64,000 nucleotides of DNA from a virus (Duplodnaviria; Caudoviricetes), in the IMG/VR virus record IMGVR_UViG_2974688470_000001, positions 6,993 through 70,992 of that record. One strand, written 5' to 3'. Made by a program: the position numbers and the translations under genes. Position 1 is the stretch's first letter, and the number at the start of each line of letters is the position of its first letter. Below the pieces are notes generated by a model. That model did not search any database, was not told where the DNA came from, and saw nothing but the letters and a program-made list of their open reading frames with translations. Below are positions 1 through 64,000 of the stretch, in pieces.

Positions 1-37
1 CGCGACTCTCGTCCTGATCGTCTACGTCCTGGCGGTC

Positions 38-400
38 ATGCGCCTGGTGCGGCTGATCAACGGCGACACCATCCTCGACCGGCTCCGGCTCTGGCCAGCG
101 GGCAAGGGGCGCGCCGCCCGCGAGGCGATGCTCCAGGAGTCGGCGATGGGCCACACCGAGAGCGCGGAGCGGTGGCGGGAGTCGATGGGTCGCTGGAACA
201 AGGTGCTCTACTTCATCGAGTGCCCTTGGTGCGTCGGCATGTGGATGAGCTTCGGCACCGCCTGGGCGGCGCTGTTCTTCCATGAGAACGTCATCGTCCG
301 CTACGTCGGCGTGGCCCTGGCCACCTCGCACCTCATCGGCGTGTGCGCTCGCTTCGCCGACACCGAGGAGATCACCATCGAGGACGATGACGACGAGTAG
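38..400 (+). CDS. Membrane protein (DUF1360-like), probably 5'-truncated by window edge
   Basis: Hydrophobic segments with CPWC motif; frame is open back to position 2; sits before portal. Confidence 0.7.
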   Translation: MRLVRLINGDTILDRLRLWPAGKGRAAREAMLQESAMGHTESAERWRESMGRWNKVLYFIECPWCVGMWMSFGTAWAALFFHENVIVRYVGVALATSHLIGVCARFADTEEITIEDDDDE

Positions 401-413
401 CACGGCCAGGCGA

Positions 414-419
414 TAACCT
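414..419 (+). promoter_or_regulatory. -10 hexamer TAACCT, leaderless-type promoter for portal
   Basis: TANNNT 7 nt before ATG 427, no Shine-Dalgarno; same GCGATAACCTGA string precedes tape measure. Confidence 0.6.
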
Positions 420-426
420 GAGCGAC

Positions 427-2307
427 ATGGCTGCCTCCAACCTGCGCGTCACTCGCCGCCCCAAGGGCAGCCCGGCGCGGCGCTCGCTGACCGCCGCCAG
501 CCAGCCGATTGATGACCCGGTAAAGCAGCTGCGCGGCACGATGGTCTCGGCCGGGCGCGGCTCCTGGCAGGTCGAGGCGTGGGACTTGCTCGATGAGGTC
601 GGCGAGCTGCGCTACTACGTCGGATGGCGCGCCGGGAGCTGCTCGCGCGTTCGCCTGGTCGCTTCTGAGATTGACGAGGAGACCGGCCTGCCGACCGGCG
701 GGATTGACGAGGACAGCCGCGAGGCCCAGCGCGTGGCCGAGATCGTGCGGGCCATCGCGGGCGGGCCACTGGGCCAGGCCCAGATGCTCAAGCGCCTCGC
801 GGAGTGCCTCACCGTTCCCGGCGAGGTCTACCTGGCCATCCTGGTGCGCGACGATGGCGAGCACTGGCTCCCGGTCACCCGCGAGGAGATGAAGGCCAAG
901 CCCGGCGGCGGCACCGACATCGAGATGCCCTCCGGCGAGATGCACCACTACAACCCCGGCGTCGATGCGCTGATCCGCATCTGGAACCCCCGGCCCCGGC
1001 GCGCCAAGGAGGCCGACTCCCCGGTGCGCGCCTGCCTCGATCCGCTCCGCGAGATCGTGCGCACATCCAAGAAGATCAAGAACGCCAGCAAGAGCCGCCT
1101 GATGGGCAACGGCGTGCTGATCCTTCCCCAGGAGATGAGCCTGCCCGCGCCCCAGGCCCCGCTCCCGGCTGGCCAGGCGCAGCTCCCCGGCGCGCCGGTC
1201 CCGGTGGTCCAGGGCGTGCCCGCCGCCGAGCAGCTCAACAACCTGCTCTACAACACCGCCAAGGTCGCCGTCGAGGACGAGGACAGCCAGGCGGCGTTCA
1301 TCCCGATCATCGTCACCGCGCCCGGCGACCAGATCAAGAACGTCCAGCACATCAAGCTCGGCAACGATGTGACCGAGGTCGAGATCAAGACCCGCAACGA
1401 CGCCATCGCCCGGCTGGCGATGGGCCTGGATGTCTCGCCCGAGCGGCTCCTGGGCCTCGGGACGAACTCCAATCATTGGAGCGCCTGGCAGATCGGCGAC
1501 GAGGATGTCCAGCTCCACATCAGCCCGGTCATCGAGACCATCTGCGCGGCGATCAACCGCGAGGTGATGCGCATCGTGCTGGCGCGCGAGGGCATCGACC
1601 CCGAGAAGTACATCCTCTGGTACGACGCCAGTCAGCTCACCGTGGACCCCGACAAGACCGACGAGGCCACCGCGGCGAAGGAGGCCGGGGCGATCAACAA
1701 CGAGGCATACCGGCGCTACCTGGGCCTGGGCGACGAGGACGGCTACGACTTCTCGACGCTCGATGGCTGGAAGGTCTGGGCGCAGGACGCCGTGGCCAAG
1801 AACCCCGAGCTGATCGTGACCCTGCTCCCGCTCCTGGATGCCAATGTCCAGGCGCTCGACTTCCCACAGCCGCAGGCGCTCCCAGCTGGCGGCAACGATC
1901 CCAACGCCGAGGAGGAGGACGACTCCGGCGCGGATCAGCAGAGCGAGCCGAACACCGAGGACGATGCCGAGGCTGCCGCCGCTCTCACCAGGCCCGCCTT
2001 GCCCGCTGAGATGATCCTGGCCGAGCGGATGCTGGTCACCAGGGCGCTGGAGCTGGCGGGCAAGCGCCGCGCCAATACCAACGCGCTCAAGAGCCGCCTG
2101 AGCGGTCTCCCGGCCCACGACTACCACCGCGTGCTCGGCCCGGTGCCCGAGACCGACATCGCGCGGCTCACCTCGGGCTGGGACATCGCGCTGGAGGATC
2201 ACGCCATCTCGATGCTCGGGCTGGACACCGAGGAGCTGCGCGCTCGCGCTCGCCAGGCCATCCGCCGCGAGCTGACCGCGCCAGTGATCGACGCGGAGGT
2301 CTCCTGA
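427..2307 (+). CDS. Portal protein
   Basis: 626 aa, position before protease and capsid; VGELRYYVGW, VPGE and NHWSAW motifs typical of actinophage portals. Confidence 0.85.
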   Translation: MAASNLRVTRRPKGSPARRSLTAASQPIDDPVKQLRGTMVSAGRGSWQVEAWDLLDEVGELRYYVGWRAGSCSRVRLVASEIDEETGLPTGGIDEDSREAQRVAEIVRAIAGGPLGQAQMLKRLAECLTVPGEVYLAILVRDDGEHWLPVTREEMKAKPGGGTDIEMPSGEMHHYNPGVDALIRIWNPRPRRAKEADSPVRACLDPLREIVRTSKKIKNASKSRLMGNGVLILPQEMSLPAPQAPLPAGQAQLPGAPVPVVQGVPAAEQLNNLLYNTAKVAVEDEDSQAAFIPIIVTAPGDQIKNVQHIKLGNDVTEVEIKTRNDAIARLAMGLDVSPERLLGLGTNSNHWSAWQIGDEDVQLHISPVIETICAAINREVMRIVLAREGIDPEKYILWYDASQLTVDPDKTDEATAAKEAGAINNEAYRRYLGLGDEDGYDFSTLDGWKVWAQDAVAKNPELIVTLLPLLDANVQALDFPQPQALPAGGNDPNAEEEDDSGADQQSEPNTEDDAEAAAALTRPALPAEMILAERMLVTRALELAGKRRANTNALKSRLSGLPAHDYHRVLGPVPETDIARLTSGWDIALEDHAISMLGLDTEELRARARQAIRRELTAPVIDAEVS

Positions 2308-4766
2308 TGTTTCCCGAGAGGGGCGAGGCCCTCAACCGAACGATCGAGTTCGAGGCCGCGCTCGCCGAGGTCTACATGGACGTGCTCAACGGATGGGTGG
2401 CCCATGTGCGCCCGCTCGTTCTGCCTTCGCTGACGGCGGCTGGAGAACTCCCGCCTGACCCGGCGGCTCTCGATCAAAACGCCGGGGCCTTGGATCAACC
2501 CTCTGGCGAGTTGATCCTAGCAGTGCTTGCAACTCTATGGGCATTGTCACTGGTAGAGACCTCAGAAGCTCTTGAAATTAGTTTGCCAGAGCTTCCCGAT
2601 TTGATCCCCCAACTGCCCAGGGAAGTGCTCCGCCCTGTTACCTCGACTTCTGACCTCTCGGCGCGCCGCGTTCGGGAAGCTGTGGCGGTGATCGAGGCCG
2701 ACGACGATCTGCGCATGGCCCGCGACGATTTCATCGAGACCCAGCGGGAGCGAGTGGAGTCGGTCCCGGCCCTGGTCCGCGAGAAGGTCGAGGCGGCGGT
2801 GGCCGAGGCCCGGCCAGCCGCGCCGGAGGGCGAGCCGGAGATCACCGTCAGCGTCGAGCAGATGACCGCCGCTCAGCGCGAGGCAGCGGCGGCGGTGCTC
2901 AGCCCAGGCTCGCCGGAGCTGCGCGAGGTCGCGCGCTACGAGGGATACCAGGCCGCAGGCGTCCAGAACGCGGCGGTCATCGCGGCGGCGGCGCGCTCGG
3001 AGGATGAGCTGGACAAGGTGTGGATCGCCACGATTGACGGCAAGACCCGCCCCACCCACTTCGCCGCAGACGGCCAGCGAGCACCCCTGGCCGGTACTTT
3101 CAGCATCGGGAACGAGCCTCTGCGATACCCCGGCGATCCGGCCGGGCCAGCCAAGGAGGTTCGCAACTGCCGGTGCCGCGTCGGCGTGCTCGCGCTCGAT
3201 GAGGACATACCGGATGAGATCGACCGGCACACCGAGCGCCTGGGTGGCCGCGACAGCGTGCAGATCAACCGCGAGGGCAGCCAAGCGGACGAGATCGAGC
3301 GCCGGGCCAGGAACGGCACGGTGCGCGCGAGAGATGACGAGGACGGCGTAGGCCGGACAGCAGCGGGCGGCTGGATCGCCCCGAGTGATCAGGAGTACGA
3401 CATGCCCAAGCCCGCAGCGCCGACTACCGGCCCGGCCACCGCCACGCTGGCGGCGGAGGAGACCGAGGGCGAGCTGTTCCGCACCTTCACCGACCAGCCC
3501 ATCGCCTTTGTCGGGATCGAGACCTCGGACGGCCGGATGCTCGCGGCCGACATCGACCTCTCGTTCCGCACCTTCCCGCTGCCGGTCATGTGGGTCAAGC
3601 AGACCGGCTACGGCCATGAGGACGCCTACACCGTGGGCGTGATCGAGAGCGCCCGCATCGACGGCGAGCGGGTGCTCGGCTCGGGCTACATCCTCAACAC
3701 GCCCGAGGCCGACGAGGCTGCCGGGCTGCTGGAGCACACGGCCACCCGGCCGAGCGTGGACCTGGCCAGGACCGAGTGGCGGCTGGTCGATGAGGACGGC
3801 AACGAGATCACCGAGGAGCAGTGGTGGGACATGCCGATGGATGCCAAGATCATCCAGCAGATCACCGCCGCCGAGCTGATCGGCACGACGCTCGTCGCCA
3901 CCCCCGCCTTCGGCGACACGATGATCGCTCTCAACGCCGAGCGCGAGTCCCGAGACGCCGCGCTGGTCGCAGCCGCCGCTGACGAGTTCCGGCCGCGCGT
4001 GTACTCCGCGAGCTTCTTCGCCAACCCCGGCCTGACCGAGCCGACCCAGATCACGATGGACGACTCCGGCCACATCTTCGGCCACCTGGCGTGCTTCGGC
4101 TCCTGCCATCGCTCGATCCAGGCGGCGTGCGTGATGGCTCCCCGCTCGCCCTCGGACTACTCGATGTTCCACACCTCCCCGGCGGTGCGCCTGGACGACG
4201 GCACCTCGATCCCGGTCGGGCGGCTCACGGTCGGTACCGGCCACGCGCCGGACTCCTACGCGGGCGCTCCGGCTAAGGCCCACTACGACAACACCGGCAC
4301 TTGCTTCGCCCTGGTGCGCGCTGGCGAGGATGAGCACGGCATCTGGGTCTCCGGCGTGGCCGCGCCCTGGGCCACCCCCGAGCAGATCGAGGAGGGCCTG
4401 GCGGCTCCGCTGAGCGGCGACTGGCGCGACTTCGGCCGGGGCCTGGACCTCATCGCCGCCCTGGCGGTCAACACTCCAGGGTTCGCCGTTCGGGGCCGCA
4501 GCGGGGCCGAGGGCCAGCCGGTGGCGCTGGTCGCTTCTCTGGGGCCGGACCCGCGCTCGACTCCGCGCAGCGAGGCTCTCAGCGCCGAGGCCATCGGCTC
4601 CATCGTGGAGCAGGCCGTGGCGCGGGCCTACGCCAAGCGCGAGACCGACGCCGAGCTGGCCGGGCTGATGGCTGCCGCCAACGAGAAGGTCGGCCCGCCG
4701 CCAGCGCCCAAGAGCCAGGAGGACGAGCTGGCCGAGCTGCTGGCCCGCGCCGGTAGCCTGAGCTGA
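2307..4766 (+). CDS. MuF-like minor head protein / capsid maturation protease fusion
   Basis: KVWIATIDGKTRPTH...NCRC MuF motif followed by a protease-like domain; between portal and capsid. Confidence 0.85.
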   Translation: MFPERGEALNRTIEFEAALAEVYMDVLNGWVAHVRPLVLPSLTAAGELPPDPAALDQNAGALDQPSGELILAVLATLWALSLVETSEALEISLPELPDLIPQLPREVLRPVTSTSDLSARRVREAVAVIEADDDLRMARDDFIETQRERVESVPALVREKVEAAVAEARPAAPEGEPEITVSVEQMTAAQREAAAAVLSPGSPELREVARYEGYQAAGVQNAAVIAAAARSEDELDKVWIATIDGKTRPTHFAADGQRAPLAGTFSIGNEPLRYPGDPAGPAKEVRNCRCRVGVLALDEDIPDEIDRHTERLGGRDSVQINREGSQADEIERRARNGTVRARDDEDGVGRTAAGGWIAPSDQEYDMPKPAAPTTGPATATLAAEETEGELFRTFTDQPIAFVGIETSDGRMLAADIDLSFRTFPLPVMWVKQTGYGHEDAYTVGVIESARIDGERVLGSGYILNTPEADEAAGLLEHTATRPSVDLARTEWRLVDEDGNEITEEQWWDMPMDAKIIQQITAAELIGTTLVATPAFGDTMIALNAERESRDAALVAAAADEFRPRVYSASFFANPGLTEPTQITMDDSGHIFGHLACFGSCHRSIQAACVMAPRSPSDYSMFHTSPAVRLDDGTSIPVGRLTVGTGHAPDSYAGAPAKAHYDNTGTCFALVRAGEDEHGIWVSGVAAPWATPEQIEEGLAAPLSGDWRDFGRGLDLIAALAVNTPGFAVRGRSGAEGQPVALVASLGPDPRSTPRSEALSAEAIGSIVEQAVARAYAKRETDAELAGLMAAANEKVGPPPAPKSQEDELAELLARAGSLS

Positions 4767-4996
4767 TGGGCTGCAACTGCGGCGGGCGCACCGCGGCGAA
4801 CTCCTCGGACACGCTCGGCTATTACGTCACGCTGCCGGATGGCACCGTGCTCCCGAGCGGGTTCGATCCGGCCGACCCCGAGGGCGCGGTGCCGCCCTAC
4901 TTTGGCTACTACGAGGCCCGCAATCAGATCGTGCTCAACGGCGGCGGCACCGTGCGGCGCGCCAAGCGCCAGCCCGCCGAGGTCGCTCCCGCGTAG
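4766..4996 (+). CDS. Small head-region protein
   Basis: TGATG coupling; N-terminal MGCNCGG. Confidence 0.75.
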   Translation: MGCNCGGRTAANSSDTLGYYVTLPDGTVLPSGFDPADPEGAVPPYFGYYEARNQIVLNGGGTVRRAKRQPAEVAPA

Positions 4997-5105
4997 GGTC
5001 TGCACGCCTGTCGGCTAGCTTTCCAGAGCAGAGAGTTCTGCTCCGCGCTATGTGCCGAGGACGCTCGCCGATACCAACGTGTTCGATCCGAACGAGGAGA
5101 TCGCA

Positions 5106-6953
5106 GTGACTTCCCATAAGCCGCTCGCGCCGCGCCTGATCCGCCTCCACGGCGTCGGTCAGTTCACCACGGCGACCCGGTTCCAACTGCCGGAGACCCT
5201 GCCCGAGACCGTGGCCGAGCTGGATACCCTGCTCGACGCCGCGCGGGCCGAGGTCCACGTCTACGAGGCCCAGCACGCTGCTGGCCGCGAGCTGTCGGCC
5301 GAGGACATCGCCGCGCTGCGCGATCTCGTCGGCGAGAACGGTGCCATCGACCAGCTCCAGGCCGCGCGCGATACCGCCGCTGCCGCCGAGGCTGACCACA
5401 CCGAGGAGCTGAATGGCCTTCTCTCGCGTGCGGCCAGCCAGCGCCAGGCTCCGGCCGGTTCCGCCCCAGAGGGCGAGCCGGGCGAGGGTGACGGCGATGG
5501 CGACGGCGAGGGTGACGGCGACGGCGAGGGCGAGGAGGGCACCCCCGAGGGCCAGCCAGCCGAGCAGAGCCAGGAGGCGGCGGTCACCGCTGGCGCTCCG
5601 AGCAATGGCGCTCAGCGGCCGGTGACCTTCGCCGGGGCGCAGGCCGGTAATCCGCCGCCCGCGCCGACGCCCATCGAGCCGGGCTGGAACATGCACCCCG
5701 GCGCGCCGGGCTACCAGGCCAATCAGGGCCGGGTCGGGTTCCGCGACATCGCGCTGAGCCTCGACCGCATCCGGCCGGGCAGCCGCGCCGCGATCCGGCC
5801 GAACCGCCCGAACAAGACGATGGACGGGATGGAGTTCGCCCGCCAGGTCGTCGCCAGCCTGGATCGCCAGGTGGAGGTCGTGGACGATCCGCACGCGCTC
5901 GTCGCGGCGATCACCGCTGCCACCAGCTCGCGCAACCTGACCGAGCCGACCTACAACGAGCGTGGCTCGCTGACGGCGGCTGGCGGCTGGTGCGCGCCCT
6001 CGGAGCAGCTGTACGACTTCTGCGACGTGCCCGACGCGACCGATCTGGTCTCCATGCCGGAGATCACGATCAACCGGGGCGGCATCCGCTGGCCCCGCGA
6101 GCCTGACTTGTCGGGCATCTTCGAGGACTTCGAGTGGTTCTTCACCGAGGCCGAGCTGGAGGCGACCGATCCGGTCACCGGCGAGCCGACCGCGGTCAAG
6201 ACCTGCGTCGAGATTCCCTGCCCCGATCAGTTCGATGAGATTCGTCTCAACGCCGTGGGCTGGTGCGTCGAGAGCGGCATCCTCCAGGAGCAGGGTTGGC
6301 CGGAGCTGTCCGAGTGGTTCATGCGCAACCTCACGCAGGAGCACCTGCGCGCGCTGAGCCGCCGGACGATCCTCGATGTGGTCGCCGGTTCCGGCGCGCC
6401 CATCGTGATCCCGCCGACCTCGGTCCTCGGCTCGGTGCCTTCGGTGCTCAACAGCCTCGCGCTGGTGGCGACGAACATCCGGCTCAAGAGGGGCCTGGCC
6501 CGCACGGCGACCATCGAGGGCATCGCGCCGTCGTGGTTCCATGAGGTGCTGCGCGCCGATCTCGCCATGCGCGAGGGCACCGACGTGTTCGCCATCACCG
6601 ACGCGGCCATCAACGGCTGGCTGAGCGCGCGCAACATCGCGCTCCAGTTCGTCGGCGACTGGCAGACGCGCGGCGCTGGTCTGCCGGGCAATCTGGGCAC
6701 CCTGGTGTGGCCGGAGACCGTGGACATCGCGCTGTACCCGGCGGGCACTTGGTTCCGCTCGATGAGCAACGTGATCGAGCTGGGCGTCATGTACCCCAAG
6801 GAGCAGCTCCAGGTGAACCGCTTCACGCGGATGTTCACCGAGGACGCCATCGCCGTGGGTAAGCGGTGCGGCGAGTCGGTCATCGTCCGCGTGCCGCTCA
6901 ACGTCAGCGGTGCTGTCGGCGAGCGCGCCCTGGCGACCAACGTCACGCCGTAA
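5106..6953 (+). CDS. Major capsid (hexamer) protein with N-terminal scaffold-like extension
   Basis: GAGGAG before GTG 5106; helical acidic N-terminus, LTAAGGWCAPSEQLYD motif; follows protease. Confidence 0.85.
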   Translation: MTSHKPLAPRLIRLHGVGQFTTATRFQLPETLPETVAELDTLLDAARAEVHVYEAQHAAGRELSAEDIAALRDLVGENGAIDQLQAARDTAAAAEADHTEELNGLLSRAASQRQAPAGSAPEGEPGEGDGDGDGEGDGDGEGEEGTPEGQPAEQSQEAAVTAGAPSNGAQRPVTFAGAQAGNPPPAPTPIEPGWNMHPGAPGYQANQGRVGFRDIALSLDRIRPGSRAAIRPNRPNKTMDGMEFARQVVASLDRQVEVVDDPHALVAAITAATSSRNLTEPTYNERGSLTAAGGWCAPSEQLYDFCDVPDATDLVSMPEITINRGGIRWPREPDLSGIFEDFEWFFTEAELEATDPVTGEPTAVKTCVEIPCPDQFDEIRLNAVGWCVESGILQEQGWPELSEWFMRNLTQEHLRALSRRTILDVVAGSGAPIVIPPTSVLGSVPSVLNSLALVATNIRLKRGLARTATIEGIAPSWFHEVLRADLAMREGTDVFAITDAAINGWLSARNIALQFVGDWQTRGAGLPGNLGTLVWPETVDIALYPAGTWFRSMSNVIELGVMYPKEQLQVNRFTRMFTEDAIAVGKRCGESVIVRVPLNVSGAVGERALATNVTP

Positions 6954-6975
6954 GGCTGGCCGCGAGTAGCAGACT

Positions 6976-7024
6976 GAAGGCGGTGAACGTGAGCAACCCG
7001 AGGCCGCTCACGTTCGCCGCCTTC
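6976..7024 (+). terminator. Stem-loop after capsid gene (terminator or attenuator)
   Basis: GAAGGCGGTGAACGTGAGC...GCTCACGTTCGCCGCCTTC inverted repeat followed by a pyrimidine tract. Confidence 0.65.
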
Positions 7025-7047
7025 TTCGCTTCTACCTGGAGGATCAC

Positions 7048-7839
7048 ATGACCACCCCCACCCTGGTCGAGCCGACGCCGGTTCTGGCGGCGATGACCTA
7101 TGACCCGCCGCTGCTCAACCCGACCGCCTATGGCCTGTACGCGGTCACCGACTGGCAGCCCGAGGGCGAGTCGCGCTGGCTCAACGGCGTGGAGTTCCGG
7201 CCCACCGGGAACTACTCCGACCAGCTGGCCTCCGGCCTCTGGGGCGGGGCCTGGTGCGGCGAGCCGGAGGCCGGGATGCTCAAGACCGGCGAGCGGCCGG
7301 GCATCCCCGAGGTGTTCCAGGCCATGACGGTCTGGGCCTACGACGAGTGCGATCTCACCGCGCAGAGCCGCGCCGAGGTCGAGAAGCGCGCCGCCCAGAT
7401 TCTCCGCATGGAGGAGCAATACCTGGTCGAGCGCGAGTTCGCCGAGCGGCTCAAGCTCGACGCCGCCGACCTGGGCGCTCCCCAGACCGCCACCAGCCTC
7501 AAGGCGGCGGTGGGCTATCTGGAGGGCGCGATGGCCATCGCCGGGGCGGTGGGCTACTTCCATGTCGGCGCTCAGTGGGCCAGCCAGGAGTTCGGCCTGT
7601 TCACCAAGCAGGGCACCAAGTTCGTCAGCCCGCTGGGCAATATCTGGGTCGTCGGCGGCGGTTACGTCGAGGGCCTGGACGACATGATCGTGGCCACCAG
7701 CCAGCCGGTCGGCTGGCGCGATGCGCCCACGACACGCACCGCCATCGCCGAGCGCGAGAACATCTTCGCTGCCGTCGCTGAGCGTAGCGTCAACATCGGC
7801 TACGAGGCGGCGGTCGCCGCCGTGACCATCACACCGTAA
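7048..7839 (+). CDS. Second capsid protein (putative pentamer protein)
   Basis: GGAGG RBS; directly after major capsid, as in cluster B-type phages; role from synteny. Confidence 0.6.
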   Translation: MTTPTLVEPTPVLAAMTYDPPLLNPTAYGLYAVTDWQPEGESRWLNGVEFRPTGNYSDQLASGLWGGAWCGEPEAGMLKTGERPGIPEVFQAMTVWAYDECDLTAQSRAEVEKRAAQILRMEEQYLVEREFAERLKLDAADLGAPQTATSLKAAVGYLEGAMAIAGAVGYFHVGAQWASQEFGLFTKQGTKFVSPLGNIWVVGGGYVEGLDDMIVATSQPVGWRDAPTTRTAIAERENIFAAVAERSVNIGYEAAVAAVTITP

Positions 7840-7852
7840 GGAGCTGGAGATC

Positions 7853-8854
7853 ATGCCAGAAGGCATCCTCGCCACCGTCGATGACGGGTTCGCCACCATC
7901 GACTTCGTGGACCCCGCCCTGCGCGGTCCCGCGCTCGCGCAGCTGGTCGAGCTGGGCGGCGCGTCGAGCATCGAGACCATCACCCGCGTCGGCCCGCGCC
8001 GCCAGTACCGAGTGCCCGAGGGCAATGCTCGGGAGGTCGGCCTCCTGGACGAGGCGACCGGCGAGCACGCTCGCGGCGCGGTCGATCACTCCGAGGAGGA
8101 CGCGGCGCTCGATCCCGAGGGCGGCGTGCGTGGCGCGTTCACCCCAGGCAACGCTGGCGTCGATACCGGCGCGGCGGCGGCGCTCAAGGCGGCGAACCCG
8201 AACACCAACGCCACCCCGGCCAACGCGGGCGACTGGCACACGCCGACCGCCGAGTACACCTCGGAGAACAAGTACGTCGGGACCACCTCCGCCGCCGAGG
8301 AGCGCGCGCTGGCTCCCAGCCCGTTCACCGGCTCGGCGACGAGTCACGGTGGCTCCAACGCGGCGGAGACCCCGACCCATCGTGAGGTCATCGACCGGGT
8401 GAAGGAGTTCAAGCAGGCCAACCCCAAGGGCGCTCCTCGGGGCGAGGCGGCTCCTCACGCTCCGGTCCAGGCGCTCAACACCGGGCTGAAGGACCGCGAC
8501 AGCGCGCTGGCCGACGATCCCGGCGCTCGGCCGGACGAGGGCGGGGCGGTGCGCGGCACCACCTACTCGACTCCGCAGAGCCAGCGCGCCGAGGGCGCTC
8601 AGATCAGCCAGGAGGCGCGAGGCGGCTCCAGGGCGGCAGAGGTGCCCGGCGCGGCCGACAGCGGCTCTCAGGAGGCCGCTGGCGGCACCACTCCGCCCGA
8701 TACCGAGGACGTGGTGGAGTATCCCGAGGGCGAGCCGTCCGATAAGTGGCGGCGCGACGAGCTGGACGCTTACGCCCTCAAGGTCAAGAGCCTCGACACC
8801 TCCGGTTTGGGCAGCAAGGCCGAGGTGCTCAAGGCCATCCAGAAGGGGAAGTGA
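7853..8854 (+). CDS. Head-associated hypothetical protein
   Basis: AAGGAG/GGAG RBS; low-complexity middle; short helical C-terminal domain. Confidence 0.7.
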   Translation: MPEGILATVDDGFATIDFVDPALRGPALAQLVELGGASSIETITRVGPRRQYRVPEGNAREVGLLDEATGEHARGAVDHSEEDAALDPEGGVRGAFTPGNAGVDTGAAAALKAANPNTNATPANAGDWHTPTAEYTSENKYVGTTSAAEERALAPSPFTGSATSHGGSNAAETPTHREVIDRVKEFKQANPKGAPRGEAAPHAPVQALNTGLKDRDSALADDPGARPDEGGAVRGTTYSTPQSQRAEGAQISQEARGGSRAAEVPGAADSGSQEAAGGTTPPDTEDVVEYPEGEPSDKWRRDELDAYALKVKSLDTSGLGSKAEVLKAIQKGK

Positions 8855-9378
8855 TGACCAGTCATCAGGGCCTCCGCGCCCGCCTCCAGGGGTGGATTCC
8901 ACCCACCTGGCGTGAGGCCGGATACAGAGTCGTATCCGGCGTGCTGACGTTCCTCACCGGCTACGGCATCCTCGACGGCAACAACGCCGTGCTGTGGAGC
9001 CAGCTGGCCATCGGAACGATCACCAGCTTGTTCGCGCTCCTCTACGCGACCAGCTCGGCACGCGCGGCTCTCTACGCGATCGTTGGCCCTCTCGGCGCTG
9101 TGCTGATGGCCTACGGCATCATCCAGGACGAGAAGATGGCGGTCATAAGCGCCGCCCTGGCCCAGGTGTTCGGCATCGCCACGGCGGCTGCCAAGACCGT
9201 CGAGCTGGCTCCGGTCAACCCGGCGCTGAGCGGCCATCCGACCACGATTGCTACCACCGGGCCATCGCCCACTCACGTCGCTGTTTCGGTCGGCTCACCC
9301 AAGCAGGCCACCGCGGTTCGCAAGGCTCGCAGAGCTTCGCCGCGCCGCCGGGCCTCGCGGCGAGCCGCGACGGGCTGA
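8854..9378 (+). CDS. Holin-like membrane protein
   Basis: ATG coupled to upstream TGA; about four hydrophobic helices in two repeats and a basic C-terminal tail. Confidence 0.6.
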   Translation: MTSHQGLRARLQGWIPPTWREAGYRVVSGVLTFLTGYGILDGNNAVLWSQLAIGTITSLFALLYATSSARAALYAIVGPLGAVLMAYGIIQDEKMAVISAALAQVFGIATAAAKTVELAPVNPALSGHPTTIATTGPSPTHVAVSVGSPKQATAVRKARRASPRRRASRRAATG

Positions 9379-9842
9379 TGACCGTGGCACCGCGCGAGGA
9401 GCGGCTGGCTCGGGCCGACGCTCTCGCGCGGCGAATGGAGCGCCTGGAGGAGTTCGCCCAGGTCGTGACGGTCCTCCTTGCCATCATCCCGACCGCGTAT
9501 GGAGTGCTCACATGGGTTTACGGAGTGGAGCTGTGGAACGACAGCTCGATCTATCAGACGGCGCTGGAAGCGCCGGGAGCGCCGCAGAGCTGGGGCGCGG
9601 CGATGGTCATCCTCGGCGTGCTCACCGCCATCTCCGGCTGGCGAGCGCACAACCGCTGCTTGATGATCACCACCGGGCTGACGGCGCTGCTCCTGGCGAT
9701 GTTCATGGCGATGTTCCTCACCGAGTTCATCCAGCACACCGACCGGGAGGGCGCACTCGCGCCTGCCATGATCTACGCCGTGCTCTCGATGTGTTTCCTC
9801 GCTCGCTCCAGGATGGCCTGGTCCTCGCAAAGGGATGGCTGA
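9378..9842 (+). CDS. Membrane protein
   Basis: TGATG coupling; about four hydrophobic segments. Confidence 0.75.
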   Translation: MTVAPREERLARADALARRMERLEEFAQVVTVLLAIIPTAYGVLTWVYGVELWNDSSIYQTALEAPGAPQSWGAAMVILGVLTAISGWRAHNRCLMITTGLTALLLAMFMAMFLTEFIQHTDREGALAPAMIYAVLSMCFLARSRMAWSSQRDG

Positions 9843-10348
9843 TGGCATCACGTCTGCGGGTGGGGCGCTGGCTCGCTCACACCCGGTTCGTCCCGACCCC
9901 GCTGTACCGGCTGATCCTGGTCGCGGCGGTCATCAGCTCGGTGCTCCAGCTGGTGTTCGGCGCGCCGGTCAGCGTGAGCGCCGTGGCCCGCTCGGAGAGC
10001 TTCTCCTGGGCGTTCGTCGCGCTCCAGCTGGCCGGGGCCGTGCTGGCGCTGATCGGTCTCTACCTGGTCGAGGGCGAGTCTCCGCCGCCCTGGACCACCA
10101 CCGGGCCGGACATCGCCGCCGCTGAGCGCGCCAAGATCAACCCCGAGAAGCTCCACCGCTCGCTGAGCATCGAGCTGCTCGGGCTGATCTTCTTGCAGAC
10201 CGTGATCGCCGTCCAGCTGGCGGCGAGTGCGTTCGACCAGGGGCGCATCCCATCGAGCCTGGCCATCTGGGTGCTGGCCGTGTTCTGGGGGTGGAGCTTC
10301 TTCCGTGACCGCGACATCCTGCGGGCGATGCGGAAGCTCACGCGATGA
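9842..10348 (+). CDS. Membrane protein
   Basis: TGATG coupling; about four hydrophobic segments. Confidence 0.75.
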   Translation: MASRLRVGRWLAHTRFVPTPLYRLILVAAVISSVLQLVFGAPVSVSAVARSESFSWAFVALQLAGAVLALIGLYLVEGESPPPWTTTGPDIAAAERAKINPEKLHRSLSIELLGLIFLQTVIAVQLAASAFDQGRIPSSLAIWVLAVFWGWSFFRDRDILRAMRKLTR

Positions 10349-10677
10349 CCGCCGCACTCGTCCTCCAGATGATCGGCGGGGCGGGTTTCCTGGCGGGTGT
10401 CGTAGCTATTCTCCACTTCTTCAATACGCGCAAGTCAACCCGCTCAAAAGGTAGCGCCGAGGCATATCAGGCGTACCGGACGTTCGTCGCTGGCGCGTTC
10501 GAGGACGCCGCCGGGGTGACCGCTCGGGTGACCGCCGACCGCGACAAGCTCGGCTCGATCCGCCTGGCGCTCATCGAGCTGGTCCAGGATGTGATGGGCC
10601 TGGCCCGGCGCAAGGGCGCGACCCCCGAGGAGCTGGAGCCGTTCCAGGATCGCCTCGATGATGTCCGCTCCCGGTGA
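10345..10677 (+). CDS. Single-pass membrane protein with helical C-terminus
   Basis: ATGA overlap; N-terminal hydrophobic helix. Confidence 0.75.
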   Translation: MTAALVLQMIGGAGFLAGVVAILHFFNTRKSTRSKGSAEAYQAYRTFVAGAFEDAAGVTARVTADRDKLGSIRLALIELVQDVMGLARRKGATPEELEPFQDRLDDVRSR

Positions 10678-10763
10678 GCTGCACCCCGCTGGCCTAATCT
10701 CAGAACCAACCTCGGAACGACCGACCGGCGCGCCTTGCGCCTGATCCAGGAGGACCACCAGAC

Positions 10764-11564
10764 ATGGGTGCCAGCTTCCCCCTCGTCAAGGGCAAGACCC
10801 TGCGCCTGACCAAGATCAACGGTTGCGGGATGCCCATCGCCGGGCCACGCAATCGCCTGGTGACCAACGGCTATGTCAGCCTTGGCCTCACCGCGGTCAT
10901 GCGTGACGCCACCGATCTCACTCAGGACAACGCCGAGGGCAAGGAGTGCGTCAGCGACCGCACCGAGCCGGAGCGCCGCTGGTACACCCCGGCCCTGGAG
11001 CTGTGCCAGGTCGATCCCGACGTGGTGACCATGCTCACCGGCTGGGAGACCATCCTCGACGCCAACGATGAGGTGGTCGGGTTCCGCGACGACAAGAAGA
11101 TCGAGAGCGACTTCGGCATCGCGTTCGAGCTGTGGACCTCGGGCAAGAGCGCCGACGATTGCCCAGACATCCCGACCTCCGACGCGATCCTGGCCCAGAC
11201 CGGCTCCGGCCGGAAGTACGGCTACTTCCTGTTCGGCGGGACCGAGTGGGTGCCTGGCGACATCACCATCGGCGCGAGCGTGGCGACCCTGACCCTGACC
11301 GGCCGGACCATCGCCCTGCCGCACTGGGGCCGTGGGCCGTACAACGTCACCGAGGACGAGAACGGCGATGCCGTGCGCCTGCTCCAGCCGACCAGCAAGA
11401 AGGAGCACCTGACGGTGTTCCGCACCCCGCTGGCTCCGCCGGAGCCGACCGATGGCGCGGTGGCCCTGGCGACCACCACGCTGTTCACCGGGACGAACTA
11501 CTACTACGGTGGCCCGGCCAGCGAGCCTGCCATCGACGTGGCCCCGGCTCAGGTCGCGGCGTAA
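10764..11564 (+). CDS. Major tail protein
   Basis: AGGAGG RBS; 266 aa; NAEGKECV and FELWT motifs; upstream of connectors and tape measure. Confidence 0.8.
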   Translation: MGASFPLVKGKTLRLTKINGCGMPIAGPRNRLVTNGYVSLGLTAVMRDATDLTQDNAEGKECVSDRTEPERRWYTPALELCQVDPDVVTMLTGWETILDANDEVVGFRDDKKIESDFGIAFELWTSGKSADDCPDIPTSDAILAQTGSGRKYGYFLFGGTEWVPGDITIGASVATLTLTGRTIALPHWGRGPYNVTEDENGDAVRLLQPTSKKEHLTVFRTPLAPPEPTDGAVALATTTLFTGTNYYYGGPASEPAIDVAPAQVAA

Positions 11565-11581
11565 GCCTCACCCGACGAGGA

Positions 11582-11612
11582 ACCGGCCCCGAGGTGATCC
11601 CTCGGGGCCGGT
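11582..11612. terminator. Hairpin between convergent genes
   Basis: ACCGGCCCCGAGG-TGATC-CCTCGGGGCCGGT perfect inverted repeat. Confidence 0.7.
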
Positions 11613-11624
11613 CTCGTTGGCGGC

Positions 11625-12110
11625 TCAGGCGGCGATGCGCACCAGGGCCGAGGCCACTCCGCGCTGGAACCCGATGCCCGGCGCTGCCTCGTAGGCGTCC
11701 ATCAGCTCGATCCAAGGGTCTTCGTCCGACCCCTCCTCGTTGATGAAGCTCACCGCTTCCCAGACCCGCTGGAAGTAGGCCGAGGGGAGCAGCGAGGTGA
11801 TCGAGGCCGGAGCCAGCTCGACCAGCTGATCCACGACCAGCTCGGTGCCGATGCAGCCGCGCTGGCCCATCTTGGTGTCGTAAGGGGCCAGCACCTCATC
11901 GAGGGCGACCAGGCCGTGCTCGGCCGAGAGGATCATCACGGCGGCGGTCTCGCCGGTCAGCTCGGCGGTATCGGCGGCGGTGGCCTTGGCGGCGGCGAGC
12001 ATGTGGCGGAAGTTCGCCGATGCGTACAGCTCCTCGGCGCGGGCCGGGGTGTCGAGCTTGGCGGCGGCGCAAGGGATGATGACCAGGTGGCGGGCGTGGT
12101 TGTGGCGCAT
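11625..12110 (-). CDS. DUF6884-like protein
   Basis: IIPCAAAK...AEELYAS...ILSAEHGLV...PYDTKM pattern; ATG 12110 chosen because the longer ORF overlaps a + strand gene. Confidence 0.7.
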   Translation of the reverse strand: MRHNHARHLVIIPCAAAKLDTPARAEELYASANFRHMLAAAKATAADTAELTGETAAVMILSAEHGLVALDEVLAPYDTKMGQRGCIGTELVVDQLVELAPASITSLLPSAYFQRVWEAVSFINEEGSDEDPWIELMDAYEAAPGIGFQRGVASALVRIAA

Positions 12111-12188
12111 GGCTCTATTAAACCCGACTTGGGAGGGAAACACACGCCGTTCCGCCAACCCGGCACCCGGCCGCGATAGTCTGGCCGC

Positions 12189-12947
12189 GTGCCCTCCTTC
12201 GCCTGGCCCATCGACCGCAGCTCGTTCCCGCCGCTGCCGGAGCTGACCGATCCGCCGACCGACGAGTTCGTCAAGGCGCTGACCGAGCGCAACGCCGCCG
12301 AGAACCTCGCCGTCCAGGTGATGTTCGATCTCAGCGGGCGGCAGTTCGGCCTGGAGGAGCGCACCGTCCGGCCGTGCCGCCAGCCGCTCCGCAATCACCA
12401 CGGCGCTGGCCCGGTGACCTCCTACGTCGTGAGCTGGGAGCCGCAGCTGGGCGGCTGGCTCAACCTGCCCTGCGGCTGCGCGGGCGCGTGCCGCGAGGCT
12501 GGCCCCAACGTCGTCCACCTCCCCGGCCCGGTGGCCGAGGTGACCGAGGTGAAGATCGCCGGAGCGGTGCTCCCGCCCAACGTCTGGACCCTGGAGGGCA
12601 ATCTCCTCTACCGGCGCGAGGGGCCGTGGCCGAGCCAAGACCTCAACCGGCCGCTCGGCGACGTGGGCACCTGGGGAGTGACCTACCGGCGCGGCATCCC
12701 GGTGCCCGGCGGCGCGGACATCCTCACCGGCATCTTGGCCAAGGAGTTCCTGGCCGCGATCAGCGCGGGCGACTCCAAGTGCCGCCTTCCCCGCACGGTC
12801 ACCGCGGTCTCGCGCCAGGGCGTGAGCTATCGGGCCTACGATCCGGCGGTGATCTATGCCAACGGCAAGACCGGCCTGCCCGAGGTGGACCTCTGGCTGG
12901 CCAGCGTCAACCCCAACCACCTCGCCGCCGCGCCGAGCGTGATCTGA
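12189..12947 (+). CDS. Head-to-tail adaptor
   Basis: LSGRQFG, CRLP..V..VSRQGVS and TGLPEVDLWL motifs; synteny. Confidence 0.75.
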   Translation: MPSFAWPIDRSSFPPLPELTDPPTDEFVKALTERNAAENLAVQVMFDLSGRQFGLEERTVRPCRQPLRNHHGAGPVTSYVVSWEPQLGGWLNLPCGCAGACREAGPNVVHLPGPVAEVTEVKIAGAVLPPNVWTLEGNLLYRREGPWPSQDLNRPLGDVGTWGVTYRRGIPVPGGADILTGILAKEFLAAISAGDSKCRLPRTVTAVSRQGVSYRAYDPAVIYANGKTGLPEVDLWLASVNPNHLAAAPSVI

Positions 12948-13471
12948 TGCCCTGCCGGACAGACCCCGCCCTGGAGGTCATCGAGGCGGCGGAGGCCGCG
13001 CTGCTCGATTGGTTCAAGCCAGGCGGCGAGTGCCCGCCCAAGGTCGGCGGCACCACCACGGTGCGCCGGTTCGCTGGCGATGGCGCTCCGCTGGCGGCGT
13101 GGGATAGCCACGCCAGCCAAGGCTGCGAGGAGCCGTTCGTCTGGGTCCGCGCGATGCGCCGCTATCGCTCCCAGACCTTCCCGGCCCCGACGATCAACAC
13201 CTCGCCGTGCGGGCTGCCGCGAGTGATCCCCGTCGAGCTGGGCGTCGGCTGGTGCGCGGTGGTCGATCAGGAGCCGAGCTGGGCGGAGTACGCCAAGGAG
13301 GCCGAGATCAGCCAGGACGTGAGCTGGCGGCTGGAGGAGGCCCTCTGCATGGCCTCCAAGCTCCTCACCCGCGATGCCAGCGAGCGTGCAGTGGGCACCG
13401 ATACCATCGTCCCGTATGGCCCCGAGGGCGGCGTGATCGCCTGGACAGCCGTTCTGTACGCCACCTACTGA
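12947..13471 (+). CDS. Head-tail connector / tail terminator-like protein
   Basis: TGATG coupling; PYGPEGG motif; role from synteny. Confidence 0.6.
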   Translation: MPCRTDPALEVIEAAEAALLDWFKPGGECPPKVGGTTTVRRFAGDGAPLAAWDSHASQGCEEPFVWVRAMRRYRSQTFPAPTINTSPCGLPRVIPVELGVGWCAVVDQEPSWAEYAKEAEISQDVSWRLEEALCMASKLLTRDASERAVGTDTIVPYGPEGGVIAWTAVLYATY

Positions 13472-13481
13472 GGAGCATCAC

Positions 13482-13811
13482 ATGGCCAAGATCACCATCG
13501 AGGGCAGCCTGACCCCCGCCGCCGGGCTGGCGCGCGGCGAGCGCCGCACCGTCCAGGACAGCAAGGAGGTCCGCGACTACGTTCGGCGCGGGTTCGCCGT
13601 GGTCGTGGACGAGGAGACCGGCGAGGTCGAGGAGACCCCGCTGCCCGAGCCGGTGAAGGCCCCGGCCAAGAGCGCCAGCGCCGAGAAGTGGCGCGAGTTC
13701 CTGGGCGAGCAGGAGATCGAGCACGATCCCGACGCCAACCGCGAGGAGCTGATCGAGGCGTATGAGCGCCACGTCGCCACCTCGGGCGCGCCCGCCGCTG
13801 ACGAGAGCTGA
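13482..13811 (+). CDS. Hypothetical structural-region protein
   Basis: GAGGAG RBS; typical codon bias. Confidence 0.75.
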   Translation: MAKITIEGSLTPAAGLARGERRTVQDSKEVRDYVRRGFAVVVDEETGEVEETPLPEPVKAPAKSASAEKWREFLGEQEIEHDPDANREELIEAYERHVATSGAPAADES

Positions 13812-14248
13812 TGGCAGCGCGGGCCACCGCGCGGATCGACATCAACGAGGCCGCGCTGGAGCGGCAGACCGGGCAGATATTCCGGCGCAAGCATCGGAGC
13901 ATCACCCGGCGGATCGCCAATCAGGCGCGGGCGGCGGTGCCAGTGCGCACCGGCAATCTCGGCCGGACCATCGGCGAGATGCCCCAGACCTACACCCCGT
14001 TCCATGTGGGCGGCGGCGTCGAGGCGACGGCCGACTACGCGGCGGCGGTCCATGAGGGCAGCCGCCCCCACCTCATCCGCGCTCGGCGCGCTCAGTACCT
14101 CCACTTCTGGTGGCATGGCCGCGAGGTGTTCCGCAAGAGCGTCTGGCATCCCGGCGTGCGCTCCCGGCCGTTCCTGCGCCTGAGCGCCCAGCGCGTGGCG
14201 GCGCAAGACCCCGACATCGAGCTGAGCTACGTCGATCTCAACGGCTGA
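13811..14248 (+). CDS. HK97 gp10-like neck/tail completion protein
   Basis: PVRTGNL, YAAAVHEG and HPG...RPFL motifs. Confidence 0.7.
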   Translation: MAARATARIDINEAALERQTGQIFRRKHRSITRRIANQARAAVPVRTGNLGRTIGEMPQTYTPFHVGGGVEATADYAAAVHEGSRPHLIRARRAQYLHFWWHGREVFRKSVWHPGVRSRPFLRLSAQRVAAQDPDIELSYVDLNG

Positions 14249-14314
14249 GTTCCCCGCCCTTCTCGGGGAGGGTGGTATGGTCGCGTCGATGGCCTCGGAC
14301 AGAAGGATGACCCT

Positions 14315-14893
14315 ATGACCACGTTCAACGCTGACGGCTCCAAGGCTCCCCTGGCGGGCCAGGTCGATGCTCCCGCTGACGCCCAGCTGGCCCCGCCGCC
14401 CGATCTCACCGACCACGCCGAGGTCGAGGCCGAGGCCGCTGAGCCAGCGCCCGAGCTGGTAGCGGCGGTCGAGGAGTCGGCCACCGACGACGATCCCGAG
14501 GCCGACCCCACCGTGGTCGAGCCGGAGGGGCCGGGCACCACCATCGCCCTGGCCCCGAGCGTCGATGTCTCCAAGCTCGGCGAGGATTGGCCCTACGACT
14601 GGCTCGACTTCAAGGGCGACAAGCTCGGCATCCGGCTGCCGACGCGCCAGGCGCTCGCCGCCTTCTCGCTGGCCAGCTCCAAGTACGTCAGCCTGGGCGT
14701 CAAGAACGACCTCACCGGCCTGTTCATCGCCCGGCACCTCTCGCCGGAGAGCTATGGCCGGGTGTTCTCGCGGCTCATGGACCCCGACGAGAATGACTAC
14801 GATGTCGAGACGGTCGGCGAGCTGTTCAACGCGATCGTCATGGCGGCGGTCAACGCGGATAAGCCAGCCGATAAGCCCGACGCTGCCAAGTAA
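14315..14893 (+). CDS. Tail assembly chaperone
   Basis: Immediately upstream of tape measure; acidic, helical. Confidence 0.7.
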   Translation: MTTFNADGSKAPLAGQVDAPADAQLAPPPDLTDHAEVEAEAAEPAPELVAAVEESATDDDPEADPTVVEPEGPGTTIALAPSVDVSKLGEDWPYDWLDFKGDKLGIRLPTRQALAAFSLASSKYVSLGVKNDLTGLFIARHLSPESYGRVFSRLMDPDENDYDVETVGELFNAIVMAAVNADKPADKPDAAK

Positions 14894-14921
14894 TCCCACG
14901 TCGCTGCGATAACCTGACCGG

Positions 14922-17900
14922 GTGACCGATGTCGGGAAGATCAGCCTTGGCGTTGAGATCGACGCCAGCGATCTCTCCGCCAAGCTGGGCGAGGCCGTTC
15001 GCCGCGCCATCGCTCCCGCCCTGGCCGAGATTCAGCGCGAGCTAAACGCCGTCCAGCGCGAGTACGACCAGACCGCTCGGGCTGGCGAGAAGGCGGGCAC
15101 CGCCCAGGCGGCTGCGGCCAAGATCGCCAGCGATGCCGTCCACAACATCGGCGAGGAGACCGATAAGGTCGCCGCCAAGACCCGCGCCGCCTCGGGCGTG
15201 AGCACCCGCTCGATCAACGCCGTCACGCGGGCCTGGGAGAAGCAGACCGCCGCCATCGCGGCCAACACCGCCGCCCGCGCTGCCAACGCCGCAGCGCCCA
15301 CAGGAGGCGGTCCTGGAGGGGGTTCTGGCGGAGGCTCCGGCGGCGGTGGCCCGCCAGTCGATAGGCACCGCGGCGGATTCATGCAGGGCGGGCGCGGCCG
15401 GTTCGGTTTCCTGACCTCCCCGCTCGGGATGAACGCCGTGGCTCTGGGCGTCGGCTCGCTCGGCCCGGCGCTGGCGGTGGTCACCGATCTGGTCGGCGGC
15501 GTGCAGCAGCTCGCCCAGGCGGGCCTGGCCATCCCCGGCGTCTACGGCGCGGCCGGTGCCAGCATCGGCGTGGCGATGGCCGGGTTCAAGGGCATGGGCG
15601 ATGCCATCTCCGCGCTCAACGACGCGCTGAAGTCCGGCGATCCCAAGGACATGGAGAAGGCCACCGAGGCGCTCAAGGACATGGACCCGGCGGCGGTCGC
15701 CGTGGCCAAGAGCGTGGCCAACCTCAACCGTGGCCCGCTGCTCGATCTGCGCAAGAACATCCAGAGCCGGATGTTCCGCGACTGGGCAGCCGAGATCGAC
15801 TCCACGGCGGGCAAGGCGATCCCTCGGCTCAGCGGCGGCATCGGCAAGGTGGCCGACGCCTGGAACGGCACGCTGCGCCAGCTCACCGCCCAGGCGGGCA
15901 GCGACCGCAACCTCTCGCTCATGGATCACATCCTCGGCAATACCGCCGAGGGCCAGACTCGGCTCAACAAGGCCATCGCGCCGCTGAGCCACGCGATCCT
16001 CACGCTGACCTCGGGCAGCTCGAACGCGCTCCCGCGCCTGGCCGATGGCCTGGCGGCGGGCGCTGAGCGGTTCGACAAGTTCATCACCCACGCCGTCGAG
16101 AGCGGCGACTTCGACCGCTGGATGAACAACGGCATCACCGGGATGCGCCAGCTGGCGGAGTCGGGCCTCAACCTGGTCAAGACCATCACGAACATCACCC
16201 ACGCCGCTGGCTCCGACCAGGGCGGGTTCCTGCGCTGGCTCAACGACGCCACCGGCAAGCTGGAGAAGCTCACCGGCTCCGCCTCGGGCCAGGCCAAGAT
16301 GGCGGAGTTCTTCCGCGAGGGCCGGGAGATGGGCAAGGAGTGGCTGCCGATCCTGGAGAACATCGGCAAGGCGCTGATCGAGGTCTACGAGGCCAGCCGG
16401 GTCTGGTCGAACATCCTGCTCCCGTTCCTCCGCGTGGCCAGCGATCTCCTGACGGCGTTCCCCGGCCTGATCACCGCCGCCGGGGTGGCGCTGCTGGCCT
16501 GGAAGACCTCCTCGATATTCAAGCCGCTGATCAGCGGGCTGGACACCGTGATCGGCAAGCTCGGGACCGTCGCTCAGACCGCCGACCTTGCCCTGGGGAA
16601 CACCCAGGCCGGGCGCGGCGGCATCTCCGGCGCGATGGGCCGGACCCAGCGCGGGCTGAGCAAGCTCGGCGGCGCTCGCGGCACCCTCGGCCTGGGCGGG
16701 ATGGCGGCGGGCACTGCGGTCGAGGCGACCGCCGACGACACGACCGGCCAGGTGGTCGGCGCTCTGACCACCGTGGCCTCCGGCGCGCTGGCCGGGTCGG
16801 TGTTCGGGCCGGTCGGCACCGCTGTGGGCGCTGGCGTCGGCGCGGCCATCGCCGGGGTGACGTTCCTGCTCAGCGAGAACGCCAAGGAGGCCAAGGAGGC
16901 GGCGGATGCCCAGGCGGCGTACCAGGCCAGCCTGGAGCAGTCGCGCGAGGCCCTCCTCAACCTCCAGGGCGCTCAGAAGGAGGTCAACGACTCTCTGCTG
17001 GCCGCGAGCGGGAACCTCGCCGACCAGGGCGTCCAGCAAGGCATCCAGGAGCAGCTCGGCACGCTGCCGGAGTCGCTCAAGGCCCACTACGGCGAGGACG
17101 CCGCCAAGGGGTTCTCCGACTCGCTGACCAAGCTCGGGCTGTCCAACGCCGAGCTGGCTCAGCAGCTCACCGGGAGCCAGCCGGTGTTCGACGCGCTGCG
17201 CACCAATCTCCAGATGCTCGGGCCGGACGGCGCGTTCGCCGCCCAGCAGCTTCAGCAGATGCGCGACCAGATCATGGGGATGCAGCAGCAAGCCCAGGTG
17301 GCTGGCCCGGCGATGCAAAACCTCGCCACGATCCTCCAGACCGACGTGGCCGGGGCGGCGGGCGTGGTCCGCACCTCGGTGGCCTCGATCCCGCAAAACG
17401 TGCCCATCGACATCGGGATGCCCAACGCGCCCGCGACCGTCGAGCTGCTGCGCAACCTGGGCTACCAGGTGGACATCGTGAATGGCAAGCCGGTGGTCCT
17501 CAACGCCAACAGCCAGGCGGTGACCGACGCCGACAAGGCCCTGGAGGCGCTCGGCATCCACATCACGCACCTGCCGACCGGCAACATCCAGGTCCAGATC
17601 GACCAGGGCAAGCTCGCCGCCGCTCAGCAGGACATGAACTCCTTCTTCAGCCAGTACCAACGGCTGATCATCAGCCCGACCGTCCAGCCGCCTGGCGCGC
17701 CGCCCCAGCCCAACCCGGCCGGGCCGGAGATCATGCCCGGCGTGCCGTTCCCGCGCCCCGGTGGCGCGGACGGCATGGTCATCCCTGGCTACGCGCCCGG
17801 CCGCGACATCGTGAACGCGGTGCTCGCGCCCGGCGAGGGCGTGCTGATCCCCGAGGCGGTGCGTGGGCTGGGCGGCGCGAGCGCGGTCTACGGGATCAAC

Positions 17901-20900
17901 TCGATGTTCCGCTCGGGCCTGAGCAAGCGGTACTACGACGACGGCGGCGTCCAGCCAGGCGGCATCCCGCACCTCGGGACCGGCGCGCCTCCAGGCCCCG
18001 AGGACGACTACCTCAAGGGCATCTACGACGTGCTGACCGGCCGCGAGGCTGCGCCCAACGGGCCACTCCAGGCCACCAGCAAGAGCCTCCAGGACATGCT
18101 CGTCAGCGCGCGGGTGGGCAAGCTGCCCGGCATGAGCGGCGGCGGCATGGGGCCGTTCGGCACCCCGCTCAAGGTCAAGAATCGCGGCTACGACGCGGCC
18201 AAGGGCGCGCTGGAGGCGCTCGGGTTCGACGCGGAGACCATCATCGGCTCCGACCCTGTGCAGTACTTCACCCAGGCGTTCACCGACCAGCTCCAGCAGA
18301 GCCAGCAGTCGCTCACCTCCGGCGCATCGGGCGGGCTGCCGGGCGCGGCCGGGATGCCCGGCGCGGGCGGCGCGGACTTCGGCAAGATCGCCGCCGGGCT
18401 GGTGGCCTTCAGCCACTCCGGCAATCTGGCCGACGTGGCGGGCCTGGGCCTCAACGCCAACAGCCCGGTCATCACCGCCATCACCTCGGCGCGGAACAAG
18501 AAGGCGGGCCTGGCCGACGAGCAGATCGCCGATCTCATCCAGCAAGTGGTCGGCGGGCCGGGCTACACCGGGGTGCTCGATGAGAAGAACTCCTCGCTGG
18601 TCAAGAGCCTCCAGGCGTTCCACGACCAGACGATCAAGAAGGGCGGGGTGCCCGGCGCGGCTCCTGGCACCGCGACCGGCGGGCTGAACTTCGACGCCCT
18701 GGCCAAGCTGGAGGCGGGCGGCAACTGGGCCAACACGTCGAACCCCAAGTACAGCGGCGGTCTCCAGTTCGACCAGGCCACATGGGACGCCTACAAGCCG
18801 CCGGGCGCTCCGGCGACGGCGGCGGCTGCCACGCGCGAGCAGCAGATTCAGGCGGCAATGAACGCCATGCAGCAAGGGCGCACGCCCGAGTCGCTCTGGC
18901 CGCAGAACTACTCCGCCCTCTACCAGCCGGGCGCGTCGAACGTGACCGGCGGGATTCCCGCCAGCGCCGCCGGGGCCTACCCGACCAACGGGCTGCCCGG
19001 CGCATCGCCAGGGATGATGGGCGATGCAATGGGCCTGATCTCCTTCGCCCAGCAAGCCAGCGGAGGGGCCTACAAGTGGGGCGCGAGCGATCTCGCCGCC
19101 GGGCTGAGCGATTGCTCCGGCGCGGTCTCCGATCTGGTCGAGCTGATCACCAAGGGCCAGGCCACCCCCGAGCGCCTGTTCGACACCAGCTCCGCCGCCG
19201 GGGTGCTTAAGAGCCTCGGCGCGGTCCAGGGCGCGGTGCCCGGCATGTTGCAGATCGGCTGGAGCGACAGCCACATGCGCGCCACCCTGCCCAACGGCGT
19301 GAACTTCGAGAGCGGCGGCGCTACTGGCCAGGGCGCGACCTACGGCGGCAATGCCCAGGGCGCGGCCGGTATGCCCAACATCATGTCGCTGCCCGCCGGG
19401 AACGTCCCGATGGGCCTCGGTGGCATGGGCGGCGCTGGCGCGATGAGCGGCGGCGTCCAGCAGGTCTACGTCGTGAACATGCCCGGCGCGGGCGGGTTCC
19501 CGCTCGGCACCGCGCTCAAGCCGGTGGCCGATGGCCTGGCCTCCGGCGCGCAGGAGGCGGCGGGCAATGTCATCGGCGACCTCGGCGGCGCGGTCACCGG
19601 GGCCTTCGCCATCCCCGAGGGCGAGCGGCGTCCCAACGCCGAGCTGGCCCAGCTGGTCGGCGAGCAGAACCCGATGGCGCTCGCCGCCGCGCTCGGGTTC
19701 AACGTCCAAGACTTCACCAGGCAGGGCGGCGTCGGCGCGGAGAACATCCAGAGCGCGGGCGGGTTCGACGCCAGCGGGCGCATCTTCTCCGACACCGCCG
19801 GGCTGATGGATCGCACCCTCACCAGCCTGAGCGCCCAGCTCGATGCGATGCGCCAGCAGCTCACCGATGTCGTGCAACAGGTGGCCGACAAGCTCAACAG
19901 CGAGGCCGTGACCCCGATCATCAAGGCGGGCGTCCAGGAGGCCCTCGGCGATCTCAAGGACAGCGTGCTCAACGGGCTGGGCACCTCCATCGGCCAGGCG
20001 GCGGCTCCGCCCATCGCCGAGGCCGTCAAGAGCGCGGTGGCCAGCCTGCCGGTCAACTCCTCCGGCGCGGCCAGCCAGGGCGGCGACATGGGCACCGCTC
20101 TCGCGGCCGGGCCGACCGCGCTCATGGGCGGGATGTTCGCCGATGGCGGGCCGGTCTGGGGCGGCAAGCCCAACGTGGACAGCGTGCCCGCCATGCTCAT
20201 GCCCGGCGAGTTCGTGTTCAACAAGACCGACGTGGCGCGGATGGGTGGCGCGAGCGGGGCCGAGGCGTTCCGCCAGGCGCTCGCCAAGCGTGGCGGCATC
20301 CGCCGGATGGCCACTGGCGGCGGCGTCGATGTGAGCGACATCGTGGGCGCGGAGTGGTTCGGGGTCTCCGAGGTGCCGATCATCTCGACCATCGTCAACC
20401 TCCTGATCCGCGTGCTGCTCAAGATGATCGGCGTGACCATCGAGGCCCGCGACACGATGACCGAGATGGCGGGCGACTTCCGGCAATTCCGCGGTGATGC
20501 GTTCAAGGCGTTCGACGCCCAGGGGCGGCTGCTCAACGACACCTCGGGCCTGATCGAGCGCAGCTCGACCAGCGAGGAGACCGCCGCCGCCGAGCGCATC
20601 CGCATCCTCAAGATCGTCATCCAGGCGATCATCAAGTACCTCATCGAGAAGGTCATCGTGCCCATCGCCAAGGCGGTGGCCAACTCGGTCATCCAGGCTG
20701 GCGCGAGCGCGGCCGGGGCGGCGGTCTCCGGCGCGGGCGGCGGGCCAGCTGGCGGCATCGTGTCCTCGGTGATCTCCTCGGCTGGCCAGGCGGGCGTCGA
20801 GATCGCCGCCGAGGTCGGCACCGACTTCGCCCTGGCCATGAGCGAGACCATCATCAACATGGTGGCCGAGGGCCTGATGAGCCAGTTCGGTGATCAGATG

Positions 20901-21305
20901 ACCGGCCTGTTCGGCGGCGCGGGCCTGGCCGGGTTCTTCGACCCGGCGGGCGGCATCCTGGCCACGCTGCTGGGCGGCGTGCTCGGGATGTTCACCGGCC
21001 TGCTCGGCGGCACGCTGGGCGGGGCGGGCACCATGATCCCCGGCGATGCCCTGTTCGGCGGGCTGGGCCTGTTCGATGAGGGCGGCATGGCCGAGGGCGT
21101 CGGGTTCCTGCCCAAGGCCACCGCCGAGCCGGAGCTGGTGCTCAGCCCGACCGAGACCAGCCTGTTCTCCAGGTTCGTCAACGCGCTGGAGCGGGGCGGG
21201 TTCGGACGCGGCGGCGACCGAACGGTGAACGCGCCCATTACAGTGATCGGCGGGAGGGAAACTCCCGAGAAGATTCAGAACCGGCTGCTCCAGCTGATGC
21301 CGTAG
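14922..21305 (+). CDS. Tape measure protein with Rpf-like and NlpC/P60-like domains
   Basis: 2127 aa, Ala/Gly-rich; LEAGGNW...[10 protein letters not shown] and YKWG...DCSG...H motifs. Confidence 0.95.
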
Positions 21306-21316
21306 AAGGAGGGCGT

Positions 21317-22750
21317 GTGGCGTTCCGCGGTTACTTCGCCCTCAACGGGGTGGAGATCGCCAACTCCTCCCGCGTGGTGGCCCATATCGGGGCGGAGGTG
21401 CCCACGCGGGACATCGGGCTGCTCACCCCCGACCAGGATTGCTCGGTGGCTCCCATCGCCCCAGGGCGGCTCTTGGGCACCGTTCCGGCCTCCTCGGTGC
21501 CCATCGCCCCAGGGCGGCTCCTGGGCACTCCGCCGGACGGCTCACGGCTCTATGGGCCGGGCCTGGCCGTCATCGGCGATTGCTGGACGCCGGACAACCT
21601 CTGCTTCCCCTGCCGCGAGCGCATCGGCTACGACGACTCCTGGCCGGGCCTGGCCGAGCTGCTGAGCGACTCCATCTATCGCCCCGAGCTGGCACCCTGG
21701 TACTCGGTGCGCGTGCCCGAGAGCGCGGAGTTCTCCGGCATCTGGGTCATGGACGTGAAGGGCCTCGATGTCGCGCCGGTCGAGCGGGCGGTGACCGAGA
21801 TGGCGGGCGACGGCGGCGCGCCGGGGCCGTTCCGCAATGCCAGCCGCAAGGTCACGTTCGACGCGATCCTCATGGCCTGCTCCAACGCCGGGCTGACCTA
21901 TGGCCTCCAGTGGCTCAACTGCCAGCTGCGCGACACGAACAATCGAACCGACTCGGTGCTGCGCTACCTGGCCGCTCACCCCGAGCACTCCGCCGCTGAT
22001 CCGGCCAGCCTGGTGCGCGAGGTCCACGGCGTCGTGCTCAGCCAAGAGGTCCAGATCAGCGATGCGATCAACGCCAGCCGCAAGCCCAACAGCCAGGCCA
22101 CGATGTACCGGGTCACCTGGGAGCTGACGGTCACCCGGCCCTTCGCCTACTTCCCGCCCATCGACGTGCCGGTGGCCTGGGATGAGGTGGTCACCGAGCC
22201 GATCAAGTGGGTCCACGCCGCCGACTGCGACGAGCCGGAGAGCTGCGAGGACATGCCAGTGCTCTACGCCGCCAGCTGCGCGCCGGAGAAGATCGAGGTG
22301 GTGACCAGCCCGCCTCCGACCTGCGGCGGCTGCCTGCCGGTCTGCGCGGTGGTGACCCATGTGTTCGAGCTGCCGACGTTCGAGTACCCCCAGCGGTGCC
22401 ATGAGACCGCCGCGACGGTGATCGTGCGCAATACCGGCGTGCGCGATCTGACCCTCCAGGGGAGCTACCGGCTCTGCGCCGCCCTGCGCGGCTGCGACAT
22501 CGACCAGTTCCCGTTCCAGGTCAACGAGCTGCCGCCAGCGGCGGAGCTTCACCTCGACGGGATCAGCGGCAACTACTGGGTCTTCCACAATGGCCGTCGC
22601 CGCCGCCCGGTCGGCATCGTCTCCACGCCCAAGGGATCGCCCTGGCGTCCGGCCATCATCGACCGCTCTCGATGCTGGGAGCTGGTGGCCGTCACCGATG
22701 GCGATGCCCAGTTCGAGATCGAGCTGAGCCTGGCTGATCGGGAGGCATGA
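21317..22750 (+). CDS. Minor tail protein (distal tail-like)
   Basis: AGGAGG RBS; first gene after tape measure; Cys-rich. Confidence 0.8.
   Translation: MAFRGYFALNGVEIANSSRVVAHIGAEVPTRDIGLLTPDQDCSVAPIAPGRLLGTVPASSVPIAPGRLLGTPPDGSRLYGPGLAVIGDCWTPDNLCFPCRERIGYDDSWPGLAELLSDSIYRPELAPWYSVRVPESAEFSGIWVMDVKGLDVAPVERAVTEMAGDGGAPGPFRNASRKVTFDAILMACSNAGLTYGLQWLNCQLRDTNNRTDSVLRYLAAHPEHSAADPASLVREVHGVVLSQEVQISDAINASRKPNSQATMYRVTWELTVTRPFAYFPPIDVPVAWDEVVTEPIKWVHAADCDEPESCEDMPVLYAASCAPEKIEVVTSPPPTCGGCLPVCAVVTHVFELPTFEYPQRCHETAATVIVRNTGVRDLTLQGSYRLCAALRGCDIDQFPFQVNELPPAAELHLDGISGNYWVFHNGRRRRPVGIVSTPKGSPWRPAIIDRSRCWELVAVTDGDAQFEIELSLADREA
21452..21528 (+). repeat. 29-bp direct repeat encoding PIAPGRLLG twice
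   Basis: CCCATCGCCCCAGGGCGGCTC(T/C)TGGGCAC at 21452-21480 and 21500-21528. Confidence 0.85.
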
Positions 22751-22753
22751 GCG

Positions 22754-23842
22754 GTGATCGTCACCGACGAGCAGATCATCAGCCTCCACACCGCCTCGGG
22801 CGTGGTGCTCTACCAGTTCCTCCCCGAGCACTATCAGGAGGCCACCTGGGGCCGTCGCCAGCGGGACGCCTCCAACGCCAGCCTGACGCTGCCGCCCCAG
22901 CCGGGCCTGGACCGGCTCCCCGACATCGTGCCCTGGCTGCATTGGGTCTCGATCTGGGATGGCCCGCGTGACGCGCTGCTCTGGAGCGGACCCATCCAGA
23001 AGGCCACCGCCAATCGCTCGGGCCTGGCGCTGGAGGTCAAGGATCACGCCGCCTACCTCAACCGCACGCGCAACCCGATGACCAAGCGATGGGATGGCGC
23101 GGACCCGGCCTGGATCGCCGGAGAGCTGTGGCGGTCGATGATCGAGGCTCAGGGCCTCAATCAGGCACCGATCGTGCGCACCGACCCCGAGGGCGAGCGG
23201 TACGACTTCCAGGTGATCACCGACGCCCAGCTCCTCGATCAGACGATGAAGGACTTGGTGAACCTCGGCCTGCGCTGGGCGGTGGTGAGCGGCGCGCCGA
23301 TCATCGGGCCGGTCGGCCTGGACCCGGTGGCCAGCCTGGGCGAGGACGATTTCCTCGGCGATGGGATCGACCTGGTGCGCGATGGCTCGGCGGTCTACAA
23401 CGACGTGCTGGTGCGCGGGCCGGACAACCTGGCCAGGGCGCGCGTGGACTACTTCGGCCAGAACCTCCAGACCATCGAGAACCTGGACGATATGTTCGGC
23501 GTCGGCAACGTGCGCCGCGCCGCTCAGCAGTACGTCCGCAATACCGGGAGCGTGCGCACCAGGCTGGAGCTGCCCAGCGGCACCGAGCTGCATCCCGACG
23601 CGCCGGTCCACATTGACGAGCTGATGCCCTCGGCCCGGTTCGTCATCGAGAGCAATGGCATCCGCGAGATGGTCGAGCTGACCAGCGTGGAGGTCGAGCG
23701 CCGCCAGGGCAGCGCCAGCGTCAAGGTGACGATGGACTCGCTGCCGGATCGTGACGCCGAGGGCGCGCTGATCGAGCTGGACGTGGCGACATCCCAGAAT
23801 CAGCCCACGGTCACCCTGGGCGGGCAGGCGGTAGGGCGATGA
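22754..23842 (+). CDS. Minor tail protein (baseplate hub-like)
   Basis: Second gene after tape measure; GGAGG upstream. Confidence 0.8.
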   Translation: MIVTDEQIISLHTASGVVLYQFLPEHYQEATWGRRQRDASNASLTLPPQPGLDRLPDIVPWLHWVSIWDGPRDALLWSGPIQKATANRSGLALEVKDHAAYLNRTRNPMTKRWDGADPAWIAGELWRSMIEAQGLNQAPIVRTDPEGERYDFQVITDAQLLDQTMKDLVNLGLRWAVVSGAPIIGPVGLDPVASLGEDDFLGDGIDLVRDGSAVYNDVLVRGPDNLARARVDYFGQNLQTIENLDDMFGVGNVRRAAQQYVRNTGSVRTRLELPSGTELHPDAPVHIDELMPSARFVIESNGIREMVELTSVEVERRQGSASVKVTMDSLPDRDAEGALIELDVATSQNQPTVTLGGQAVGR

Positions 23843-26343
23843 GCACAGCCACGATCCCCGGCCGCGCGCCGAGCACCGACGCCGAGCTGGTGCGCAATCT
23901 CCACGACCGGATTGCCCGGCTGGAGAGCGCCCGCACGGTGCGCGTCGGGCCTTGGGTGCTGGGCACCGACAACGCCACCGGGAACCTCATCGCCACCCGG
24001 CCCGGCCAGACGGTGCTCATCGACGGCGAGGGCGCGACCGAGATCGCCAGCCAGGCGATCAACCTCTCGGGCCTGGAGAGCAAGTTCGTCACCCCCGAGC
24101 AGCTGGAGCTGGCGCTGGAGGGCGTGGGCGGCGGCGGTCCCATCGAGGACGTGCTCGGGATCATCCAGAGCAAGTTCGCCGACCTCTACCAGATGCTCAC
24201 CGGCAGCGGCGTCGATCCGCTCCAGGCCCTCGCCAAGCTCGGCGATTTTCTCAAGATCGAGCTGGGCGGGCCGGTCGATGTCTCGCGGCTGCCGCTGCTC
24301 CCGCTGGCGCACATCCGCGACATCATCACCGAGCTGCTCGATGATCCCGACTTCAGCAATCCGCTCACGCTGATCGACCTGCCCGATTGGGACTGGCTCG
24401 ACACCGATGGCGTCGATACCCCCGGCGTGGCCCAGACCATCGCCGATGGGCTGACGCACACGATCTTCTCGAACAACATCCCCGTCGCCGAGGGCGACAC
24501 CCTCGATGTGATGGCCAAGGCCAAGTGGCTCGGGCTGACCACCTCGGGAGCCAACCCTCTGCGCGTCCTGGTGAGCTTCTACAACGCCGCCGGGGCCATG
24601 ATCGGCGGAGGGCCTGTTCTTGCCGCCCAGGGCGGCGCTGCGGGCAATAGCGGCGGTCTGGGCGGCTGGACCACCCTGACCGGCCAGCTGCCCGTTCCAG
24701 CGGGCGCTAAGTACGCGGTCCAAGAGCTGACGGTGACCCCGGCCGCGACCGGCGGCACGGTGCGCTTCGGCCAGGCCAGCGTGAGCAAGAGCGGGCTGCT
24801 GCCCCAGGGGTATGTCTCGGGCCTCCTCGACGCGATCAGCGGGCTGTGGACCGGCATCCAGGCCCGCCTCGATGACTTCATGGACCTGCTCGATGTGTTC
24901 GGCGGGTTCGGCGTGGGCACCGGCCAGGGCCAGCTCTCCGATGTGGCGGCGCGGATCAGCAAGCTCAACCCGCTGACGGGCACGTTCGACTCCGCCTGGC
25001 TGACGAACATGGCCGCGATCACCTTGCCCAACGGGCTGAGCCAGGTGCCGCAGCTCGGCGGGCTGGTCGATAAGGCGACCGGCGCGCTCTCCGGCGCGAC
25101 CCAGGCTGGCCAGGCGGTGGTCGGCGCGACGGTGACCACGGCCGAGCAGGTGATGGCCAACCTCTACAACATGCTCACCGCCAACACCCGCAAGGTCCAG
25201 GCGTTGGAGGCCCAGAACACGGCCTCGACGGTGGGCGGTCGCCAGTTCAACATCAACTTCGCCGACTACCCAGACGGGCCGTTCCCCTCGGGCCTGTTCA
25301 ATCTGAGCTACTCCGGCCCCGGCTCCTCGGTCCTGGTGATCTCCGGCGGCAAGGCGCAATGGTCGATGGTCAACAACGGCTACCGCCGGGCCACGATGCA
25401 ATACCCGACGCCGACGCTGACCAGCTTTCAGATCGTGCGCGGCACGATGGCCAGCCCGCCCAGCCAGGGCACCAACGTGCGCATCTGGAGCGTCGGCCGG
25501 GCCAACGCCGCCATGACCGAGTTCGTGTTCGCTCGGGGTTACTGCACAGGGTTCCTGAGCTATAAGGGCGACATCGGCGCGTACATCGGCGGCGTCGAGC
25601 GGGTCTGGGCCTCGGGCATCTCGCTGACCTGGAGCCTCGATCTGCGCGTGGTGATGGGCGTGGGCATCAACGCCCGCCGCCACATGGTCCTCTCCGGCGA
25701 CACCATCGTCTGGGACGGCATCGAGCCAGCGGCGTTCCAGTCGAGCCTGGACTCCAATCACCTTTACTGGGGCGCGATCTCGGAGACCGATGGCTCCAAC
25801 GCTCCCGGCAATGTCGCCGGGGCCAGCGTGGTCGATAACGCGCCGCCCGCGGTGGTCGGCTCGACCTTCCGCGCCAGCCGCCGGATCGCCTCGGACGTGA
25901 CCATCGCAGCGGGCGGCGCGATGCTCCCGGCCAACTTCTACGAGACCGTCGATTACATCTCGCCGGACATCACCTGGTCGCCGAGCGAGAACGCGATCTA
26001 TGTCTCCAAGCAGGGCACCTACCTGGCTCAGTGGCGGTGCTTCCACGGCGCGTTCGCCACCGGCACCTCGGGCGCGGGCCTGCTCTGGGTCAAGCGCCAG
26101 GGCGGCTCCTGGCAGCGGTACGCGCTCGGGCCGATGGACGAGTGCCCGTTCAACGTCGGGTTCGGCGTCATGGCCACCCCGACCAACGCGACGTTCGGCA
26201 CCGCCATCATCGCGCTCAACCCCGGCGATGCCATCGCCGCCGGGTTCCAGTTCTCGAACTCGATGAGCAATACCGGCGATGCTGCGACCCTGGCTGATGG
26301 CTCCCAGACGTGGTTCGCTGCGACCCGCGTCGGGATCGCCTGA
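23839..26343 (+). CDS. Minor tail protein (large, possible receptor binding)
   Basis: 834 aa; beta-rich C-terminal half; synteny. Confidence 0.8.
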   Translation: MSTATIPGRAPSTDAELVRNLHDRIARLESARTVRVGPWVLGTDNATGNLIATRPGQTVLIDGEGATEIASQAINLSGLESKFVTPEQLELALEGVGGGGPIEDVLGIIQSKFADLYQMLTGSGVDPLQALAKLGDFLKIELGGPVDVSRLPLLPLAHIRDIITELLDDPDFSNPLTLIDLPDWDWLDTDGVDTPGVAQTIADGLTHTIFSNNIPVAEGDTLDVMAKAKWLGLTTSGANPLRVLVSFYNAAGAMIGGGPVLAAQGGAAGNSGGLGGWTTLTGQLPVPAGAKYAVQELTVTPAATGGTVRFGQASVSKSGLLPQGYVSGLLDAISGLWTGIQARLDDFMDLLDVFGGFGVGTGQGQLSDVAARISKLNPLTGTFDSAWLTNMAAITLPNGLSQVPQLGGLVDKATGALSGATQAGQAVVGATVTTAEQVMANLYNMLTANTRKVQALEAQNTASTVGGRQFNINFADYPDGPFPSGLFNLSYSGPGSSVLVISGGKAQWSMVNNGYRRATMQYPTPTLTSFQIVRGTMASPPSQGTNVRIWSVGRANAAMTEFVFARGYCTGFLSYKGDIGAYIGGVERVWASGISLTWSLDLRVVMGVGINARRHMVLSGDTIVWDGIEPAAFQSSLDSNHLYWGAISETDGSNAPGNVAGASVVDNAPPAVVGSTFRASRRIASDVTIAAGGAMLPANFYETVDYISPDITWSPSENAIYVSKQGTYLAQWRCFHGAFATGTSGAGLLWVKRQGGSWQRYALGPMDECPFNVGFGVMATPTNATFGTAIIALNPGDAIAAGFQFSNSMSNTGDAATLADGSQTWFAATRVGIA

Positions 26344-27524
26344 TGCCGTGGTATCCCTCCCGCCCTGAGCCGCCCGCGCTGATCCTCCCAGGGTCGGCGG
26401 GCTGGCACGGCGAGCGGCCGGAGCCAGACGAGCGCCTCACCCTGCCCGGCTGGTGGGCGGTGGTCTCGCTCGACATGGCCATGACCGTCCACTGGGTCAC
26501 CGAGCTGGAGCTGGACTTCCTCCAGGGCGTCGGGTTCCAGGTGCTCGGGCTGTACGCCAACCGCCAGCTGGCGCTCCAAAAGATCGGGATGCTCACGCTC
26601 GCGCGCGGGATCGTGGCCACCTCCGACCTGGCGTTCCGAGGCATCTACCTGACCTCGATGGCGCTCAACGCCATCATCCAGCGCAACCTGTCGCTGATGC
26701 GCGTCGGCGTGCTCAACGTGCCGCTGGCGCTCCAGATGACCGAGCTGCTGAGCCTGACCAAGCTGCGCACCATCGACGTGCCCGCCGCCCTGGTGGCCAA
26801 CCGCCAGCTGAGCCTGGTCCCGATCTTCCCGATGACCATGCCGCAGGCCATCGTCGCCGGGCGCTCGCTGAGCACTCAGGCCGTGCTGATGGAGACCCTA
26901 GCCCAGACGATCAACGCCAGCAGCGGGCTGGCGATGGGGTTCCCGGCCCAGGCGACGGCGAGCCAAACATTCAGCGCGGTAGGCAATTTCAGCTATACGA
27001 TCCCGCGCTACTCGAACTGGATCGAGTGGATTCTGATGCCCGCCGGAGGCGGCGGCAGCTCGGGTAACGGGGCCATCGGCACCGGCTCCGGCGGAGGCGG
27101 CGGGCAGTGGCTCTACGGCACGATCATCCGAGGCAGCGACATCCCCTGGCAGGCCACCGCGATCACCGGGGCGATCCCTGACGGCGGCACTGGCGGGCCA
27201 GCGGGCTGGCTGCCGATCAACGGCAACCCCGGCGGCAATCTGACCATCACCGTCAACGTCGGCGGCGCGACGGCGACCGCGCCCGGTGGCCAGGGCGGCG
27301 GGTTCTTCTCCGGCGGGCGCGCCGGTAACGCGGCTGGCCCGCCCCAGACCCTCAACTACAACGGGATCAACTACGCGGGCGGCGGCGCGACGGCCAACAG
27401 CGCGGCGGCGGGCAATGCTCCTGGTGGCGGCGGAGGCGGCGGCAATACCGGGTTCTTCGGTCTCCCGGCTGGCGCTGGCGGCAAGGGCGCTCGCGGCCAG
27501 GCGTGGTTCCGCGCGGGCCAGTAG
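26343..27524 (+). CDS. Glycine-rich minor tail protein
   Basis: TGATG coupling; GGGG runs ending GARGQAWF. Confidence 0.8.
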   Translation: MPWYPSRPEPPALILPGSAGWHGERPEPDERLTLPGWWAVVSLDMAMTVHWVTELELDFLQGVGFQVLGLYANRQLALQKIGMLTLARGIVATSDLAFRGIYLTSMALNAIIQRNLSLMRVGVLNVPLALQMTELLSLTKLRTIDVPAALVANRQLSLVPIFPMTMPQAIVAGRSLSTQAVLMETLAQTINASSGLAMGFPAQATASQTFSAVGNFSYTIPRYSNWIEWILMPAGGGGSSGNGAIGTGSGGGGGQWLYGTIIRGSDIPWQATAITGAIPDGGTGGPAGWLPINGNPGGNLTITVNVGGATATAPGGQGGGFFSGGRAGNAAGPPQTLNYNGINYAGGGATANSAAAGNAPGGGGGGGNTGFFGLPAGAGGKGARGQAWFRAGQ

Positions 27525-27540
27525 CGGCTAGCCTGTCGGA

Positions 27541-27735
27541 ATGGCGTTCGCGTTCACCCGCTCTCAGATTCTCGCCGAGGCTGATCGGTATCTGGTCAAC
27601 GCCTCCAAGCTCCCCGACAGCGATCCGGCCAAGGCGGCGTACATCAAGGCGGCGAACGATCTCAGCCAGGTGGTGCTCGCCCGCGTCCACGATCAGCTGG
27701 CGCTCAAGTACTACGACATCCCCGACAACGCATGA
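27541..27735 (+). CDS. Hypothetical protein
   Basis: TAGCCT 6 nt upstream; strong codon bias. Confidence 0.7.
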   Translation: MAFAFTRSQILAEADRYLVNASKLPDSDPAKAAYIKAANDLSQVVLARVHDQLALKYYDIPDNA

Positions 27736-28124
27736 CCCGCCAGGTCACCTGGACCGCGCCCTATCCCGAGGCGCTGGCCGAGCTGCTCGCCGACTTCCAC
27801 TACCGGCCCGGCTGGAGCTTCCAGCTCATCGAGGGCAGCCGCGACGACGGCCACGGCGAGGTGACCGGCCTGGCGCTGATCATCACCTCCGAGCCGCTCG
27901 ACGCCCAAGACCCCTCGCGCTCGATCCCGATGGCCTACCCGTTCGTGGTGCCGCCGGAGGTCCACTCCGCTGCTGGCTGGGAGCAATGGCTCTGGCTGCG
28001 CATCGGTGACGCCGAGCGCCATGAGCGCGGCGAGCACTTCCGCGTCGGCGAGGCCCGGCCCTTCGCGCCCGACCATGAGCCGTGTGCTGACGGCTACTGG
28101 CCACGCCCGACCGCTAGGCTGTGA
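27732..28124 (+). CDS. Hypothetical protein
   Basis: ATGA overlap; ERHERGEHF motif. Confidence 0.7.
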   Translation: MTRQVTWTAPYPEALAELLADFHYRPGWSFQLIEGSRDDGHGEVTGLALIITSEPLDAQDPSRSIPMAYPFVVPPEVHSAAGWEQWLWLRIGDAERHERGEHFRVGEARPFAPDHEPCADGYWPRPTARL

Positions 28125-28127
28125 CGC

Positions 28128-28511
28128 ATGGCGGAGGGCATCTCGACCTACCTGGCGAACAAGCTGCTCGATCACGTTTGCCGTGGCGTGGCCTACACCC
28201 CTCCGACGACGGTCTACTTCCAGGCCCATGTCGCTGCGCCCGGCGCGGCGATGACCGCCAACGTGGCCAGCAATACCGCTCGGGTGGCGGTGCCCTTCAG
28301 CGCCGCCAGCGGCGGAGCGATCAACATCAGCGGCACCCCCGAGCACACCCTGGGCGGCGCGAACACCATCACCCACGGCTCGTTCTGGGACGCCGCCTCC
28401 GGCGGTAACCCGCTCTGGAGCGCCGCCGCCTCGGTGGCCAAGGGCGGCGTGGCCGGAGACATCATCCGCGTGTCCAGCGCGCCCCTGAGCCTCGGCCCGC
28501 TGGCGAGCTAG
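28128..28511 (+). CDS. Small tail-associated protein
   Basis: YLANKLLDH...ITHGSFWDAASGGN pattern common in tail regions. Confidence 0.7.
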   Translation: MAEGISTYLANKLLDHVCRGVAYTPPTTVYFQAHVAAPGAAMTANVASNTARVAVPFSAASGGAINISGTPEHTLGGANTITHGSFWDAASGGNPLWSAAASVAKGGVAGDIIRVSSAPLSLGPLAS

Positions 28512-28521
28512 GATCACCTCG

Positions 28522-28884
28522 ATGGCCACCTACGATTACGCGCTCGGGTTCGAGGCTTGGACCGGCCCGGCTGAGAAGCTCCCCGCCCAGCCGATGGAGC
28601 CGCTCCCAGTGGCCTCTGACGCGCCCGAGGGCGAGCAGGATCGCTACGCCAAGGCCCTGAGCGCCCACCAGGACGCCAAGCGCGCCTACGAGGCCGATCT
28701 GTTCGCGCTCACCGCCAAGGATGAGAACTGGAGCCAGCAGTACACCCCGCTGGGCCAGAACAAGGCGGCGGCGGAGGAGCAGGTCAAGGAGTTCGCCGCG
28801 CTCCACTTCACCAACCCGCTGGTGCGCAACGTGGGCCTGTATCGGACCCCCGTCGTGAAGTGGGAGAAGCTCGACCTGAGCTAG
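28522..28884 (+). CDS. Hypothetical protein
   Basis: TAGGAT 7 nt upstream; codon bias. Confidence 0.7.
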   Translation: MATYDYALGFEAWTGPAEKLPAQPMEPLPVASDAPEGEQDRYAKALSAHQDAKRAYEADLFALTAKDENWSQQYTPLGQNKAAAEEQVKEFAALHFTNPLVRNVGLYRTPVVKWEKLDLS

Positions 28885-29204
28885 CGGCCGGACAGGTCGG
28901 GGATGAACCCGCCGATGAACGAGCCGAGATCGCCGATCACCGGGAGCGTGATCCCCGGCGGCAGCACCTTCTGGATCGAGGCGTGAGCCGCATCGGTCAG
29001 CTCCCCGATGTCGGGCTTGCCGTCCTGATCGAGATCGGTGAGCCGGTCGGCTGCCTTCTCGACCGCCGCGCCCACGGCCACGGTGATGGCCGGGAGGACG
29101 ATCTGGGTGACCAGCTTGCCGCCGACGCTCAGGGCCACCTTCTCGGTGCGCTCGTCCTGGAGCACCTCGATGATCAGCTCGCGTGTCCAGCTCTTGAGAC
29201 TCAT
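28881..29204 (-). CDS. Hypothetical protein (reverse gene in tail operon)
   Basis: ATG 29204 with TACCGT 7 nt upstream; fills gap; DLDQDGKPD resembles a Ca-binding loop. Confidence 0.65.
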   Translation of the reverse strand: MSLKSWTRELIIEVLQDERTEKVALSVGGKLVTQIVLPAITVAVGAAVEKAADRLTDLDQDGKPDIGELTDAAHASIQKVLPPGITLPVIGDLGSFIGGFIPDLSGR

Positions 29205-29235
29205 GCCGCCCACGGTAGCGCGATACCCTGAGCCG

Positions 29236-29880
29236 GTGACCTCCCCGACCGTGTGCGTGGCCGAGAATCTGATCATCGGTCCTGACGGCCAGCTGCGCCT
29301 CGCGCCCTGGAGCCGCCCTCGCAATGTCGTGGATGTGGTGGCCAGCTCCAGCGGCGACACCACCAAGCTCCTGGAGACCAAGACCCTGCCCGGCCTGCTG
29401 CTGATCGACCGCAAGGTCAGCTGGACGAATGATGCGCCGGTCGAGCACGACATCCGCGTGCTGATCACCCGGCGCTGGCGGCGATGGGTGACCAGCAATC
29501 CCAACGCCGTGCAGTTCCGCGACCGCTGGAGCAGCGCCATCACGCCCAAGGGCGACGATCCCATCGAGCCAGCCGAGCCGGTCACCTCGGGCATCCTCAA
29601 CGGCCAGGTGGGCAGCGCCGAGGACATCGGGACCAACTCGGTCGCCGAGCCGAACCCCGGCAAGTACTTCCACTGGTGGGGGACGAACACGACCGAGGAG
29701 TGGCTCGGCCCCGTCGCGCCGGGCGACAAGATCGCCGTCTGGTATCGCCAGTACGTCTGGACCCCTGAGCCGTGGAGCGACAACGCCAACAAGAACGCTC
29801 CCGATCACCAGGCCGAGGCTGGCTGGGCGCGCATCCAGCTCCAGGCGTTCCCCTACCAGGGCAAGCGGGTGATCGGCTGA
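29236..29880 (+). CDS. Putative minor tail protein, paralogue 1
   Basis: GTG 29236 with TACCCT 6 nt upstream; shares terminal motifs with next two genes. Confidence 0.7.
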   Translation: MTSPTVCVAENLIIGPDGQLRLAPWSRPRNVVDVVASSSGDTTKLLETKTLPGLLLIDRKVSWTNDAPVEHDIRVLITRRWRRWVTSNPNAVQFRDRWSSAITPKGDDPIEPAEPVTSGILNGQVGSAEDIGTNSVAEPNPGKYFHWWGTNTTEEWLGPVAPGDKIAVWYRQYVWTPEPWSDNANKNAPDHQAEAGWARIQLQAFPYQGKRVIG

Positions 29881-30491
29881 TGAGCAGCCTCAAGCTCTGC
29901 ACTGGCGAGTACATGATCAGCGACACCAACGGCCTCGGGGTGCGCCGGACCTGGCTCCCGCGCGTGGTCGCGCAGCAATTCCTGGAGAGCACCAAGGACG
30001 GCGAGATCAAGCTCTCGCCGGACCCGGTGACGATGATCGACGGCGACCTGACGTGGTTCAACAACTCGCCGGATCGCCAGCGGGTCTGGGTGCTCGTCCA
30101 CACCGCGCCGCGCTCGATCATCGCCCAGAGTCCCAGCACCGTGGTGATCCACGACGCCTGGAGCCACCTCATCGGCAAGGAGCCGAGCGCCGACTTCCCG
30201 AGCGTGATCGCCAACACCTTCGGCGGGCGGCTCCAGATCGACCGGGCCAGCGTGGCGGCGGATGACATCCAGTTCGGCCGCTACTTCTTGGACGGCGACG
30301 ACTTCCAGACCTGGGTGAGCATCGGGACGGTGCCGCCCCGCCAGAGCTTCCACTTCCGCTACCTCGCCGCGGTGCAGACCCCTGGCACCTGGATCATCCC
30401 CGGCTCGAACTCCGATGTGACGCCGCGCTGGGAGGCATACGCGCGATGGACGCGGCTGATCGCCCTGGCCGCGCCGGTAGGGTCTCTCTGA
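29880..30491 (+). CDS. Putative minor tail protein, paralogue 2
   Basis: TGATG coupling; WFNNSP and WTRLIALAAP motifs. Confidence 0.7.
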   Translation: MSSLKLCTGEYMISDTNGLGVRRTWLPRVVAQQFLESTKDGEIKLSPDPVTMIDGDLTWFNNSPDRQRVWVLVHTAPRSIIAQSPSTVVIHDAWSHLIGKEPSADFPSVIANTFGGRLQIDRASVAADDIQFGRYFLDGDDFQTWVSIGTVPPRQSFHFRYLAAVQTPGTWIIPGSNSDVTPRWEAYARWTRLIALAAPVGSL

Positions 30492-31252
30492 TGACCGAGC
30501 CGTTCCCCTGCGTCGATCCCGACCACTTCGAGGTGCTCCCCGATGGGTCGATCCAGCCGCAGCCGTGGATGCAATGGCGACAGGTGCGCAGCGTCGAGGC
30601 GATGAGCAAGGCCGGGAGCTACGCGGTCACCCTGACCTCCGGCGGCGTGACCGGCATCAATCCGTTCGCCAGCCTCGGCTCGCTGTTTGGCTCGCTGTTC
30701 TCCTTCATCCCCGGCATGTTCGGCTCGACCTCGATCCTGGCGGGCCTCGGCCAGGCGGCAAGCTCGGCCGGGAACAAGAACGATCTGCTCCACTCGCTCC
30801 AGCTGGAGTGGGTCAACAACTCCCCTGTGCCGCAAGAGGTCTACGGCCTGATCACGCGCGGCGGCTGCCGGGTCACCCTCCAGGCCCGCTCGCGCGGCGC
30901 GCTGGTGCTCAGCTCGGGATACAAGCTCAACGCGCCCGGCGATGCTGGCGCGCTGGTGCCCTGCTCGATGGTGGGCTGCGGCGCGGACCAGGCCCGCTCG
31001 GGCACCCTGGCCCTGGGCACCTCCTTCTGCGTCATCGAGGAACGGATGAACGCCGTCACGATCCCGCTCGCGCCCGAGCGCGCTGGCTGGGCGCGCCTGG
31101 AGCCGGGCCAGCGGATCACCGCCCGCGTCGAGCTGCGATTCGTCAGCGAGTTCTGGGAGAACACCTCCATCGACGGCGGCACCTCGGGCACCGAGTCGAG
31201 CTACGAGACCGGCGGCACGCGCCTCGATCTGTTCGCCGTGCCGGTACTCTGA
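30491..31252 (+). CDS. Putative minor tail protein, paralogue 3
   Basis: TGATG coupling; WVNNSP and TRLDLFAVP motifs. Confidence 0.7.
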   Translation: MTEPFPCVDPDHFEVLPDGSIQPQPWMQWRQVRSVEAMSKAGSYAVTLTSGGVTGINPFASLGSLFGSLFSFIPGMFGSTSILAGLGQAASSAGNKNDLLHSLQLEWVNNSPVPQEVYGLITRGGCRVTLQARSRGALVLSSGYKLNAPGDAGALVPCSMVGCGADQARSGTLALGTSFCVIEERMNAVTIPLAPERAGWARLEPGQRITARVELRFVSEFWENTSIDGGTSGTESSYETGGTRLDLFAVPVL

Positions 31253-31278
31253 GGTCATTCCCGACCTCGGAGGGCAAT

Positions 31279-31647
31279 TTGTACGATCCACCGCCTGGCT
31301 ATGCCGATTGTGAGTCCGACGCCGAGGACGCGCCGACTCCTCCCGGCCACCCGTTCCATGAGATCGAGGTCGAGGGCGTCGGGATCATCCACGCCCGCAA
31401 GCCTCTGCCCAACGCCATCCCGGCCCTGGCTGGCGCTGCCAACGCCAAGGTCTCCGGCCAGAGCCGGATCGACCACCTCGACATCTTCGTCCAGAACCAC
31501 CTGGCCGAGGGCGAGTTCGAGGGCCTGCTGAGCCGGATGATGGACCCCGACGCCGACATGCCGCCCGACGCGATGCTCCGCGTGAGCCGCGCGATTGCAA
31601 CGGCGGGTACTGCCCGCCCTACTCGGCGGTCATCAATCTCGCGTTGA
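31279..31647 (+). CDS. Tail assembly chaperone-like protein (G-type paralogue)
   Basis: GGAGGG then TTG 31279; aligns by eye with 14315 product (HL...SR(L/M)MDPD). Confidence 0.6.
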   Translation: MYDPPPGYADCESDAEDAPTPPGHPFHEIEVEGVGIIHARKPLPNAIPALAGAANAKVSGQSRIDHLDIFVQNHLAEGEFEGLLSRMMDPDADMPPDAMLRVSRAIATAGTARPTRRSSISR

Positions 31648-31961
31648 TGGCCGCTCACAACTGGAGGGCGCTGCGGCTGCGCTTCGCCGATCACGGCGTC
31701 GGCAATGTGATGGCCGAGGTGCCCTCGATGCACATCGTCCTCGACGCCATCGAGCAGCTCGGCGCGGAGGCATCGACCAGCGGCAAGAAGTCCGAGACCG
31801 AGGCCCGCGCGGCGCTGTCCTCCTACTTCGACAAGCTCTACAAACCCGACATGACCAGGGTGAAGATCGACGGCAGCGAATACCAGGCCCCGCCGCCTGG
31901 GTTCTCCGACGAGGAGGTCGAGGCCAGCTTCGACGCTTTCCTCAACGCGGGTGCCGGGTAG
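31647..31961 (+). CDS. Hypothetical protein, possible T-domain reached by -1 frameshift
   Basis: Its frame is open from 31620 and is -1 relative to the upstream gene; PPPGF...SFDAF C-terminus. Confidence 0.6.
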   Translation: MAAHNWRALRLRFADHGVGNVMAEVPSMHIVLDAIEQLGAEASTSGKKSETEARAALSSYFDKLYKPDMTRVKIDGSEYQAPPPGFSDEEVEASFDAFLNAGAG

Positions 31962-31989
31962 TTGCCCTCCGACCCGTTACCCTGACCTC

Positions 31990-32397
31990 ATGGCGATCAC
32001 CTCCGTATTCTTCGACACGGCGGCGGCTGCTGGCTCCAAGTTCGATCCCGAGGTGGCCGCTGAGATCGAGCACCTGGCCCCTGGCCTCGCGCCCGGCGAG
32101 GTCGGCGAGGCGGAGCTGGCCGATCACGCCGTCAGCAAGGACAAGATCAAGGCGGGCGCGGTCGGCACGACCGAGATCGCCGAGGGCGGCGTCGAGGCCC
32201 AGAACATGGCCAACGACTCGGTGCCCACCGCCGCGCTCCAGGACGACAGCGTGACCGCCGCCAAGGCGGGCCTGGGCGTGAGCACCGCCTACGACGCGGC
32301 GGGCAATCCCATCGAGGACAAGCGGGTCTACCTCACCACCGCCCAGTACAACGCCCTGGGCGTCAAAGACCCGAACACGACCTACTACATCAGCTGA
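31990..32397 (+). CDS. Hypothetical structural protein
   Basis: TACCCT 6 nt upstream; 10-aa periodic V...(I/L)...(A/S)V repeats; LTTAQYNALGVKDPNTTY end. Confidence 0.7.
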   Translation: MAITSVFFDTAAAAGSKFDPEVAAEIEHLAPGLAPGEVGEAELADHAVSKDKIKAGAVGTTEIAEGGVEAQNMANDSVPTAALQDDSVTAAKAGLGVSTAYDAAGNPIEDKRVYLTTAQYNALGVKDPNTTYYIS

Positions 32398-32404
32398 GCC
32401 GCCG

Positions 32405-33538
32405 ATGCCGATCCAGCGCGCAGCTGCGCCGAACTACACCGCCATCCGCCGAGGCTCGACGGTCATCAAGGAGATCAGGCGCGGCTCCACGCTCATGTGG
32501 TCGGGCGCGACGATCCGCGACGGGTTCGATTGGGACGGGTTCCTCCAGGGGTGGATCAACGAGCTGTGCTCCGGCGAAGACCTCGGCACGCTGATCTCCG
32601 ATGGCCTCGGCGGCATCCGCGATGGCCTGGACAACGAGATCGGCCGCGTCGTGCAATACGTCGAGGGCGGGGTCAACGACCTGGGCCTCCTGGTGGCCGA
32701 TACGAGCACCAGCCTGGTCGATGCCTACTGCGGGGCCTGGGGCGGCTCAGCGCCGCCAGACGGCCTCCTGGGACTCATCAACGGCATCCCGCTGATCGGC
32801 TCCGAGCTGAGCAAGATTCTCAAGGAGTGGTTCGGCGGCACCCTGGAGATCGACAGCCTGATCGGCAAGATTCCGGTGGTCGGCCAGGTGGCCCAGATGA
32901 TCGGCCTGGTGCCCGATCAGCTGACCGGCGCGATCACCGACCCGCTCAACTACGTCATTGACGAGGCCGGGAACGTCGTGGGCACCCTGACCTGCGGCCA
33001 GTACAAGAACATCGCCGGGAGCATCCTGGAGCCGATCTGCTATGTCATCGGCGTGGTCGGCCAGAGCGCGAGGATGCTGATCCCCGATGGCCTGATGAAC
33101 CTCTCCGAGGTCGGCTCGCGGTTCCGCCACCCGACGCTGCTCCCGGCCGACGACGGCTACCTGGAGGTCCAGCTCAGCCAGCTCGGCGATCCTGGGTTCG
33201 CCACCCAGGTGTTTCGGAACTACTCGAACGACGGCTCCGGCGCGGTGGGTATCGGGATCGACATCCGCAATGCCACGGCCGGGATCGTGCGCCGCGTCGG
33301 CGGGACCGAGACCATCGTCGCGCCCCAGCTGGGCCAGGCCGGGCCGGGCGATGTCTTGCGCCTGATCCGCGCTGGCACCGAGCACACCCTCCTGCGCAAT
33401 GGCGACCCCATCGGCTCCTGGAACGGTGTCAGCGGCGGCGCTGGGGCGCGCAGCGTGGCGATGGTGATGAACGGGGCCAAGGAGTTCGGCGGCTCGCGGC
33501 TATTCAGCCCGGCGCTGTCCTACCTGGAGGCGGGCTAG
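32405..33538 (+). CDS. Putative minor tail protein
   Basis: 377 aa with strong codon bias; last gene of rightward block. Confidence 0.7.
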   Translation: MPIQRAAAPNYTAIRRGSTVIKEIRRGSTLMWSGATIRDGFDWDGFLQGWINELCSGEDLGTLISDGLGGIRDGLDNEIGRVVQYVEGGVNDLGLLVADTSTSLVDAYCGAWGGSAPPDGLLGLINGIPLIGSELSKILKEWFGGTLEIDSLIGKIPVVGQVAQMIGLVPDQLTGAITDPLNYVIDEAGNVVGTLTCGQYKNIAGSILEPICYVIGVVGQSARMLIPDGLMNLSEVGSRFRHPTLLPADDGYLEVQLSQLGDPGFATQVFRNYSNDGSGAVGIGIDIRNATAGIVRRVGGTETIVAPQLGQAGPGDVLRLIRAGTEHTLLRNGDPIGSWNGVSGGAGARSVAMVMNGAKEFGGSRLFSPALSYLEAG

Positions 33539-33792
33539 CGCCGGTCGAACGGCCAATATCGCTCGCGGGTCTCTCTGCGGCTCTCGCGCACGATCCGCTC
33601 CCGCTGGCCCACTTGGGCGCGGATGGCGGCGTTAGGCGCTCCTGGAGCCGCTGAGCGGGCCAGAATCGCGGGCAGGATCGAGGCGGCGATCATCGCCAGG
33701 CCGAACACCGCCACCACCCAAGCGCGGCGGTAGTCGGAGTCCAGCCCGGCGAGGAGCACCAGCGCCCCGGCCAGGAACAGCCGGGTGTTCAT
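33535..33792 (-). CDS. Small membrane protein
   Basis: ATGA overlap with upstream gene; two hydrophobic helices. Confidence 0.65.
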   Translation of the reverse strand: MNTRLFLAGALVLLAGLDSDYRRAWVVAVFGLAMIAASILPAILARSAAPGAPNAAIRAQVGQRERIVRESRRETRERYWPFDRR

Positions 33793-33995
33793 CGGGAGCC
33801 GTGCCAGCCGCGCCCAGGGCGCTCGGCGTGCCAGGCGTCGATGGTCTCGGGCAGCCACCCCTTGTGGATGCCGACCTCGACATCGTGGGGCGGCAGCTCG
33901 ATGCCGCTCAGCGAGCGCACCGACTTCATGCCGAGGCGCTCGGCGACATCCTGGCGGCTCAGGTAGCGGGTCACCGAGGTGGTGGTCTCGCTCAT
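33789..33995 (-). CDS. Helix-turn-helix DNA-binding protein (AlpA/excisionase-like)
   Basis: YLSRQDVAERLG...GWLPETIDAW. Confidence 0.75.
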   Translation of the reverse strand: MSETTTSVTRYLSRQDVAERLGMKSVRSLSGIELPPHDVEVGIHKGWLPETIDAWHAERPGRGWHGSR

Positions 33996-34414
33996 CAGGC
34001 GCTCCTCTCTGCGCGGTTCTCGATCACCGTAAGGGTGATGGGCGCGGTCTCGGTGGTCTCCACCGCGGCGCGCCCGGCGACGAGGCGGTCCCACTCATTG
34101 CCAGGGGAGCCGCCGATGGTCACGGCCAGCTCCAGCGGGCCAGCGCCGGGGCGCTCAGCGCGGCGCTCGGCCTCGTCCAGGACGCGCTCGACCTGGTAGG
34201 CGAACGCATCGCTCAGCTCCTCGACCTGGCTCAGCAGGCCCGGCGGGCACTTGTCCTGGCCGTTCTCGATGCGCTGGTAGTCGCGCCGGTCCTTGCCGAC
34301 GCGCTCGGCCATCTCGCGCTGGCTCAGGCCGATGAACAGGCGGTGAGCGCGGATGATCTCGCCCAGGCCCCAGCTATGGGTCTCGGGGCGGCGCTCGCGG
34401 GTGGGGGTGGTCAC
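33995..34414 (-). CDS. XRE-family helix-turn-helix protein
   Basis: AAGGAG RBS; GLSQREMAERVG...YQRIENG. Confidence 0.8.
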   Translation of the reverse strand: MTTPTRERRPETHSWGLGEIIRAHRLFIGLSQREMAERVGKDRRDYQRIENGQDKCPPGLLSQVEELSDAFAYQVERVLDEAERRAERPGAGPLELAVTIGGSPGNEWDRLVAGRAAVETTETAPITLTVIENRAERSA

Positions 34415-34497
34415 GTCGATCTCCTTCTGGTGGGGGTTGGCCCCGGCCCTCGCTGGGAGGGCCGGGGCCGGGGTGGTGGAGCTGGCGGCGGCGATGC

Positions 34498-35085
34498 TCA
34501 CCAGCTGTTCTTGGCGGCGCAGATCGGGCCGATGCCGCGCTCCCGGCTCTCGTCGTTGGTCAGCGTCCGGCCGCAGACGCCGCACTCGCCGATCTCATGG
34601 CCGTAGCGCGCGCTGGCCTCGGCGGCTCCGACCTCGGCGATCTTGGCCAGGATGGACTTGGTGGCTGCCCAGCTCATCCGCTGCTCCTCATCGGAGACCA
34701 TGAGCTTGACGAACACCCGGCCCGCCCACTTGCCCTCCTCGGGGCGATCCACCTTGTAGAAGGCCAGGCCATTGGTGGCCCCGTCCTCGGTCTCGATGGC
34801 GTAGCGCCCGGCCGGGACGACCTCGGCGCTGGGGATGCCGTCCTGGCTGGGAGCGGCGGTCTTGGCGCGGCCGGTGAACCCCTCACTCTTGAGGCGGTCG
34901 ATGGTGGCGCTGACCTCGCGCTGGCTGCGGCCGATGAGCCAGCCGTCGATGCGCATCCCGGCCTCGATCTCCGAGGTGCCGCTGGCGAGGGCCTTCTCCA
35001 TCATCAGGCTGCGCGCGTAGGAGGCGCTGGCCTCGCTGGCGATCCGCGCGATGGTTCCGGTGCTGGTGGCGAATGGGCTTCCCAT
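34498..35085 (-). CDS. DUF6011-like zinc-ribbon protein
   Basis: C-terminal CGVCGRTLTNDESRERGIGPICA; AGGAG RBS after repeat cassette. Confidence 0.75.
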   Translation of the reverse strand: MGSPFATSTGTIARIASEASASYARSLMMEKALASGTSEIEAGMRIDGWLIGRSQREVSATIDRLKSEGFTGRAKTAAPSQDGIPSAEVVPAGRYAIETEDGATNGLAFYKVDRPEEGKWAGRVFVKLMVSDEEQRMSWAATKSILAKIAEVGAAEASARYGHEIGECGVCGRTLTNDESRERGIGPICAAKNSW

Positions 35086-35103
35086 GATCTCGATCTCCTA
35101 TCT

Positions 35104-35143
35104 CCGGCGGGGCGATCCCGCCTACTCCTCTGAAGATACCCGA
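35104..35143 (-). repeat. 40-bp promoter/hairpin cassette, copy 1
   Basis: CCGGCGGGGCGATCCCGCCTACTCCTCTGAAGATACCCGA. Confidence 0.95.
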
Positions 35144-35185
35144 CTAAGGAGGGATTCACACCCCCGCCTGATACCGTGTGATGGC

Positions 35186-36841
35186 GTGAGCTTCGTGCAG
35201 AAGAACGCGACCCCTCTGGACACCGAGGAGAACATCGCTCGGCGGGTCCACGCGGTCAGCATCAAGCGCGGCCAGAAGAACCCCGAGCTGGCCTCGGTCA
35301 TCACCCTGATGGGCATCCGCCAGGAGAGCGACTTCTGGTGCCCTTGGAACCGCAAAGACCCCAGCTCGGAGAAGTACGACCACGACTCCGAGAGCGATGA
35401 CGGCCGCAGCGTCGGCTATCTCCAGCAGCAGAACGGCCGGGCGGGCGAGGTGCTCCCGCCCGGCGACCGCGACAACTGGTGGGGGTCGATGGCCCAGCGC
35501 ATGGGCCTGGAGAGCGCCGTCGATACGTTCCAAGATCGGATGTCGGAGGATTACCAGAAGGTCTCCGAGCCGTGGGGCGCGAACGCCATCATCCAGCGCG
35601 TCCAGGGCAGCGGCGTTCCCGACGCCTACGCCAAGCACTGGGACTACTGCTGGAGCCTGCTCCGGCGCGCCCTGGCCACCAGCCCGACGCCGCTGCCGCC
35701 CCTGGTGCCCTCGCCGGTCAAGCCAGCGCCGACTCAGCCGCCCGCCCCGGTCATCCAGCCCAACCCCGGCCACCGCGGCGATCCGCTCTACCTGCCCGAG
35801 CTGCTCCGCGCGTTCGGCGTGAGCGTGAGCACCTACACCGACCAGGAGGGCATCCCCTGGGATCAGCGCGGGCACGGCGACTTCGGGGTCATCGACTATG
35901 TGGTCTGGCACCACACCGGCTCGGTCAACGAGACCGACGTGGGCATCGCCCATCACCCTGCGCTGGGCCTGGCCGCGACGATGCTCGTCCATGAGGACGG
36001 CCATGTCGTGCTCACCGGCTCGGGCATCGCCTGGCACGCGGGCGACGGCATCTGGCCGGGCGTGGCGCGCGGCGCGATGAACCAACGCTCCATCGGCATC
36101 GAGTGCGCCTACAGCTGGGGTCCGCAGGAGCTTCACAACCCCTGGCCACCCGAGCAGCTCCAGGCCATGATCAACATCGGCGGGGCGATCTCCTGGTATC
36201 TCCAGGGCACGCTCCCGCCCGACCACCAGATTGCCCACAAGGAGTGGGCCGGGGCCGAGAACCCGCTGGGCATCAACGCCCAGGGCAAGCCAGACCCCGC
36301 CAACCTCGACATGGATTGGTTCCGTGGCGAGATCGCCAAGCGTGCCGCAGCCGGGCCATCCGGCGGCGGCTCCACAACCGAGGAGGGGTTCCTGATGGGC
36401 CTATCGCAAGAGGACCAGATCGCCATCCGCGACAAGATTCTGGGCTACCCGAGCCTGGACCACGGCTGGCCGAGCCGGTCGATCTTCGCGCGCGGGCCGG
36501 GCAAGGTGGACGACACCGTGGGCATCCTGCTGTTCACCGATGGCAATGCGTTCAACCTCAACGTCATCCTGGGCGCGATGGCCGGGTTCGAGCCGTTCGC
36601 CGAGGACGTGCGCCGGGTCGCCGAGCATGGCCCGGCCGAGGGCACGTTCGCCGCCGAGCACTACCCCGAGGACGCCAAGGCCATCGCCCAGGCGTTCGTG
36701 CCGCTGATCGGGACGCTGCCCCAGCTGATGGCGCTCGCCACCGGCCCTCGCGGCGATCTCACCGGCCCGGCTCCGGCGAAGAAGGCCGCGCCCAAGAAGC
36801 GCGCCAAGAAGGCCGCGCCGACCGGCGAGGTGACTGAGTGA
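35186..36841 (+). CDS. Lysin A (endolysin with amidase-2 domain)
   Basis: WHHTG, WHAG, SIGIEC, AHKEW and GKPDP amidase motifs after a Pro-rich linker; GTG 35186 preceded by TACCGT. Confidence 0.9.
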   Translation: MSFVQKNATPLDTEENIARRVHAVSIKRGQKNPELASVITLMGIRQESDFWCPWNRKDPSSEKYDHDSESDDGRSVGYLQQQNGRAGEVLPPGDRDNWWGSMAQRMGLESAVDTFQDRMSEDYQKVSEPWGANAIIQRVQGSGVPDAYAKHWDYCWSLLRRALATSPTPLPPLVPSPVKPAPTQPPAPVIQPNPGHRGDPLYLPELLRAFGVSVSTYTDQEGIPWDQRGHGDFGVIDYVVWHHTGSVNETDVGIAHHPALGLAATMLVHEDGHVVLTGSGIAWHAGDGIWPGVARGAMNQRSIGIECAYSWGPQELHNPWPPEQLQAMINIGGAISWYLQGTLPPDHQIAHKEWAGAENPLGINAQGKPDPANLDMDWFRGEIAKRAAAGPSGGGSTTEEGFLMGLSQEDQIAIRDKILGYPSLDHGWPSRSIFARGPGKVDDTVGILLFTDGNAFNLNVILGAMAGFEPFAEDVRRVAEHGPAEGTFAAEHYPEDAKAIAQAFVPLIGTLPQLMALATGPRGDLTGPAPAKKAAPKKRAKKAAPTGEVTE

Positions 36842-38202
36842 CCGCGCCAGCTCCGGCCTGGCACCCGCCCAACACGGTGGGCGACATCGACCCCAACATC
36901 GTCAAGGCCAAGCAATACCTCCGGCGGTTCTCCTACGGCCAGCCCGCCAACGACGGCACCCCGCTCTACACCGAGGCGTTCGGCGAGGCGCTGCGCACGT
37001 TCCAGTCCAAGCGCAACGACGAGATCGCTCGCGGGGCCAAGCCAGGGCCGAGGATGAACCGGCCCGGCTGGCTCGACTACGACACCAAGGTCCAGCTGGA
37101 GATCGAGCCGCGCGCTGGCGGCGCGAACCCGCCTCCGCCGCACCTGGTCACCGACAGCCATTTCCTGAGCGCGCCCGGCTCCGGCGTGGACTGGTGGGTC
37201 GGCCCGCCGTTCAACATGGGCGAGTGGCTCAAGGACAACGCCGGGGTCCATCACTGGCCCTGCGGCTACCCCAAGGGCGGCTACCTCGGCCTGATGGGCG
37301 GCGACTCCGGCCAGAGCTATATCGACACCATCGCCCTGGAGGCCGTCGAGTTCGAGCGGCGCATCCGCGAGGACATCCTGCCGGGCTATGGCGTGAAGCT
37401 CCAGCCCGGCCAGGCGATCACCGACGCCCAGGTGGCCTCGCTCCCGGCCTCGTTCAAGCTGATGCCCTGCGGCTACAGCCAGAGCGCGGACGGCATCATC
37501 CAGGCGTGCGCCAAGCTGTTCGGCGAGGGCGGCGTGTTCGAGGCGCTCCGGCCCAAGCTGGTCGGCATCGTGGCGTTCGGCAATCCGGCGCGCCAGGGCG
37601 GGCCGACCCGGTACGGGCGCAATCCCAAGGGCAAGGGCATCAGCGGCTATGTCGCGCCGCCCTGGCTGGCCGCGCTCATCATCGACATCGTTACCGAGAC
37701 CCCGACCGCGCCGGACTTCTATGCGTGCAACACCTCCGAGATCGCCGCGATTGCCTACGACATCGTGGTGCGGGCGGAGACCCAGCTGCCGTTCATCGTC
37801 TACCTGGGCAAGGTCATCATCCCGACCCTGCTCAAGGTGGTGACCGGCGCTGGCGGGCTGCTGGGCGGCGGCGGTGGCGGGCTGTTCGGCGGGCTGAGTG
37901 GCCTCCTGGGGAACGCGGCCACCATCCCGCTCCTCTCGGGCCTCACCGGCCTGAGCGGCGGGCAGCTGGTGCCGATCGTCAACGCGGCTCAGACCGACGA
38001 CGGCGAGGCCGACGCGGTGGCGGCGCGCATCGCGGCCAAGCTGAGCCTGATGGGCATCGTGATGGCGGTGCCCGAGCTGATCGGGCTGCTGATGGCGCTG
38101 CCGGGCATCCAGACCCACGGCCTCTACGAGCAGCCACAGCCGGAGTTCGGCGGGCTGAGCGGGGTCCAGGTGGCGCTCAATCTCGCGCGTCCGCTCCTGT
38201 AG
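36838..38202 (+). CDS. Lysin B (cutinase-like esterase)
   Basis: Follows lysin A; N-terminal peptidoglycan-binding-like region; GYSQS elbow, FGNPAR, DFYA. Confidence 0.85.
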   Translation: MTAPAPAWHPPNTVGDIDPNIVKAKQYLRRFSYGQPANDGTPLYTEAFGEALRTFQSKRNDEIARGAKPGPRMNRPGWLDYDTKVQLEIEPRAGGANPPPPHLVTDSHFLSAPGSGVDWWVGPPFNMGEWLKDNAGVHHWPCGYPKGGYLGLMGGDSGQSYIDTIALEAVEFERRIREDILPGYGVKLQPGQAITDAQVASLPASFKLMPCGYSQSADGIIQACAKLFGEGGVFEALRPKLVGIVAFGNPARQGGPTRYGRNPKGKGISGYVAPPWLAALIIDIVTETPTAPDFYACNTSEIAAIAYDIVVRAETQLPFIVYLGKVIIPTLLKVVTGAGGLLGGGGGGLFGGLSGLLGNAATIPLLSGLTGLSGGQLVPIVNAAQTDDGEADAVAARIAAKLSLMGIVMAVPELIGLLMALPGIQTHGLYEQPQPEFGGLSGVQVALNLARPLL

Positions 38203-38246
38203 GCGCTATTCTGGCCCCAGCCTTCATGGTTGTGGGCGCAGAGAGC

Positions 38247-38280
38247 GAGGCCCCGGCGAGAGCGATCTCACCGGGGCCTC
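38247..38280. terminator. Hairpin between convergent lysis and replication blocks
   Basis: GAGGCCCCGG...CCGGGGCCTC stem with inner GAGA-GCGA-TCTC. Confidence 0.7.
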
Positions 38281-38296
38281 GTCCTATCTCAGGGGC

Positions 38297-38926
38297 CTAC
38301 CCCTGGGCCTTGCGCCACTCCTGGAACAGGGACTTGTCCTCCTCGTCGGCCGCGACCAGGATGACCGGCGGCGACTGACCCTGCTTCTTCTGGCCGAGGG
38401 TGATCCGGCCCAGCACCCAGGCGGTGCCGTTGTCCAGGGCCTTCTTGCCCTCGCGGACCAACGGCTTGTTGAAGATCAGCACGTCGTCAATCCGCTCGCC
38501 CACCTCATACGCCTCGAACGTCTCGACATCGCCGTCCTTGTTCAGCACGGTGACGTTGCCCTCGGCGTCCTTGGTGGCGGGGTTGCGCGTCGGCGCGCCC
38601 TCCTCGGGAACCGTGAGCGGGATGATGTCGAACCGGACGTACTCGCTCTGCGGGTTCTCCGGCGTGTTCGAGCTGGTCTTCATCCACCCGGTCTCGGTGG
38701 CGTGCATGAGGACCAGCTGGCCCATGAACGAGCCGGGCTTGTAGCCGCTGACCCCGGTGGGATCGCCGACGTTACCGAACGGATCGCCCTTGGCCTTGAC
38801 GGTCTGCGCGGGCGCGCCGTCCTCGGACCCCGCGTTGGTGACCTCATCGGGGAGGGCATCGCGCTTGGAGGCGGCGGGCTTGGTGGCGGTGGCAGCGCCA
38901 CCCTTGTTGAACGGTGAACCGGCCAT
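38297..38926 (-). CDS. Hypothetical replication-block protein (possibly ssDNA-binding)
   Basis: AAGGAGG RBS; beta-rich; function inferred from position only. Confidence 0.65.
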   Translation of the reverse strand: MAGSPFNKGGAATATKPAASKRDALPDEVTNAGSEDGAPAQTVKAKGDPFGNVGDPTGVSGYKPGSFMGQLVLMHATETGWMKTSSNTPENPQSEYVRFDIIPLTVPEEGAPTRNPATKDAEGNVTVLNKDGDVETFEAYEVGERIDDVLIFNKPLVREGKKALDNGTAWVLGRITLGQKKQGQSPPVILVAADEEDKSLFQEWRKAQG

Positions 38927-39029
38927 ATCGGTCGGCCTCCTTCTTGTGTTGTGCGCGTGCGGGTTTGCGTGCGCGTTTTCTGTGATCGGGCGTGATGCCG
39001 CGCTCCCGAGGAGCCGCCAGCCCGAGGGA

Positions 39030-40388
39030 CTACTGATCGAGCAGCGCGGCCACTCGCTCCGCGTGCTCCCCGAGGGCGTCGTCCCAAACGTCCTCGTAGC
39101 TCTCGTACACCGCCTGGCCCTCCTCCAGGCTGGTGATGGCGCTCAGCTCGGCGAACGCGGTGGAGTACCGGATCGTGTCCTCGCTGGGCACCGGGATGGC
39201 GTGCTTGGGCACCTCGACCTTGGCCTCCTTGCGGCGGCGGCGGGCCTCCAGGCTGGCCACCATCGTCTCCGCGCCCCAGGTCAGGTCGATGGTGATGGCG
39301 GCGGCGTGCTCGGGCTGATCGCTGGGGATGTGGAGGAGCACGGCGAAGTCGTCGCGGATGTCGGGGAACGGCTCCCAGCTCTTGCCGTCCGCGCTGAGCA
39401 CCTTGGTGGCCCAGCCGTAGACCCCGCCCACCTGGACGCCATAGCTCAGCCAGCTGTACTGGAGGTCTTTGTTCGTCTTGACATCGAGGAGCACCAGCTC
39501 GCCGGTCTCGACCAGCCGCCCCACGCCGTCGATCTTCCCGGCCACGGTCTCCTCGCCCTGGTCGTTGAGGATGGTCCGCTCGGTGTACTCGGGGAGCACC
39601 ACGATGCCGCGGTGAGCCAGCACGCGCATCCCGTTCTCGACGTGCGGCCGGACGATCTGCGGCACCTGGCCCAGGAGCACCGCCCCGGCATGGATCGCGC
39701 CGAGCCAGGCGTGAGCGCACTCGCCCAGCTCGCGGGCGTAGGCCCCGCCCATGAGGTTGTCGATCACATCGAGGGTGTTGTCCAGCTCGGTGACCTTGGG
39801 CGCGGCCAGCGCCTTCTCCAGGGCGTCCATCGCCTCGCCCGCCGTGGTGCCGGTCGGCTCATGGATCACCTGGTCGGGGTCGATCCTGGCCAGCTCCAGC
39901 ACGCGCTTGGCGGTCTCGCGGCGCTTCCAGCGGTTGAGGCCGTAGGTCTCATCGAGGGTGTCGGCGATGGTCGTGGCGCGCGGGAACCCGGTGGTCACCC
40001 CGGTCGTCGGAGCCGGGAGCTGATACCACCCCCAGCCGTTGTGCTTGGAGATCGGCCGGTCCAGATCGGGCGGCAGCGGGAACCGCTCCCATTGCGTGGT
40101 GCGGGGAGCTGGCTCGAAGTCATCGGTCAGCGCGGTCATATGGGCCTCCTGCGGTTGTGAGATGGCCTCCGGCGGCGCTGGTGCCGCCGGAGGGGAGATC
40201 GGCGCTCCTGGAGGCGCTGAGCCTGCCGGGAGGGGCGCTGGCGCGCCAGGGGCGCGATAGCTCGGGTCGGCCTGGTCGAGGTTGGGACTCCAGCCGTCCT
40301 GAGCGCCCTTGCCCGAGCGGTACCAGATCGTGCCGTCTGGCTGGCGGCGGGCCGGATACATCTCGGCCACGGTGAGCTGGCGGGCCAT
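39030..40388 (-). CDS. PD-(D/E)XK exonuclease (Cas4/RecB-like family)
   Basis: GECAH, E...AGKID...LLDVKT and Q...Y motifs; alternative start near 40139. Confidence 0.8.
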   Translation of the reverse strand: MARQLTVAEMYPARRQPDGTIWYRSGKGAQDGWSPNLDQADPSYRAPGAPAPLPAGSAPPGAPISPPAAPAPPEAISQPQEAHMTALTDDFEPAPRTTQWERFPLPPDLDRPISKHNGWGWYQLPAPTTGVTTGFPRATTIADTLDETYGLNRWKRRETAKRVLELARIDPDQVIHEPTGTTAGEAMDALEKALAAPKVTELDNTLDVIDNLMGGAYARELGECAHAWLGAIHAGAVLLGQVPQIVRPHVENGMRVLAHRGIVVLPEYTERTILNDQGEETVAGKIDGVGRLVETGELVLLDVKTNKDLQYSWLSYGVQVGGVYGWATKVLSADGKSWEPFPDIRDDFAVLLHIPSDQPEHAAAITIDLTWGAETMVASLEARRRRKEAKVEVPKHAIPVPSEDTIRYSTAFAELSAITSLEEGQAVYESYEDVWDDALGEHAERVAALLDQ

Positions 40389-40711
40389 CACTCGGCCGTC
40401 CTGATGCGCACCCACTCGTCGGCCTCGGAGCTGCGGCAGGAGAACATCCCGTCGAGGTCCGGCTCGTTCCACATGATCAGCCGCGCGTAGAAGGCGGCGA
40501 AGTTGTTGTTGATCTTGTACTCATCGCCCACGGTGGTCATGGCGATCTCCCAGCGGGCGCGCTCGAACAGCTGCTGGACGCCGCACCGCTCGCGGCCGGT
40601 GGCGCGCCAGGCGCGGGCCATCTGGACGAGCACGTCGTAGACCTTGGGGTTGGCGTCATGGAACCGCTCGAACGCCTGGGCAATCGGCCCCAGCTGCTCC
40701 TCGGCGCTCAC
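40388..40711 (-). CDS. Hypothetical protein
   Basis: FERFH..NP..Y...KINNN..AFYARL; overlap-coupled. Confidence 0.7.
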   Translation of the reverse strand: MSAEEQLGPIAQAFERFHDANPKVYDVLVQMARAWRATGRERCGVQQLFERARWEIAMTTVGDEYKINNNFAAFYARLIMWNEPDLDGMFSCRSSEADEWVRIRTAE

Positions 40712-40896
40712 CAGACCATCTCCTGGCACTCGCACCCCTGGACGCGGCACTCGCGGCTGTAGCGGTGATCTGAGCGGAAGTGGCCGCAGCCGCCCTCCTT
40801 GGAGTCGCAGACGTTGTGGGCGCTGCGCTTGGGCTTGGGCGCGGCCGAGCTGACGCCGTGGTAAGCGCCAGCCCGGCTCGGGGTCTTGATCGACAT
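40708..40896 (-). CDS. Small Cys/His-rich protein
   Basis: C...CGH...H...C....C.C; coupled to helicase stop. Confidence 0.65.
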   Translation of the reverse strand: MSIKTPSRAGAYHGVSSAAPKPKRSAHNVCDSKEGGCGHFRSDHRYSRECRVQGCECQEMVW

Positions 40897-42611
40897 CAGT
40901 TCTCGATCCCCCGGTCGAGCACCTTGCTGGCGAGCTTGACGCTGATCTCGTCGCTCAGCCGGGCCTTGGTCATGTTGTCGAAGTCCACGATCTTCAGCTG
41001 GCGCGCAAACCGCTTCTGCGCCTCGCTGGGCGGCTGATTGCGCCGCCACGACTGATTGCGGCTCGGGAGCTGCTGATCGCTTTCCACGATCCAGACCTCG
41101 GCTGCCTCCAGCGCCGCCGGGAGGTCGGTGTAATCCGGCCCCTCCTGGCTGACGTAGCGCCCCGAGGCGGTGACCCAGCCGCCCTTGCCCGAGCGGGTGT
41201 TGATCTGGCCGACCGCCCAGCGGGTCTCGGTGATGATCTCGCCATCCGCGCCAGCGCGGCCGGGACGCCAGCCATCCTCGGGCCAGACGAACACCACCTC
41301 GCCGTTCTCCATCAGGTTGATGAAGGGCACGCCCTTGGTGGTCTCCAGCCAGAGGGTGTCGTCGTTGGCCAGGAGGTCGATGGTGACCATATCGACCGGC
41401 CCCTGGCGCACCAGCTTGATCTCCGGCTCGCCGCCGAGGTCGATCTCCGGCTCGATCTCCGGCTCCAGCTCGACGCCCGCCTCGTCCACGTCCTTGGTGT
41501 CGGCACCGGGGAGGAGCTGGGTCAGGGTGACCAGCTTCATCTGGCGCGCCGAGCCAGCGAGATCGAGCACCAGGGCGTCGGACTTGCCCTCGTAGAGCCG
41601 GAGCGCGCGGCCGACCATCTGGCTGTAGAGGTTCTTGGAGCGCGTCGGCCGGGCCAGCACCACGGTGTCGCACATCGGGAAGTCAGCGCCCTCGGTGAGC
41701 ACCTGGACGGTGACCAGGGCGCGGGCCTCGCCGGAGCGGAACGCGGCGTAGACCGGCTGGCGGTCGGCATAGCTCATCGAGCCGGTCACCGCGACGGCCG
41801 GGTAGTCGGCCTCGGTCAGCGCCTCGGCGATGTGATGGGCGGCGTCCACGCTGGCGGCGAAGATGATCGGCTGGCGATCCGAGGCGTGGAGCTTGATGGC
41901 GTCCACGACGTACTCGGTCGCCGCCTCCATCACCTCGGCCAGCTCGCCCTGGTGGAAGTCTCCGGCGACGTTGCGCACGTCATCGAGGGCGTTGAGGCCC
42001 TTGATCCGAACGGTGAGGCCCCGAGGCTCGACCAGGAACCCCTTGCGGATGGCCCACTTGATGTCCTTCTCGTAGGCGATGCTCTCGATGACATCGCCCA
42101 GGCCGATCACGCCGCGCTGGTCGCGGTACATGGTCGCGGTGAACCCGGCCATCAGCGCATGGTCATAGCCGCCCAGCTCGGAGAACGTGGTGTGGAACCC
42201 CTCGGCTCCGGCGTGGTGGACCTCATCCCAGTAGATGCGCGTGCGGCGTCCGAGCGCCTCGCGGCGATGAGCGGTGGCGAGGGTCTGGAGGGTGGCGAAC
42301 ACGATCGGGCAATGGTGGTCGTCCTCCTCGGCCCGCACGATGCCGATGTCGGCCAGCGGGATGGTGGGATCGACCGCGAGCAGATCGCGCTTCATCTGGT
42401 CGAGCAGCTCGCCGCGATGGGCCAGCGCCACGACCGGCTCTCCGGCCCGGTAATCGCGGCGGATGCGCTCGCCGATCACGGTGGACTTGCCGGAGCCGGT
42501 CGGGAGGACGACGCCAGTGCGGCGCTTGCCCTTGGCCCACTCGCGCTCGACGGCATCGGCGGCGGCGAGCTGATAATCGCGCAGCTCGCGTGGGGCGATG
42601 GAGGTGGTCAT
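40896..42611 (-). CDS. Superfamily 2 DNA helicase
   Basis: LRDYQ, PTGSGKS, DEVHH, TAT and QMVGRALR motifs. Confidence 0.93.
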   Translation of the reverse strand: MTTSIAPRELRDYQLAAADAVEREWAKGKRRTGVVLPTGSGKSTVIGERIRRDYRAGEPVVALAHRGELLDQMKRDLLAVDPTIPLADIGIVRAEEDDHHCPIVFATLQTLATAHRREALGRRTRIYWDEVHHAGAEGFHTTFSELGGYDHALMAGFTATMYRDQRGVIGLGDVIESIAYEKDIKWAIRKGFLVEPRGLTVRIKGLNALDDVRNVAGDFHQGELAEVMEAATEYVVDAIKLHASDRQPIIFAASVDAAHHIAEALTEADYPAVAVTGSMSYADRQPVYAAFRSGEARALVTVQVLTEGADFPMCDTVVLARPTRSKNLYSQMVGRALRLYEGKSDALVLDLAGSARQMKLVTLTQLLPGADTKDVDEAGVELEPEIEPEIDLGGEPEIKLVRQGPVDMVTIDLLANDDTLWLETTKGVPFINLMENGEVVFVWPEDGWRPGRAGADGEIITETRWAVGQINTRSGKGGWVTASGRYVSQEGPDYTDLPAALEAAEVWIVESDQQLPSRNQSWRRNQPPSEAQKRFARQLKIVDFDNMTKARLSDEISVKLASKVLDRGIEN

Positions 42612-42730
42612 GGTTCCTGCCTTGGAGGTTTGCGTGTGCGTGTGGAGGTGCTGGTGGCCGGTCGGGCGGGGTCGCCGCCCGGCCGGATCGCACCAATCTA
42701 TCACAAGTTCCCCGAGAGGGGAGGGTTTCA

Positions 42731-45484
42731 TCAATCCGAGTCGGTGATCTCCTGCGCCGCCCTGGTGCGGGCCTGCTCGGGAGTGGCCGTGTCGGGGATA
42801 TACCGCGAGCCGCTCGGCGTGCCGGTGAGGGTCTGGATCAGGCCGTAGCGCAGGCCCTTGTCCACCGCCTCGCTGATGCGGGTCTTCCAGTACGCCTCGG
42901 TATCGCCCCGGCTGAGCGCGTAGGCCGAGGGCCGGACAGCGCGCACGATCTCGGCGCGGGTCGCGCCCTGCTGCGGGAGGTTGTCCACGAACTCGCGGAT
43001 GCGGATCGAGGTCTCCACGACCGGCTCGGGCAGCGGCCGGGCCAGGACCACCTCGCCCTGCATCGGATCGACATCGCCGTTGGGGCCGGTGATGAGCGGC
43101 GCGCTGATCTGATCGCCCAGGGGATGGTTGATCATCAGGAGCGGGAGCGGGTGCTCCAGCTGCTCGGCGTTCTTCTGCTTGGAGGTCACCAGCTCGATGG
43201 CCTTGCCGGGCAGATTGCCGTTGTCGTCGGCGATCTGGGAGATGTCCCAGGTGGCCAGCCGGATCAACAGCTCGGAGTCCAGCGCGCCGTTGAGCGCCGA
43301 GGAGCCGCGAGCGACATCGGGCGCGCCCTTGGCCGTGTGATGGACCACGCACACCCCGGCGTTGGTCAGCTCCTTGAGCTTGTCGAACCGGCGAACCGCC
43401 TTGCCCACGTCGGTGGCGCTGTTCTCCTCCAGGCCCGCGCTCATCCTGGCGAAGGTGTCGAAGATGACCAGGCCGATGCCCTGGCGGGCGATGTAGGCGG
43501 CGATCTCGCCCCACGCCTCGTTGGAGGCGTTGACCAGGATGATCCCGTTCCCGAGGAGGAGATCGTCGGCGAGATCGACGCCGTGGGCGTGCTCCCAGGC
43601 GCGGATGCGCTGGACCGCGCCGGAGAGGCCCTCACCGGGGAGGTAGAGCACCTTGGTCTTGAGGGTGCGCCGCCCCTGCCAACGCTTGCCGGTGGCGATG
43701 TGGCAGGCCATGTCGAGGCCCACCGTGGACTTGCCGACGCCCGGCGAGCCGATAATGCAGCTCAGCCCGCCATGCTCGATCAAGCCGTCGATGATGTACT
43801 CCGGCGGCGGCATATCCCGCCAGTGCGAGAACGGCGCGATGCGCGGCACCCCGTTGTGCGGGGAGTCGAACACGTCGGGGTCGGGATCATCGACCTCGGC
43901 CGGATAGGGCGAGGCCCCGGCGGGCGGCGGCTCCTTCTTGCCGAAGTCGGCCGGGAGGTCGCCGGGGTCCATCGAGACCGGCGCGGCTGGCTCGGAGCGC
44001 GGCGGCTCCGCGTCGGCCAGGTGCCCGCCATTGTCGGCGGCGTCGTCCTCGTCCTTGGCGTGCCAGAGCACCCCCTCCTCGTCGGCGACGAACAGGCCCT
44101 CGCGGGTGGCGCAGCTGCGGCAGTAGTTCGGATCGTCCTCGGCGTCGGCGTCCCGGCCCTCGTCGGCCGCTGGCTCCGGCTCGGGGAGCGAGAAGTCGCC
44201 ATCCGACTCCTTGCCCTCCAGGTCGGCATCGACGCCCTTGGGATCGAGGCCCGGCTCGATGGACAGGTCGGGCGTGAGGCCCAGCTCATCCATCGCCTTG
44301 CCGACATTGCCGCCGAACGAGATCAGCGCGACGGCCTGGAGCTTGGAGAACGTCGGGGTCCAGCCCGGCGTGTCCATCGAGTCGGTGAAGGGCGGCGCGT
44401 CGTGGTCGGTCCAGAGATGCAGCGGCGCGTTGACCGCGGTGTAGCGCCCGGCCGAGCACCCCGAGTCGTGAGCGGTGGCGCTCTTGGGCGAGGCGTGCAG
44501 CCCAGGAGCCGTCCAGACCGCGCAGCCGCAGGAGTCGGCGCGAGGGGCCGGGGTCCAGCCGAGCGGCTCCAGGATGGCGCTCCAGGGCACCGCCTCGGCC
44601 CAGCGATCCACCTCGTCGGCCAGGCCCTCGTTGTCGGTGGTCCGGCCCTTCTCGTCGGCGAGCTTGGCGCGCTCGATGCGATGCTCGCCCGCCTTGATGA
44701 TCTCCTCGCCCAGCCAGGGCGGCAGGTCATAGACGTGGCCGAGCTGCTCGTACTTGCCCTCGGGCCTGGTGCTCGGCGGGATCAGGACATACCGGCGATC
44801 CCAGAGCACGGCGAACCCATGATCGCCGCCCCAGGTCATCGCGCCGATGTGGCGCGGGAGCACCGGCATCAGCTCGTCGGGCACGGTGAAGTAGAAGTGC
44901 CCGCCATCGGAGTGGACCATCTCGCCGTCAGCGCCGCGCTGGCCCGGCGTGAGCACGGTCGGCGCGGGACGCTCATCCTCGGGCACCTCGGCCACCTCGA
45001 ACCAGCGGTCCAGCTGGGCCTTGGTGTCGCAGTCGATGACCACGATGCCCGAGCCGCCCACCTCGACGGCCAGGTTCACCGCCGCCGGGCGGGTCATGGC
45101 GATCTCGTCGGCGTCGGCTGCCTTCTTGGAGTAGGGCACCACCTTGCCCTCGGTGTCCTGCCACTCCGAGAACAGCTCGATGTACCTCTTGAGGTAGCGA
45201 TCCAGCGTGGCCTTGTCGGAGGTGGCCAGCGCCAGCCCGGCGGGCGACTTCACGCTCGCCCAATCGCGCCGCCCGGCCTCCTGGGCAGCGGCCATCGCCG
45301 CCTTGTTGTCGGCGTTCTTCTTGGCCGGGGTGCGCAGATCGGCGGGCACCTTGGAGTCGGGATAGATGAACAGGATGCTCAGCCCGAGATCGGCGGCGGA
45401 GCGGATGAACGAGCGCACGGCGTCGTGATCGGTGTTGTCGATCCCAGCGCCGAGCACGGCCTCCAGGGGTTGTGAGCCGAGCAT
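42731..45484 (-). CDS. Primase/polymerase-helicase fusion (RepA-type AAA C-terminus)
   Basis: VVIDCD and GGHFYF prim-pol motifs; GSPGVGKS, IFDT, VVHHT and RGSSAL helicase motifs. Confidence 0.9.
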   Translation of the reverse strand: MLGSQPLEAVLGAGIDNTDHDAVRSFIRSAADLGLSILFIYPDSKVPADLRTPAKKNADNKAAMAAAQEAGRRDWASVKSPAGLALATSDKATLDRYLKRYIELFSEWQDTEGKVVPYSKKAADADEIAMTRPAAVNLAVEVGGSGIVVIDCDTKAQLDRWFEVAEVPEDERPAPTVLTPGQRGADGEMVHSDGGHFYFTVPDELMPVLPRHIGAMTWGGDHGFAVLWDRRYVLIPPSTRPEGKYEQLGHVYDLPPWLGEEIIKAGEHRIERAKLADEKGRTTDNEGLADEVDRWAEAVPWSAILEPLGWTPAPRADSCGCAVWTAPGLHASPKSATAHDSGCSAGRYTAVNAPLHLWTDHDAPPFTDSMDTPGWTPTFSKLQAVALISFGGNVGKAMDELGLTPDLSIEPGLDPKGVDADLEGKESDGDFSLPEPEPAADEGRDADAEDDPNYCRSCATREGLFVADEEGVLWHAKDEDDAADNGGHLADAEPPRSEPAAPVSMDPGDLPADFGKKEPPPAGASPYPAEVDDPDPDVFDSPHNGVPRIAPFSHWRDMPPPEYIIDGLIEHGGLSCIIGSPGVGKSTVGLDMACHIATGKRWQGRRTLKTKVLYLPGEGLSGAVQRIRAWEHAHGVDLADDLLLGNGIILVNASNEAWGEIAAYIARQGIGLVIFDTFARMSAGLEENSATDVGKAVRRFDKLKELTNAGVCVVHHTAKGAPDVARGSSALNGALDSELLIRLATWDISQIADDNGNLPGKAIELVTSKQKNAEQLEHPLPLLMINHPLGDQISAPLITGPNGDVDPMQGEVVLARPLPEPVVETSIRIREFVDNLPQQGATRAEIVRAVRPSAYALSRGDTEAYWKTRISEAVDKGLRYGLIQTLTGTPSGSRYIPDTATPEQARTRAAQEITDSD

Positions 45485-46059
45485 CAGAGATACCGCCCCT
45501 CGGTCGCCGCGACCTCAGCGCCCAGGCCCGCGTACCCGGCGATGTCCATCCAGGAGTCGCGGTGGTTGGGGGTCTCGACCAGCCGCCCGAGCTTCACGGC
45601 GACCATGCACATCGCGTATTGCTCGGCGCTCACCTCGGTGCCCAGGATCGCCGACCACATCGCGGCGATGCGCTCGAACGAGGGCGTCGGCGGGCCGTAG
45701 TCGCGCTGGCGGTCGCCGCTGATGGCGCGCCGGGCCTCCTCCAGGAGCTTCTCGCGCTCGGGGCGCATGTCGGTGGCCGAGCCGATGGGCGGCGGGTCCG
45801 CGTAGAGCTGCGGCGGCGGGCCGGTCCACCCCTCGGCGGCGGTGAGCGCCTCCTCCAGCGGGCTGTCGAGCTTGACATCCTCGCCGAGATGGCAGCGGCA
45901 CCCGCTGGCGTGATTGTCGTTCGGGCACTCGGGCCGGTCGGCCGGGGCGGGCCTGCGGCCGGGTGGCCAGCTGGCCTCCATCCCGATGTTCGCCGGGCGC
46001 TTGGCCTCCTGGGCATCGGCGGCGCGCTTGACCGTCTCGATGTCGTCGCGGGTCGTCAT
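45484..46059 (-). CDS. DUF6378-like protein
   Basis: GDRQRDYG...FERIAAMWS...DSWMDIAGYA. Confidence 0.8.
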   Translation of the reverse strand: MTTRDDIETVKRAADAQEAKRPANIGMEASWPPGRRPAPADRPECPNDNHASGCRCHLGEDVKLDSPLEEALTAAEGWTGPPPQLYADPPPIGSATDMRPEREKLLEEARRAISGDRQRDYGPPTPSFERIAAMWSAILGTEVSAEQYAMCMVAVKLGRLVETPNHRDSWMDIAGYAGLGAEVAATEGRYL

Positions 46060-46181
46060 GGGTCGTGCTCCTTCATGGTTGTGTTCGGGCGCAGACTGGC
46101 CAGCCTATGCCCTGGTGGTGGCCGCTCTCACCGGCCGGAATATCTAGGGCGCGTTGCGATCACGCACCCCCAGATGGTGGG

Positions 46182-48005
46182 TCAGACCTTCGCCCAGGCG
46201 TGACCCATGTCGGCCCGGTCGGTGCGCAGCACTGGCTGGCGCTGGCTCCACTCGACCAGGAACGGCGGCGGGGTGGACATGATCTCGCGGACCTCATCGG
46301 CGACCTCGGTATCGACCACCACCTCGTCGTGCATGGCCAGCTGGAGATGATCGCCCAGCCCGGCCTCCTCCATCGTCACGATCGTGTGCGCGAGCACGTC
46401 ATAGGCGCTGCCCTGGACGGTGTAGTTGACCGCCTTGAACACCCCGCCAGGATCGACCGGGAGGATGCGCCCGCCCACGGTGATGGTCCGGCCGCTGGCC
46501 TCGGCCACGTCCTGGACGCGGAACATCCACCGCTCGCACTTCTTCATCGCCTCGAACATCTGCCGCCTGATCTGGGCGGCGCTCTCCTCGGTGTGGCCGA
46601 TGGTCGCCGCCAGCTTGGCGATGCCCGAGCCGTACATGGTCGAGAGGAGCACCACCTTGGCGGTGTCGCGGTCACAGCCGCAGCTGCGCTCGATGGGGCC
46701 GTAGAGGTCCAGGCCCGCCTCGTAGGGCGCGAGGAACGCCTCGTCGCGGGCCATGTTCGCCATCGTGACCGGCTCGATCTGGCTCCAGTCGATGGAGGTG
46801 AGGCCCTGGCCGTCGTCGCAGATGATCGCCCGCGCCTCCTTGGGGAACTGCTGAAGCTCCGGCGAGCCATAGCTCATCCGGCCGGTGGCGCTGGCCCCGA
46901 GCACGGCCACCTGGGGGTGGCATCGGCCGGTCACCGCGGACTGGCGCTCCACCTTCTCCAGATAGCCCATCACCTTGTCGATCACCGCGAGCTTGCGCTG
47001 GGCGTGAGCCAGCGGATGATCGAGGCCCTCCAGGTCGGCCTTGGTGGCGCGCAGCTTGCGGGTCGGGGTGCGCGGCCACGGCTCGGGCAGCTCGCCGCGC
47101 TCGGCCAGATACTCGATCAGCTTGGCACCCTTGCCCGCTCCGCCCTCCAGGCCGTGGACGGCCAGCTCGGCGATGGCCAGGTTGCGCTCGATGTCCACCT
47201 GCTCCTGGTAGCGCGTGAGGTAGGCCCGGTCCACGTTGAGGCCCACCGCCGAGCGCCGGAGCATGACCTGGTGGACGGTCTCCTGGGTGGCGATGAGCGC
47301 CTCGGCCTCGGCGGGCGTGGAGGCGGCGGAGTAGGTGTTGACGAACGGATGATCGAGGCTCCAGTCGATGGCCATCTGGCGCATCACCGGCTCCAGGGCG
47401 AGGGTGGCCACCGTGTCGGCCATCGCGCCGAACCGATAGATCGGGCTGTCGATGTCCATGCCCTCGAACCCGGCCTGGATGGTGCGATACCCGGCTGCCT
47501 TGAACGCCCGCTCCATCCCGCCCTTGCTGTCGGTCCAGCCGAGGAACTTGGTCACCAGCTGCTCCAGCTTCTTGCCCTGGCCATAGGGCGGCGGCTCGGG
47601 GAGCGCGTATCGAGCCAGCAGCACAGTGTCGGCAATCTTGTCGATCATCGCCTTGCTCAGCAGCCCGGCGTGATAGAGCGGCGGCACGTCGAACGCGGCG
47701 TTGTGCAGGATCAGCTTCCCGGCCTTGGCGTTGATCTCCTCGACCAGGGCGGCGTGGCCAGCGGTGCGCGCCGGATCGAGGAGCACCGCCTGGACGCCTC
47801 GGCCGTCATCCCAGGCGGCGGTCACGCAGTTGATCGTGAAGTTGCGATCCAGCCCAGGGGTCTCGATGTCGATGGCCACGGCGAGGTTGTGCGGCATGGC
47901 TCCCACCGCGCGCTCGGCCTCGGCCCCGGTGCTGAGCGAAGCGCCCAGCACCGGGTCGTGCCAGCGGCGAGAGGGAACGCGAGGGATGGCCTCGACGGTC
48001 GTCAC
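46182..48005 (-). CDS. DNA polymerase I-like (family A) with 3'-5' exonuclease
   Basis: DIET, HNAAFD, TGRMS, DWSQIE, K..LLSTMYG, QGSA and HDE motifs. Confidence 0.95.
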   Translation of the reverse strand: MTTVEAIPRVPSRRWHDPVLGASLSTGAEAERAVGAMPHNLAVAIDIETPGLDRNFTINCVTAAWDDGRGVQAVLLDPARTAGHAALVEEINAKAGKLILHNAAFDVPPLYHAGLLSKAMIDKIADTVLLARYALPEPPPYGQGKKLEQLVTKFLGWTDSKGGMERAFKAAGYRTIQAGFEGMDIDSPIYRFGAMADTVATLALEPVMRQMAIDWSLDHPFVNTYSAASTPAEAEALIATQETVHQVMLRRSAVGLNVDRAYLTRYQEQVDIERNLAIAELAVHGLEGGAGKGAKLIEYLAERGELPEPWPRTPTRKLRATKADLEGLDHPLAHAQRKLAVIDKVMGYLEKVERQSAVTGRCHPQVAVLGASATGRMSYGSPELQQFPKEARAIICDDGQGLTSIDWSQIEPVTMANMARDEAFLAPYEAGLDLYGPIERSCGCDRDTAKVVLLSTMYGSGIAKLAATIGHTEESAAQIRRQMFEAMKKCERWMFRVQDVAEASGRTITVGGRILPVDPGGVFKAVNYTVQGSAYDVLAHTIVTMEEAGLGDHLQLAMHDEVVVDTEVADEVREIMSTPPPFLVEWSQRQPVLRTDRADMGHAWAKV

Positions 48006-48559
48006 TCGCCCTCCATCGCCACGCCAGCCATCGTGGCCGGGCCATCGCCAGCGGGCGGGGTGGGCACCACCTCGCGGTCCAGCCAGGTCTCGAAGTTCTC
48101 AGCCGCGCGCAGCACGCACTGGCTCAGCCACTTCTCGAACTCCGCCTCGCTGGCCTTGACCATGATCCGGCCCTCGACCTCGAACGGCACCGGGGCGGTC
48201 CCGGCGAACAGCCGAGCGGCGCACTCCAGCGCCTTCTCCCGGCCCCAGGTGCCGCCGGTCACCTCGGCCAGCGCCTCGCCCAGGACGGGCAGCTCGGAGG
48301 GCAGGTAGTGATCGGGGTTGAACGTGCCCAGCCGGATCACCTGGGCCGGGAACGTCACCCCGGCCTCCTCGATGGTGTGCGGCGACCAGCCGCCAGGAGA
48401 TACCCAGACCACCGCGTGGCCGTCCTCGATCTCGCGGCGGATGAAGGCCACGGCCTCCGAGGTCGGATCGCCCACGATGCGCTGCCAGGAGATGATCGTG
48501 CCATCGGGCAGGGTGGCCAGATGGCGCTCGTCGCGGATCATCCCGCTCGGGGTGCTCAC
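48002..48559 (-). CDS. Hypothetical protein
   Basis: GTGA overlap with upstream stop; codon bias. Confidence 0.7.
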   Translation of the reverse strand: MSTPSGMIRDERHLATLPDGTIISWQRIVGDPTSEAVAFIRREIEDGHAVVWVSPGGWSPHTIEEAGVTFPAQVIRLGTFNPDHYLPSELPVLGEALAEVTGGTWGREKALECAARLFAGTAPVPFEVEGRIMVKASEAEFEKWLSQCVLRAAENFETWLDREVVPTPPAGDGPATMAGVAMEGE

Positions 48560-48954
48560 CTGGCCCCGCTCATCGTGCTGACGGCGGTCTCGTAGGCGGC
48601 GATGGCCTGGGCCACCGGGGCGGGCAGATCGGCGCGCTCGAACTTCGCGCCCCACCGGCCCCAGTTGTGGTGGCGGGTGACCTTCTCGGACTCCTTGCCG
48701 CCCTTGAGGCGCTGTGGGCCGGAGATCATCACCCGCTCCAGGCGACCGTTCTCCCAGTGGACCTCCATCCAGTTGGGCGAGAAGCTCGCCCGGCCGGAGT
48801 CGGCCACCAGGTCGAGGAGGGTGTTGTCGCGCACGGCGAAGCGCGCCAGGTGGCGCACCTCGGTCTTGATGTCGCCATCGGCCTCGCGGTCAACGACGGT
48901 CTTGGTCGTGCTGCGCAGGAACGTGATCCCTGGCGGCGCGGTCGGTTGGGTCAT
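48556..48954 (-). CDS. Hypothetical protein
   Basis: AAGGAG RBS. Confidence 0.75.
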   Translation of the reverse strand: MTQPTAPPGITFLRSTTKTVVDREADGDIKTEVRHLARFAVRDNTLLDLVADSGRASFSPNWMEVHWENGRLERVMISGPQRLKGGKESEKVTRHHNWGRWGAKFERADLPAPVAQAIAAYETAVSTMSGAR

Positions 48955-49006
48955 GGTCGTGCTCCTTCATGGTTGGGTGAGGGGTTGGAGCAGGGCGGCT
49001 GGGTGC

Positions 49007-49183
49007 TCAACCGCCCTGCTCCCCGGCGCTGGCAGGCGCGCCGGTTGTCTGGAGGACGCCTCGGCCGTACAGCCCAGCGGTCGGCTGGGCCAGGCGACCG
49101 ATCCGCCCGGTGATGTAGCCGCACCAACAGGTGCCGACCTTGACGTGCTCGCGGGCGGGCTTGACGCTCTGCCAGCTGGGCAT
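49007..49183 (-). CDS. Small hypothetical protein (58 aa, not in ORF track)
   Basis: TGATG coupling; MPSWQSVKPAREHVKVGTCWCGY translated by hand. Confidence 0.45.
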   Translation of the reverse strand: MPSWQSVKPAREHVKVGTCWCGYITGRIGRLAQPTAGLYGRGVLQTTGAPASAGEQGG

Positions 49184-49449
49184 CAGAGATCAGCCTCGGG
49201 GTGCCCTGGCGGCGGGCCGGGCGGCTGATCGTTGGCGGGGTGCTCGTCGCAGCGATGGGCGGTGCCTACCCGCACGCCCGCGATGTGAATCTGGCCGATC
49301 ACCTCGCCGGTATCGAGGGCCACCTGGAGCACGATGGGCGGGAGCTGATCGCGGCGACCGGCTGCCCGGCCCTGGGCGCGGCCGATGCCCTTGCCCACGG
49401 CGTAGAAGGCCAGGAACCCCAGGATGGTGGCGGCGGTCGTCGGGTCCAT
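49183..49449 (-). CDS. Small membrane-anchored protein
   Basis: N-terminal hydrophobic helix; TGATG coupling. Confidence 0.65.
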   Translation of the reverse strand: MDPTTAATILGFLAFYAVGKGIGRAQGRAAGRRDQLPPIVLQVALDTGEVIGQIHIAGVRVGTAHRCDEHPANDQPPGPPPGHPEADL

Positions 49450-49745
49450 CAGCGCACCGCCAGCATCAGCTCGGTGAAGGTGGTGGCCTCGCTGGAGCGG
49501 TACTGGCCAGGCGGCACGCCCTGGGCATTGCCGGGGCCGCAGATGCGATTGCCGTGGATGCGGCAGTCGAACGCCGGGTCGTCCTCGGCCGGATCGACCC
49601 CGGTGACGATGGAGCGCAGCTGGTCGATGGTGATCGAGGGCGCGGGGTCGGCGTGCGCCTCGGCCAGCCAGCCGCCTCCGGCGACCCCGATGGCCAGACC
49701 GACGAACAGGCCGGTGCTGAACGCGACGACGCGATTGCTTCTCAT
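49449..49745 (-). CDS. Secreted or membrane-anchored protein
   Basis: AGGAGG RBS; signal-like N-terminus ending AHA-DP; EDDPAFDCRIHGNRICG. Confidence 0.7.
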   Translation of the reverse strand: MRSNRVVAFSTGLFVGLAIGVAGGGWLAEAHADPAPSITIDQLRSIVTGVDPAEDDPAFDCRIHGNRICGPGNAQGVPPGQYRSSEATTFTELMLAVR

Positions 49746-49771
49746 GGATGTGTATTCCTCCTGGTCACCCC

Positions 49772-49788
49772 GGCGGGGCGATCCCGCC
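49772..49788 (-). repeat. 17-bp hairpin core of cassette (stand-alone copy)
   Basis: GGCGGGGCGATCCCGCC just upstream of RBS. Confidence 0.9.
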
Positions 49789-49822
49789 TCGGGTTAGTTC
49801 GGTTATATCAGCCGAGCCTAGC

Positions 49823-50164
49823 TCAGCGCACTGAGTTTCCCGAGCTTGGCCGGTGAACTCCTGTACCGGCCATGCGCTGGCCCCGGTCGGCGCGGTACAT
49901 GGTCTCCACCGCGGCGGCGATCCGGCGCGGCAGGGATTGCATCAGCGCGGCGAACTCGGTGGTGGGGATCGCCGAGCCATCGGGCCGGGCGCGATGGCGC
50001 TGGCTCAGCTCGTCGGCGATTGCTGCGATGCCGCCGTAGTGCTTGTGGGCCTGGGCGGGGTTGGCGACCACGAACCCGAGCGTGAAGATCAGGGTGGGCG
50101 TGGGCACGTCGGAGATGGGTGCCTCGCCGGGGTCGGCGGGGCGGGCGGGGAGGTTGTGGGTCAT
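49823..50164 (-). CDS. Hypothetical protein
   Basis: ATG 50164 with TAGGCT 8 nt upstream. Confidence 0.55.
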   Translation of the reverse strand: MTHNLPARPADPGEAPISDVPTPTLIFTLGFVVANPAQAHKHYGGIAAIADELSQRHRARPDGSAIPTTEFAALMQSLPRRIAAAVETMYRADRGQRMAGTGVHRPSSGNSVR

Positions 50165-50455
50165 GGGCGGAGAGCCTACTCCTTCCCGCCCAAGTCGGGG
50201 AACTCTTGCGCGCGCGCGATTATACAGGATCGACCCGCGATAATGCAATGGTTGATTTTCTTGACGGGGGTATTAGGATTCGGCCTGCCTCCGTTGGCCG
50301 AACCTACCTGGCTCCGCCACCCCGTCAATGGGATGGATGATCGAGCGCCGAGAACCTCAGTGGCCCCGCCGATGGGATCGACGCGCCCCGCCCCTCGCGC
50401 GGGCGCTTCCCCGGTGGCAGTGCCGCCGAGAGGTTAGTTGGGATAGCCTGGCCGG
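50165..50455. promoter_or_regulatory. Divergent intergenic control region with nested inverted repeats
   Basis: AT-richer stretch; TTGACGGGG/CCCCGTCAA outer stem and TAGGATTCGGCC/GGCCGAACCTA inner stem. Confidence 0.55.
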
Positions 50456-51214
50456 ATGACCACAACCAAGAGGGCCAAGGCCCGCACCAAGAAGGCTCCC
50501 GCCGATGCGCGGGAGGAGTCCCTGGCTCAATTCAGCGCCACCCTCGATGAGCACGCGGGCCGTGCGGTGGGGTTCGCTGTCGCGGTCGCCGAGCTGGCCA
50601 AGGCCCGCGCCCAGATCGCTCAGCTCAAGGCGGCGCGCGCCGAGGTGTTCGACGTGATCAAGGAGCGGTTCGAGGAGGGCCATCGCCTGGTCGGTGAGGG
50701 CCGGTTCGAGCTGCGGATGAGCGGCGGCGGTGAGGCCAAGGTCTACCGGGCCGTGGAGAGCGCGGCGGTGAAGAAGGCCAACCCGGCGGCGTGGCGGCGC
50801 GCCCAGGCGGTGGTGCCGTTCGTGAGCGTGAAGGCCCCGGCGGCGGCTGCGCTGAAGGTGCCGGTGGTCCCGACGCCGCAGGTCAACCCGGCCATGAGCG
50901 TGGAGGCAGCGGTGGCCGCGTACACCGACCATCCCGCGTGGCTGCGGCTCAAGGCCCTGCGCGCCGAGGAGACCGAGCTGATTGGCACGCTGGAGAAGAT
51001 GGCGGCGGAGTTCGGCTGGGACGGCCTGCCCATCACCTTCAGCGACGGCTGGGTGGCCGGGCTGAAGCGGATGCAGTTCTCGGCCGACAAGCTCGCCGAG
51101 CTGGAGCCGGAGGTGTTCGAGGAGCTGGCGGTGACCAAGGTGCGCCAGGCCCCGGCCAGGGTCTACCTCGCCAAGCCTGGCACCGAGGGCAGTGTCGATC
51201 TCGACGGTGACTAA
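50456..51214 (+). CDS. Hypothetical protein with internal duplication
   Basis: TAGCCT 6 nt upstream; two coiled-coil plus beta modules. Confidence 0.75.
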   Translation: MTTTKRAKARTKKAPADAREESLAQFSATLDEHAGRAVGFAVAVAELAKARAQIAQLKAARAEVFDVIKERFEEGHRLVGEGRFELRMSGGGEAKVYRAVESAAVKKANPAAWRRAQAVVPFVSVKAPAAAALKVPVVPTPQVNPAMSVEAAVAAYTDHPAWLRLKALRAEETELIGTLEKMAAEFGWDGLPITFSDGWVAGLKRMQFSADKLAELEPEVFEELAVTKVRQAPARVYLAKPGTEGSVDLDGD

Positions 51215-51235
51215 CCCTGCTATATCCTGCTAACC

Positions 51236-51478
51236 ATGCGCACCCCTCGCCCCAGGACGGCCAGCGACATCGCGGCCGGAGCCGCCACCATCCTTGTGCC
51301 CATCAAGATGCGCCCTGACCTGCGCAAACGCTTCCGCGTGCGCGCTGTGGAGCGCGACATGACCTACGCCCAGCTCATCGAGAGCTGGCTGGACGAGGAG
51401 GACCGCAAGCTGGAGCGAGCGCGCCAGCGCCAGGCCCACCCGTTCCATCGGCCCTCGCCCGAGGCGGCGGCGCTGTGA
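51236..51478 (+). CDS. Ribbon-helix-helix DNA-binding protein
   Basis: LVPIKMRPDLRKRFRVRAVERDMTYAQLIESWL. Confidence 0.75.
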   Translation: MRTPRPRTASDIAAGAATILVPIKMRPDLRKRFRVRAVERDMTYAQLIESWLDEEDRKLERARQRQAHPFHRPSPEAAAL

Positions 51479-51660
51479 GCCTCACCGGCTCCGGCGAGCC
51501 GCGCTGGGAGGGCGGGCCGGTGGAGTGCTCGGGCGGCTGTGGCGACCACGGCATCCCGGCGCTGACCGAGGACGGCTGGCGGCTGCGCGTCCACTCGATG
51601 GAGCTGCCCAACGGCCAGCGGGTGACGTGCCCTGGCTCGATGGCGGCGGTGAGGCTCTGA
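51475..51660 (+). CDS. Small zinc-ribbon-like protein
   Basis: C.GGC...H...CPGS; overlap-coupled. Confidence 0.6.
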   Translation: MSLTGSGEPRWEGGPVECSGGCGDHGIPALTEDGWRLRVHSMELPNGQRVTCPGSMAAVRL

Positions 51661-51845
51661 TGGCCATCGAGGAGATGCACGACGACGAGGTGCGCGCCCG
51701 GCTGGGCCTCGCGCCCCTGGGTCGGCCGATGACGATGGAGGAGCGGATCGAGGCCAACGCCTTGCGCGCGTTCCCCGAGCCGTTCGATCCTGGCACCGAG
51801 GGCGATCTCGAGTTGCTCGACATCCGAGAGGAGGGCCAGCCATGA
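51660..51845 (+). CDS. Hypothetical protein
   Basis: TGATG coupling. Confidence 0.6.
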   Translation: MAIEEMHDDEVRARLGLAPLGRPMTMEERIEANALRAFPEPFDPGTEGDLELLDIREEGQP

Positions 51846-52561
51846 CCGCGGCAATGGCCGAGGAGCCAGACGACATCGACGCCCAGATGCGCGAGATGAT
51901 GATCTCGGAGCTGATGGAGCGCCGGGCCAAGGTGATGTTCCTGCGCAACGCCGGGGCCACCTGGGCAGCCATCGCCAAGGAGTGCCGGGTCAGCGAGGCC
52001 ACCGCGCGCAAGGATTACCAGGTGGTCTGCCGCGACCTCAACAACGAGCAGCCCGCCAACGTGGTGGCTCGGCACCGGGCGGTCATCTACGACATCCAGC
52101 GGGCCAACTACCCGGCGATGATGAAGGGCAACGTCAAGGCGGCGACGGTCATCCTGCGCGCCCTGGATCGTGAGTCCCGCCTCCTCGGCCTCGACGCGCC
52201 CACGCGCATCCTGGCCGGGGTCTCCGACATCGAGTTCGCCAACGAGGCGGCTCGACTCATCGAGCGCATCCAGACGCTCGATCCCGACACCCTCAAGGAG
52301 CTGGAACGTGGACACACCATCATCGACGCCGAGGCCCAGTTCGAGCGCGCCGAGGCCGATCAAGGACCGGACGACGCTGCCGGAGCTGCTGGCCAGGAGC
52401 AAGGTCAGCCTGCGCCTGGCCAAGGCCCTGGGCCTGGTGACGCCGGAGCCGGTGATCACGATGGCCAAGCCACCGACGCACCCGGCGACCCCAGCGGACT
52501 ACCTGGACAAGCTAGCGACCCCGAGCCAGACGATCCCGACGACGACTGGGCCAACATCTGA
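51842..52561 (+). CDS. HTH DNA-binding protein, terminase small subunit-like
   Basis: GGAGG RBS; GATWAAIAKECRVSEATARKD HTH; RESRLLGLDAP. Confidence 0.65.
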   Translation: MTAAMAEEPDDIDAQMREMMISELMERRAKVMFLRNAGATWAAIAKECRVSEATARKDYQVVCRDLNNEQPANVVARHRAVIYDIQRANYPAMMKGNVKAATVILRALDRESRLLGLDAPTRILAGVSDIEFANEAARLIERIQTLDPDTLKELERGHTIIDAEAQFERAEADQGPDDAAGAAGQEQGQPAPGQGPGPGDAGAGDHDGQATDAPGDPSGLPGQASDPEPDDPDDDWANI

Positions 52562-53063
52562 ACCGGTCCACCGCGCCGAGCTGATCGAGCGCCATGAGAT
52601 CGGCATCAGCGTGCCCGAGCGCAATCCCATGCGCGAGCGTTACGCCGCCCAGATCGCCGCCTGCGCCGAGCGGGCGCGCTCCTGGGCCGAGGCCGAGGGC
52701 CTGGAGATCATCGACCTGGCCGAGACCATGCGCACCGCCGCCGCCGAGGGCGGGGCCTGGGTCGGGGTCACCTGGAGCATCACCGTGGGCAAGGGGTCGC
52801 CGGACCTGGAGAGCTGGCGCTGGAGCGCGCGGATGTTCGACTGGCGCGACATGCTCCGCCGCACCTCGGTGACCGGGCGGGCCACGCGCCTGGGCGATCC
52901 CAGCCGGGAGCCGGGCGAGGCCAGCGTCACACGCATCCACGCCGCCCGCGACGGCGGCTCCGGCCGGGCCGGGATCGCCACCGGGGTCGAGCCGGGCTGC
53001 ACCTGTCGGCTCGGCGGGCCGTTCGTGGACATCTGCCCGGTCCACTTCGAGGCCGACCGCTGA
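52308..53063 (+). CDS. Hypothetical protein overlapping upstream gene by 254 nt
   Basis: AAGGAG 7 nt before GTG 52308; G/C-ending codons in this frame; a later start is possible. Confidence 0.55.
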   Translation: MDTPSSTPRPSSSAPRPIKDRTTLPELLARSKVSLRLAKALGLVTPEPVITMAKPPTHPATPADYLDKLATPSQTIPTTTGPTSEPVHRAELIERHEIGISVPERNPMRERYAAQIAACAERARSWAEAEGLEIIDLAETMRTAAAEGGAWVGVTWSITVGKGSPDLESWRWSARMFDWRDMLRRTSVTGRATRLGDPSREPGEASVTRIHAARDGGSGRAGIATGVEPGCTCRLGGPFVDICPVHFEADR

Positions 53064-53284
53064 TGGCCAAGCACCGCGCCCCTGACCCCGACCGCGAGCA
53101 CGTCCTCACCGGGGAGGTGCTCCCGCCCCTCCACGGCGTCCCGGCCAGCCGCAGCGAGGCCGAGGGCGAGGCCATGATCACCGTGCGCGTCCAGCGCCGC
53201 CGATGCGGCGAGTGCTACCGGCTGATCACCACGCCGGGCGATCACAAGGACGGCTGCTCCCACCTCCCGCCTCCTCGGTCCTGA
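53063..53284 (+). CDS. Small Cys/His protein
   Basis: TGATG coupling; CGEC...H...C. Confidence 0.6.
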   Translation: MAKHRAPDPDREHVLTGEVLPPLHGVPASRSEAEGEAMITVRVQRRRCGECYRLITTPGDHKDGCSHLPPPRS

Positions 53285-53499
53285 TGGGCCGGGGTGGTCG
53301 GCGGGCGATGGCCCGCAATCGCGCCAGGCGCAAGGCCCTGGGCAGCATCCGCGTGGCCGGATGCCTCACGCCGGAGAAGGTCCGCTACGAGCGCCTGAGC
53401 CACGCCGTCCACGCCTCGGCGCGCCAGCTCGCCGAGGACGGGCGGCTGCTGACGCCATACCCTTGCGGGCGTCACTACCACCTCACGTCGGCGAGCTGA
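53284..53499 (+). CDS. Small basic zinc-finger-like protein
   Basis: TGATG coupling; C...KVRY...YPC..HYHLTS. Confidence 0.6.
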   Translation: MGRGGRRAMARNRARRKALGSIRVAGCLTPEKVRYERLSHAVHASARQLAEDGRLLTPYPCGRHYHLTSAS

Positions 53500-53514
53500 G
53501 CTAACCTGTCGCTC

Positions 53515-53865
53515 ATGGGTGTCACCATCATCGACAAGCGTGGGCGCAAGAAGAAGCGCCGCCCTGAGCGCGTGCTCGATCCGCGCCAGCGCGAGGGCCT
53601 CCAGCAGCTCCAGCTGAGCGACTACCGGGCGATGGACCCCGACCGGGCACTGATGAGCGTGGCCACCGAGGGCGTGCGGCTGGCCGACATGCTGCCGGGC
53701 CAGAAGGAGGCGGTGGCCTCCTGGCTGCGCAAGGAGGCGGGCAAGCTGTTCTGGCGCGCCCAGGGCGCGACCGGCGAGAGCGCCGCCAAGATCGAGGCCA
53801 TGCGCGCCGAGATGCTCGCCCAGGCCGAGAGGATCGACGCCGAGCTGGCCGGGGCCAGCGCGTGA
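53515..53865 (+). CDS. Hypothetical protein
   Basis: TAACCT 7 nt upstream; helical. Confidence 0.7.
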   Translation: MGVTIIDKRGRKKKRRPERVLDPRQREGLQQLQLSDYRAMDPDRALMSVATEGVRLADMLPGQKEAVASWLRKEAGKLFWRAQGATGESAAKIEAMRAEMLAQAERIDAELAGASA

Positions 53866-54587
53866 GCCGGGGCCAGGCCACCGGGCGGCTGCTCCACCAC
53901 GATCCCGCCAGCCGGGCCTACGCCGCGCCACGCCGGGAGGTGATCCAGCGCAGCTGGCGGCACCGCATGGGGCCGGTCACCGATCAGGCCGACTACAACG
54001 GATGCGTCGGCTGGACCTGGCTCGACCTGCTCAACTCCCCGCTGATGGCAGCCAATCGCCGCCGCTGGAACGCCAGCCACACCCCGGCCCGGTTCACCAC
54101 CACCTACCTGCGCAACGACGTGGGCCTGGAGATTTACAAGCTCGCCACCCGCAACGATCCCTTCAGCTGGACCTACCCGCCCACCGATGGCGGCTCCTCG
54201 GGCCTGGGCGGGGCCAAGGCGCTCAAGGCGGCGGGCATCATCGACGCCTACCGCTGGACGTTCTCGTTCGATCAGCTGCTCGCCTGGGGAGTGCGCCAGC
54301 CGCTCGCCATCGGCACCATCTGGACCGACCCGATGAGCGACCCCGACCGCGAGGGCATCATCCACATCGGCACCGACGCCCAGCTGAAGGCGGCGAACGA
54401 CCACGGCATCGGCCATGAGTACTCGCTCATCGGGGTCAACTGGCCTCGCAAGCTGGGCCGGATCAGGAACCACTGGACCGAGAGCTGGGGCCTCGACGGC
54501 GAGGCGTGGATACCCCTGGATGAGCTGGAGCGCCTGGTGATGGACTTCCAGGGCGACGTATGCGTGGCCGAGCTGGCGGGGCCATGA
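53862..54587 (+). CDS. Papain-like (C1) cysteine peptidase
   Basis: DQ....GCVGW, GHEY and IRNHW..SWG.DG motifs. Confidence 0.8.
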   Translation: MSRGQATGRLLHHDPASRAYAAPRREVIQRSWRHRMGPVTDQADYNGCVGWTWLDLLNSPLMAANRRRWNASHTPARFTTTYLRNDVGLEIYKLATRNDPFSWTYPPTDGGSSGLGGAKALKAAGIIDAYRWTFSFDQLLAWGVRQPLAIGTIWTDPMSDPDREGIIHIGTDAQLKAANDHGIGHEYSLIGVNWPRKLGRIRNHWTESWGLDGEAWIPLDELERLVMDFQGDVCVAELAGP

Positions 54588-54700
54588 GCGATCGTCACCC
54601 GTTCCACGCCAGCCAGGCCCAGCTCTGGGCGGCGATCCTGCTCAGCTGCGCCGCGTTCGGGATGGCCTTGGCGGCGCTGGCCTGCGCGGTGAGCCGATGA
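54584..54700 (+). CDS. 38-aa membrane peptide (not in ORF track)
   Basis: ATGA overlaps at both ends; one hydrophobic helix. Confidence 0.6.
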   Translation: MSDRHPFHASQAQLWAAILLSCAAFGMALAALACAVSR

Positions 54701-55233
54701 CCGCGCCGGAGACCGAGGTCTGGGCACCCGACGAGGGCCTGGTGCCCGCGCTGCTGGCTGGCTCGCCGACCACGATGGCCGACCTCTCGCCCTGCGACCG
54801 GGCCTGGGCCATCGCCGCCATGAAGCTCGACGGCATGACCGCCGAGGAGATCAGAGAGCGCCTGGGATGCTCGCTGCGCCTGGTGCGCGAGGTGGCCAGC
54901 CAGCCTGGGGCGATCATGGCCCGGCTCTACATGATCGAGCGCGAGGCGTTCGCCGACACCCTGCGGATGTACCAGGCCGAGGTCGCTCGCCTGGACCGCG
55001 AGCGCGCCGAGCAGGCCAGCGCCGCCAGCCGCTACAAGGGCCAGCTGGACCGCCTCCTGGACCGGATGATGACCGGCGACACCGGCCCGATCTTCCCCAA
55101 GTGCGGCCACCCCAAGACCCGCTACAACACCTATCGCGCGCCCAAGACCGGCAAGGAGAGCTGCCGGATGTGCCACGCCGACGCCCAGCGCCGCTACGAG
55201 GAGCGCCGCGCGGAGCGGTTGGCTGCCAGCTAG
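54697..55233 (+). CDS. HTH, coiled-coil and zinc-ribbon DNA-binding protein
   Basis: GMTAEEIRERLGCSLRLV; CGH..T.YNTY...CRMC. Confidence 0.7.
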   Translation: MTAPETEVWAPDEGLVPALLAGSPTTMADLSPCDRAWAIAAMKLDGMTAEEIRERLGCSLRLVREVASQPGAIMARLYMIEREAFADTLRMYQAEVARLDRERAEQASAASRYKGQLDRLLDRMMTGDTGPIFPKCGHPKTRYNTYRAPKTGKESCRMCHADAQRRYEERRAERLAAS

Positions 55234-55250
55234 GCGGGTAATCTGGGCGC

Positions 55251-55568
55251 ATGGCACGCAGAGGCCCAGCCAGCTCGCGGCGAGGCGGCAGGCGGGCGCT
55301 GAGCAAGTCCTCGCCCAAGATCGCACGTCGGCGCGGCACCGCGGTGGCCATGAGCGCGGCCACTGGCGGCATCGGCCAGTTCTCCCGCCGAGGTGGCGGC
55401 TCCTACCACGGTTTCAAGTCCAAGAAGCAGTGGCGCTGGGCGTTCGCCTCCAAACAGCCGTGGGCGCATGAGAAGGCGCACAAGACCAAAGGCGGTCCCA
55501 AGGCGCGCTACCGGCGGCTCCCGGCCTCCAAGCACTCCGGCCACAAGGGCAGCCGCGCGCCGAGCTAG
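55251..55568 (+). CDS. Highly basic small protein
   Basis: TAATCT 6 nt upstream; Arg/Lys-rich; GFKSKKQWRWAFA. Confidence 0.7.
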   Translation: MARRGPASSRRGGRRALSKSSPKIARRRGTAVAMSAATGGIGQFSRRGGGSYHGFKSKKQWRWAFASKQPWAHEKAHKTKGGPKARYRRLPASKHSGHKGSRAPS

Positions 55569-55732
55569 TCGGCCGCTGGCTCCAACCAGCCGGTCCATCG
55601 CTGGCCCTGGAGCCAGATCGAGGCGCGGCGTCGGCCGTGAACGTCGGGCTGGCCCAGGTGGACCTCGTACTCGGGGTTGACCTCATGGTCGCGGATGGCC
55701 TGGGCCTCGGTCTCCGGCGGATCGTTCCACAT
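55565..55732 (-). CDS. Small hypothetical protein (55 aa, not in ORF track)
   Basis: GAGGAG RBS; MWNDPPETEAQAIRDH translated by hand. Confidence 0.6.
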   Translation of the reverse strand: MWNDPPETEAQAIRDHEVNPEYEVHLGQPDVHGRRRASIWLQGQRWTGWLEPAAD

Positions 55733-55766
55733 ACTTAGCTCCTCGTCATATCCTGATGACTGGTCA

Positions 55767-56042
55767 TCAGAACCCGTAGGCGATGATCATCTCGCGCGCC
55801 TCGGCCTCCTTCTTGCGCAGATCGAGCGCCTCGGCCTTGACCAGGGCCAGCTTCTTGGCCCAGGGATCGACCCAGAGCGCGCGCTGGCGGGCCTCGGGCA
55901 AGCACCAGCGGCAACCGAACACGTCGAACAGCCAGCGCATATCGCCCTCGTAGCGCAGCCGGTCGCACAGGCGGCACCAGTGCGCGGTCCCGGCCAGGGC
56001 GGCGTCGATCCCGGCCTCCAGCTCGGCGTCACGCCCAGCCAT
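55767..56042 (-). CDS. Small Cys-rich protein
   Basis: GGAGG RBS; CRLC...CRWC. Confidence 0.6.
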   Translation of the reverse strand: MAGRDAELEAGIDAALAGTAHWCRLCDRLRYEGDMRWLFDVFGCRWCLPEARQRALWVDPWAKKLALVKAEALDLRKKEAEAREMIIAYGF

Positions 56043-56421
56043 CGCGGGCCTCCTCGATCCCGGTCGGGCAATCGCCGATGTGGCCCGCTCGGCGGCTGGC
56101 CCAGAACTCCACCCCACAGCTCTTGCAGAGGCCCTCGGCGTTGTAGGGGTCAGCCAGCGCGGCCAGCTCGGCGCGCACCCGAGCGCCCTCTCGATGCGAG
56201 CACGTCGGGCAATGGGGCCGGATGTTGGAGCGGATGTAGCGCCCGCCCTGGTGGGCCGGGATGATCCGGTCAACGTGGATGGTCCGGTCGTTGACCATCG
56301 CCCCGCACTCCCAGCACGGCACCTTCTCGCCATTGCCGCCCCAGCCCGAGGCGGCGCTGAGCAGCCAGGCCCGCCGGGCGCGCCGGTCATAGCTGGAGCC
56401 TCGCGCGTTGCCGTTGGGCAT
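56029..56421 (-). CDS. HNH endonuclease
   Basis: CWECG...VDRIIP...GGRY..SNIRPHCPTCS. Confidence 0.8.
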   Translation of the reverse strand: MPNGNARGSSYDRRARRAWLLSAASGWGGNGEKVPCWECGAMVNDRTIHVDRIIPAHQGGRYIRSNIRPHCPTCSHREGARVRAELAALADPYNAEGLCKSCGVEFWASRRAGHIGDCPTGIEEARDGWA

Positions 56422-56425
56422 CAGC

Positions 56426-56590
56426 TCACCGTAGGCCCATCGAGCCAGGGCACGGCCGACCGCCGCGCGTGTAGTGGACCGGGAAGCGCCAGCCGGGCAC
56501 GATCACCCCGCGCCACCGCTGGCGGCAGAACGGGCAGATGATCGCGTCGGGCCAGCGCCAGCGCGCCAGCCAGAAGGCCAGCCGCCTCAC
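56426..56590 (-). CDS. Small zinc-ribbon-like protein
   Basis: GTGA overlap; CPFC...H...CPGS. Confidence 0.55.
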   Translation of the reverse strand: MRRLAFWLARWRWPDAIICPFCRQRWRGVIVPGWRFPVHYTRGGRPCPGSMGLR

Positions 56591-56760
56591 CGCGCCCTCG
56601 CCTCGACGTGCGGGCAATCGAACCCCATCGGGTCCGGCGGGCACCCGCAGGGGTCTGGCCCCACGATCACCGCGCGCTTCATCCGCACCTGCCGCCCGGC
56701 GATGAACCGGAAGTGGCCCTCTGGCCCTCTGGGAGCGCGGTGCCGCCCGCGCCGGGCCAT
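56587..56760 (-). CDS. Small hypothetical protein (57 aa, not in ORF track)
   Basis: TGATG coupling; MARRGRHRAP...CGC...CPH. Confidence 0.5.
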   Translation of the reverse strand: MARRGRHRAPRGPEGHFRFIAGRQVRMKRAVIVGPDPCGCPPDPMGFDCPHVEARAR

Positions 56761-56990
56761 CAGGCCACCCCGAGCTGGTGCTGGGCCTCGCGGAGCGCCT
56801 GGGCGCTCTTGAGCAGGTTCGCCGCTCCGTCCACCCCGAACTCGCCGACCAGCGCGGCCACCGCGGCGTCAGCGGCCAGCTCGGTGGCGCGCTCGATCCG
56901 GCCCAGGGTCTCCTGGAACTCGGCCACCGTCCCGGCGATGTCCATGTCGGCTGCCTGCTTGGCGTTCTTCAGTCCGTCGATCAAGCTCAC
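56760..56990 (-). CDS. Hypothetical helical protein
   Basis: GGAGG RBS; GTG overlapping upstream stop. Confidence 0.65.
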   Translation of the reverse strand: MSLIDGLKNAKQAADMDIAGTVAEFQETLGRIERATELAADAAVAALVGEFGVDGAANLLKSAQALREAQHQLGVA

Positions 56991-57280
56991 GTCTCGTACC
57001 TCCCCTTGCTGGTGATCGGCAGGCCATTGCGGCGCAGCCGAGCGATGTCGTTGGCGAACGCCCTGCGGTCTGAAGGCGTGCCAGCGATCCCGCCGATGTA
57101 CTCGCCATCGACGTAGACCTTGAAGTGGCCCGGCCTGCCCTGGTGAGGCCGGACCTCGCCGCCCGCGCGCTCGATCTCGCGGAGCAGGCGGCGGGTTTCC
57201 TTGCGAGCCGCTCGCTTGCGGCACCCCGACCCCGGCACTGGAGTGCTGGGGCCGGGGCCGGGTTCATCGCGCAGCGCCAT
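56987..57280 (-). CDS. HicA-like toxin/RNase
   Basis: LLREIERAG.EV...GHFKVY...GTPSDRRA..N..A.LRR.G pattern; start uncertain. Confidence 0.65.
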   Translation of the reverse strand: MALRDEPGPGPSTPVPGSGCRKRAARKETRRLLREIERAGGEVRPHQGRPGHFKVYVDGEYIGGIAGTPSDRRAFANDIARLRRNGLPITSKGRYET

Positions 57281-57283
57281 CGC

Positions 57284-57601
57284 TCAGCACCAGAAGGCGT
57301 CGGCGTGGCGCAGGATGGTGAGCTGCTCTCCGGCGGGCATGTAGTCCAGATACCCCTTCAGATCGCGGAGCTGCTGGGCCTCCAGCTTCATCACGAACAC
57401 ATCGCGCAGGAGGTTGATCGAGGCGCTCAGCCCGGTGCGCACGTTGCGCGCGTCGATGACCGCGTAGGTCTCCACCGAGCGCACGGTGCGCAGCCCGGTG
57501 ACCTCGTAGACATCGGTGGACTGATCCAGCCCGCCCATGCCTCGGGTGAACCGGAACAGATCGCCCTCGGCGAGGTCTCCGGCGTGAATCTTCTCGGCCA
57601 T
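57284..57601 (-). CDS. Hypothetical protein
   Basis: AAGGAG RBS after 17-bp hairpin. Confidence 0.75.
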   Translation of the reverse strand: MAEKIHAGDLAEGDLFRFTRGMGGLDQSTDVYEVTGLRTVRSVETYAVIDARNVRTGLSASINLLRDVFVMKLEAQQLRDLKGYLDYMPAGEQLTILRHADAFWC

Positions 57602-57616
57602 CTCTGGCTCCTTCCC

Positions 57617-57633
57617 GGCGGGGCGATCCCGCC
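57617..57633 (-). repeat. 17-bp hairpin core (stand-alone copy)
   Basis: GGCGGGGCGATCCCGCC. Confidence 0.9.
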
Positions 57634-57648
57634 TGTCGATGATGGGTT

Positions 57649-57903
57649 CTACAGCTCGCCGCGCTCGACCATCTGGCCCAGCGTGTCGAGGTACTCGGTC
57701 AGCCAATCGCCCAGCTCGGCGGGGTTCTCCGCCTCGGCGTAGACCTGGCCCTGGCTGTCGGCGAGCACCCACCGGCCCGCTCCGGCGAACACGATGCTCA
57801 TCACGTTGGCGGTCTCGTCGGCGATCATCGCCTCGGGGATGGTCGGGAGGGTGACACCCGGCCCGCCCTCGGCGGCGTAGCGGGCGCTGTAGTGGCTGAA
57901 CAT
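57649..57903 (-). CDS. Hypothetical protein
   Basis: AGGAG RBS after cassette. Confidence 0.75.
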   Translation of the reverse strand: MFSHYSARYAAEGGPGVTLPTIPEAMIADETANVMSIVFAGAGRWVLADSQGQVYAEAENPAELGDWLTEYLDTLGQMVERGEL

Positions 57904-57918
57904 GATCTTGGCTCCTAT

Positions 57919-57958
57919 CCGGCGGGGCGATCCCGCCTACTCCTCTGAAGATACCCGA
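57919..57958 (-). repeat. 40-bp promoter/hairpin cassette, copy 2
   Basis: Identical to 35104-35143. Confidence 0.95.
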
Positions 57959-57990
57959 CTTCTACGGGGAACACACTCCCGATTGGCGGA

Positions 57991-58341
57991 TCAGCTCCAC
58001 CAGATCGGGGTCGAGTGCGCCCGCGCCCACAGCGCCAGCTCATGGAGCTGGGCCAGGCGGTCCTGGAGGTATCCCGGCCGACGTGCGCCCTCGATCATGC
58101 GCGCGCCGGGACCGGCCACCTCGAACGAGGGCATACCCTCGTCGGCCGGGCTGACGGCCAGCGCCATCAGCACGCGACCGAGGAACGCCTCGGCGTCCAT
58201 CTCGCCGCACCAGTCGGGGTCCAGCGAGAACCCGAGCGCCTCGGCCACGCGGGCGGCGTTGGAGTTGGACATATTCACGTCCAGCTCGCCGAACCCGTCC
58301 TCGTCCTGCGGCACTCCGGCGGCGGTGAAGGTGACGCTCAT
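57991..58341 (-). CDS. Hypothetical protein
   Basis: GAGGAG RBS; NMSNSNA..V...LG motif. Confidence 0.75.
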   Translation of the reverse strand: MSVTFTAAGVPQDEDGFGELDVNMSNSNAARVAEALGFSLDPDWCGEMDAEAFLGRVLMALAVSPADEGMPSFEVAGPGARMIEGARRPGYLQDRLAQLHELALWARAHSTPIWWS

Positions 58342-58358
58342 GGTGATCTCCTCTCGGC

Positions 58359-58375
58359 GGCGGGGCGATCCCGCC
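58359..58375 (-). repeat. 17-bp hairpin core (stand-alone copy)
   Basis: GGCGGGGCGATCCCGCC. Confidence 0.9.
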
Positions 58376-58386
58376 TGGTCGGGTTG

Positions 58387-58474
58387 AGCAAGGAGGCGGA
58401 GCCTTGAACGCTCGCGGCTGGAACGAATGCAGGCCCGGTCGTTGCGCCAGTTGAGTTACCCCGCGCTCCTTGCT
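58387..58474 (-). ncRNA. Candidate structured small RNA or leader
   Basis: Starts just after a TATATT -10; ends pair (AGCAAGGAG/CTCCTTGCT); inner stems; no credible ORF. Confidence 0.45.
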
Positions 58475-58519
58475 GAGATCGAATATACCCGACATGGGAG
58501 GGGAACACACGTCGGATCG

Positions 58520-58735
58520 CTACTTCTGCGTGACCAGCCTGATGCGCCCGCCCTGAGCTGGGACGACGTGCTTGCGGACCCGGCCGTCAGCGCGCGGGGC
58601 CAGGCTCCGGTGGCAGACCGGGCACTCCGCCCGCTCCAGGCTGGTGCGCTCCCCGAGCGGGGTTCTCCAGCGCCGAGGCAGCGCCGCCCGGCCAGAGCCA
58701 GGGCAGCGCCGCCGGGCGCGCTCAGTAGGGGCCAT
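58520..58735 (-). CDS. Small zinc-ribbon-like protein
   Basis: CPGSG...CPVC...H. Confidence 0.55.
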   Translation of the reverse strand: MAPTERARRRCPGSGRAALPRRWRTPLGERTSLERAECPVCHRSLAPRADGRVRKHVVPAQGGRIRLVTQK

Positions 58736-59006
58736 CGCCGGGGCGGATGGCGCGGATGGGCATCGGATCGGCGTCGGAGCCAGGCGGCTCCTCGGCCTCG
58801 GCGGCGCGGCAATCGCTGCTCATGCACGTCGAGAGGTGCCAGGCGGCTGGGAGCGTGCCGCCATCGGAGAGCCAGCCATGCAGGGCCAGCACCAGGTCGG
58901 CCATCCGGCCGGTGTCGGCGTGATTGCTCCGGCTCTCGTCATCGACCTCGGCCTGGTGCTCGCGCGCGATGTCGAGCAGCTCCAGGAGGTTGGCGTCGGG
59001 GTCCAT
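58722..59006 (-). CDS. Hypothetical protein
   Basis: TGATG coupling; MDPDANL...LHGWLSDGG.LP.AW. Confidence 0.7.
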   Translation of the reverse strand: MDPDANLLELLDIAREHQAEVDDESRSNHADTGRMADLVLALHGWLSDGGTLPAAWHLSTCMSSDCRAAEAEEPPGSDADPMPIRAIRPGDGPY

Positions 59007-59236
59007 CAGCCCACCTCCACCCAGCTCGCGGCCACGCGCAGGAGGTTCTCGTAGTCGCCGCTCATCGACTCGGCGAGGTAGGCGTCCAGCTCCTCCTTGG
59101 AGGCCCCGGCCTCGCGCAGGGCGCGCTGGACCAGGCCCATGACCATGAAGGCGTTGCCGTCCTGGCCGGTCAGCTGGACATAGACGTGGGGATACTTCGG
59201 CCCTGGCTGGGCCTCGGTGACGGGTTGATCTGTCAT
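59006..59236 (-). CDS. Conserved phage hypothetical protein
   Basis: AAGGAG RBS; LTGQDGNAF...SGDYENLL. Confidence 0.75.
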   Translation of the reverse strand: MTDQPVTEAQPGPKYPHVYVQLTGQDGNAFMVMGLVQRALREAGASKEELDAYLAESMSGDYENLLRVAASWVEVG

Positions 59237-59336
59237 GCTGGGGTGCTCCTTCTGGAGAGGTTGTGGTGGCGGAGATGGGTGTGGAGGCCCGGCGGCAGAT
59301 GGGTCTGACACTGCCCGCCGCCGGGCCTCTCAGGGT

Positions 59337-59795
59337 CTAGCTGTACCCGCCCTGGGTGAAGGGCGTCACCGTGTCCACGGTCTGGGTATCGAGCACCCGG
59401 CCGTAGCGACCCATCCGCTCGGCGACCGGCGGCTCCGCGCCGGGCGGGAGCAGCGGATGGCCCATGTTCATCAGGAACAGGGTGGGCCAGTTCGCCTCGC
59501 CGACGAACGAGAGGAACCCGGCCCAGTTGAACCGGCGCGCCTCGTTCCCGGTGACGGCCACGCGGATGTTGCGCCCCTGGCGGAACACCACGGCGGCGTA
59601 GACGTAGGCCCGGCCGGACTGATACCGCTCGAACCCGAGGATGGCGCTCTCGCCGTCCTCCAGCGTCGGGCACTTGGGCCTGGACGCCTCCAGCTCGGCG
59701 GCGGTGGCCGCAGCCGCGTCCCGAGCCAGCTGCTCGGCGATCTCGCGGGCGCGAGCCGCCTCCTCTCTGAGCTTGGCGGCGGTGATGACGGTCAT
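59337..59795 (-). CDS. Hypothetical protein
   Basis: AAGGAG RBS. Confidence 0.75.
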   Translation of the reverse strand: MTVITAAKLREEAARAREIAEQLARDAAAATAAELEASRPKCPTLEDGESAILGFERYQSGRAYVYAAVVFRQGRNIRVAVTGNEARRFNWAGFLSFVGEANWPTLFLMNMGHPLLPPGAEPPVAERMGRYGRVLDTQTVDTVTPFTQGGYS

Positions 59796-59871
59796 GGTGA
59801 TCTCCTTCTCTGGGTTGTGGATGGTTGGCCCGCCCTGGGCCATCTGAGCGCCAGGGCGGGCCGGGTCCGAG

Positions 59872-60915
59872 CTAGTTGGCGGCTGCCAACAGCTGCTCGG
59901 CGGTCATCGGCAGCGCCTCCTTGAGCGCCACCGCGGCGCGCCCCTTCAGCTGGGCCACCTCGGGCGAGAGGATCGAGCGCAGCGCGCGCTTGCCCGCCTG
60001 ATCGCCCTTGCCGAGCACCGGCATGAAGTGATCGGCGTACTCGGTCACCGCGTTGTAGGCGGCGTAGGCGGTGCCCTCGAACGGCGCGATGGAGGGCGAG
60101 ACCCTCATCAGCTCCATCACCTTGGACACCGTGCCCACGCGGCTGTTGCGCGCACGATCGCTCTCGGCCTTGCTCACGCCGAACACGTCGTTGAGCACCG
60201 CGCGGGTCCACGCCTCGTCGCGCTCGGCCTTGACCAACGCCTCCATCTCGGCGGCGTAGGTGTCGATGTAGCGGAACGTGATCCCGAGCAGGCGGCGAAC
60301 CTCCTCCATCTTGACCTCCATCTCGCCGGTATGGCGCAGGCCCACCGTCGAGACCGCCTGCTGCTCAGCCAGACGCTGGGTGTTGGCGCACACGATCCGC
60401 ACCGGGCTGATCATGGCGCGGAGCTTGCCCTGGCCATCGTGGTTGTTGAGCACCGCGAGATACATCTCGGTCTTGTCGGTGAACCCGCCCGCCCCGGTGA
60501 ACTCCACATGGGTCGGCATCAGCATCGTCACGAACGTCTCCCGGCCACCGCGCAGCGCGCCGATGGTCTGGATGTGCGCCCCGCTCTGGTCGGTGATGTC
60601 GTAGAGGAGCTGGGTGCTGCGCTCGTTCTGGGTCGGCTGGAAGAACCGGCCGACCGTGGCCAGCGGCTCGGGCTTGCCGGTCCAGGGGTTGTCGCGGATG
60701 ACCACGAACTGGCCCTCCAGCGGCGCGATGGAGCCGTCCGGCAGCTGGACCATCAGCGGCTCCTTGCGCACGTTCCAGCCCAGCATGTGGGCGGCGCTCA
60801 GGGCCTCCTCCGGCTCCATCTCCCGGCCGACCTGCTGGCCCAGCTGGTGCCAGGCATCCTCGCGGCTATCGGCGAAAGCGAACTCGGTTCCGTTGTTGTC
60901 GATCAAGTGGCCCAT
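59872..60915 (-). CDS. DUF932-family protein
   Basis: AWHQLG, NNHDG, PVRIVCANT, LRHT and YNAVTEYADH motifs. Confidence 0.85.
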   Translation of the reverse strand: MGHLIDNNGTEFAFADSREDAWHQLGQQVGREMEPEEALSAAHMLGWNVRKEPLMVQLPDGSIAPLEGQFVVIRDNPWTGKPEPLATVGRFFQPTQNERSTQLLYDITDQSGAHIQTIGALRGGRETFVTMLMPTHVEFTGAGGFTDKTEMYLAVLNNHDGQGKLRAMISPVRIVCANTQRLAEQQAVSTVGLRHTGEMEVKMEEVRRLLGITFRYIDTYAAEMEALVKAERDEAWTRAVLNDVFGVSKAESDRARNSRVGTVSKVMELMRVSPSIAPFEGTAYAAYNAVTEYADHFMPVLGKGDQAGKRALRSILSPEVAQLKGRAAVALKEALPMTAEQLLAAAN

Positions 60916-60982
60916 CTCGGGCCTCCTCTCATGGTTGTGATGGATGGCCGGGGCGGAAGTCCCGCCCCGGCCGGGGTCGATC

Positions 60983-61252
60983 TCAGGCGACGTGCTCGAA
61001 CAGCCAATCGGTCAGGGCGTCCTCCTCCTTCATCGAGATGTCGGCGCGGTGGACCACCAGGCGCTCGCCGGAGGCGATGGCGTGTCCCTTGACGAACACC
61101 GGGGTGATCTCGTCCCAGGCCACCGCGCCCATGCCCTGCTTGGCGGCGAAGCGGCTGGCCTCGATCATTCCGTTGAGCAGGCCCGCCTCGGCCTCGGCCT
61201 CGGGGGTGGCGAAGAAGGCTCCGTCTTTGTGGGCGATGTTGATGGCGATCAT
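60983..61252 (-). CDS. Hypothetical protein
   Basis: AAGGAG RBS after cassette. Confidence 0.75.
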   Translation of the reverse strand: MIAINIAHKDGAFFATPEAEAEAGLLNGMIEASRFAAKQGMGAVAWDEITPVFVKGHAIASGERLVVHRADISMKEEDALTDWLFEHVA

Positions 61253-61268
61253 GGTCCTGGCTCCTTGT

Positions 61269-61308
61269 CCGGCGGGGCGATCCCGCCTACTCCTCTGAAG
61301 ATACCCGA
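61269..61308 (-). repeat. 40-bp promoter/hairpin cassette, copy 3
   Basis: Identical to 35104-35143. Confidence 0.95.
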
Positions 61309-61332
61309 GGAGGGCGGGAAACACACGCCCAG

Positions 61333-61494
61333 CTAGAAAGTTCCCAGAAGATAGCCGACCGGGATGGCCAGAACAGGGGCGATGACCATCGTCGCCGCCG
61401 CCAGCTCGGCCACGCCGCCGCGCCTGGTGAAGTGGAGCCAGACGCACGCCAGGAGGCTGATCAGCAGGAGGGTGATCGGGCCGTCGAGGATCAC
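61333..61494 (-). CDS. Small two-helix membrane protein
   Basis: GGAGG RBS; GTGA overlap; hydrophobic. Confidence 0.6.
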   Translation of the reverse strand: MILDGPITLLLISLLACVWLHFTRRGGVAELAAATMVIAPVLAIPVGYLLGTF

Positions 61495-61904
61495 CGGGTC
61501 ACCTCCAGGGTCAGCCCGCCGTCGAGCATCTGGCGCAGCAGCTCGATCTGCCAGGGCGCGAACCCCTCCGAGGAGGCCAGGAGAGCCTCCAGGGCCTTCT
61601 CCCGGCGCAGCTGGGCCACCTGGGCGAGATCGCCCGCCAGGCGGGCCAGGAGCGCCCTCCTCGCGGCCGTCTCGCGGCGCTCCGAGGGGAGCGGTCCCAT
61701 GAGCGCCGCCAGCTCGCCGGGCTGCCAGCCGGTCCACCGGGCCACGCGCCGGGCGCGGAGCTTGTGGCGGATCGCCCAGCGGCGCTCGCTGGCCAGCCAG
61801 AGCATCCGAGGATGCTGGGAGCACTTCCACAGCCCGGCGTCGCAGAGGGCCTGGCGCGGATGGAGGAGCGGGAAGCTCGCGCGCTGGAGCCAGATCGGGG
61901 TCAT
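61491..61904 (-). CDS. Hypothetical protein
   Basis: ATGA overlap; fills gap. Confidence 0.6.
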   Translation of the reverse strand: MTPIWLQRASFPLLHPRQALCDAGLWKCSQHPRMLWLASERRWAIRHKLRARRVARWTGWQPGELAALMGPLPSERRETAARRALLARLAGDLAQVAQLRREKALEALLASSEGFAPWQIELLRQMLDGGLTLEVTR

Positions 61905-62284
61905 GGGAGCATCACCTCGAACTCCTCGCGGAACAGGCAGGTGCGCCCGCCGCCGACGTTGAACCGGATGCAGAAGATGGGTCGGCCCGAGCCGTTGTCC
62001 ATCTTGGTGGTGACCCGGCCTCGCGGGTCTTTCCGGCGATCCGCCAGGACCACCGCGATGTCGCCGGGCACCGGCTCGACGGTGCGCTCATTGCCCGCGA
62101 TGCGCAGCAGCGCGGCGTCCTGGCACTCGTCCTGGGCCTCGGCCTTGGTCTCATGGCGGGTGACCCCGCCCTCGATCCCAGGACCGCGGGCCACCCACCA
62201 CTTCCCTGCCTCGCCGCGCTCGACCCGCCAGGGTCCGGCGACGTAAGCCAGCTGGCCGTCCTTGCGCTCTCCGTGCCACTTCAT
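61901..62284 (-). CDS. Hypothetical protein
   Basis: ATGA overlap; codon bias. Confidence 0.7.
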   Translation of the reverse strand: MKWHGERKDGQLAYVAGPWRVERGEAGKWWVARGPGIEGGVTRHETKAEAQDECQDAALLRIAGNERTVEPVPGDIAVVLADRRKDPRGRVTTKMDNGSGRPIFCIRFNVGGGRTCLFREEFEVMLP

Positions 62285-62592
62285 CGCAGGCCCGCCAGTT
62301 CCAGCTCAAGGGCCTGGATCATCAGGCTGGCGTGGACGTGGCCGGGGTGCTTGCCGAGCACCTCGCGGTGGCGCTCCAGGAGGCCCTCCAGGCGGCGGCG
62401 CTCCAGCTCGACGGCCAGGGGCGGCGAGCAGATCGTGCATCGGGCGATGCTGTGGACCTTGCACGGTGCCTGGATGGCGGCGAGCAGCTCCTCGCGCTCC
62501 AGGCGGCAGTAGTAGCCGTCGCACTCGGGCTGGAGTTCGCCCAGCTCGGCGCAGATGTGCTCCGGCTGGTCGGCCGGGTCTCGATGGGACAT
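62281..62592 (-). CDS. Cys/His-rich hypothetical protein
   Basis: AAGGAG RBS. Confidence 0.65.
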   Translation of the reverse strand: MSHRDPADQPEHICAELGELQPECDGYYCRLEREELLAAIQAPCKVHSIARCTICSPPLAVELERRRLEGLLERHREVLGKHPGHVHASLMIQALELELAGLR

Positions 62593-62617
62593 GACGTGCT
62601 CCTTCGTGGTTGTGGGA

Positions 62618-62875
62618 TCAGAACGTCTTGACGATGGCGAACAGGGTGGGGCGGTCGTCGTCGCCGTCGAGGGCGTACCAGGCTGCCTCGATGAACTCGC
62701 CATCGAGGTCCATCTCCGCGCGGGCCTCGGCGAGGTCGCAATCGCGGACCTTGTGGCCCTCGACATCGCTGACGAACTCGTCGCGGAGCTTGCCCGCCAT
62801 GAAGGCGCTGTACTCGCGCCCGTAGCAGTTGAGGGCGTTGGTTCCCTCGTCCTGGACGGCGACGGTGAAGATCAT
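62618..62875 (-). CDS. Hypothetical acidic protein
   Basis: Follows cassette copy 4. Confidence 0.7.
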   Translation of the reverse strand: MIFTVAVQDEGTNALNCYGREYSAFMAGKLRDEFVSDVEGHKVRDCDLAEARAEMDLDGEFIEAAWYALDGDDDRPTLFAIVKTF

Positions 62876-62887
62876 GGCTCTCGCTTC

Positions 62888-62926
62888 CCGGCGGGGCGAT
62901 CCCGCCTACTCCTCTGAGAATACCGA
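62888..62926 (-). repeat. Promoter/hairpin cassette, copy 4 (variant -10)
   Basis: CCGGCGGGGCGATCCCGCCTACTCCTCTGAGAATACCGA. Confidence 0.9.
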
Positions 62927-62951
62927 CATGGGCGGGCAATTGCACGCCAGC

Positions 62952-62990
62952 TAGAAAAGAGACCCGGCCGGATCGCTCCGGCCGGGCCTC
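62952..62990 (-). terminator. Intrinsic terminator
   Basis: Minus strand CCCGGCCGGA-GCGA-TCCGGCCGGG followed by TCTCTTTTCT, right after stop codon at 62999. Confidence 0.8.
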
Positions 62991-62998
62991 GCGGCGAG

Positions 62999-63766
62999 CT
63001 AGGCGCTGGCCTTCTCGGCTGCCTTGGCCTGCTCCCACTCCACGCGCCGCTCCTCGACCTTGACCTCCAGGGCCTCGGCCTTGGCGATGTCGCCAGCCTC
63101 GCGCGCCGCCTTGGCCTGGATGCGGACCTCGCGCATCCGGCGGTAGGCGTTGTAGGCCGGGCCGGAGCCGCGCCAGACCTTCTTGCCCTCGGCGGTGATG
63201 GCCTTGACACCCTTGGGCTTGGCCGGGGCCTTGACCGCGACCAGCTCGACGCTGGGCACGTCCTCGATGGCCTTCTCGACCTTGGCCACGACCTCGGCCT
63301 CGCCGTTCTCGCGGGCCTTCTTGGCGGCGCGCTGGCGGCGGCGGTCGGCGGCAGCCTTGGCGCGCTTGGCAGCCTGGGCGTCCATCTCGGCCTGGATGGT
63401 GGCGTCGATGTCGTCCTGGCTCGGGACCGGGGCGCTCTCGACGCGGGCGTCCAGCGCCGCCTGGCTCGGCGATCCCGCCAGCTTGGCCTGGTAGACCGCC
63501 AGGAGGCGCTCCCGGTCGATGTCGCCCCAGCCGTGCTCGGCGATCTCGGCGACATCCTCGGCGGTGACCTTGCCGTTGACCGCGGTGGGGTAGACCGGGA
63601 TGACCTTGGTGCCCGGCGCGTGGTAGCGATCCGTCGCGGCCTTGTGGGCGGCGGCGAAGCTCTTGTGCCAGGTTCCGCCTGCGTAGGCGACGTAGGGCAT
63701 CGTTCCCGAGGTGCGGGTGACGGTTTCGCCCTCGGCGGTGATTCCGGTGAAGGTGATGGTGGCCAT
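62999..63766 (-). CDS. Ala/Lys-rich hypothetical protein
   Basis: GAGGAG RBS after cassette; internal repeat ITAEG(E/K). Confidence 0.75.
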   Translation of the reverse strand: MATITFTGITAEGETVTRTSGTMPYVAYAGGTWHKSFAAAHKAATDRYHAPGTKVIPVYPTAVNGKVTAEDVAEIAEHGWGDIDRERLLAVYQAKLAGSPSQAALDARVESAPVPSQDDIDATIQAEMDAQAAKRAKAAADRRRQRAAKKARENGEAEVVAKVEKAIEDVPSVELVAVKAPAKPKGVKAITAEGKKVWRGSGPAYNAYRRMREVRIQAKAAREAGDIAKAEALEVKVEERRVEWEQAKAAEKASA

Positions 63767-63782
63767 GTGATTCTCCTCTGTT

Positions 63783-63822
63783 CCGGCGGGCCGATCCCGC
63801 CTACTCCTCTGAAGATACCCGA
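63783..63822 (-). repeat. 40-bp promoter/hairpin cassette, copy 5 (one loop mismatch)
   Basis: CCGGCGGGCCGATCCCGCCTACTCCTCTGAAGATACCCGA. Confidence 0.95.
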
Positions 63823-63941
63823 GTTGGGAGGGGAACACACGTCGAGCCAGAAATTAATTTCGCGCGGATTGCCTCCGCCGTTTTTCGCGCATCCCTCGGT
63901 TGGTCCCCGGTGCCCGGCTCCGAGGCCCAGAATACCGACTT

Positions 63942-63997
63942 AGGAGGGTAATTGCACCGTGTCTCCCGGCGAGCGCGCGCCAGTGAGTTACCCTCCT
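63942..63997 (-). ncRNA. Candidate small hairpin RNA related to 58387-58474
   Basis: AGGAGGGTAA...TTACCCTCCT terminal stem; shares GGGTAACTCA(A)CTGGCGC; at window edge. Confidence 0.35.
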
Positions 63998-64000
63998 TCT

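Follow-up and report, generated by a model that had tools for sequence, protein, structure and literature searches.

A short string recurs almost unchanged between genes of a cluster B (Bclasvirinae) mycobacteriophage with a genome of 70,992 bp, raising the question of what function the string serves and whether its copies allow genes to be gained, lost, or shuffled. A preliminary description of a 64,000-nucleotide stretch of this genome (hereafter the window) had proposed that each copy is a self-contained early expression unit in front of an accessory gene, and that the identical ends of these units could act in recombination.

Copies of the repeat

On the minus strand, the 37-nt string GGTATCTTCAGAGGAGTAGGCGGGATCGCCCCGCCGG occurs without mismatches at 35104, 57919, and 61269, with one mismatch at 63783, and with two at 62888. 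These five matches compare with 0.00 expected from 100 shuffles, which confirms that the repeat is real, and alignment extends the identity shared by the three perfect copies to 41 nt (35103-35143 in the first copy). When the 17-nt hairpin within the string was searched for with at most one mismatch, we found eight copies in the 70,992-bp genome, all of them on the minus strand and none in the 6,992 bases to the left of the window. All eight are intergenic, with 14-26 nt between the end of the hairpin and a minus-strand ATG, and the intergenic position and uniform orientation described earlier hold for every hairpin copy. That description had overlooked three exact hairpins without this promoter part (49772, 57617, and 58359) as well as two promoter parts without an adjacent hairpin (12117-12145 and 58482-58510). 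Hairpin matches with two mismatches at 37117 and 63463 were discounted because they lie inside coding sequence. The curated covariance models of Rfam gave no match at the gathering score anywhere in the window; between 57500 and 64000, the only sub-threshold match was to M23 (23 bits versus 41.2, E 0.56).

Cassettes along the window

The units can be followed leftward on the minus strand from the right end of the genome. Cassette I (63764..63840), the first leftward unit at that end, has its promoter module at 63812-63840 with the -10 hexamer TATCTT, a hairpin at 63785-63801 with the loop ATCGG, the Shine-Dalgarno (SD) sequence GAGGAG, and an ATG at 63766-63764, and it heads a 255-aa gene (62999-63766). 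Cassette H (62873..62950) carries a variant promoter (GTGCAA, 17 nt, TATTCT), a hairpin at 62890-62906, and the ATG (62875-62873) of an 85-aa gene (62618-62875). Adjoining it on the upstream side is a terminator-like 14-bp GC stem followed by TTTTCT (62959..62990, minus strand). Cassette G (61250..61326; promoter module 61298-61326, hairpin 61271-61287, SD AAGGAG, ATG 61252-61250) heads an 89-aa DUF7280 gene (60983-61252). In the movable unit F (57991..58510), a promoter module at 58482-58510 (-10 TATATT), a structured leader of ~105 nt, and a hairpin at 58359-58375 precede the ATG (58341-58339) of a 116-aa gene (57991-58341) that belongs to no known family; the downstream boundary of the unit is the promoter of cassette E. 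Cassette E itself (57901..57976; promoter module 57948-57976, hairpin 57921-57937, SD GGATAGGAGCC, ATG 57903-57901) heads an 84-aa gene (57649-57903). Site D (57599..57633) is a hairpin without a promoter: the stem-loop (57617-57633) starts 15 nt past the stop codon of the 84-aa gene and is followed by the SD GGAAGGAG and the ATG (57601-57599) of a 105-aa gene.

Farther to the left, site C (49743..49840) stands at the head of a leftward operon that reaches DNA replication genes. Its hairpin (49772-49788) has extra flanking pairs, its ATG is at 49745-49743, and its candidate -10 hexamer, upstream of the hairpin, differs from the others (TATAAC). Cassette B (35083..35161; promoter module 35133-35161, hairpin 35106-35122, SD ATAGGAG, ATG 35085-35083) heads a 195-aa DUF6011 gene and then two HTH/DNA-binding genes, and at this site the hairpin is kept in 11 of the 11 genomes examined. 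Site A (12108..12145) consists of the promoter module alone, with TTTAAT at the -10 position. Because its ATG (12110-12108) lies six nt behind the -10 position and the promoter module, in a manner resembling leaderless mycobacterial genes, the DUF6884 gene at this site (11625-12110) is predicted to be leaderless.

A cassette shared among cluster B phages

Comparison among phages shows the window repeat to be a local variant of a cassette common to all 11 Bclasvirinae genomes examined (10 genera), each of which holds 5-13 hairpins. A reversed-pattern control returned no hairpins in ten of the genomes and two in Nigel. Furthermore, an 86-nt cassette from BirdsNest, which represents a sister version, gave hits at 1352 places in 370 phage records. 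Across cluster B, we defined the cassette by a sense-strand GGCGGG-N5-CCCGCC that has a -10 hexamer 9-15 nt upstream and an SD and start codon downstream, the start codon at a distance of 12-27 nt. All three features are present at five of the eight window hairpins, and the other three have the hairpin together with the SD and start codon. We found no published description of this cassette in cluster B. The earlier view that the units head unrelated genes is upheld, since the first genes behind the window copies belong to different families (DUF6011, DUF7280, and separate PHROGs) or to none, and a rule-based set of 91 hairpins drawn from the 11 genomes leads into 44 first-gene families, some of which differ in place or strand between genomes. 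A restriction to accessory genes does not survive the comparison, given that three cassette sites head operons conserved in 7 to 11 of the 11 genomes.

In most other genera, the near-invariant GGCGGG-N5-CCCGCC lies 10-11 nt behind the end of a canonical TTGACA-17-TANNNT promoter and is followed by an SD and a start codon. For example, the same hairpin is preceded by TTGACT-17-TAACTT in BirdsNest, TTGACA-17-TAACTT in Puhltonio, TAGACT-17-TAATAT in Acadian, and TTGACA...TATTGT in Pipefish. A TANNNT hexamer ends 8-16 nt upstream of 72 of the 91 hairpins, most often at 10-11 nt, compared with 33 of 5000 random controls; TANNNT plus at least four of the six bases of TTGACA at a spacing of 16-19 nt was found at 55 of 91 hairpins versus 6 of 5000 random positions. 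A promoter-first scan placed the hairpin behind all five Acadian promoters and 9 of 10 in BirdsNest, the tenth having a stem with a compensated change. Orthologous -10 hexamers drift in sequence while keeping the TA...T form (TATCTT, TATATT, TAGCTT, TATTCT, and TAATTT), with TATAAA as the exception. In the genus of the phage studied here, only 13 of 25 hairpins have TANNNT at 8-16 nt, none of the 25 has a -35 element with four of six matches, and a strict sigma-70 scan of positions 55000 to 64000 called no promoter. In the window, the -10 of all five full copies fits TANNNT. The order reported for the preliminary copies (-10 TATCTT or TATTCT, hairpin, SD, and ATG) is borne out, and related genera show SigA-type promoters (TTGACA/T, 17 nt, TAAnTT) in the same register relative to the hairpin.

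Pairing in the stem

Between orthologues, the loops vary freely and the stems do not. Changes on both sides were seen at three of the six stem pairs, in four sequences (GGCCGG/CCGGCC twice, AGCGGG/CCCGCU, and GCCGGG/CCCGGC), and three other changes produce G.U pairs. With two rows regarded as noise set aside, unpaired cells are confined to the two outer stem pairs. Pairing values as high as those observed arose in 0 of 500 shuffles, in a set that leans towards pairing. Its rules allow no more than two departures from the consensus stem and require an A..G. loop and an SD with a start codon, so that strongly divergent stems cannot appear and four cassettes of Hosp with G as the first loop base were excluded. 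That selection maintains the pairing of the stem is shown by the compensated double changes in four sequences together with the three changes to G.U. Folding energies of -12.7 to -14.0 kcal/mol (z -0.26 to -1.19) represent no gain in stability over same-composition shuffles; the position of the hairpin ahead of the SD and start codon is fixed.

Recombination between copies

The suggestion that the copies promote the gain, loss, or shuffling of genes holds in part. In this phage, unit F lies between two promoter copies; PenguinLover67 carries it at another cassette, and CRB2 lacks it, having just one promoter at the corresponding place. The 37-nt cores of cassettes B, E, and G are identical and that of cassette I differs by one nucleotide, while the CRB2 and PenguinLover67 orthologues differ from them by 2-13, a pattern indicating that the four copies have been homogenised within this genome. 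In addition, the site E promoter of PenguinLover67 is chimeric, with its upstream half of the H type and its downstream half of the E type, and a 38-nt hairpin-plus-SD block at site A is present in CRB2 and absent here. Yet, when related genomes were aligned, most of the larger rearrangements had breakpoints outside the cassettes. Among the three closest genomes, where breakpoints are blastn ends at 71-90% identity and hence approximate, two of seven larger loci with rearrangements have breakpoints in a cassette; in a subcluster B1 pair, neither of two does. With seven of nine larger rearrangements located elsewhere, the cassettes are not the main place of rearrangement; rather, a cassette sometimes marks a spot of gene movement or copying-over.

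Proposed working of the cassette

We lean towards a reading in which the cassette is a host-RNA-polymerase promoter that gives the transcript a 5'-terminal hairpin directly before the ribosome-binding site (RBS), with the copies doubling as recombination substrates. Initiation at the -10 hexamer (TATCTT or TATTCT here) would be by host RNA polymerase carrying its primary sigma factor, presumably early in infection, the -35 element having probably decayed to GTGTGT or GTGCAA in this genus. The predicted transcription start lies ~6-7 nt downstream of the -10, within CAGAGGAGTA, and from such a start the mRNA would have ~4 free bases at its 5' end, followed by the 6-bp GC hairpin GGCGGG-AUCGC-CCCGCC. 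The SD would then fall within a few bases of the hairpin and the start codon 14-20 nt past it (26 nt at site C). Acting in RNA, the 5'-terminal stem may shield the message from 5'-end-dependent decay and provide the RBS with a fixed, open context whichever gene lies downstream, and a promoterless hairpin between two genes could serve processed or read-through messages in the same way. Since ~40-75 nt are alike at many places, the copies also act as substrates for homologous recombination, with gene conversion homogenising them and a gene between two copies occasionally being inserted, lost, or moved.

It is possible, though rather unlikely, that the hairpin is instead a specific RNA recognition site whose GGCGGG/CCCGCC stem is read by a conserved phage or host protein or by RNA polymerase, like lambdoid nut/boxB or put sites, or a translational operator, such that the cassette-led units form one regulon. 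A generic stabiliser needs no fixed sequence, and the near-invariance of the stem in 75 of the 91 hairpins of the set and across all genera examined, against a drifting loop and flanks, therefore points to a specific reader. The same can be said of the fixed place of the hairpin at ~+5 of the predicted transcript, directly before the SD, and of the strong terminator-like hairpin just upstream of cassette H. The loops have a purine first and mostly G fourth, but the loop rule selected A..G., so this conservation is partly built into the 91-hairpin set, and the putative reader would have to tolerate four compensated stem variants. Compensated change at a single site while other sites stay unchanged agrees with pairing, not with recognition by one protein, and it counts against the view, which we consider unlikely, that the 17-bp palindrome works as DNA, forming an operator or "stoperator"-like roadblock at +5 to +21 that shuts off the leftward units together. 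Two 6-bp half-sites with a free 5-bp spacer do have the geometry of a dimer operator, a candidate binder being a dimeric phage regulator such as an HTH protein encoded behind cassette B; the site-B operon, with its hairpin in all 11 genomes, encodes HTH_3/HTH_31-type and DNA-binding proteins. Precedents are described among cluster A stoperators (PMC3029335) and cluster O 17-bp palindromes (PMC4351075). Nevertheless, three C-to-T changes give G.U pairs on the sense strand and A/C mismatches on the other, orientation tracks gene direction even in copies before rightward genes, and the tight link to the SD persists without a nearby promoter.

Two further readings concern termination and the choice of sigma factor. 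That the stem-loop terminates or attenuates upstream transcription is very improbable. Stem-loops of T4-type PeSL cassettes are described as stopping upstream transcription, with one subclass placing the stem-loop just behind the -10 (PMC2839356), and the hairpin-only copies here are located between genes. However, the stem is only 6 bp and has no T-run after it, a terminator scan called none of the eight hairpin copies yet called the separate hairpin upstream of cassette H, and a hairpin behind its own promoter would halt its own transcripts too. Highly doubtful as well is that promoters of this genus are read by SigF (-10 GGGTAT) rather than SigA, even though TCGGGTAT is kept in most copies here and GTGT is found 16 nt upstream, the Mycobacterium smegmatis SigF consensus being GTTT-N15-17-GGGTA (bioRxiv 10.1101/2020.01.15.907535; listed promoters in PMC5445863). 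The existing GTTT is only 12 nt from GGGTAT, type-2 copies read CGGTAT, and homologous cassettes elsewhere have the canonical TTGACA-17-TAAnTT, with Pipefish and Rosebush lacking any GGGTA.

Comparison with known systems

In ompA and similar bacterial mRNAs, a 5'-terminal stabiliser stem-loop lies a few bases from the 5' end, upstream of the RBS. Those cases concern single genes; in the phages, a single hairpin sequence recurs at many promoters and is kept throughout a subfamily. The preliminary description had likened the cassette to PeSL units and to cluster K start-associated sequences, and both stand as analogues, not as relatives. As described by Pope et al. (2011, PMC3203893) and for Adephagia (PMC11373665), the cluster K ESAS and SAS resemble the cassette in several ways: they are mycobacteriophage repeats that lie between genes in one orientation, they unite a SigA-like promoter with an inverted repeat and a conserved ribosome-binding region, and the non-structural genes behind them come from differing families. 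The SAS in those accounts, GGGATAGGAGCCC, lies 3-9 nt ahead of many start codons; with up to two mismatches, this 13-nt sequence has one match in the window (57909-57921) versus 3.36 expected, and thus forms no family here. The ESAS is a ~46-bp motif with SigA-like hexamers whose inverted-repeat arms, imperfect and 15-17 nt long, overlap the promoter; its authors found RNA pairing to be unsupported (PMC3203893, PMC11373665). Unlike it, the hairpin here has 6-nt arms and a 5-nt loop, lies downstream of the -10, and shows compensated changes.

Cluster O phages, as reported in PMC4351075, likewise have a right arm with several leftward promoters, predicted ones, of which some serve leaderless genes, and many of their intergenic sites carry a dyad-symmetric repeat of 17 bp. 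That repeat differs from ours in sequence (TGTTCGG-N3-CCGAACA), in number (>30 copies), and in lying mostly away from promoters; its authors proposed that the palindromes bind protein as DNA and attributed deletions to recombination between repeat copies. The PeSL units of the T4-type phages RB49 and phi1 (Arbiol et al. 2010, PMC2839356) are unrelated in sequence and belong to other hosts and phage groups. They number about 50 per genome compared with 5-13 here, and only some rearrangements involve cassettes in the phages we compared, unlike in PeSL phages. In contrast to PeSL units, the stem-loop here keeps one fixed place (~10 nt behind the -10), from which it would be transcribed, and this place, together with one near-fixed sequence and no T-run, makes a terminator role unlikely. 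Both systems, as far as that account describes PeSL, join a repeated intergenic host-type promoter to a GC-rich stem-loop, an SD, and a start codon, with small genes of unknown function behind the units. They also share a topology in which one phage has a gene between two copies and a relative has just one copy at that place, seen at ORF192 of RB49 (PMC2839356) and, for one unit, at unit F here.

A modular promoter-hairpin cassette

The cassette is a real, nonrandom, and modular expression unit. In the preliminary description, a repeat had been placed in front of several leftward genes, and our searches recovered it as a 37-nt string with five minus-strand matches (0, 0, 0, 2, and 1 mismatches), where chance would be expected to yield none. 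The 17-nt hairpin core was found eight times with at most one mismatch, again on the minus strand in every case. That description overlooked hairpins without the usual promoter part (49772, 57617, and 58359) and promoter parts without an adjoining hairpin (12117-12145 and 58482-58510). Because both kinds of partial copy occur, the cassette can be regarded as modular. All of the hairpins are intergenic, and 14 to 26 nt separate the end of the hairpin from the ATG, with a Shine-Dalgarno-like run between the two. The anatomy that had been proposed was correct: TATCTT aligns exactly with the -10 hexamer of the cassettes in related phages, and the hairpin, Shine-Dalgarno-like run, and ATG are in place. 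The genes behind the copies had been called unrelated, and the first genes indeed share no relationship. The cassette had no family match in Rfam. An exact-pattern scan of viral contigs with a 27-nt core matched a single contig and none besides, and an exact-pattern scan of metagenome contigs with a 25-nt degenerate core gave no match.

A ninth GGCGGG-N5-CCCGCC lies at 31602-31618, among rightward structural genes, and has a loop unlike the rest. In each of CRB2, Acadian, BirdsNest, Puhltonio, and Hosp, a counterpart lies at about the same place in the genome; those of Acadian and BirdsNest have similar flanks and no Shine-Dalgarno sequence, start codon, or promoter alongside. The pattern here is probably coding sequence that falls outside the cassette family. 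Separately, directly upstream of the cassette at 62873-62950 (site H), the minus strand carries a 14-bp GC stem followed by TTTTCT (62959-62990), which has the look of an intrinsic terminator and is kept in CRB2 and PenguinLover67. Given this stem, the site H unit would be a module bounded by a terminator and a promoter.

Phage identity and gene layout

The right end of the window is the end of the 70,992-bp virus record (the window being bases 6993-70992), and the closest of the listed relatives belong to Quesadillavirus, a genus of cluster B mycobacteriophages in the subfamily Bclasvirinae. Over the last 9 kb of the window, PenguinLover67 is 82.5% identical across 78% of the sequence and CRB2 is 80.7% identical across 52%. 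On the basis of third-position GC frame analysis and the annotation of relatives, structural and lysis genes run rightward, with leftward blocks interrupting at 11625-12110, 33535-35085, 38297-50248, and 55565-63766. 

Distribution across Bclasvirinae

As the main result, the cassette extends beyond this phage and was found in every Bclasvirinae genome examined (n = 11). Across these genomes, which represent 10 genera, GGCGGG-N5-CCCGCC occurs 5 to 13 times per genome: 9 in this genome, 8 each in PenguinLover67 and CRB2, 6 in Acadian, 11 each in BirdsNest and Puhltonio, 6 in Hosp, 8 in Saguaro, 5 in Nigel, 8 in Rosebush, and 13 in Pipefish. When the pattern was reversed as a control, there were no occurrences in 10 of the 11 genomes and two in Nigel. 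With an 86-nt BirdsNest cassette as the query, matches were obtained at 1352 places in 370 phage records, 367 of them from Mycobacterium phages.

Outside Quesadillavirus, the hairpin is preceded by canonical SigA-type promoters, such as TTGACT-17-TAACTT in BirdsNest, TTGACA-17-TAACTT in Puhltonio, and TAGACT-17-TAATAT in Acadian, and is followed by a GGAGG-like sequence and a start codon. A scan for the promoter motif alone returned promoters with a hairpin behind them in five of five cases in Acadian and nine of ten in BirdsNest; behind the tenth BirdsNest promoter is GGCCGG-AGCGA-CCGGCC, a compensated stem. For quantitative comparisons, we assembled a set of 91 hairpins with at most two mismatches in the stem, an A..G.-type loop, and a Shine-Dalgarno sequence and start codon within 36 nt, a set that retains two probable chance matches inside genes. 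TANNNT ends 8 to 16 nt upstream of 72 of these hairpins (mode, 10 to 11 nt), compared with 33 of 5000 random positions, and is accompanied at the right spacing by at least four of the six bases of TTGACA in 55 of the 91, compared with 6 of 5000.

All 55 of the latter belong to the 66 hairpins of the other eight genomes, and none to the 25 hairpins of this genome, CRB2, and PenguinLover67. In this genus, the -35 position holds a conserved GTGTGT or GTGCAA, and a CCCnCCC spacer is also conserved. The canonical -35 that most other genera keep has thus decayed and been lost here, which may make these promoters dependent on an activator or on the -10 alone. Reading the conserved GGGTAT as a SigF promoter was rejected, given that the spacing does not fit and that GGGTA is absent in other genera.

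Two further observations concern repeats in other phages. In BirdsNest, the 17-nt spacer between -35 and -10 contains a 16-nt element, CCCCGACTTCGGCAGG (e.g., record positions 10395 and 39267), which occurs in either orientation among the cassettes of that genome. This element contains the palindrome CCGAnnTCGG and is a possible operator within the promoter. The right arm of subcluster B1 phages carries other short intergenic repeats with 88 to 91% identity, at noncolinear positions and without a perfect GGCGGG-N5-CCCGCC (Puhltonio 61017-61099 and 61706-61787; PG1 61440-61524 and 62122-62201).

Evidence for the hairpin as an RNA structure

The folding energy of the hairpin ranges from -12.7 to -14.0 kcal/mol, which is not significant against shuffled sequences (z = -0.26 to -1.19). 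Because the thermodynamic support is not significant, the case for the hairpin rests on comparative data. At orthologous sites, the stem is kept while the loop varies (ATCGC, ATCGG, AACGG, ATTGG, ACTGG, ACCGC, and ATGGC, with ACCGA in Acadian). In the 91-row alignment, both sides have changed at three of the six stem pairs, in four sequences, and G.U pairs occur in three sequences; unpaired cells are confined to the two outer pairs, excepting the two probable chance rows. None of 500 shuffles reached the observed pairing values. Six rows have two stem changes; four of them are fully compensated, and the two probable chance rows, which lie in coding sequence, account for the rest. These values apply to a set that was filtered by loop, could hold no stems with more than two changes, and left out four Hosp cassettes whose loops start with G. 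The alignment thus provides covariation in support of the predicted hairpin. In addition, the hairpin and the gene behind it share an orientation, also where the copies point rightward (BirdsNest, Puhltonio, and Pipefish). Together with the G.U cases, this consistency points to the sense strand, and hence to RNA.

Recombination among copies

Sites B (35083-35161), C (49743-49840), and I (63764-63840), which bear a hairpin in 11, 9, and 7 of the 11 genomes, respectively, are old cassette sites. Overall, the 91 hairpins lead 44 first-gene families, 29 of which are singletons. Some families are led by a cassette at differing places or on differing strands between genomes, and others are cassette led in only part of the genomes, although the Hosp copies scored as not led are mostly cassettes outside the loop rule of the set. 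Base 1 of these records is probably set by convention, so places at the "left end" and "right end" may in fact be neighbors.

Unit F (57991-58510, minus strand), which comprises a promoter, a leader of roughly 105 nt, a hairpin, and a 116-aa gene, is present only in this genome and PenguinLover67 among the 11. Here, it lies between a 71-aa gene and the cassette at 57901-57976 (site E) and is thus flanked by two promoter copies. CRB2 has a single promoter at this place, and it aligns with both copies (record positions 64977 and 65476 in this phage versus 66603 and 66569 in CRB2). In PenguinLover67, unit F has its own promoter and immediately precedes the counterpart of the cassette at 61250-61326 (site G). 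The leader itself (58376-58481, minus strand) folds into a long-range helix, with -58.6 kcal/mol and z = -1.97 for the 142-nt stretch 58339-58480. The inner arm of the helix differs in sequence between this genome (CGCGGGG/CTCCGC) and PenguinLover67 (CGAGGC/GCCTCG) but keeps its pairing, and the leader has no family match in Rfam. It may be a regulatory 5' leader.

Copies within this genome are also alike where their orthologs differ. Sites B, E, and G share one 37-nt core here, from which that of site I departs by one base, whereas the orthologous cores of CRB2 and PenguinLover67 differ from those of this genome at 2 to 13 bases and among themselves at up to 16. PenguinLover67 has an identical core pair of its own (E and G). 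Site I has a G at the fifth loop position, as in its orthologs, but to the left of that G it carries the sequence common in this genome, as would be expected if a conversion tract had stopped within the loop. At site E of PenguinLover67, an H-type upstream half of the promoter is joined to an E-type downstream half.

Rearrangements also occur elsewhere. In the right arm of this genome, CRB2, and PenguinLover67, colinear blastn matches break at seven loci, and only the two with unit F are bounded by cassettes. The available text of an earlier study reports a 2-kb "gene swap" for subcluster B1 (PMC3029335); in the nearly identical pair Puhltonio and PG1, the swap breaks at Puhltonio 56049 and 57366, no closer than about 650 nt to any hairpin. 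Likewise, the breakpoints of a second B1 right-arm indel (Puhltonio 65292-65450) are not in cassettes. A divergent stretch behind site H relative to CRB2 had been considered a gene replacement, an idea that was dropped since the proteins are homologous. The idea that identical cassette ends allow genes to be gained, lost, or shuffled was therefore right in kind, given the moved unit, the homogenized cores, and the chimeric promoter, but overstated in scope, with cassettes at two of seven loci in the trio and neither of the two B1 rearrangements. Cassette copies recombine and have moved a gene at least once, yet they are not where mosaicism mainly arises, because most loci in the trio and both B1 rearrangements break elsewhere.

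Function of the hairpin

In mycobacteria, the -10 hexamer occupies about -12 to -7, which would place the transcript start in CAGAGGAGTA and the hairpin from about +5. The arrangement at site A (12108-12145) supports this placement. In this genome and PenguinLover67, a 38-nt block with the hairpin and Shine-Dalgarno sequence is missing there, leaving the ATG 6 nt behind the -10 position, and CRB2 has a complete cassette before the same gene (proteins 68% identical). The comparison shows that the hairpin-Shine-Dalgarno module is exchangeable for a leaderless arrangement. At site A, the predicted message lacks a Shine-Dalgarno sequence, and no sign of a start downstream of the hairpin was seen at the remaining sites. 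The gene at this site (11625-12110, minus strand), a leftward DUF6884 gene within the rightward structural module, is predicted to be leaderless, and its stop codon is followed by a GC-rich, terminator-like hairpin of about 14 bp.

We propose that the hairpin acts in the mRNA, where a 5'-terminal stem would protect the message and would also hold the ribosome-binding site in a fixed context. A weakness of this proposal is that such a role leaves the near-invariant stem sequence across genera unexplained, and for this reason some weight was given to two alternatives. One is that the hairpin is a specific RNA operator; we regard this as unlikely. The other, that the palindrome is an operator in DNA, strikes us as quite unlikely. 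A terminator is also an unlikely identity, given that no T-run is present and that a terminator scan called none of the copies. A link between the cassette and a phage "RNase E" was dropped, as the gene in question (51842-52561, plus strand) has only a subthreshold HTH_23 in Pfam. It is a homolog of the gene so named in relatives and matches PHROG 645, which bears the name; with no RNase E domain in Pfam, that annotation looks doubtful.

Taking the invariance of the stem further, the hairpin could be the RNA operator of a Bclasvirinae-wide regulon. Some conserved factor, encoded by phage or host, or else RNA polymerase itself, would recognize GGCGGG-RNNGN-CCCGCC at the 5' end of each transcript led by a cassette and switch the units jointly through antitermination, timed decay, or translation control, while the cassette would also be a landing pad through which homologous recombination brings new genes into the regulon. 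We consider this scenario speculative and rather improbable. Should the hairpin indeed turn out to act as a specific RNA operator, hundreds of phages would share the regulon that it defines.

Cluster B is among the largest sequenced groups of mycobacteriophages, with more than 350 genomes according to the accessible part of one report (PMC9262239), and its gene regulation has essentially hardly been studied. One compact cassette seems to lead most leftward transcription units, which gives a concrete and testable map of predicted transcription starts, along with a set of natural promoter, 5'-untranslated-region, and ribosome-binding-site parts for Mycobacterium genetics. More generally, these phages offer a natural case for asking why one hairpin sequence persists at the 5' end of many predicted messages, how gene conversion keeps dispersed regulatory copies alike, and how often genes are gained, lost, or moved through such copies in integrase-free phages.

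Comparison with known systems

The Bclasvirinae cassette is apparently undescribed so far. Our literature search returned no description for cluster B, although subscription journals and bioRxiv supplements, which lay outside its reach, may hold one. The words promoter, repeat, stem, hairpin, and intergenic each occur 0 times in the text of the CRB2 paper. The available portion of a B1 preprint gives at least 10 predicted promoters in the right arm; within that portion, the hairpin is unmentioned and "stem" has 0 occurrences. Membership in the SAS family was rejected, the SAS motif being absent here. The ESAS of cluster K are currently interpreted, in the accessible text of a recent study (PMC11373665), as promoters whose inverted repeat precedes a conserved ribosome-binding-site element; the architecture resembles that of our cassette, whereas the geometry of the repeat differs. 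The closest functional analog is PeSL. The cassette lacks the terminator stem-loop that defines PeSL and has no homology to it, yet the topology of unit F matches that of RB49 ORF192, as presented in the available part of the source (PMC2839356).
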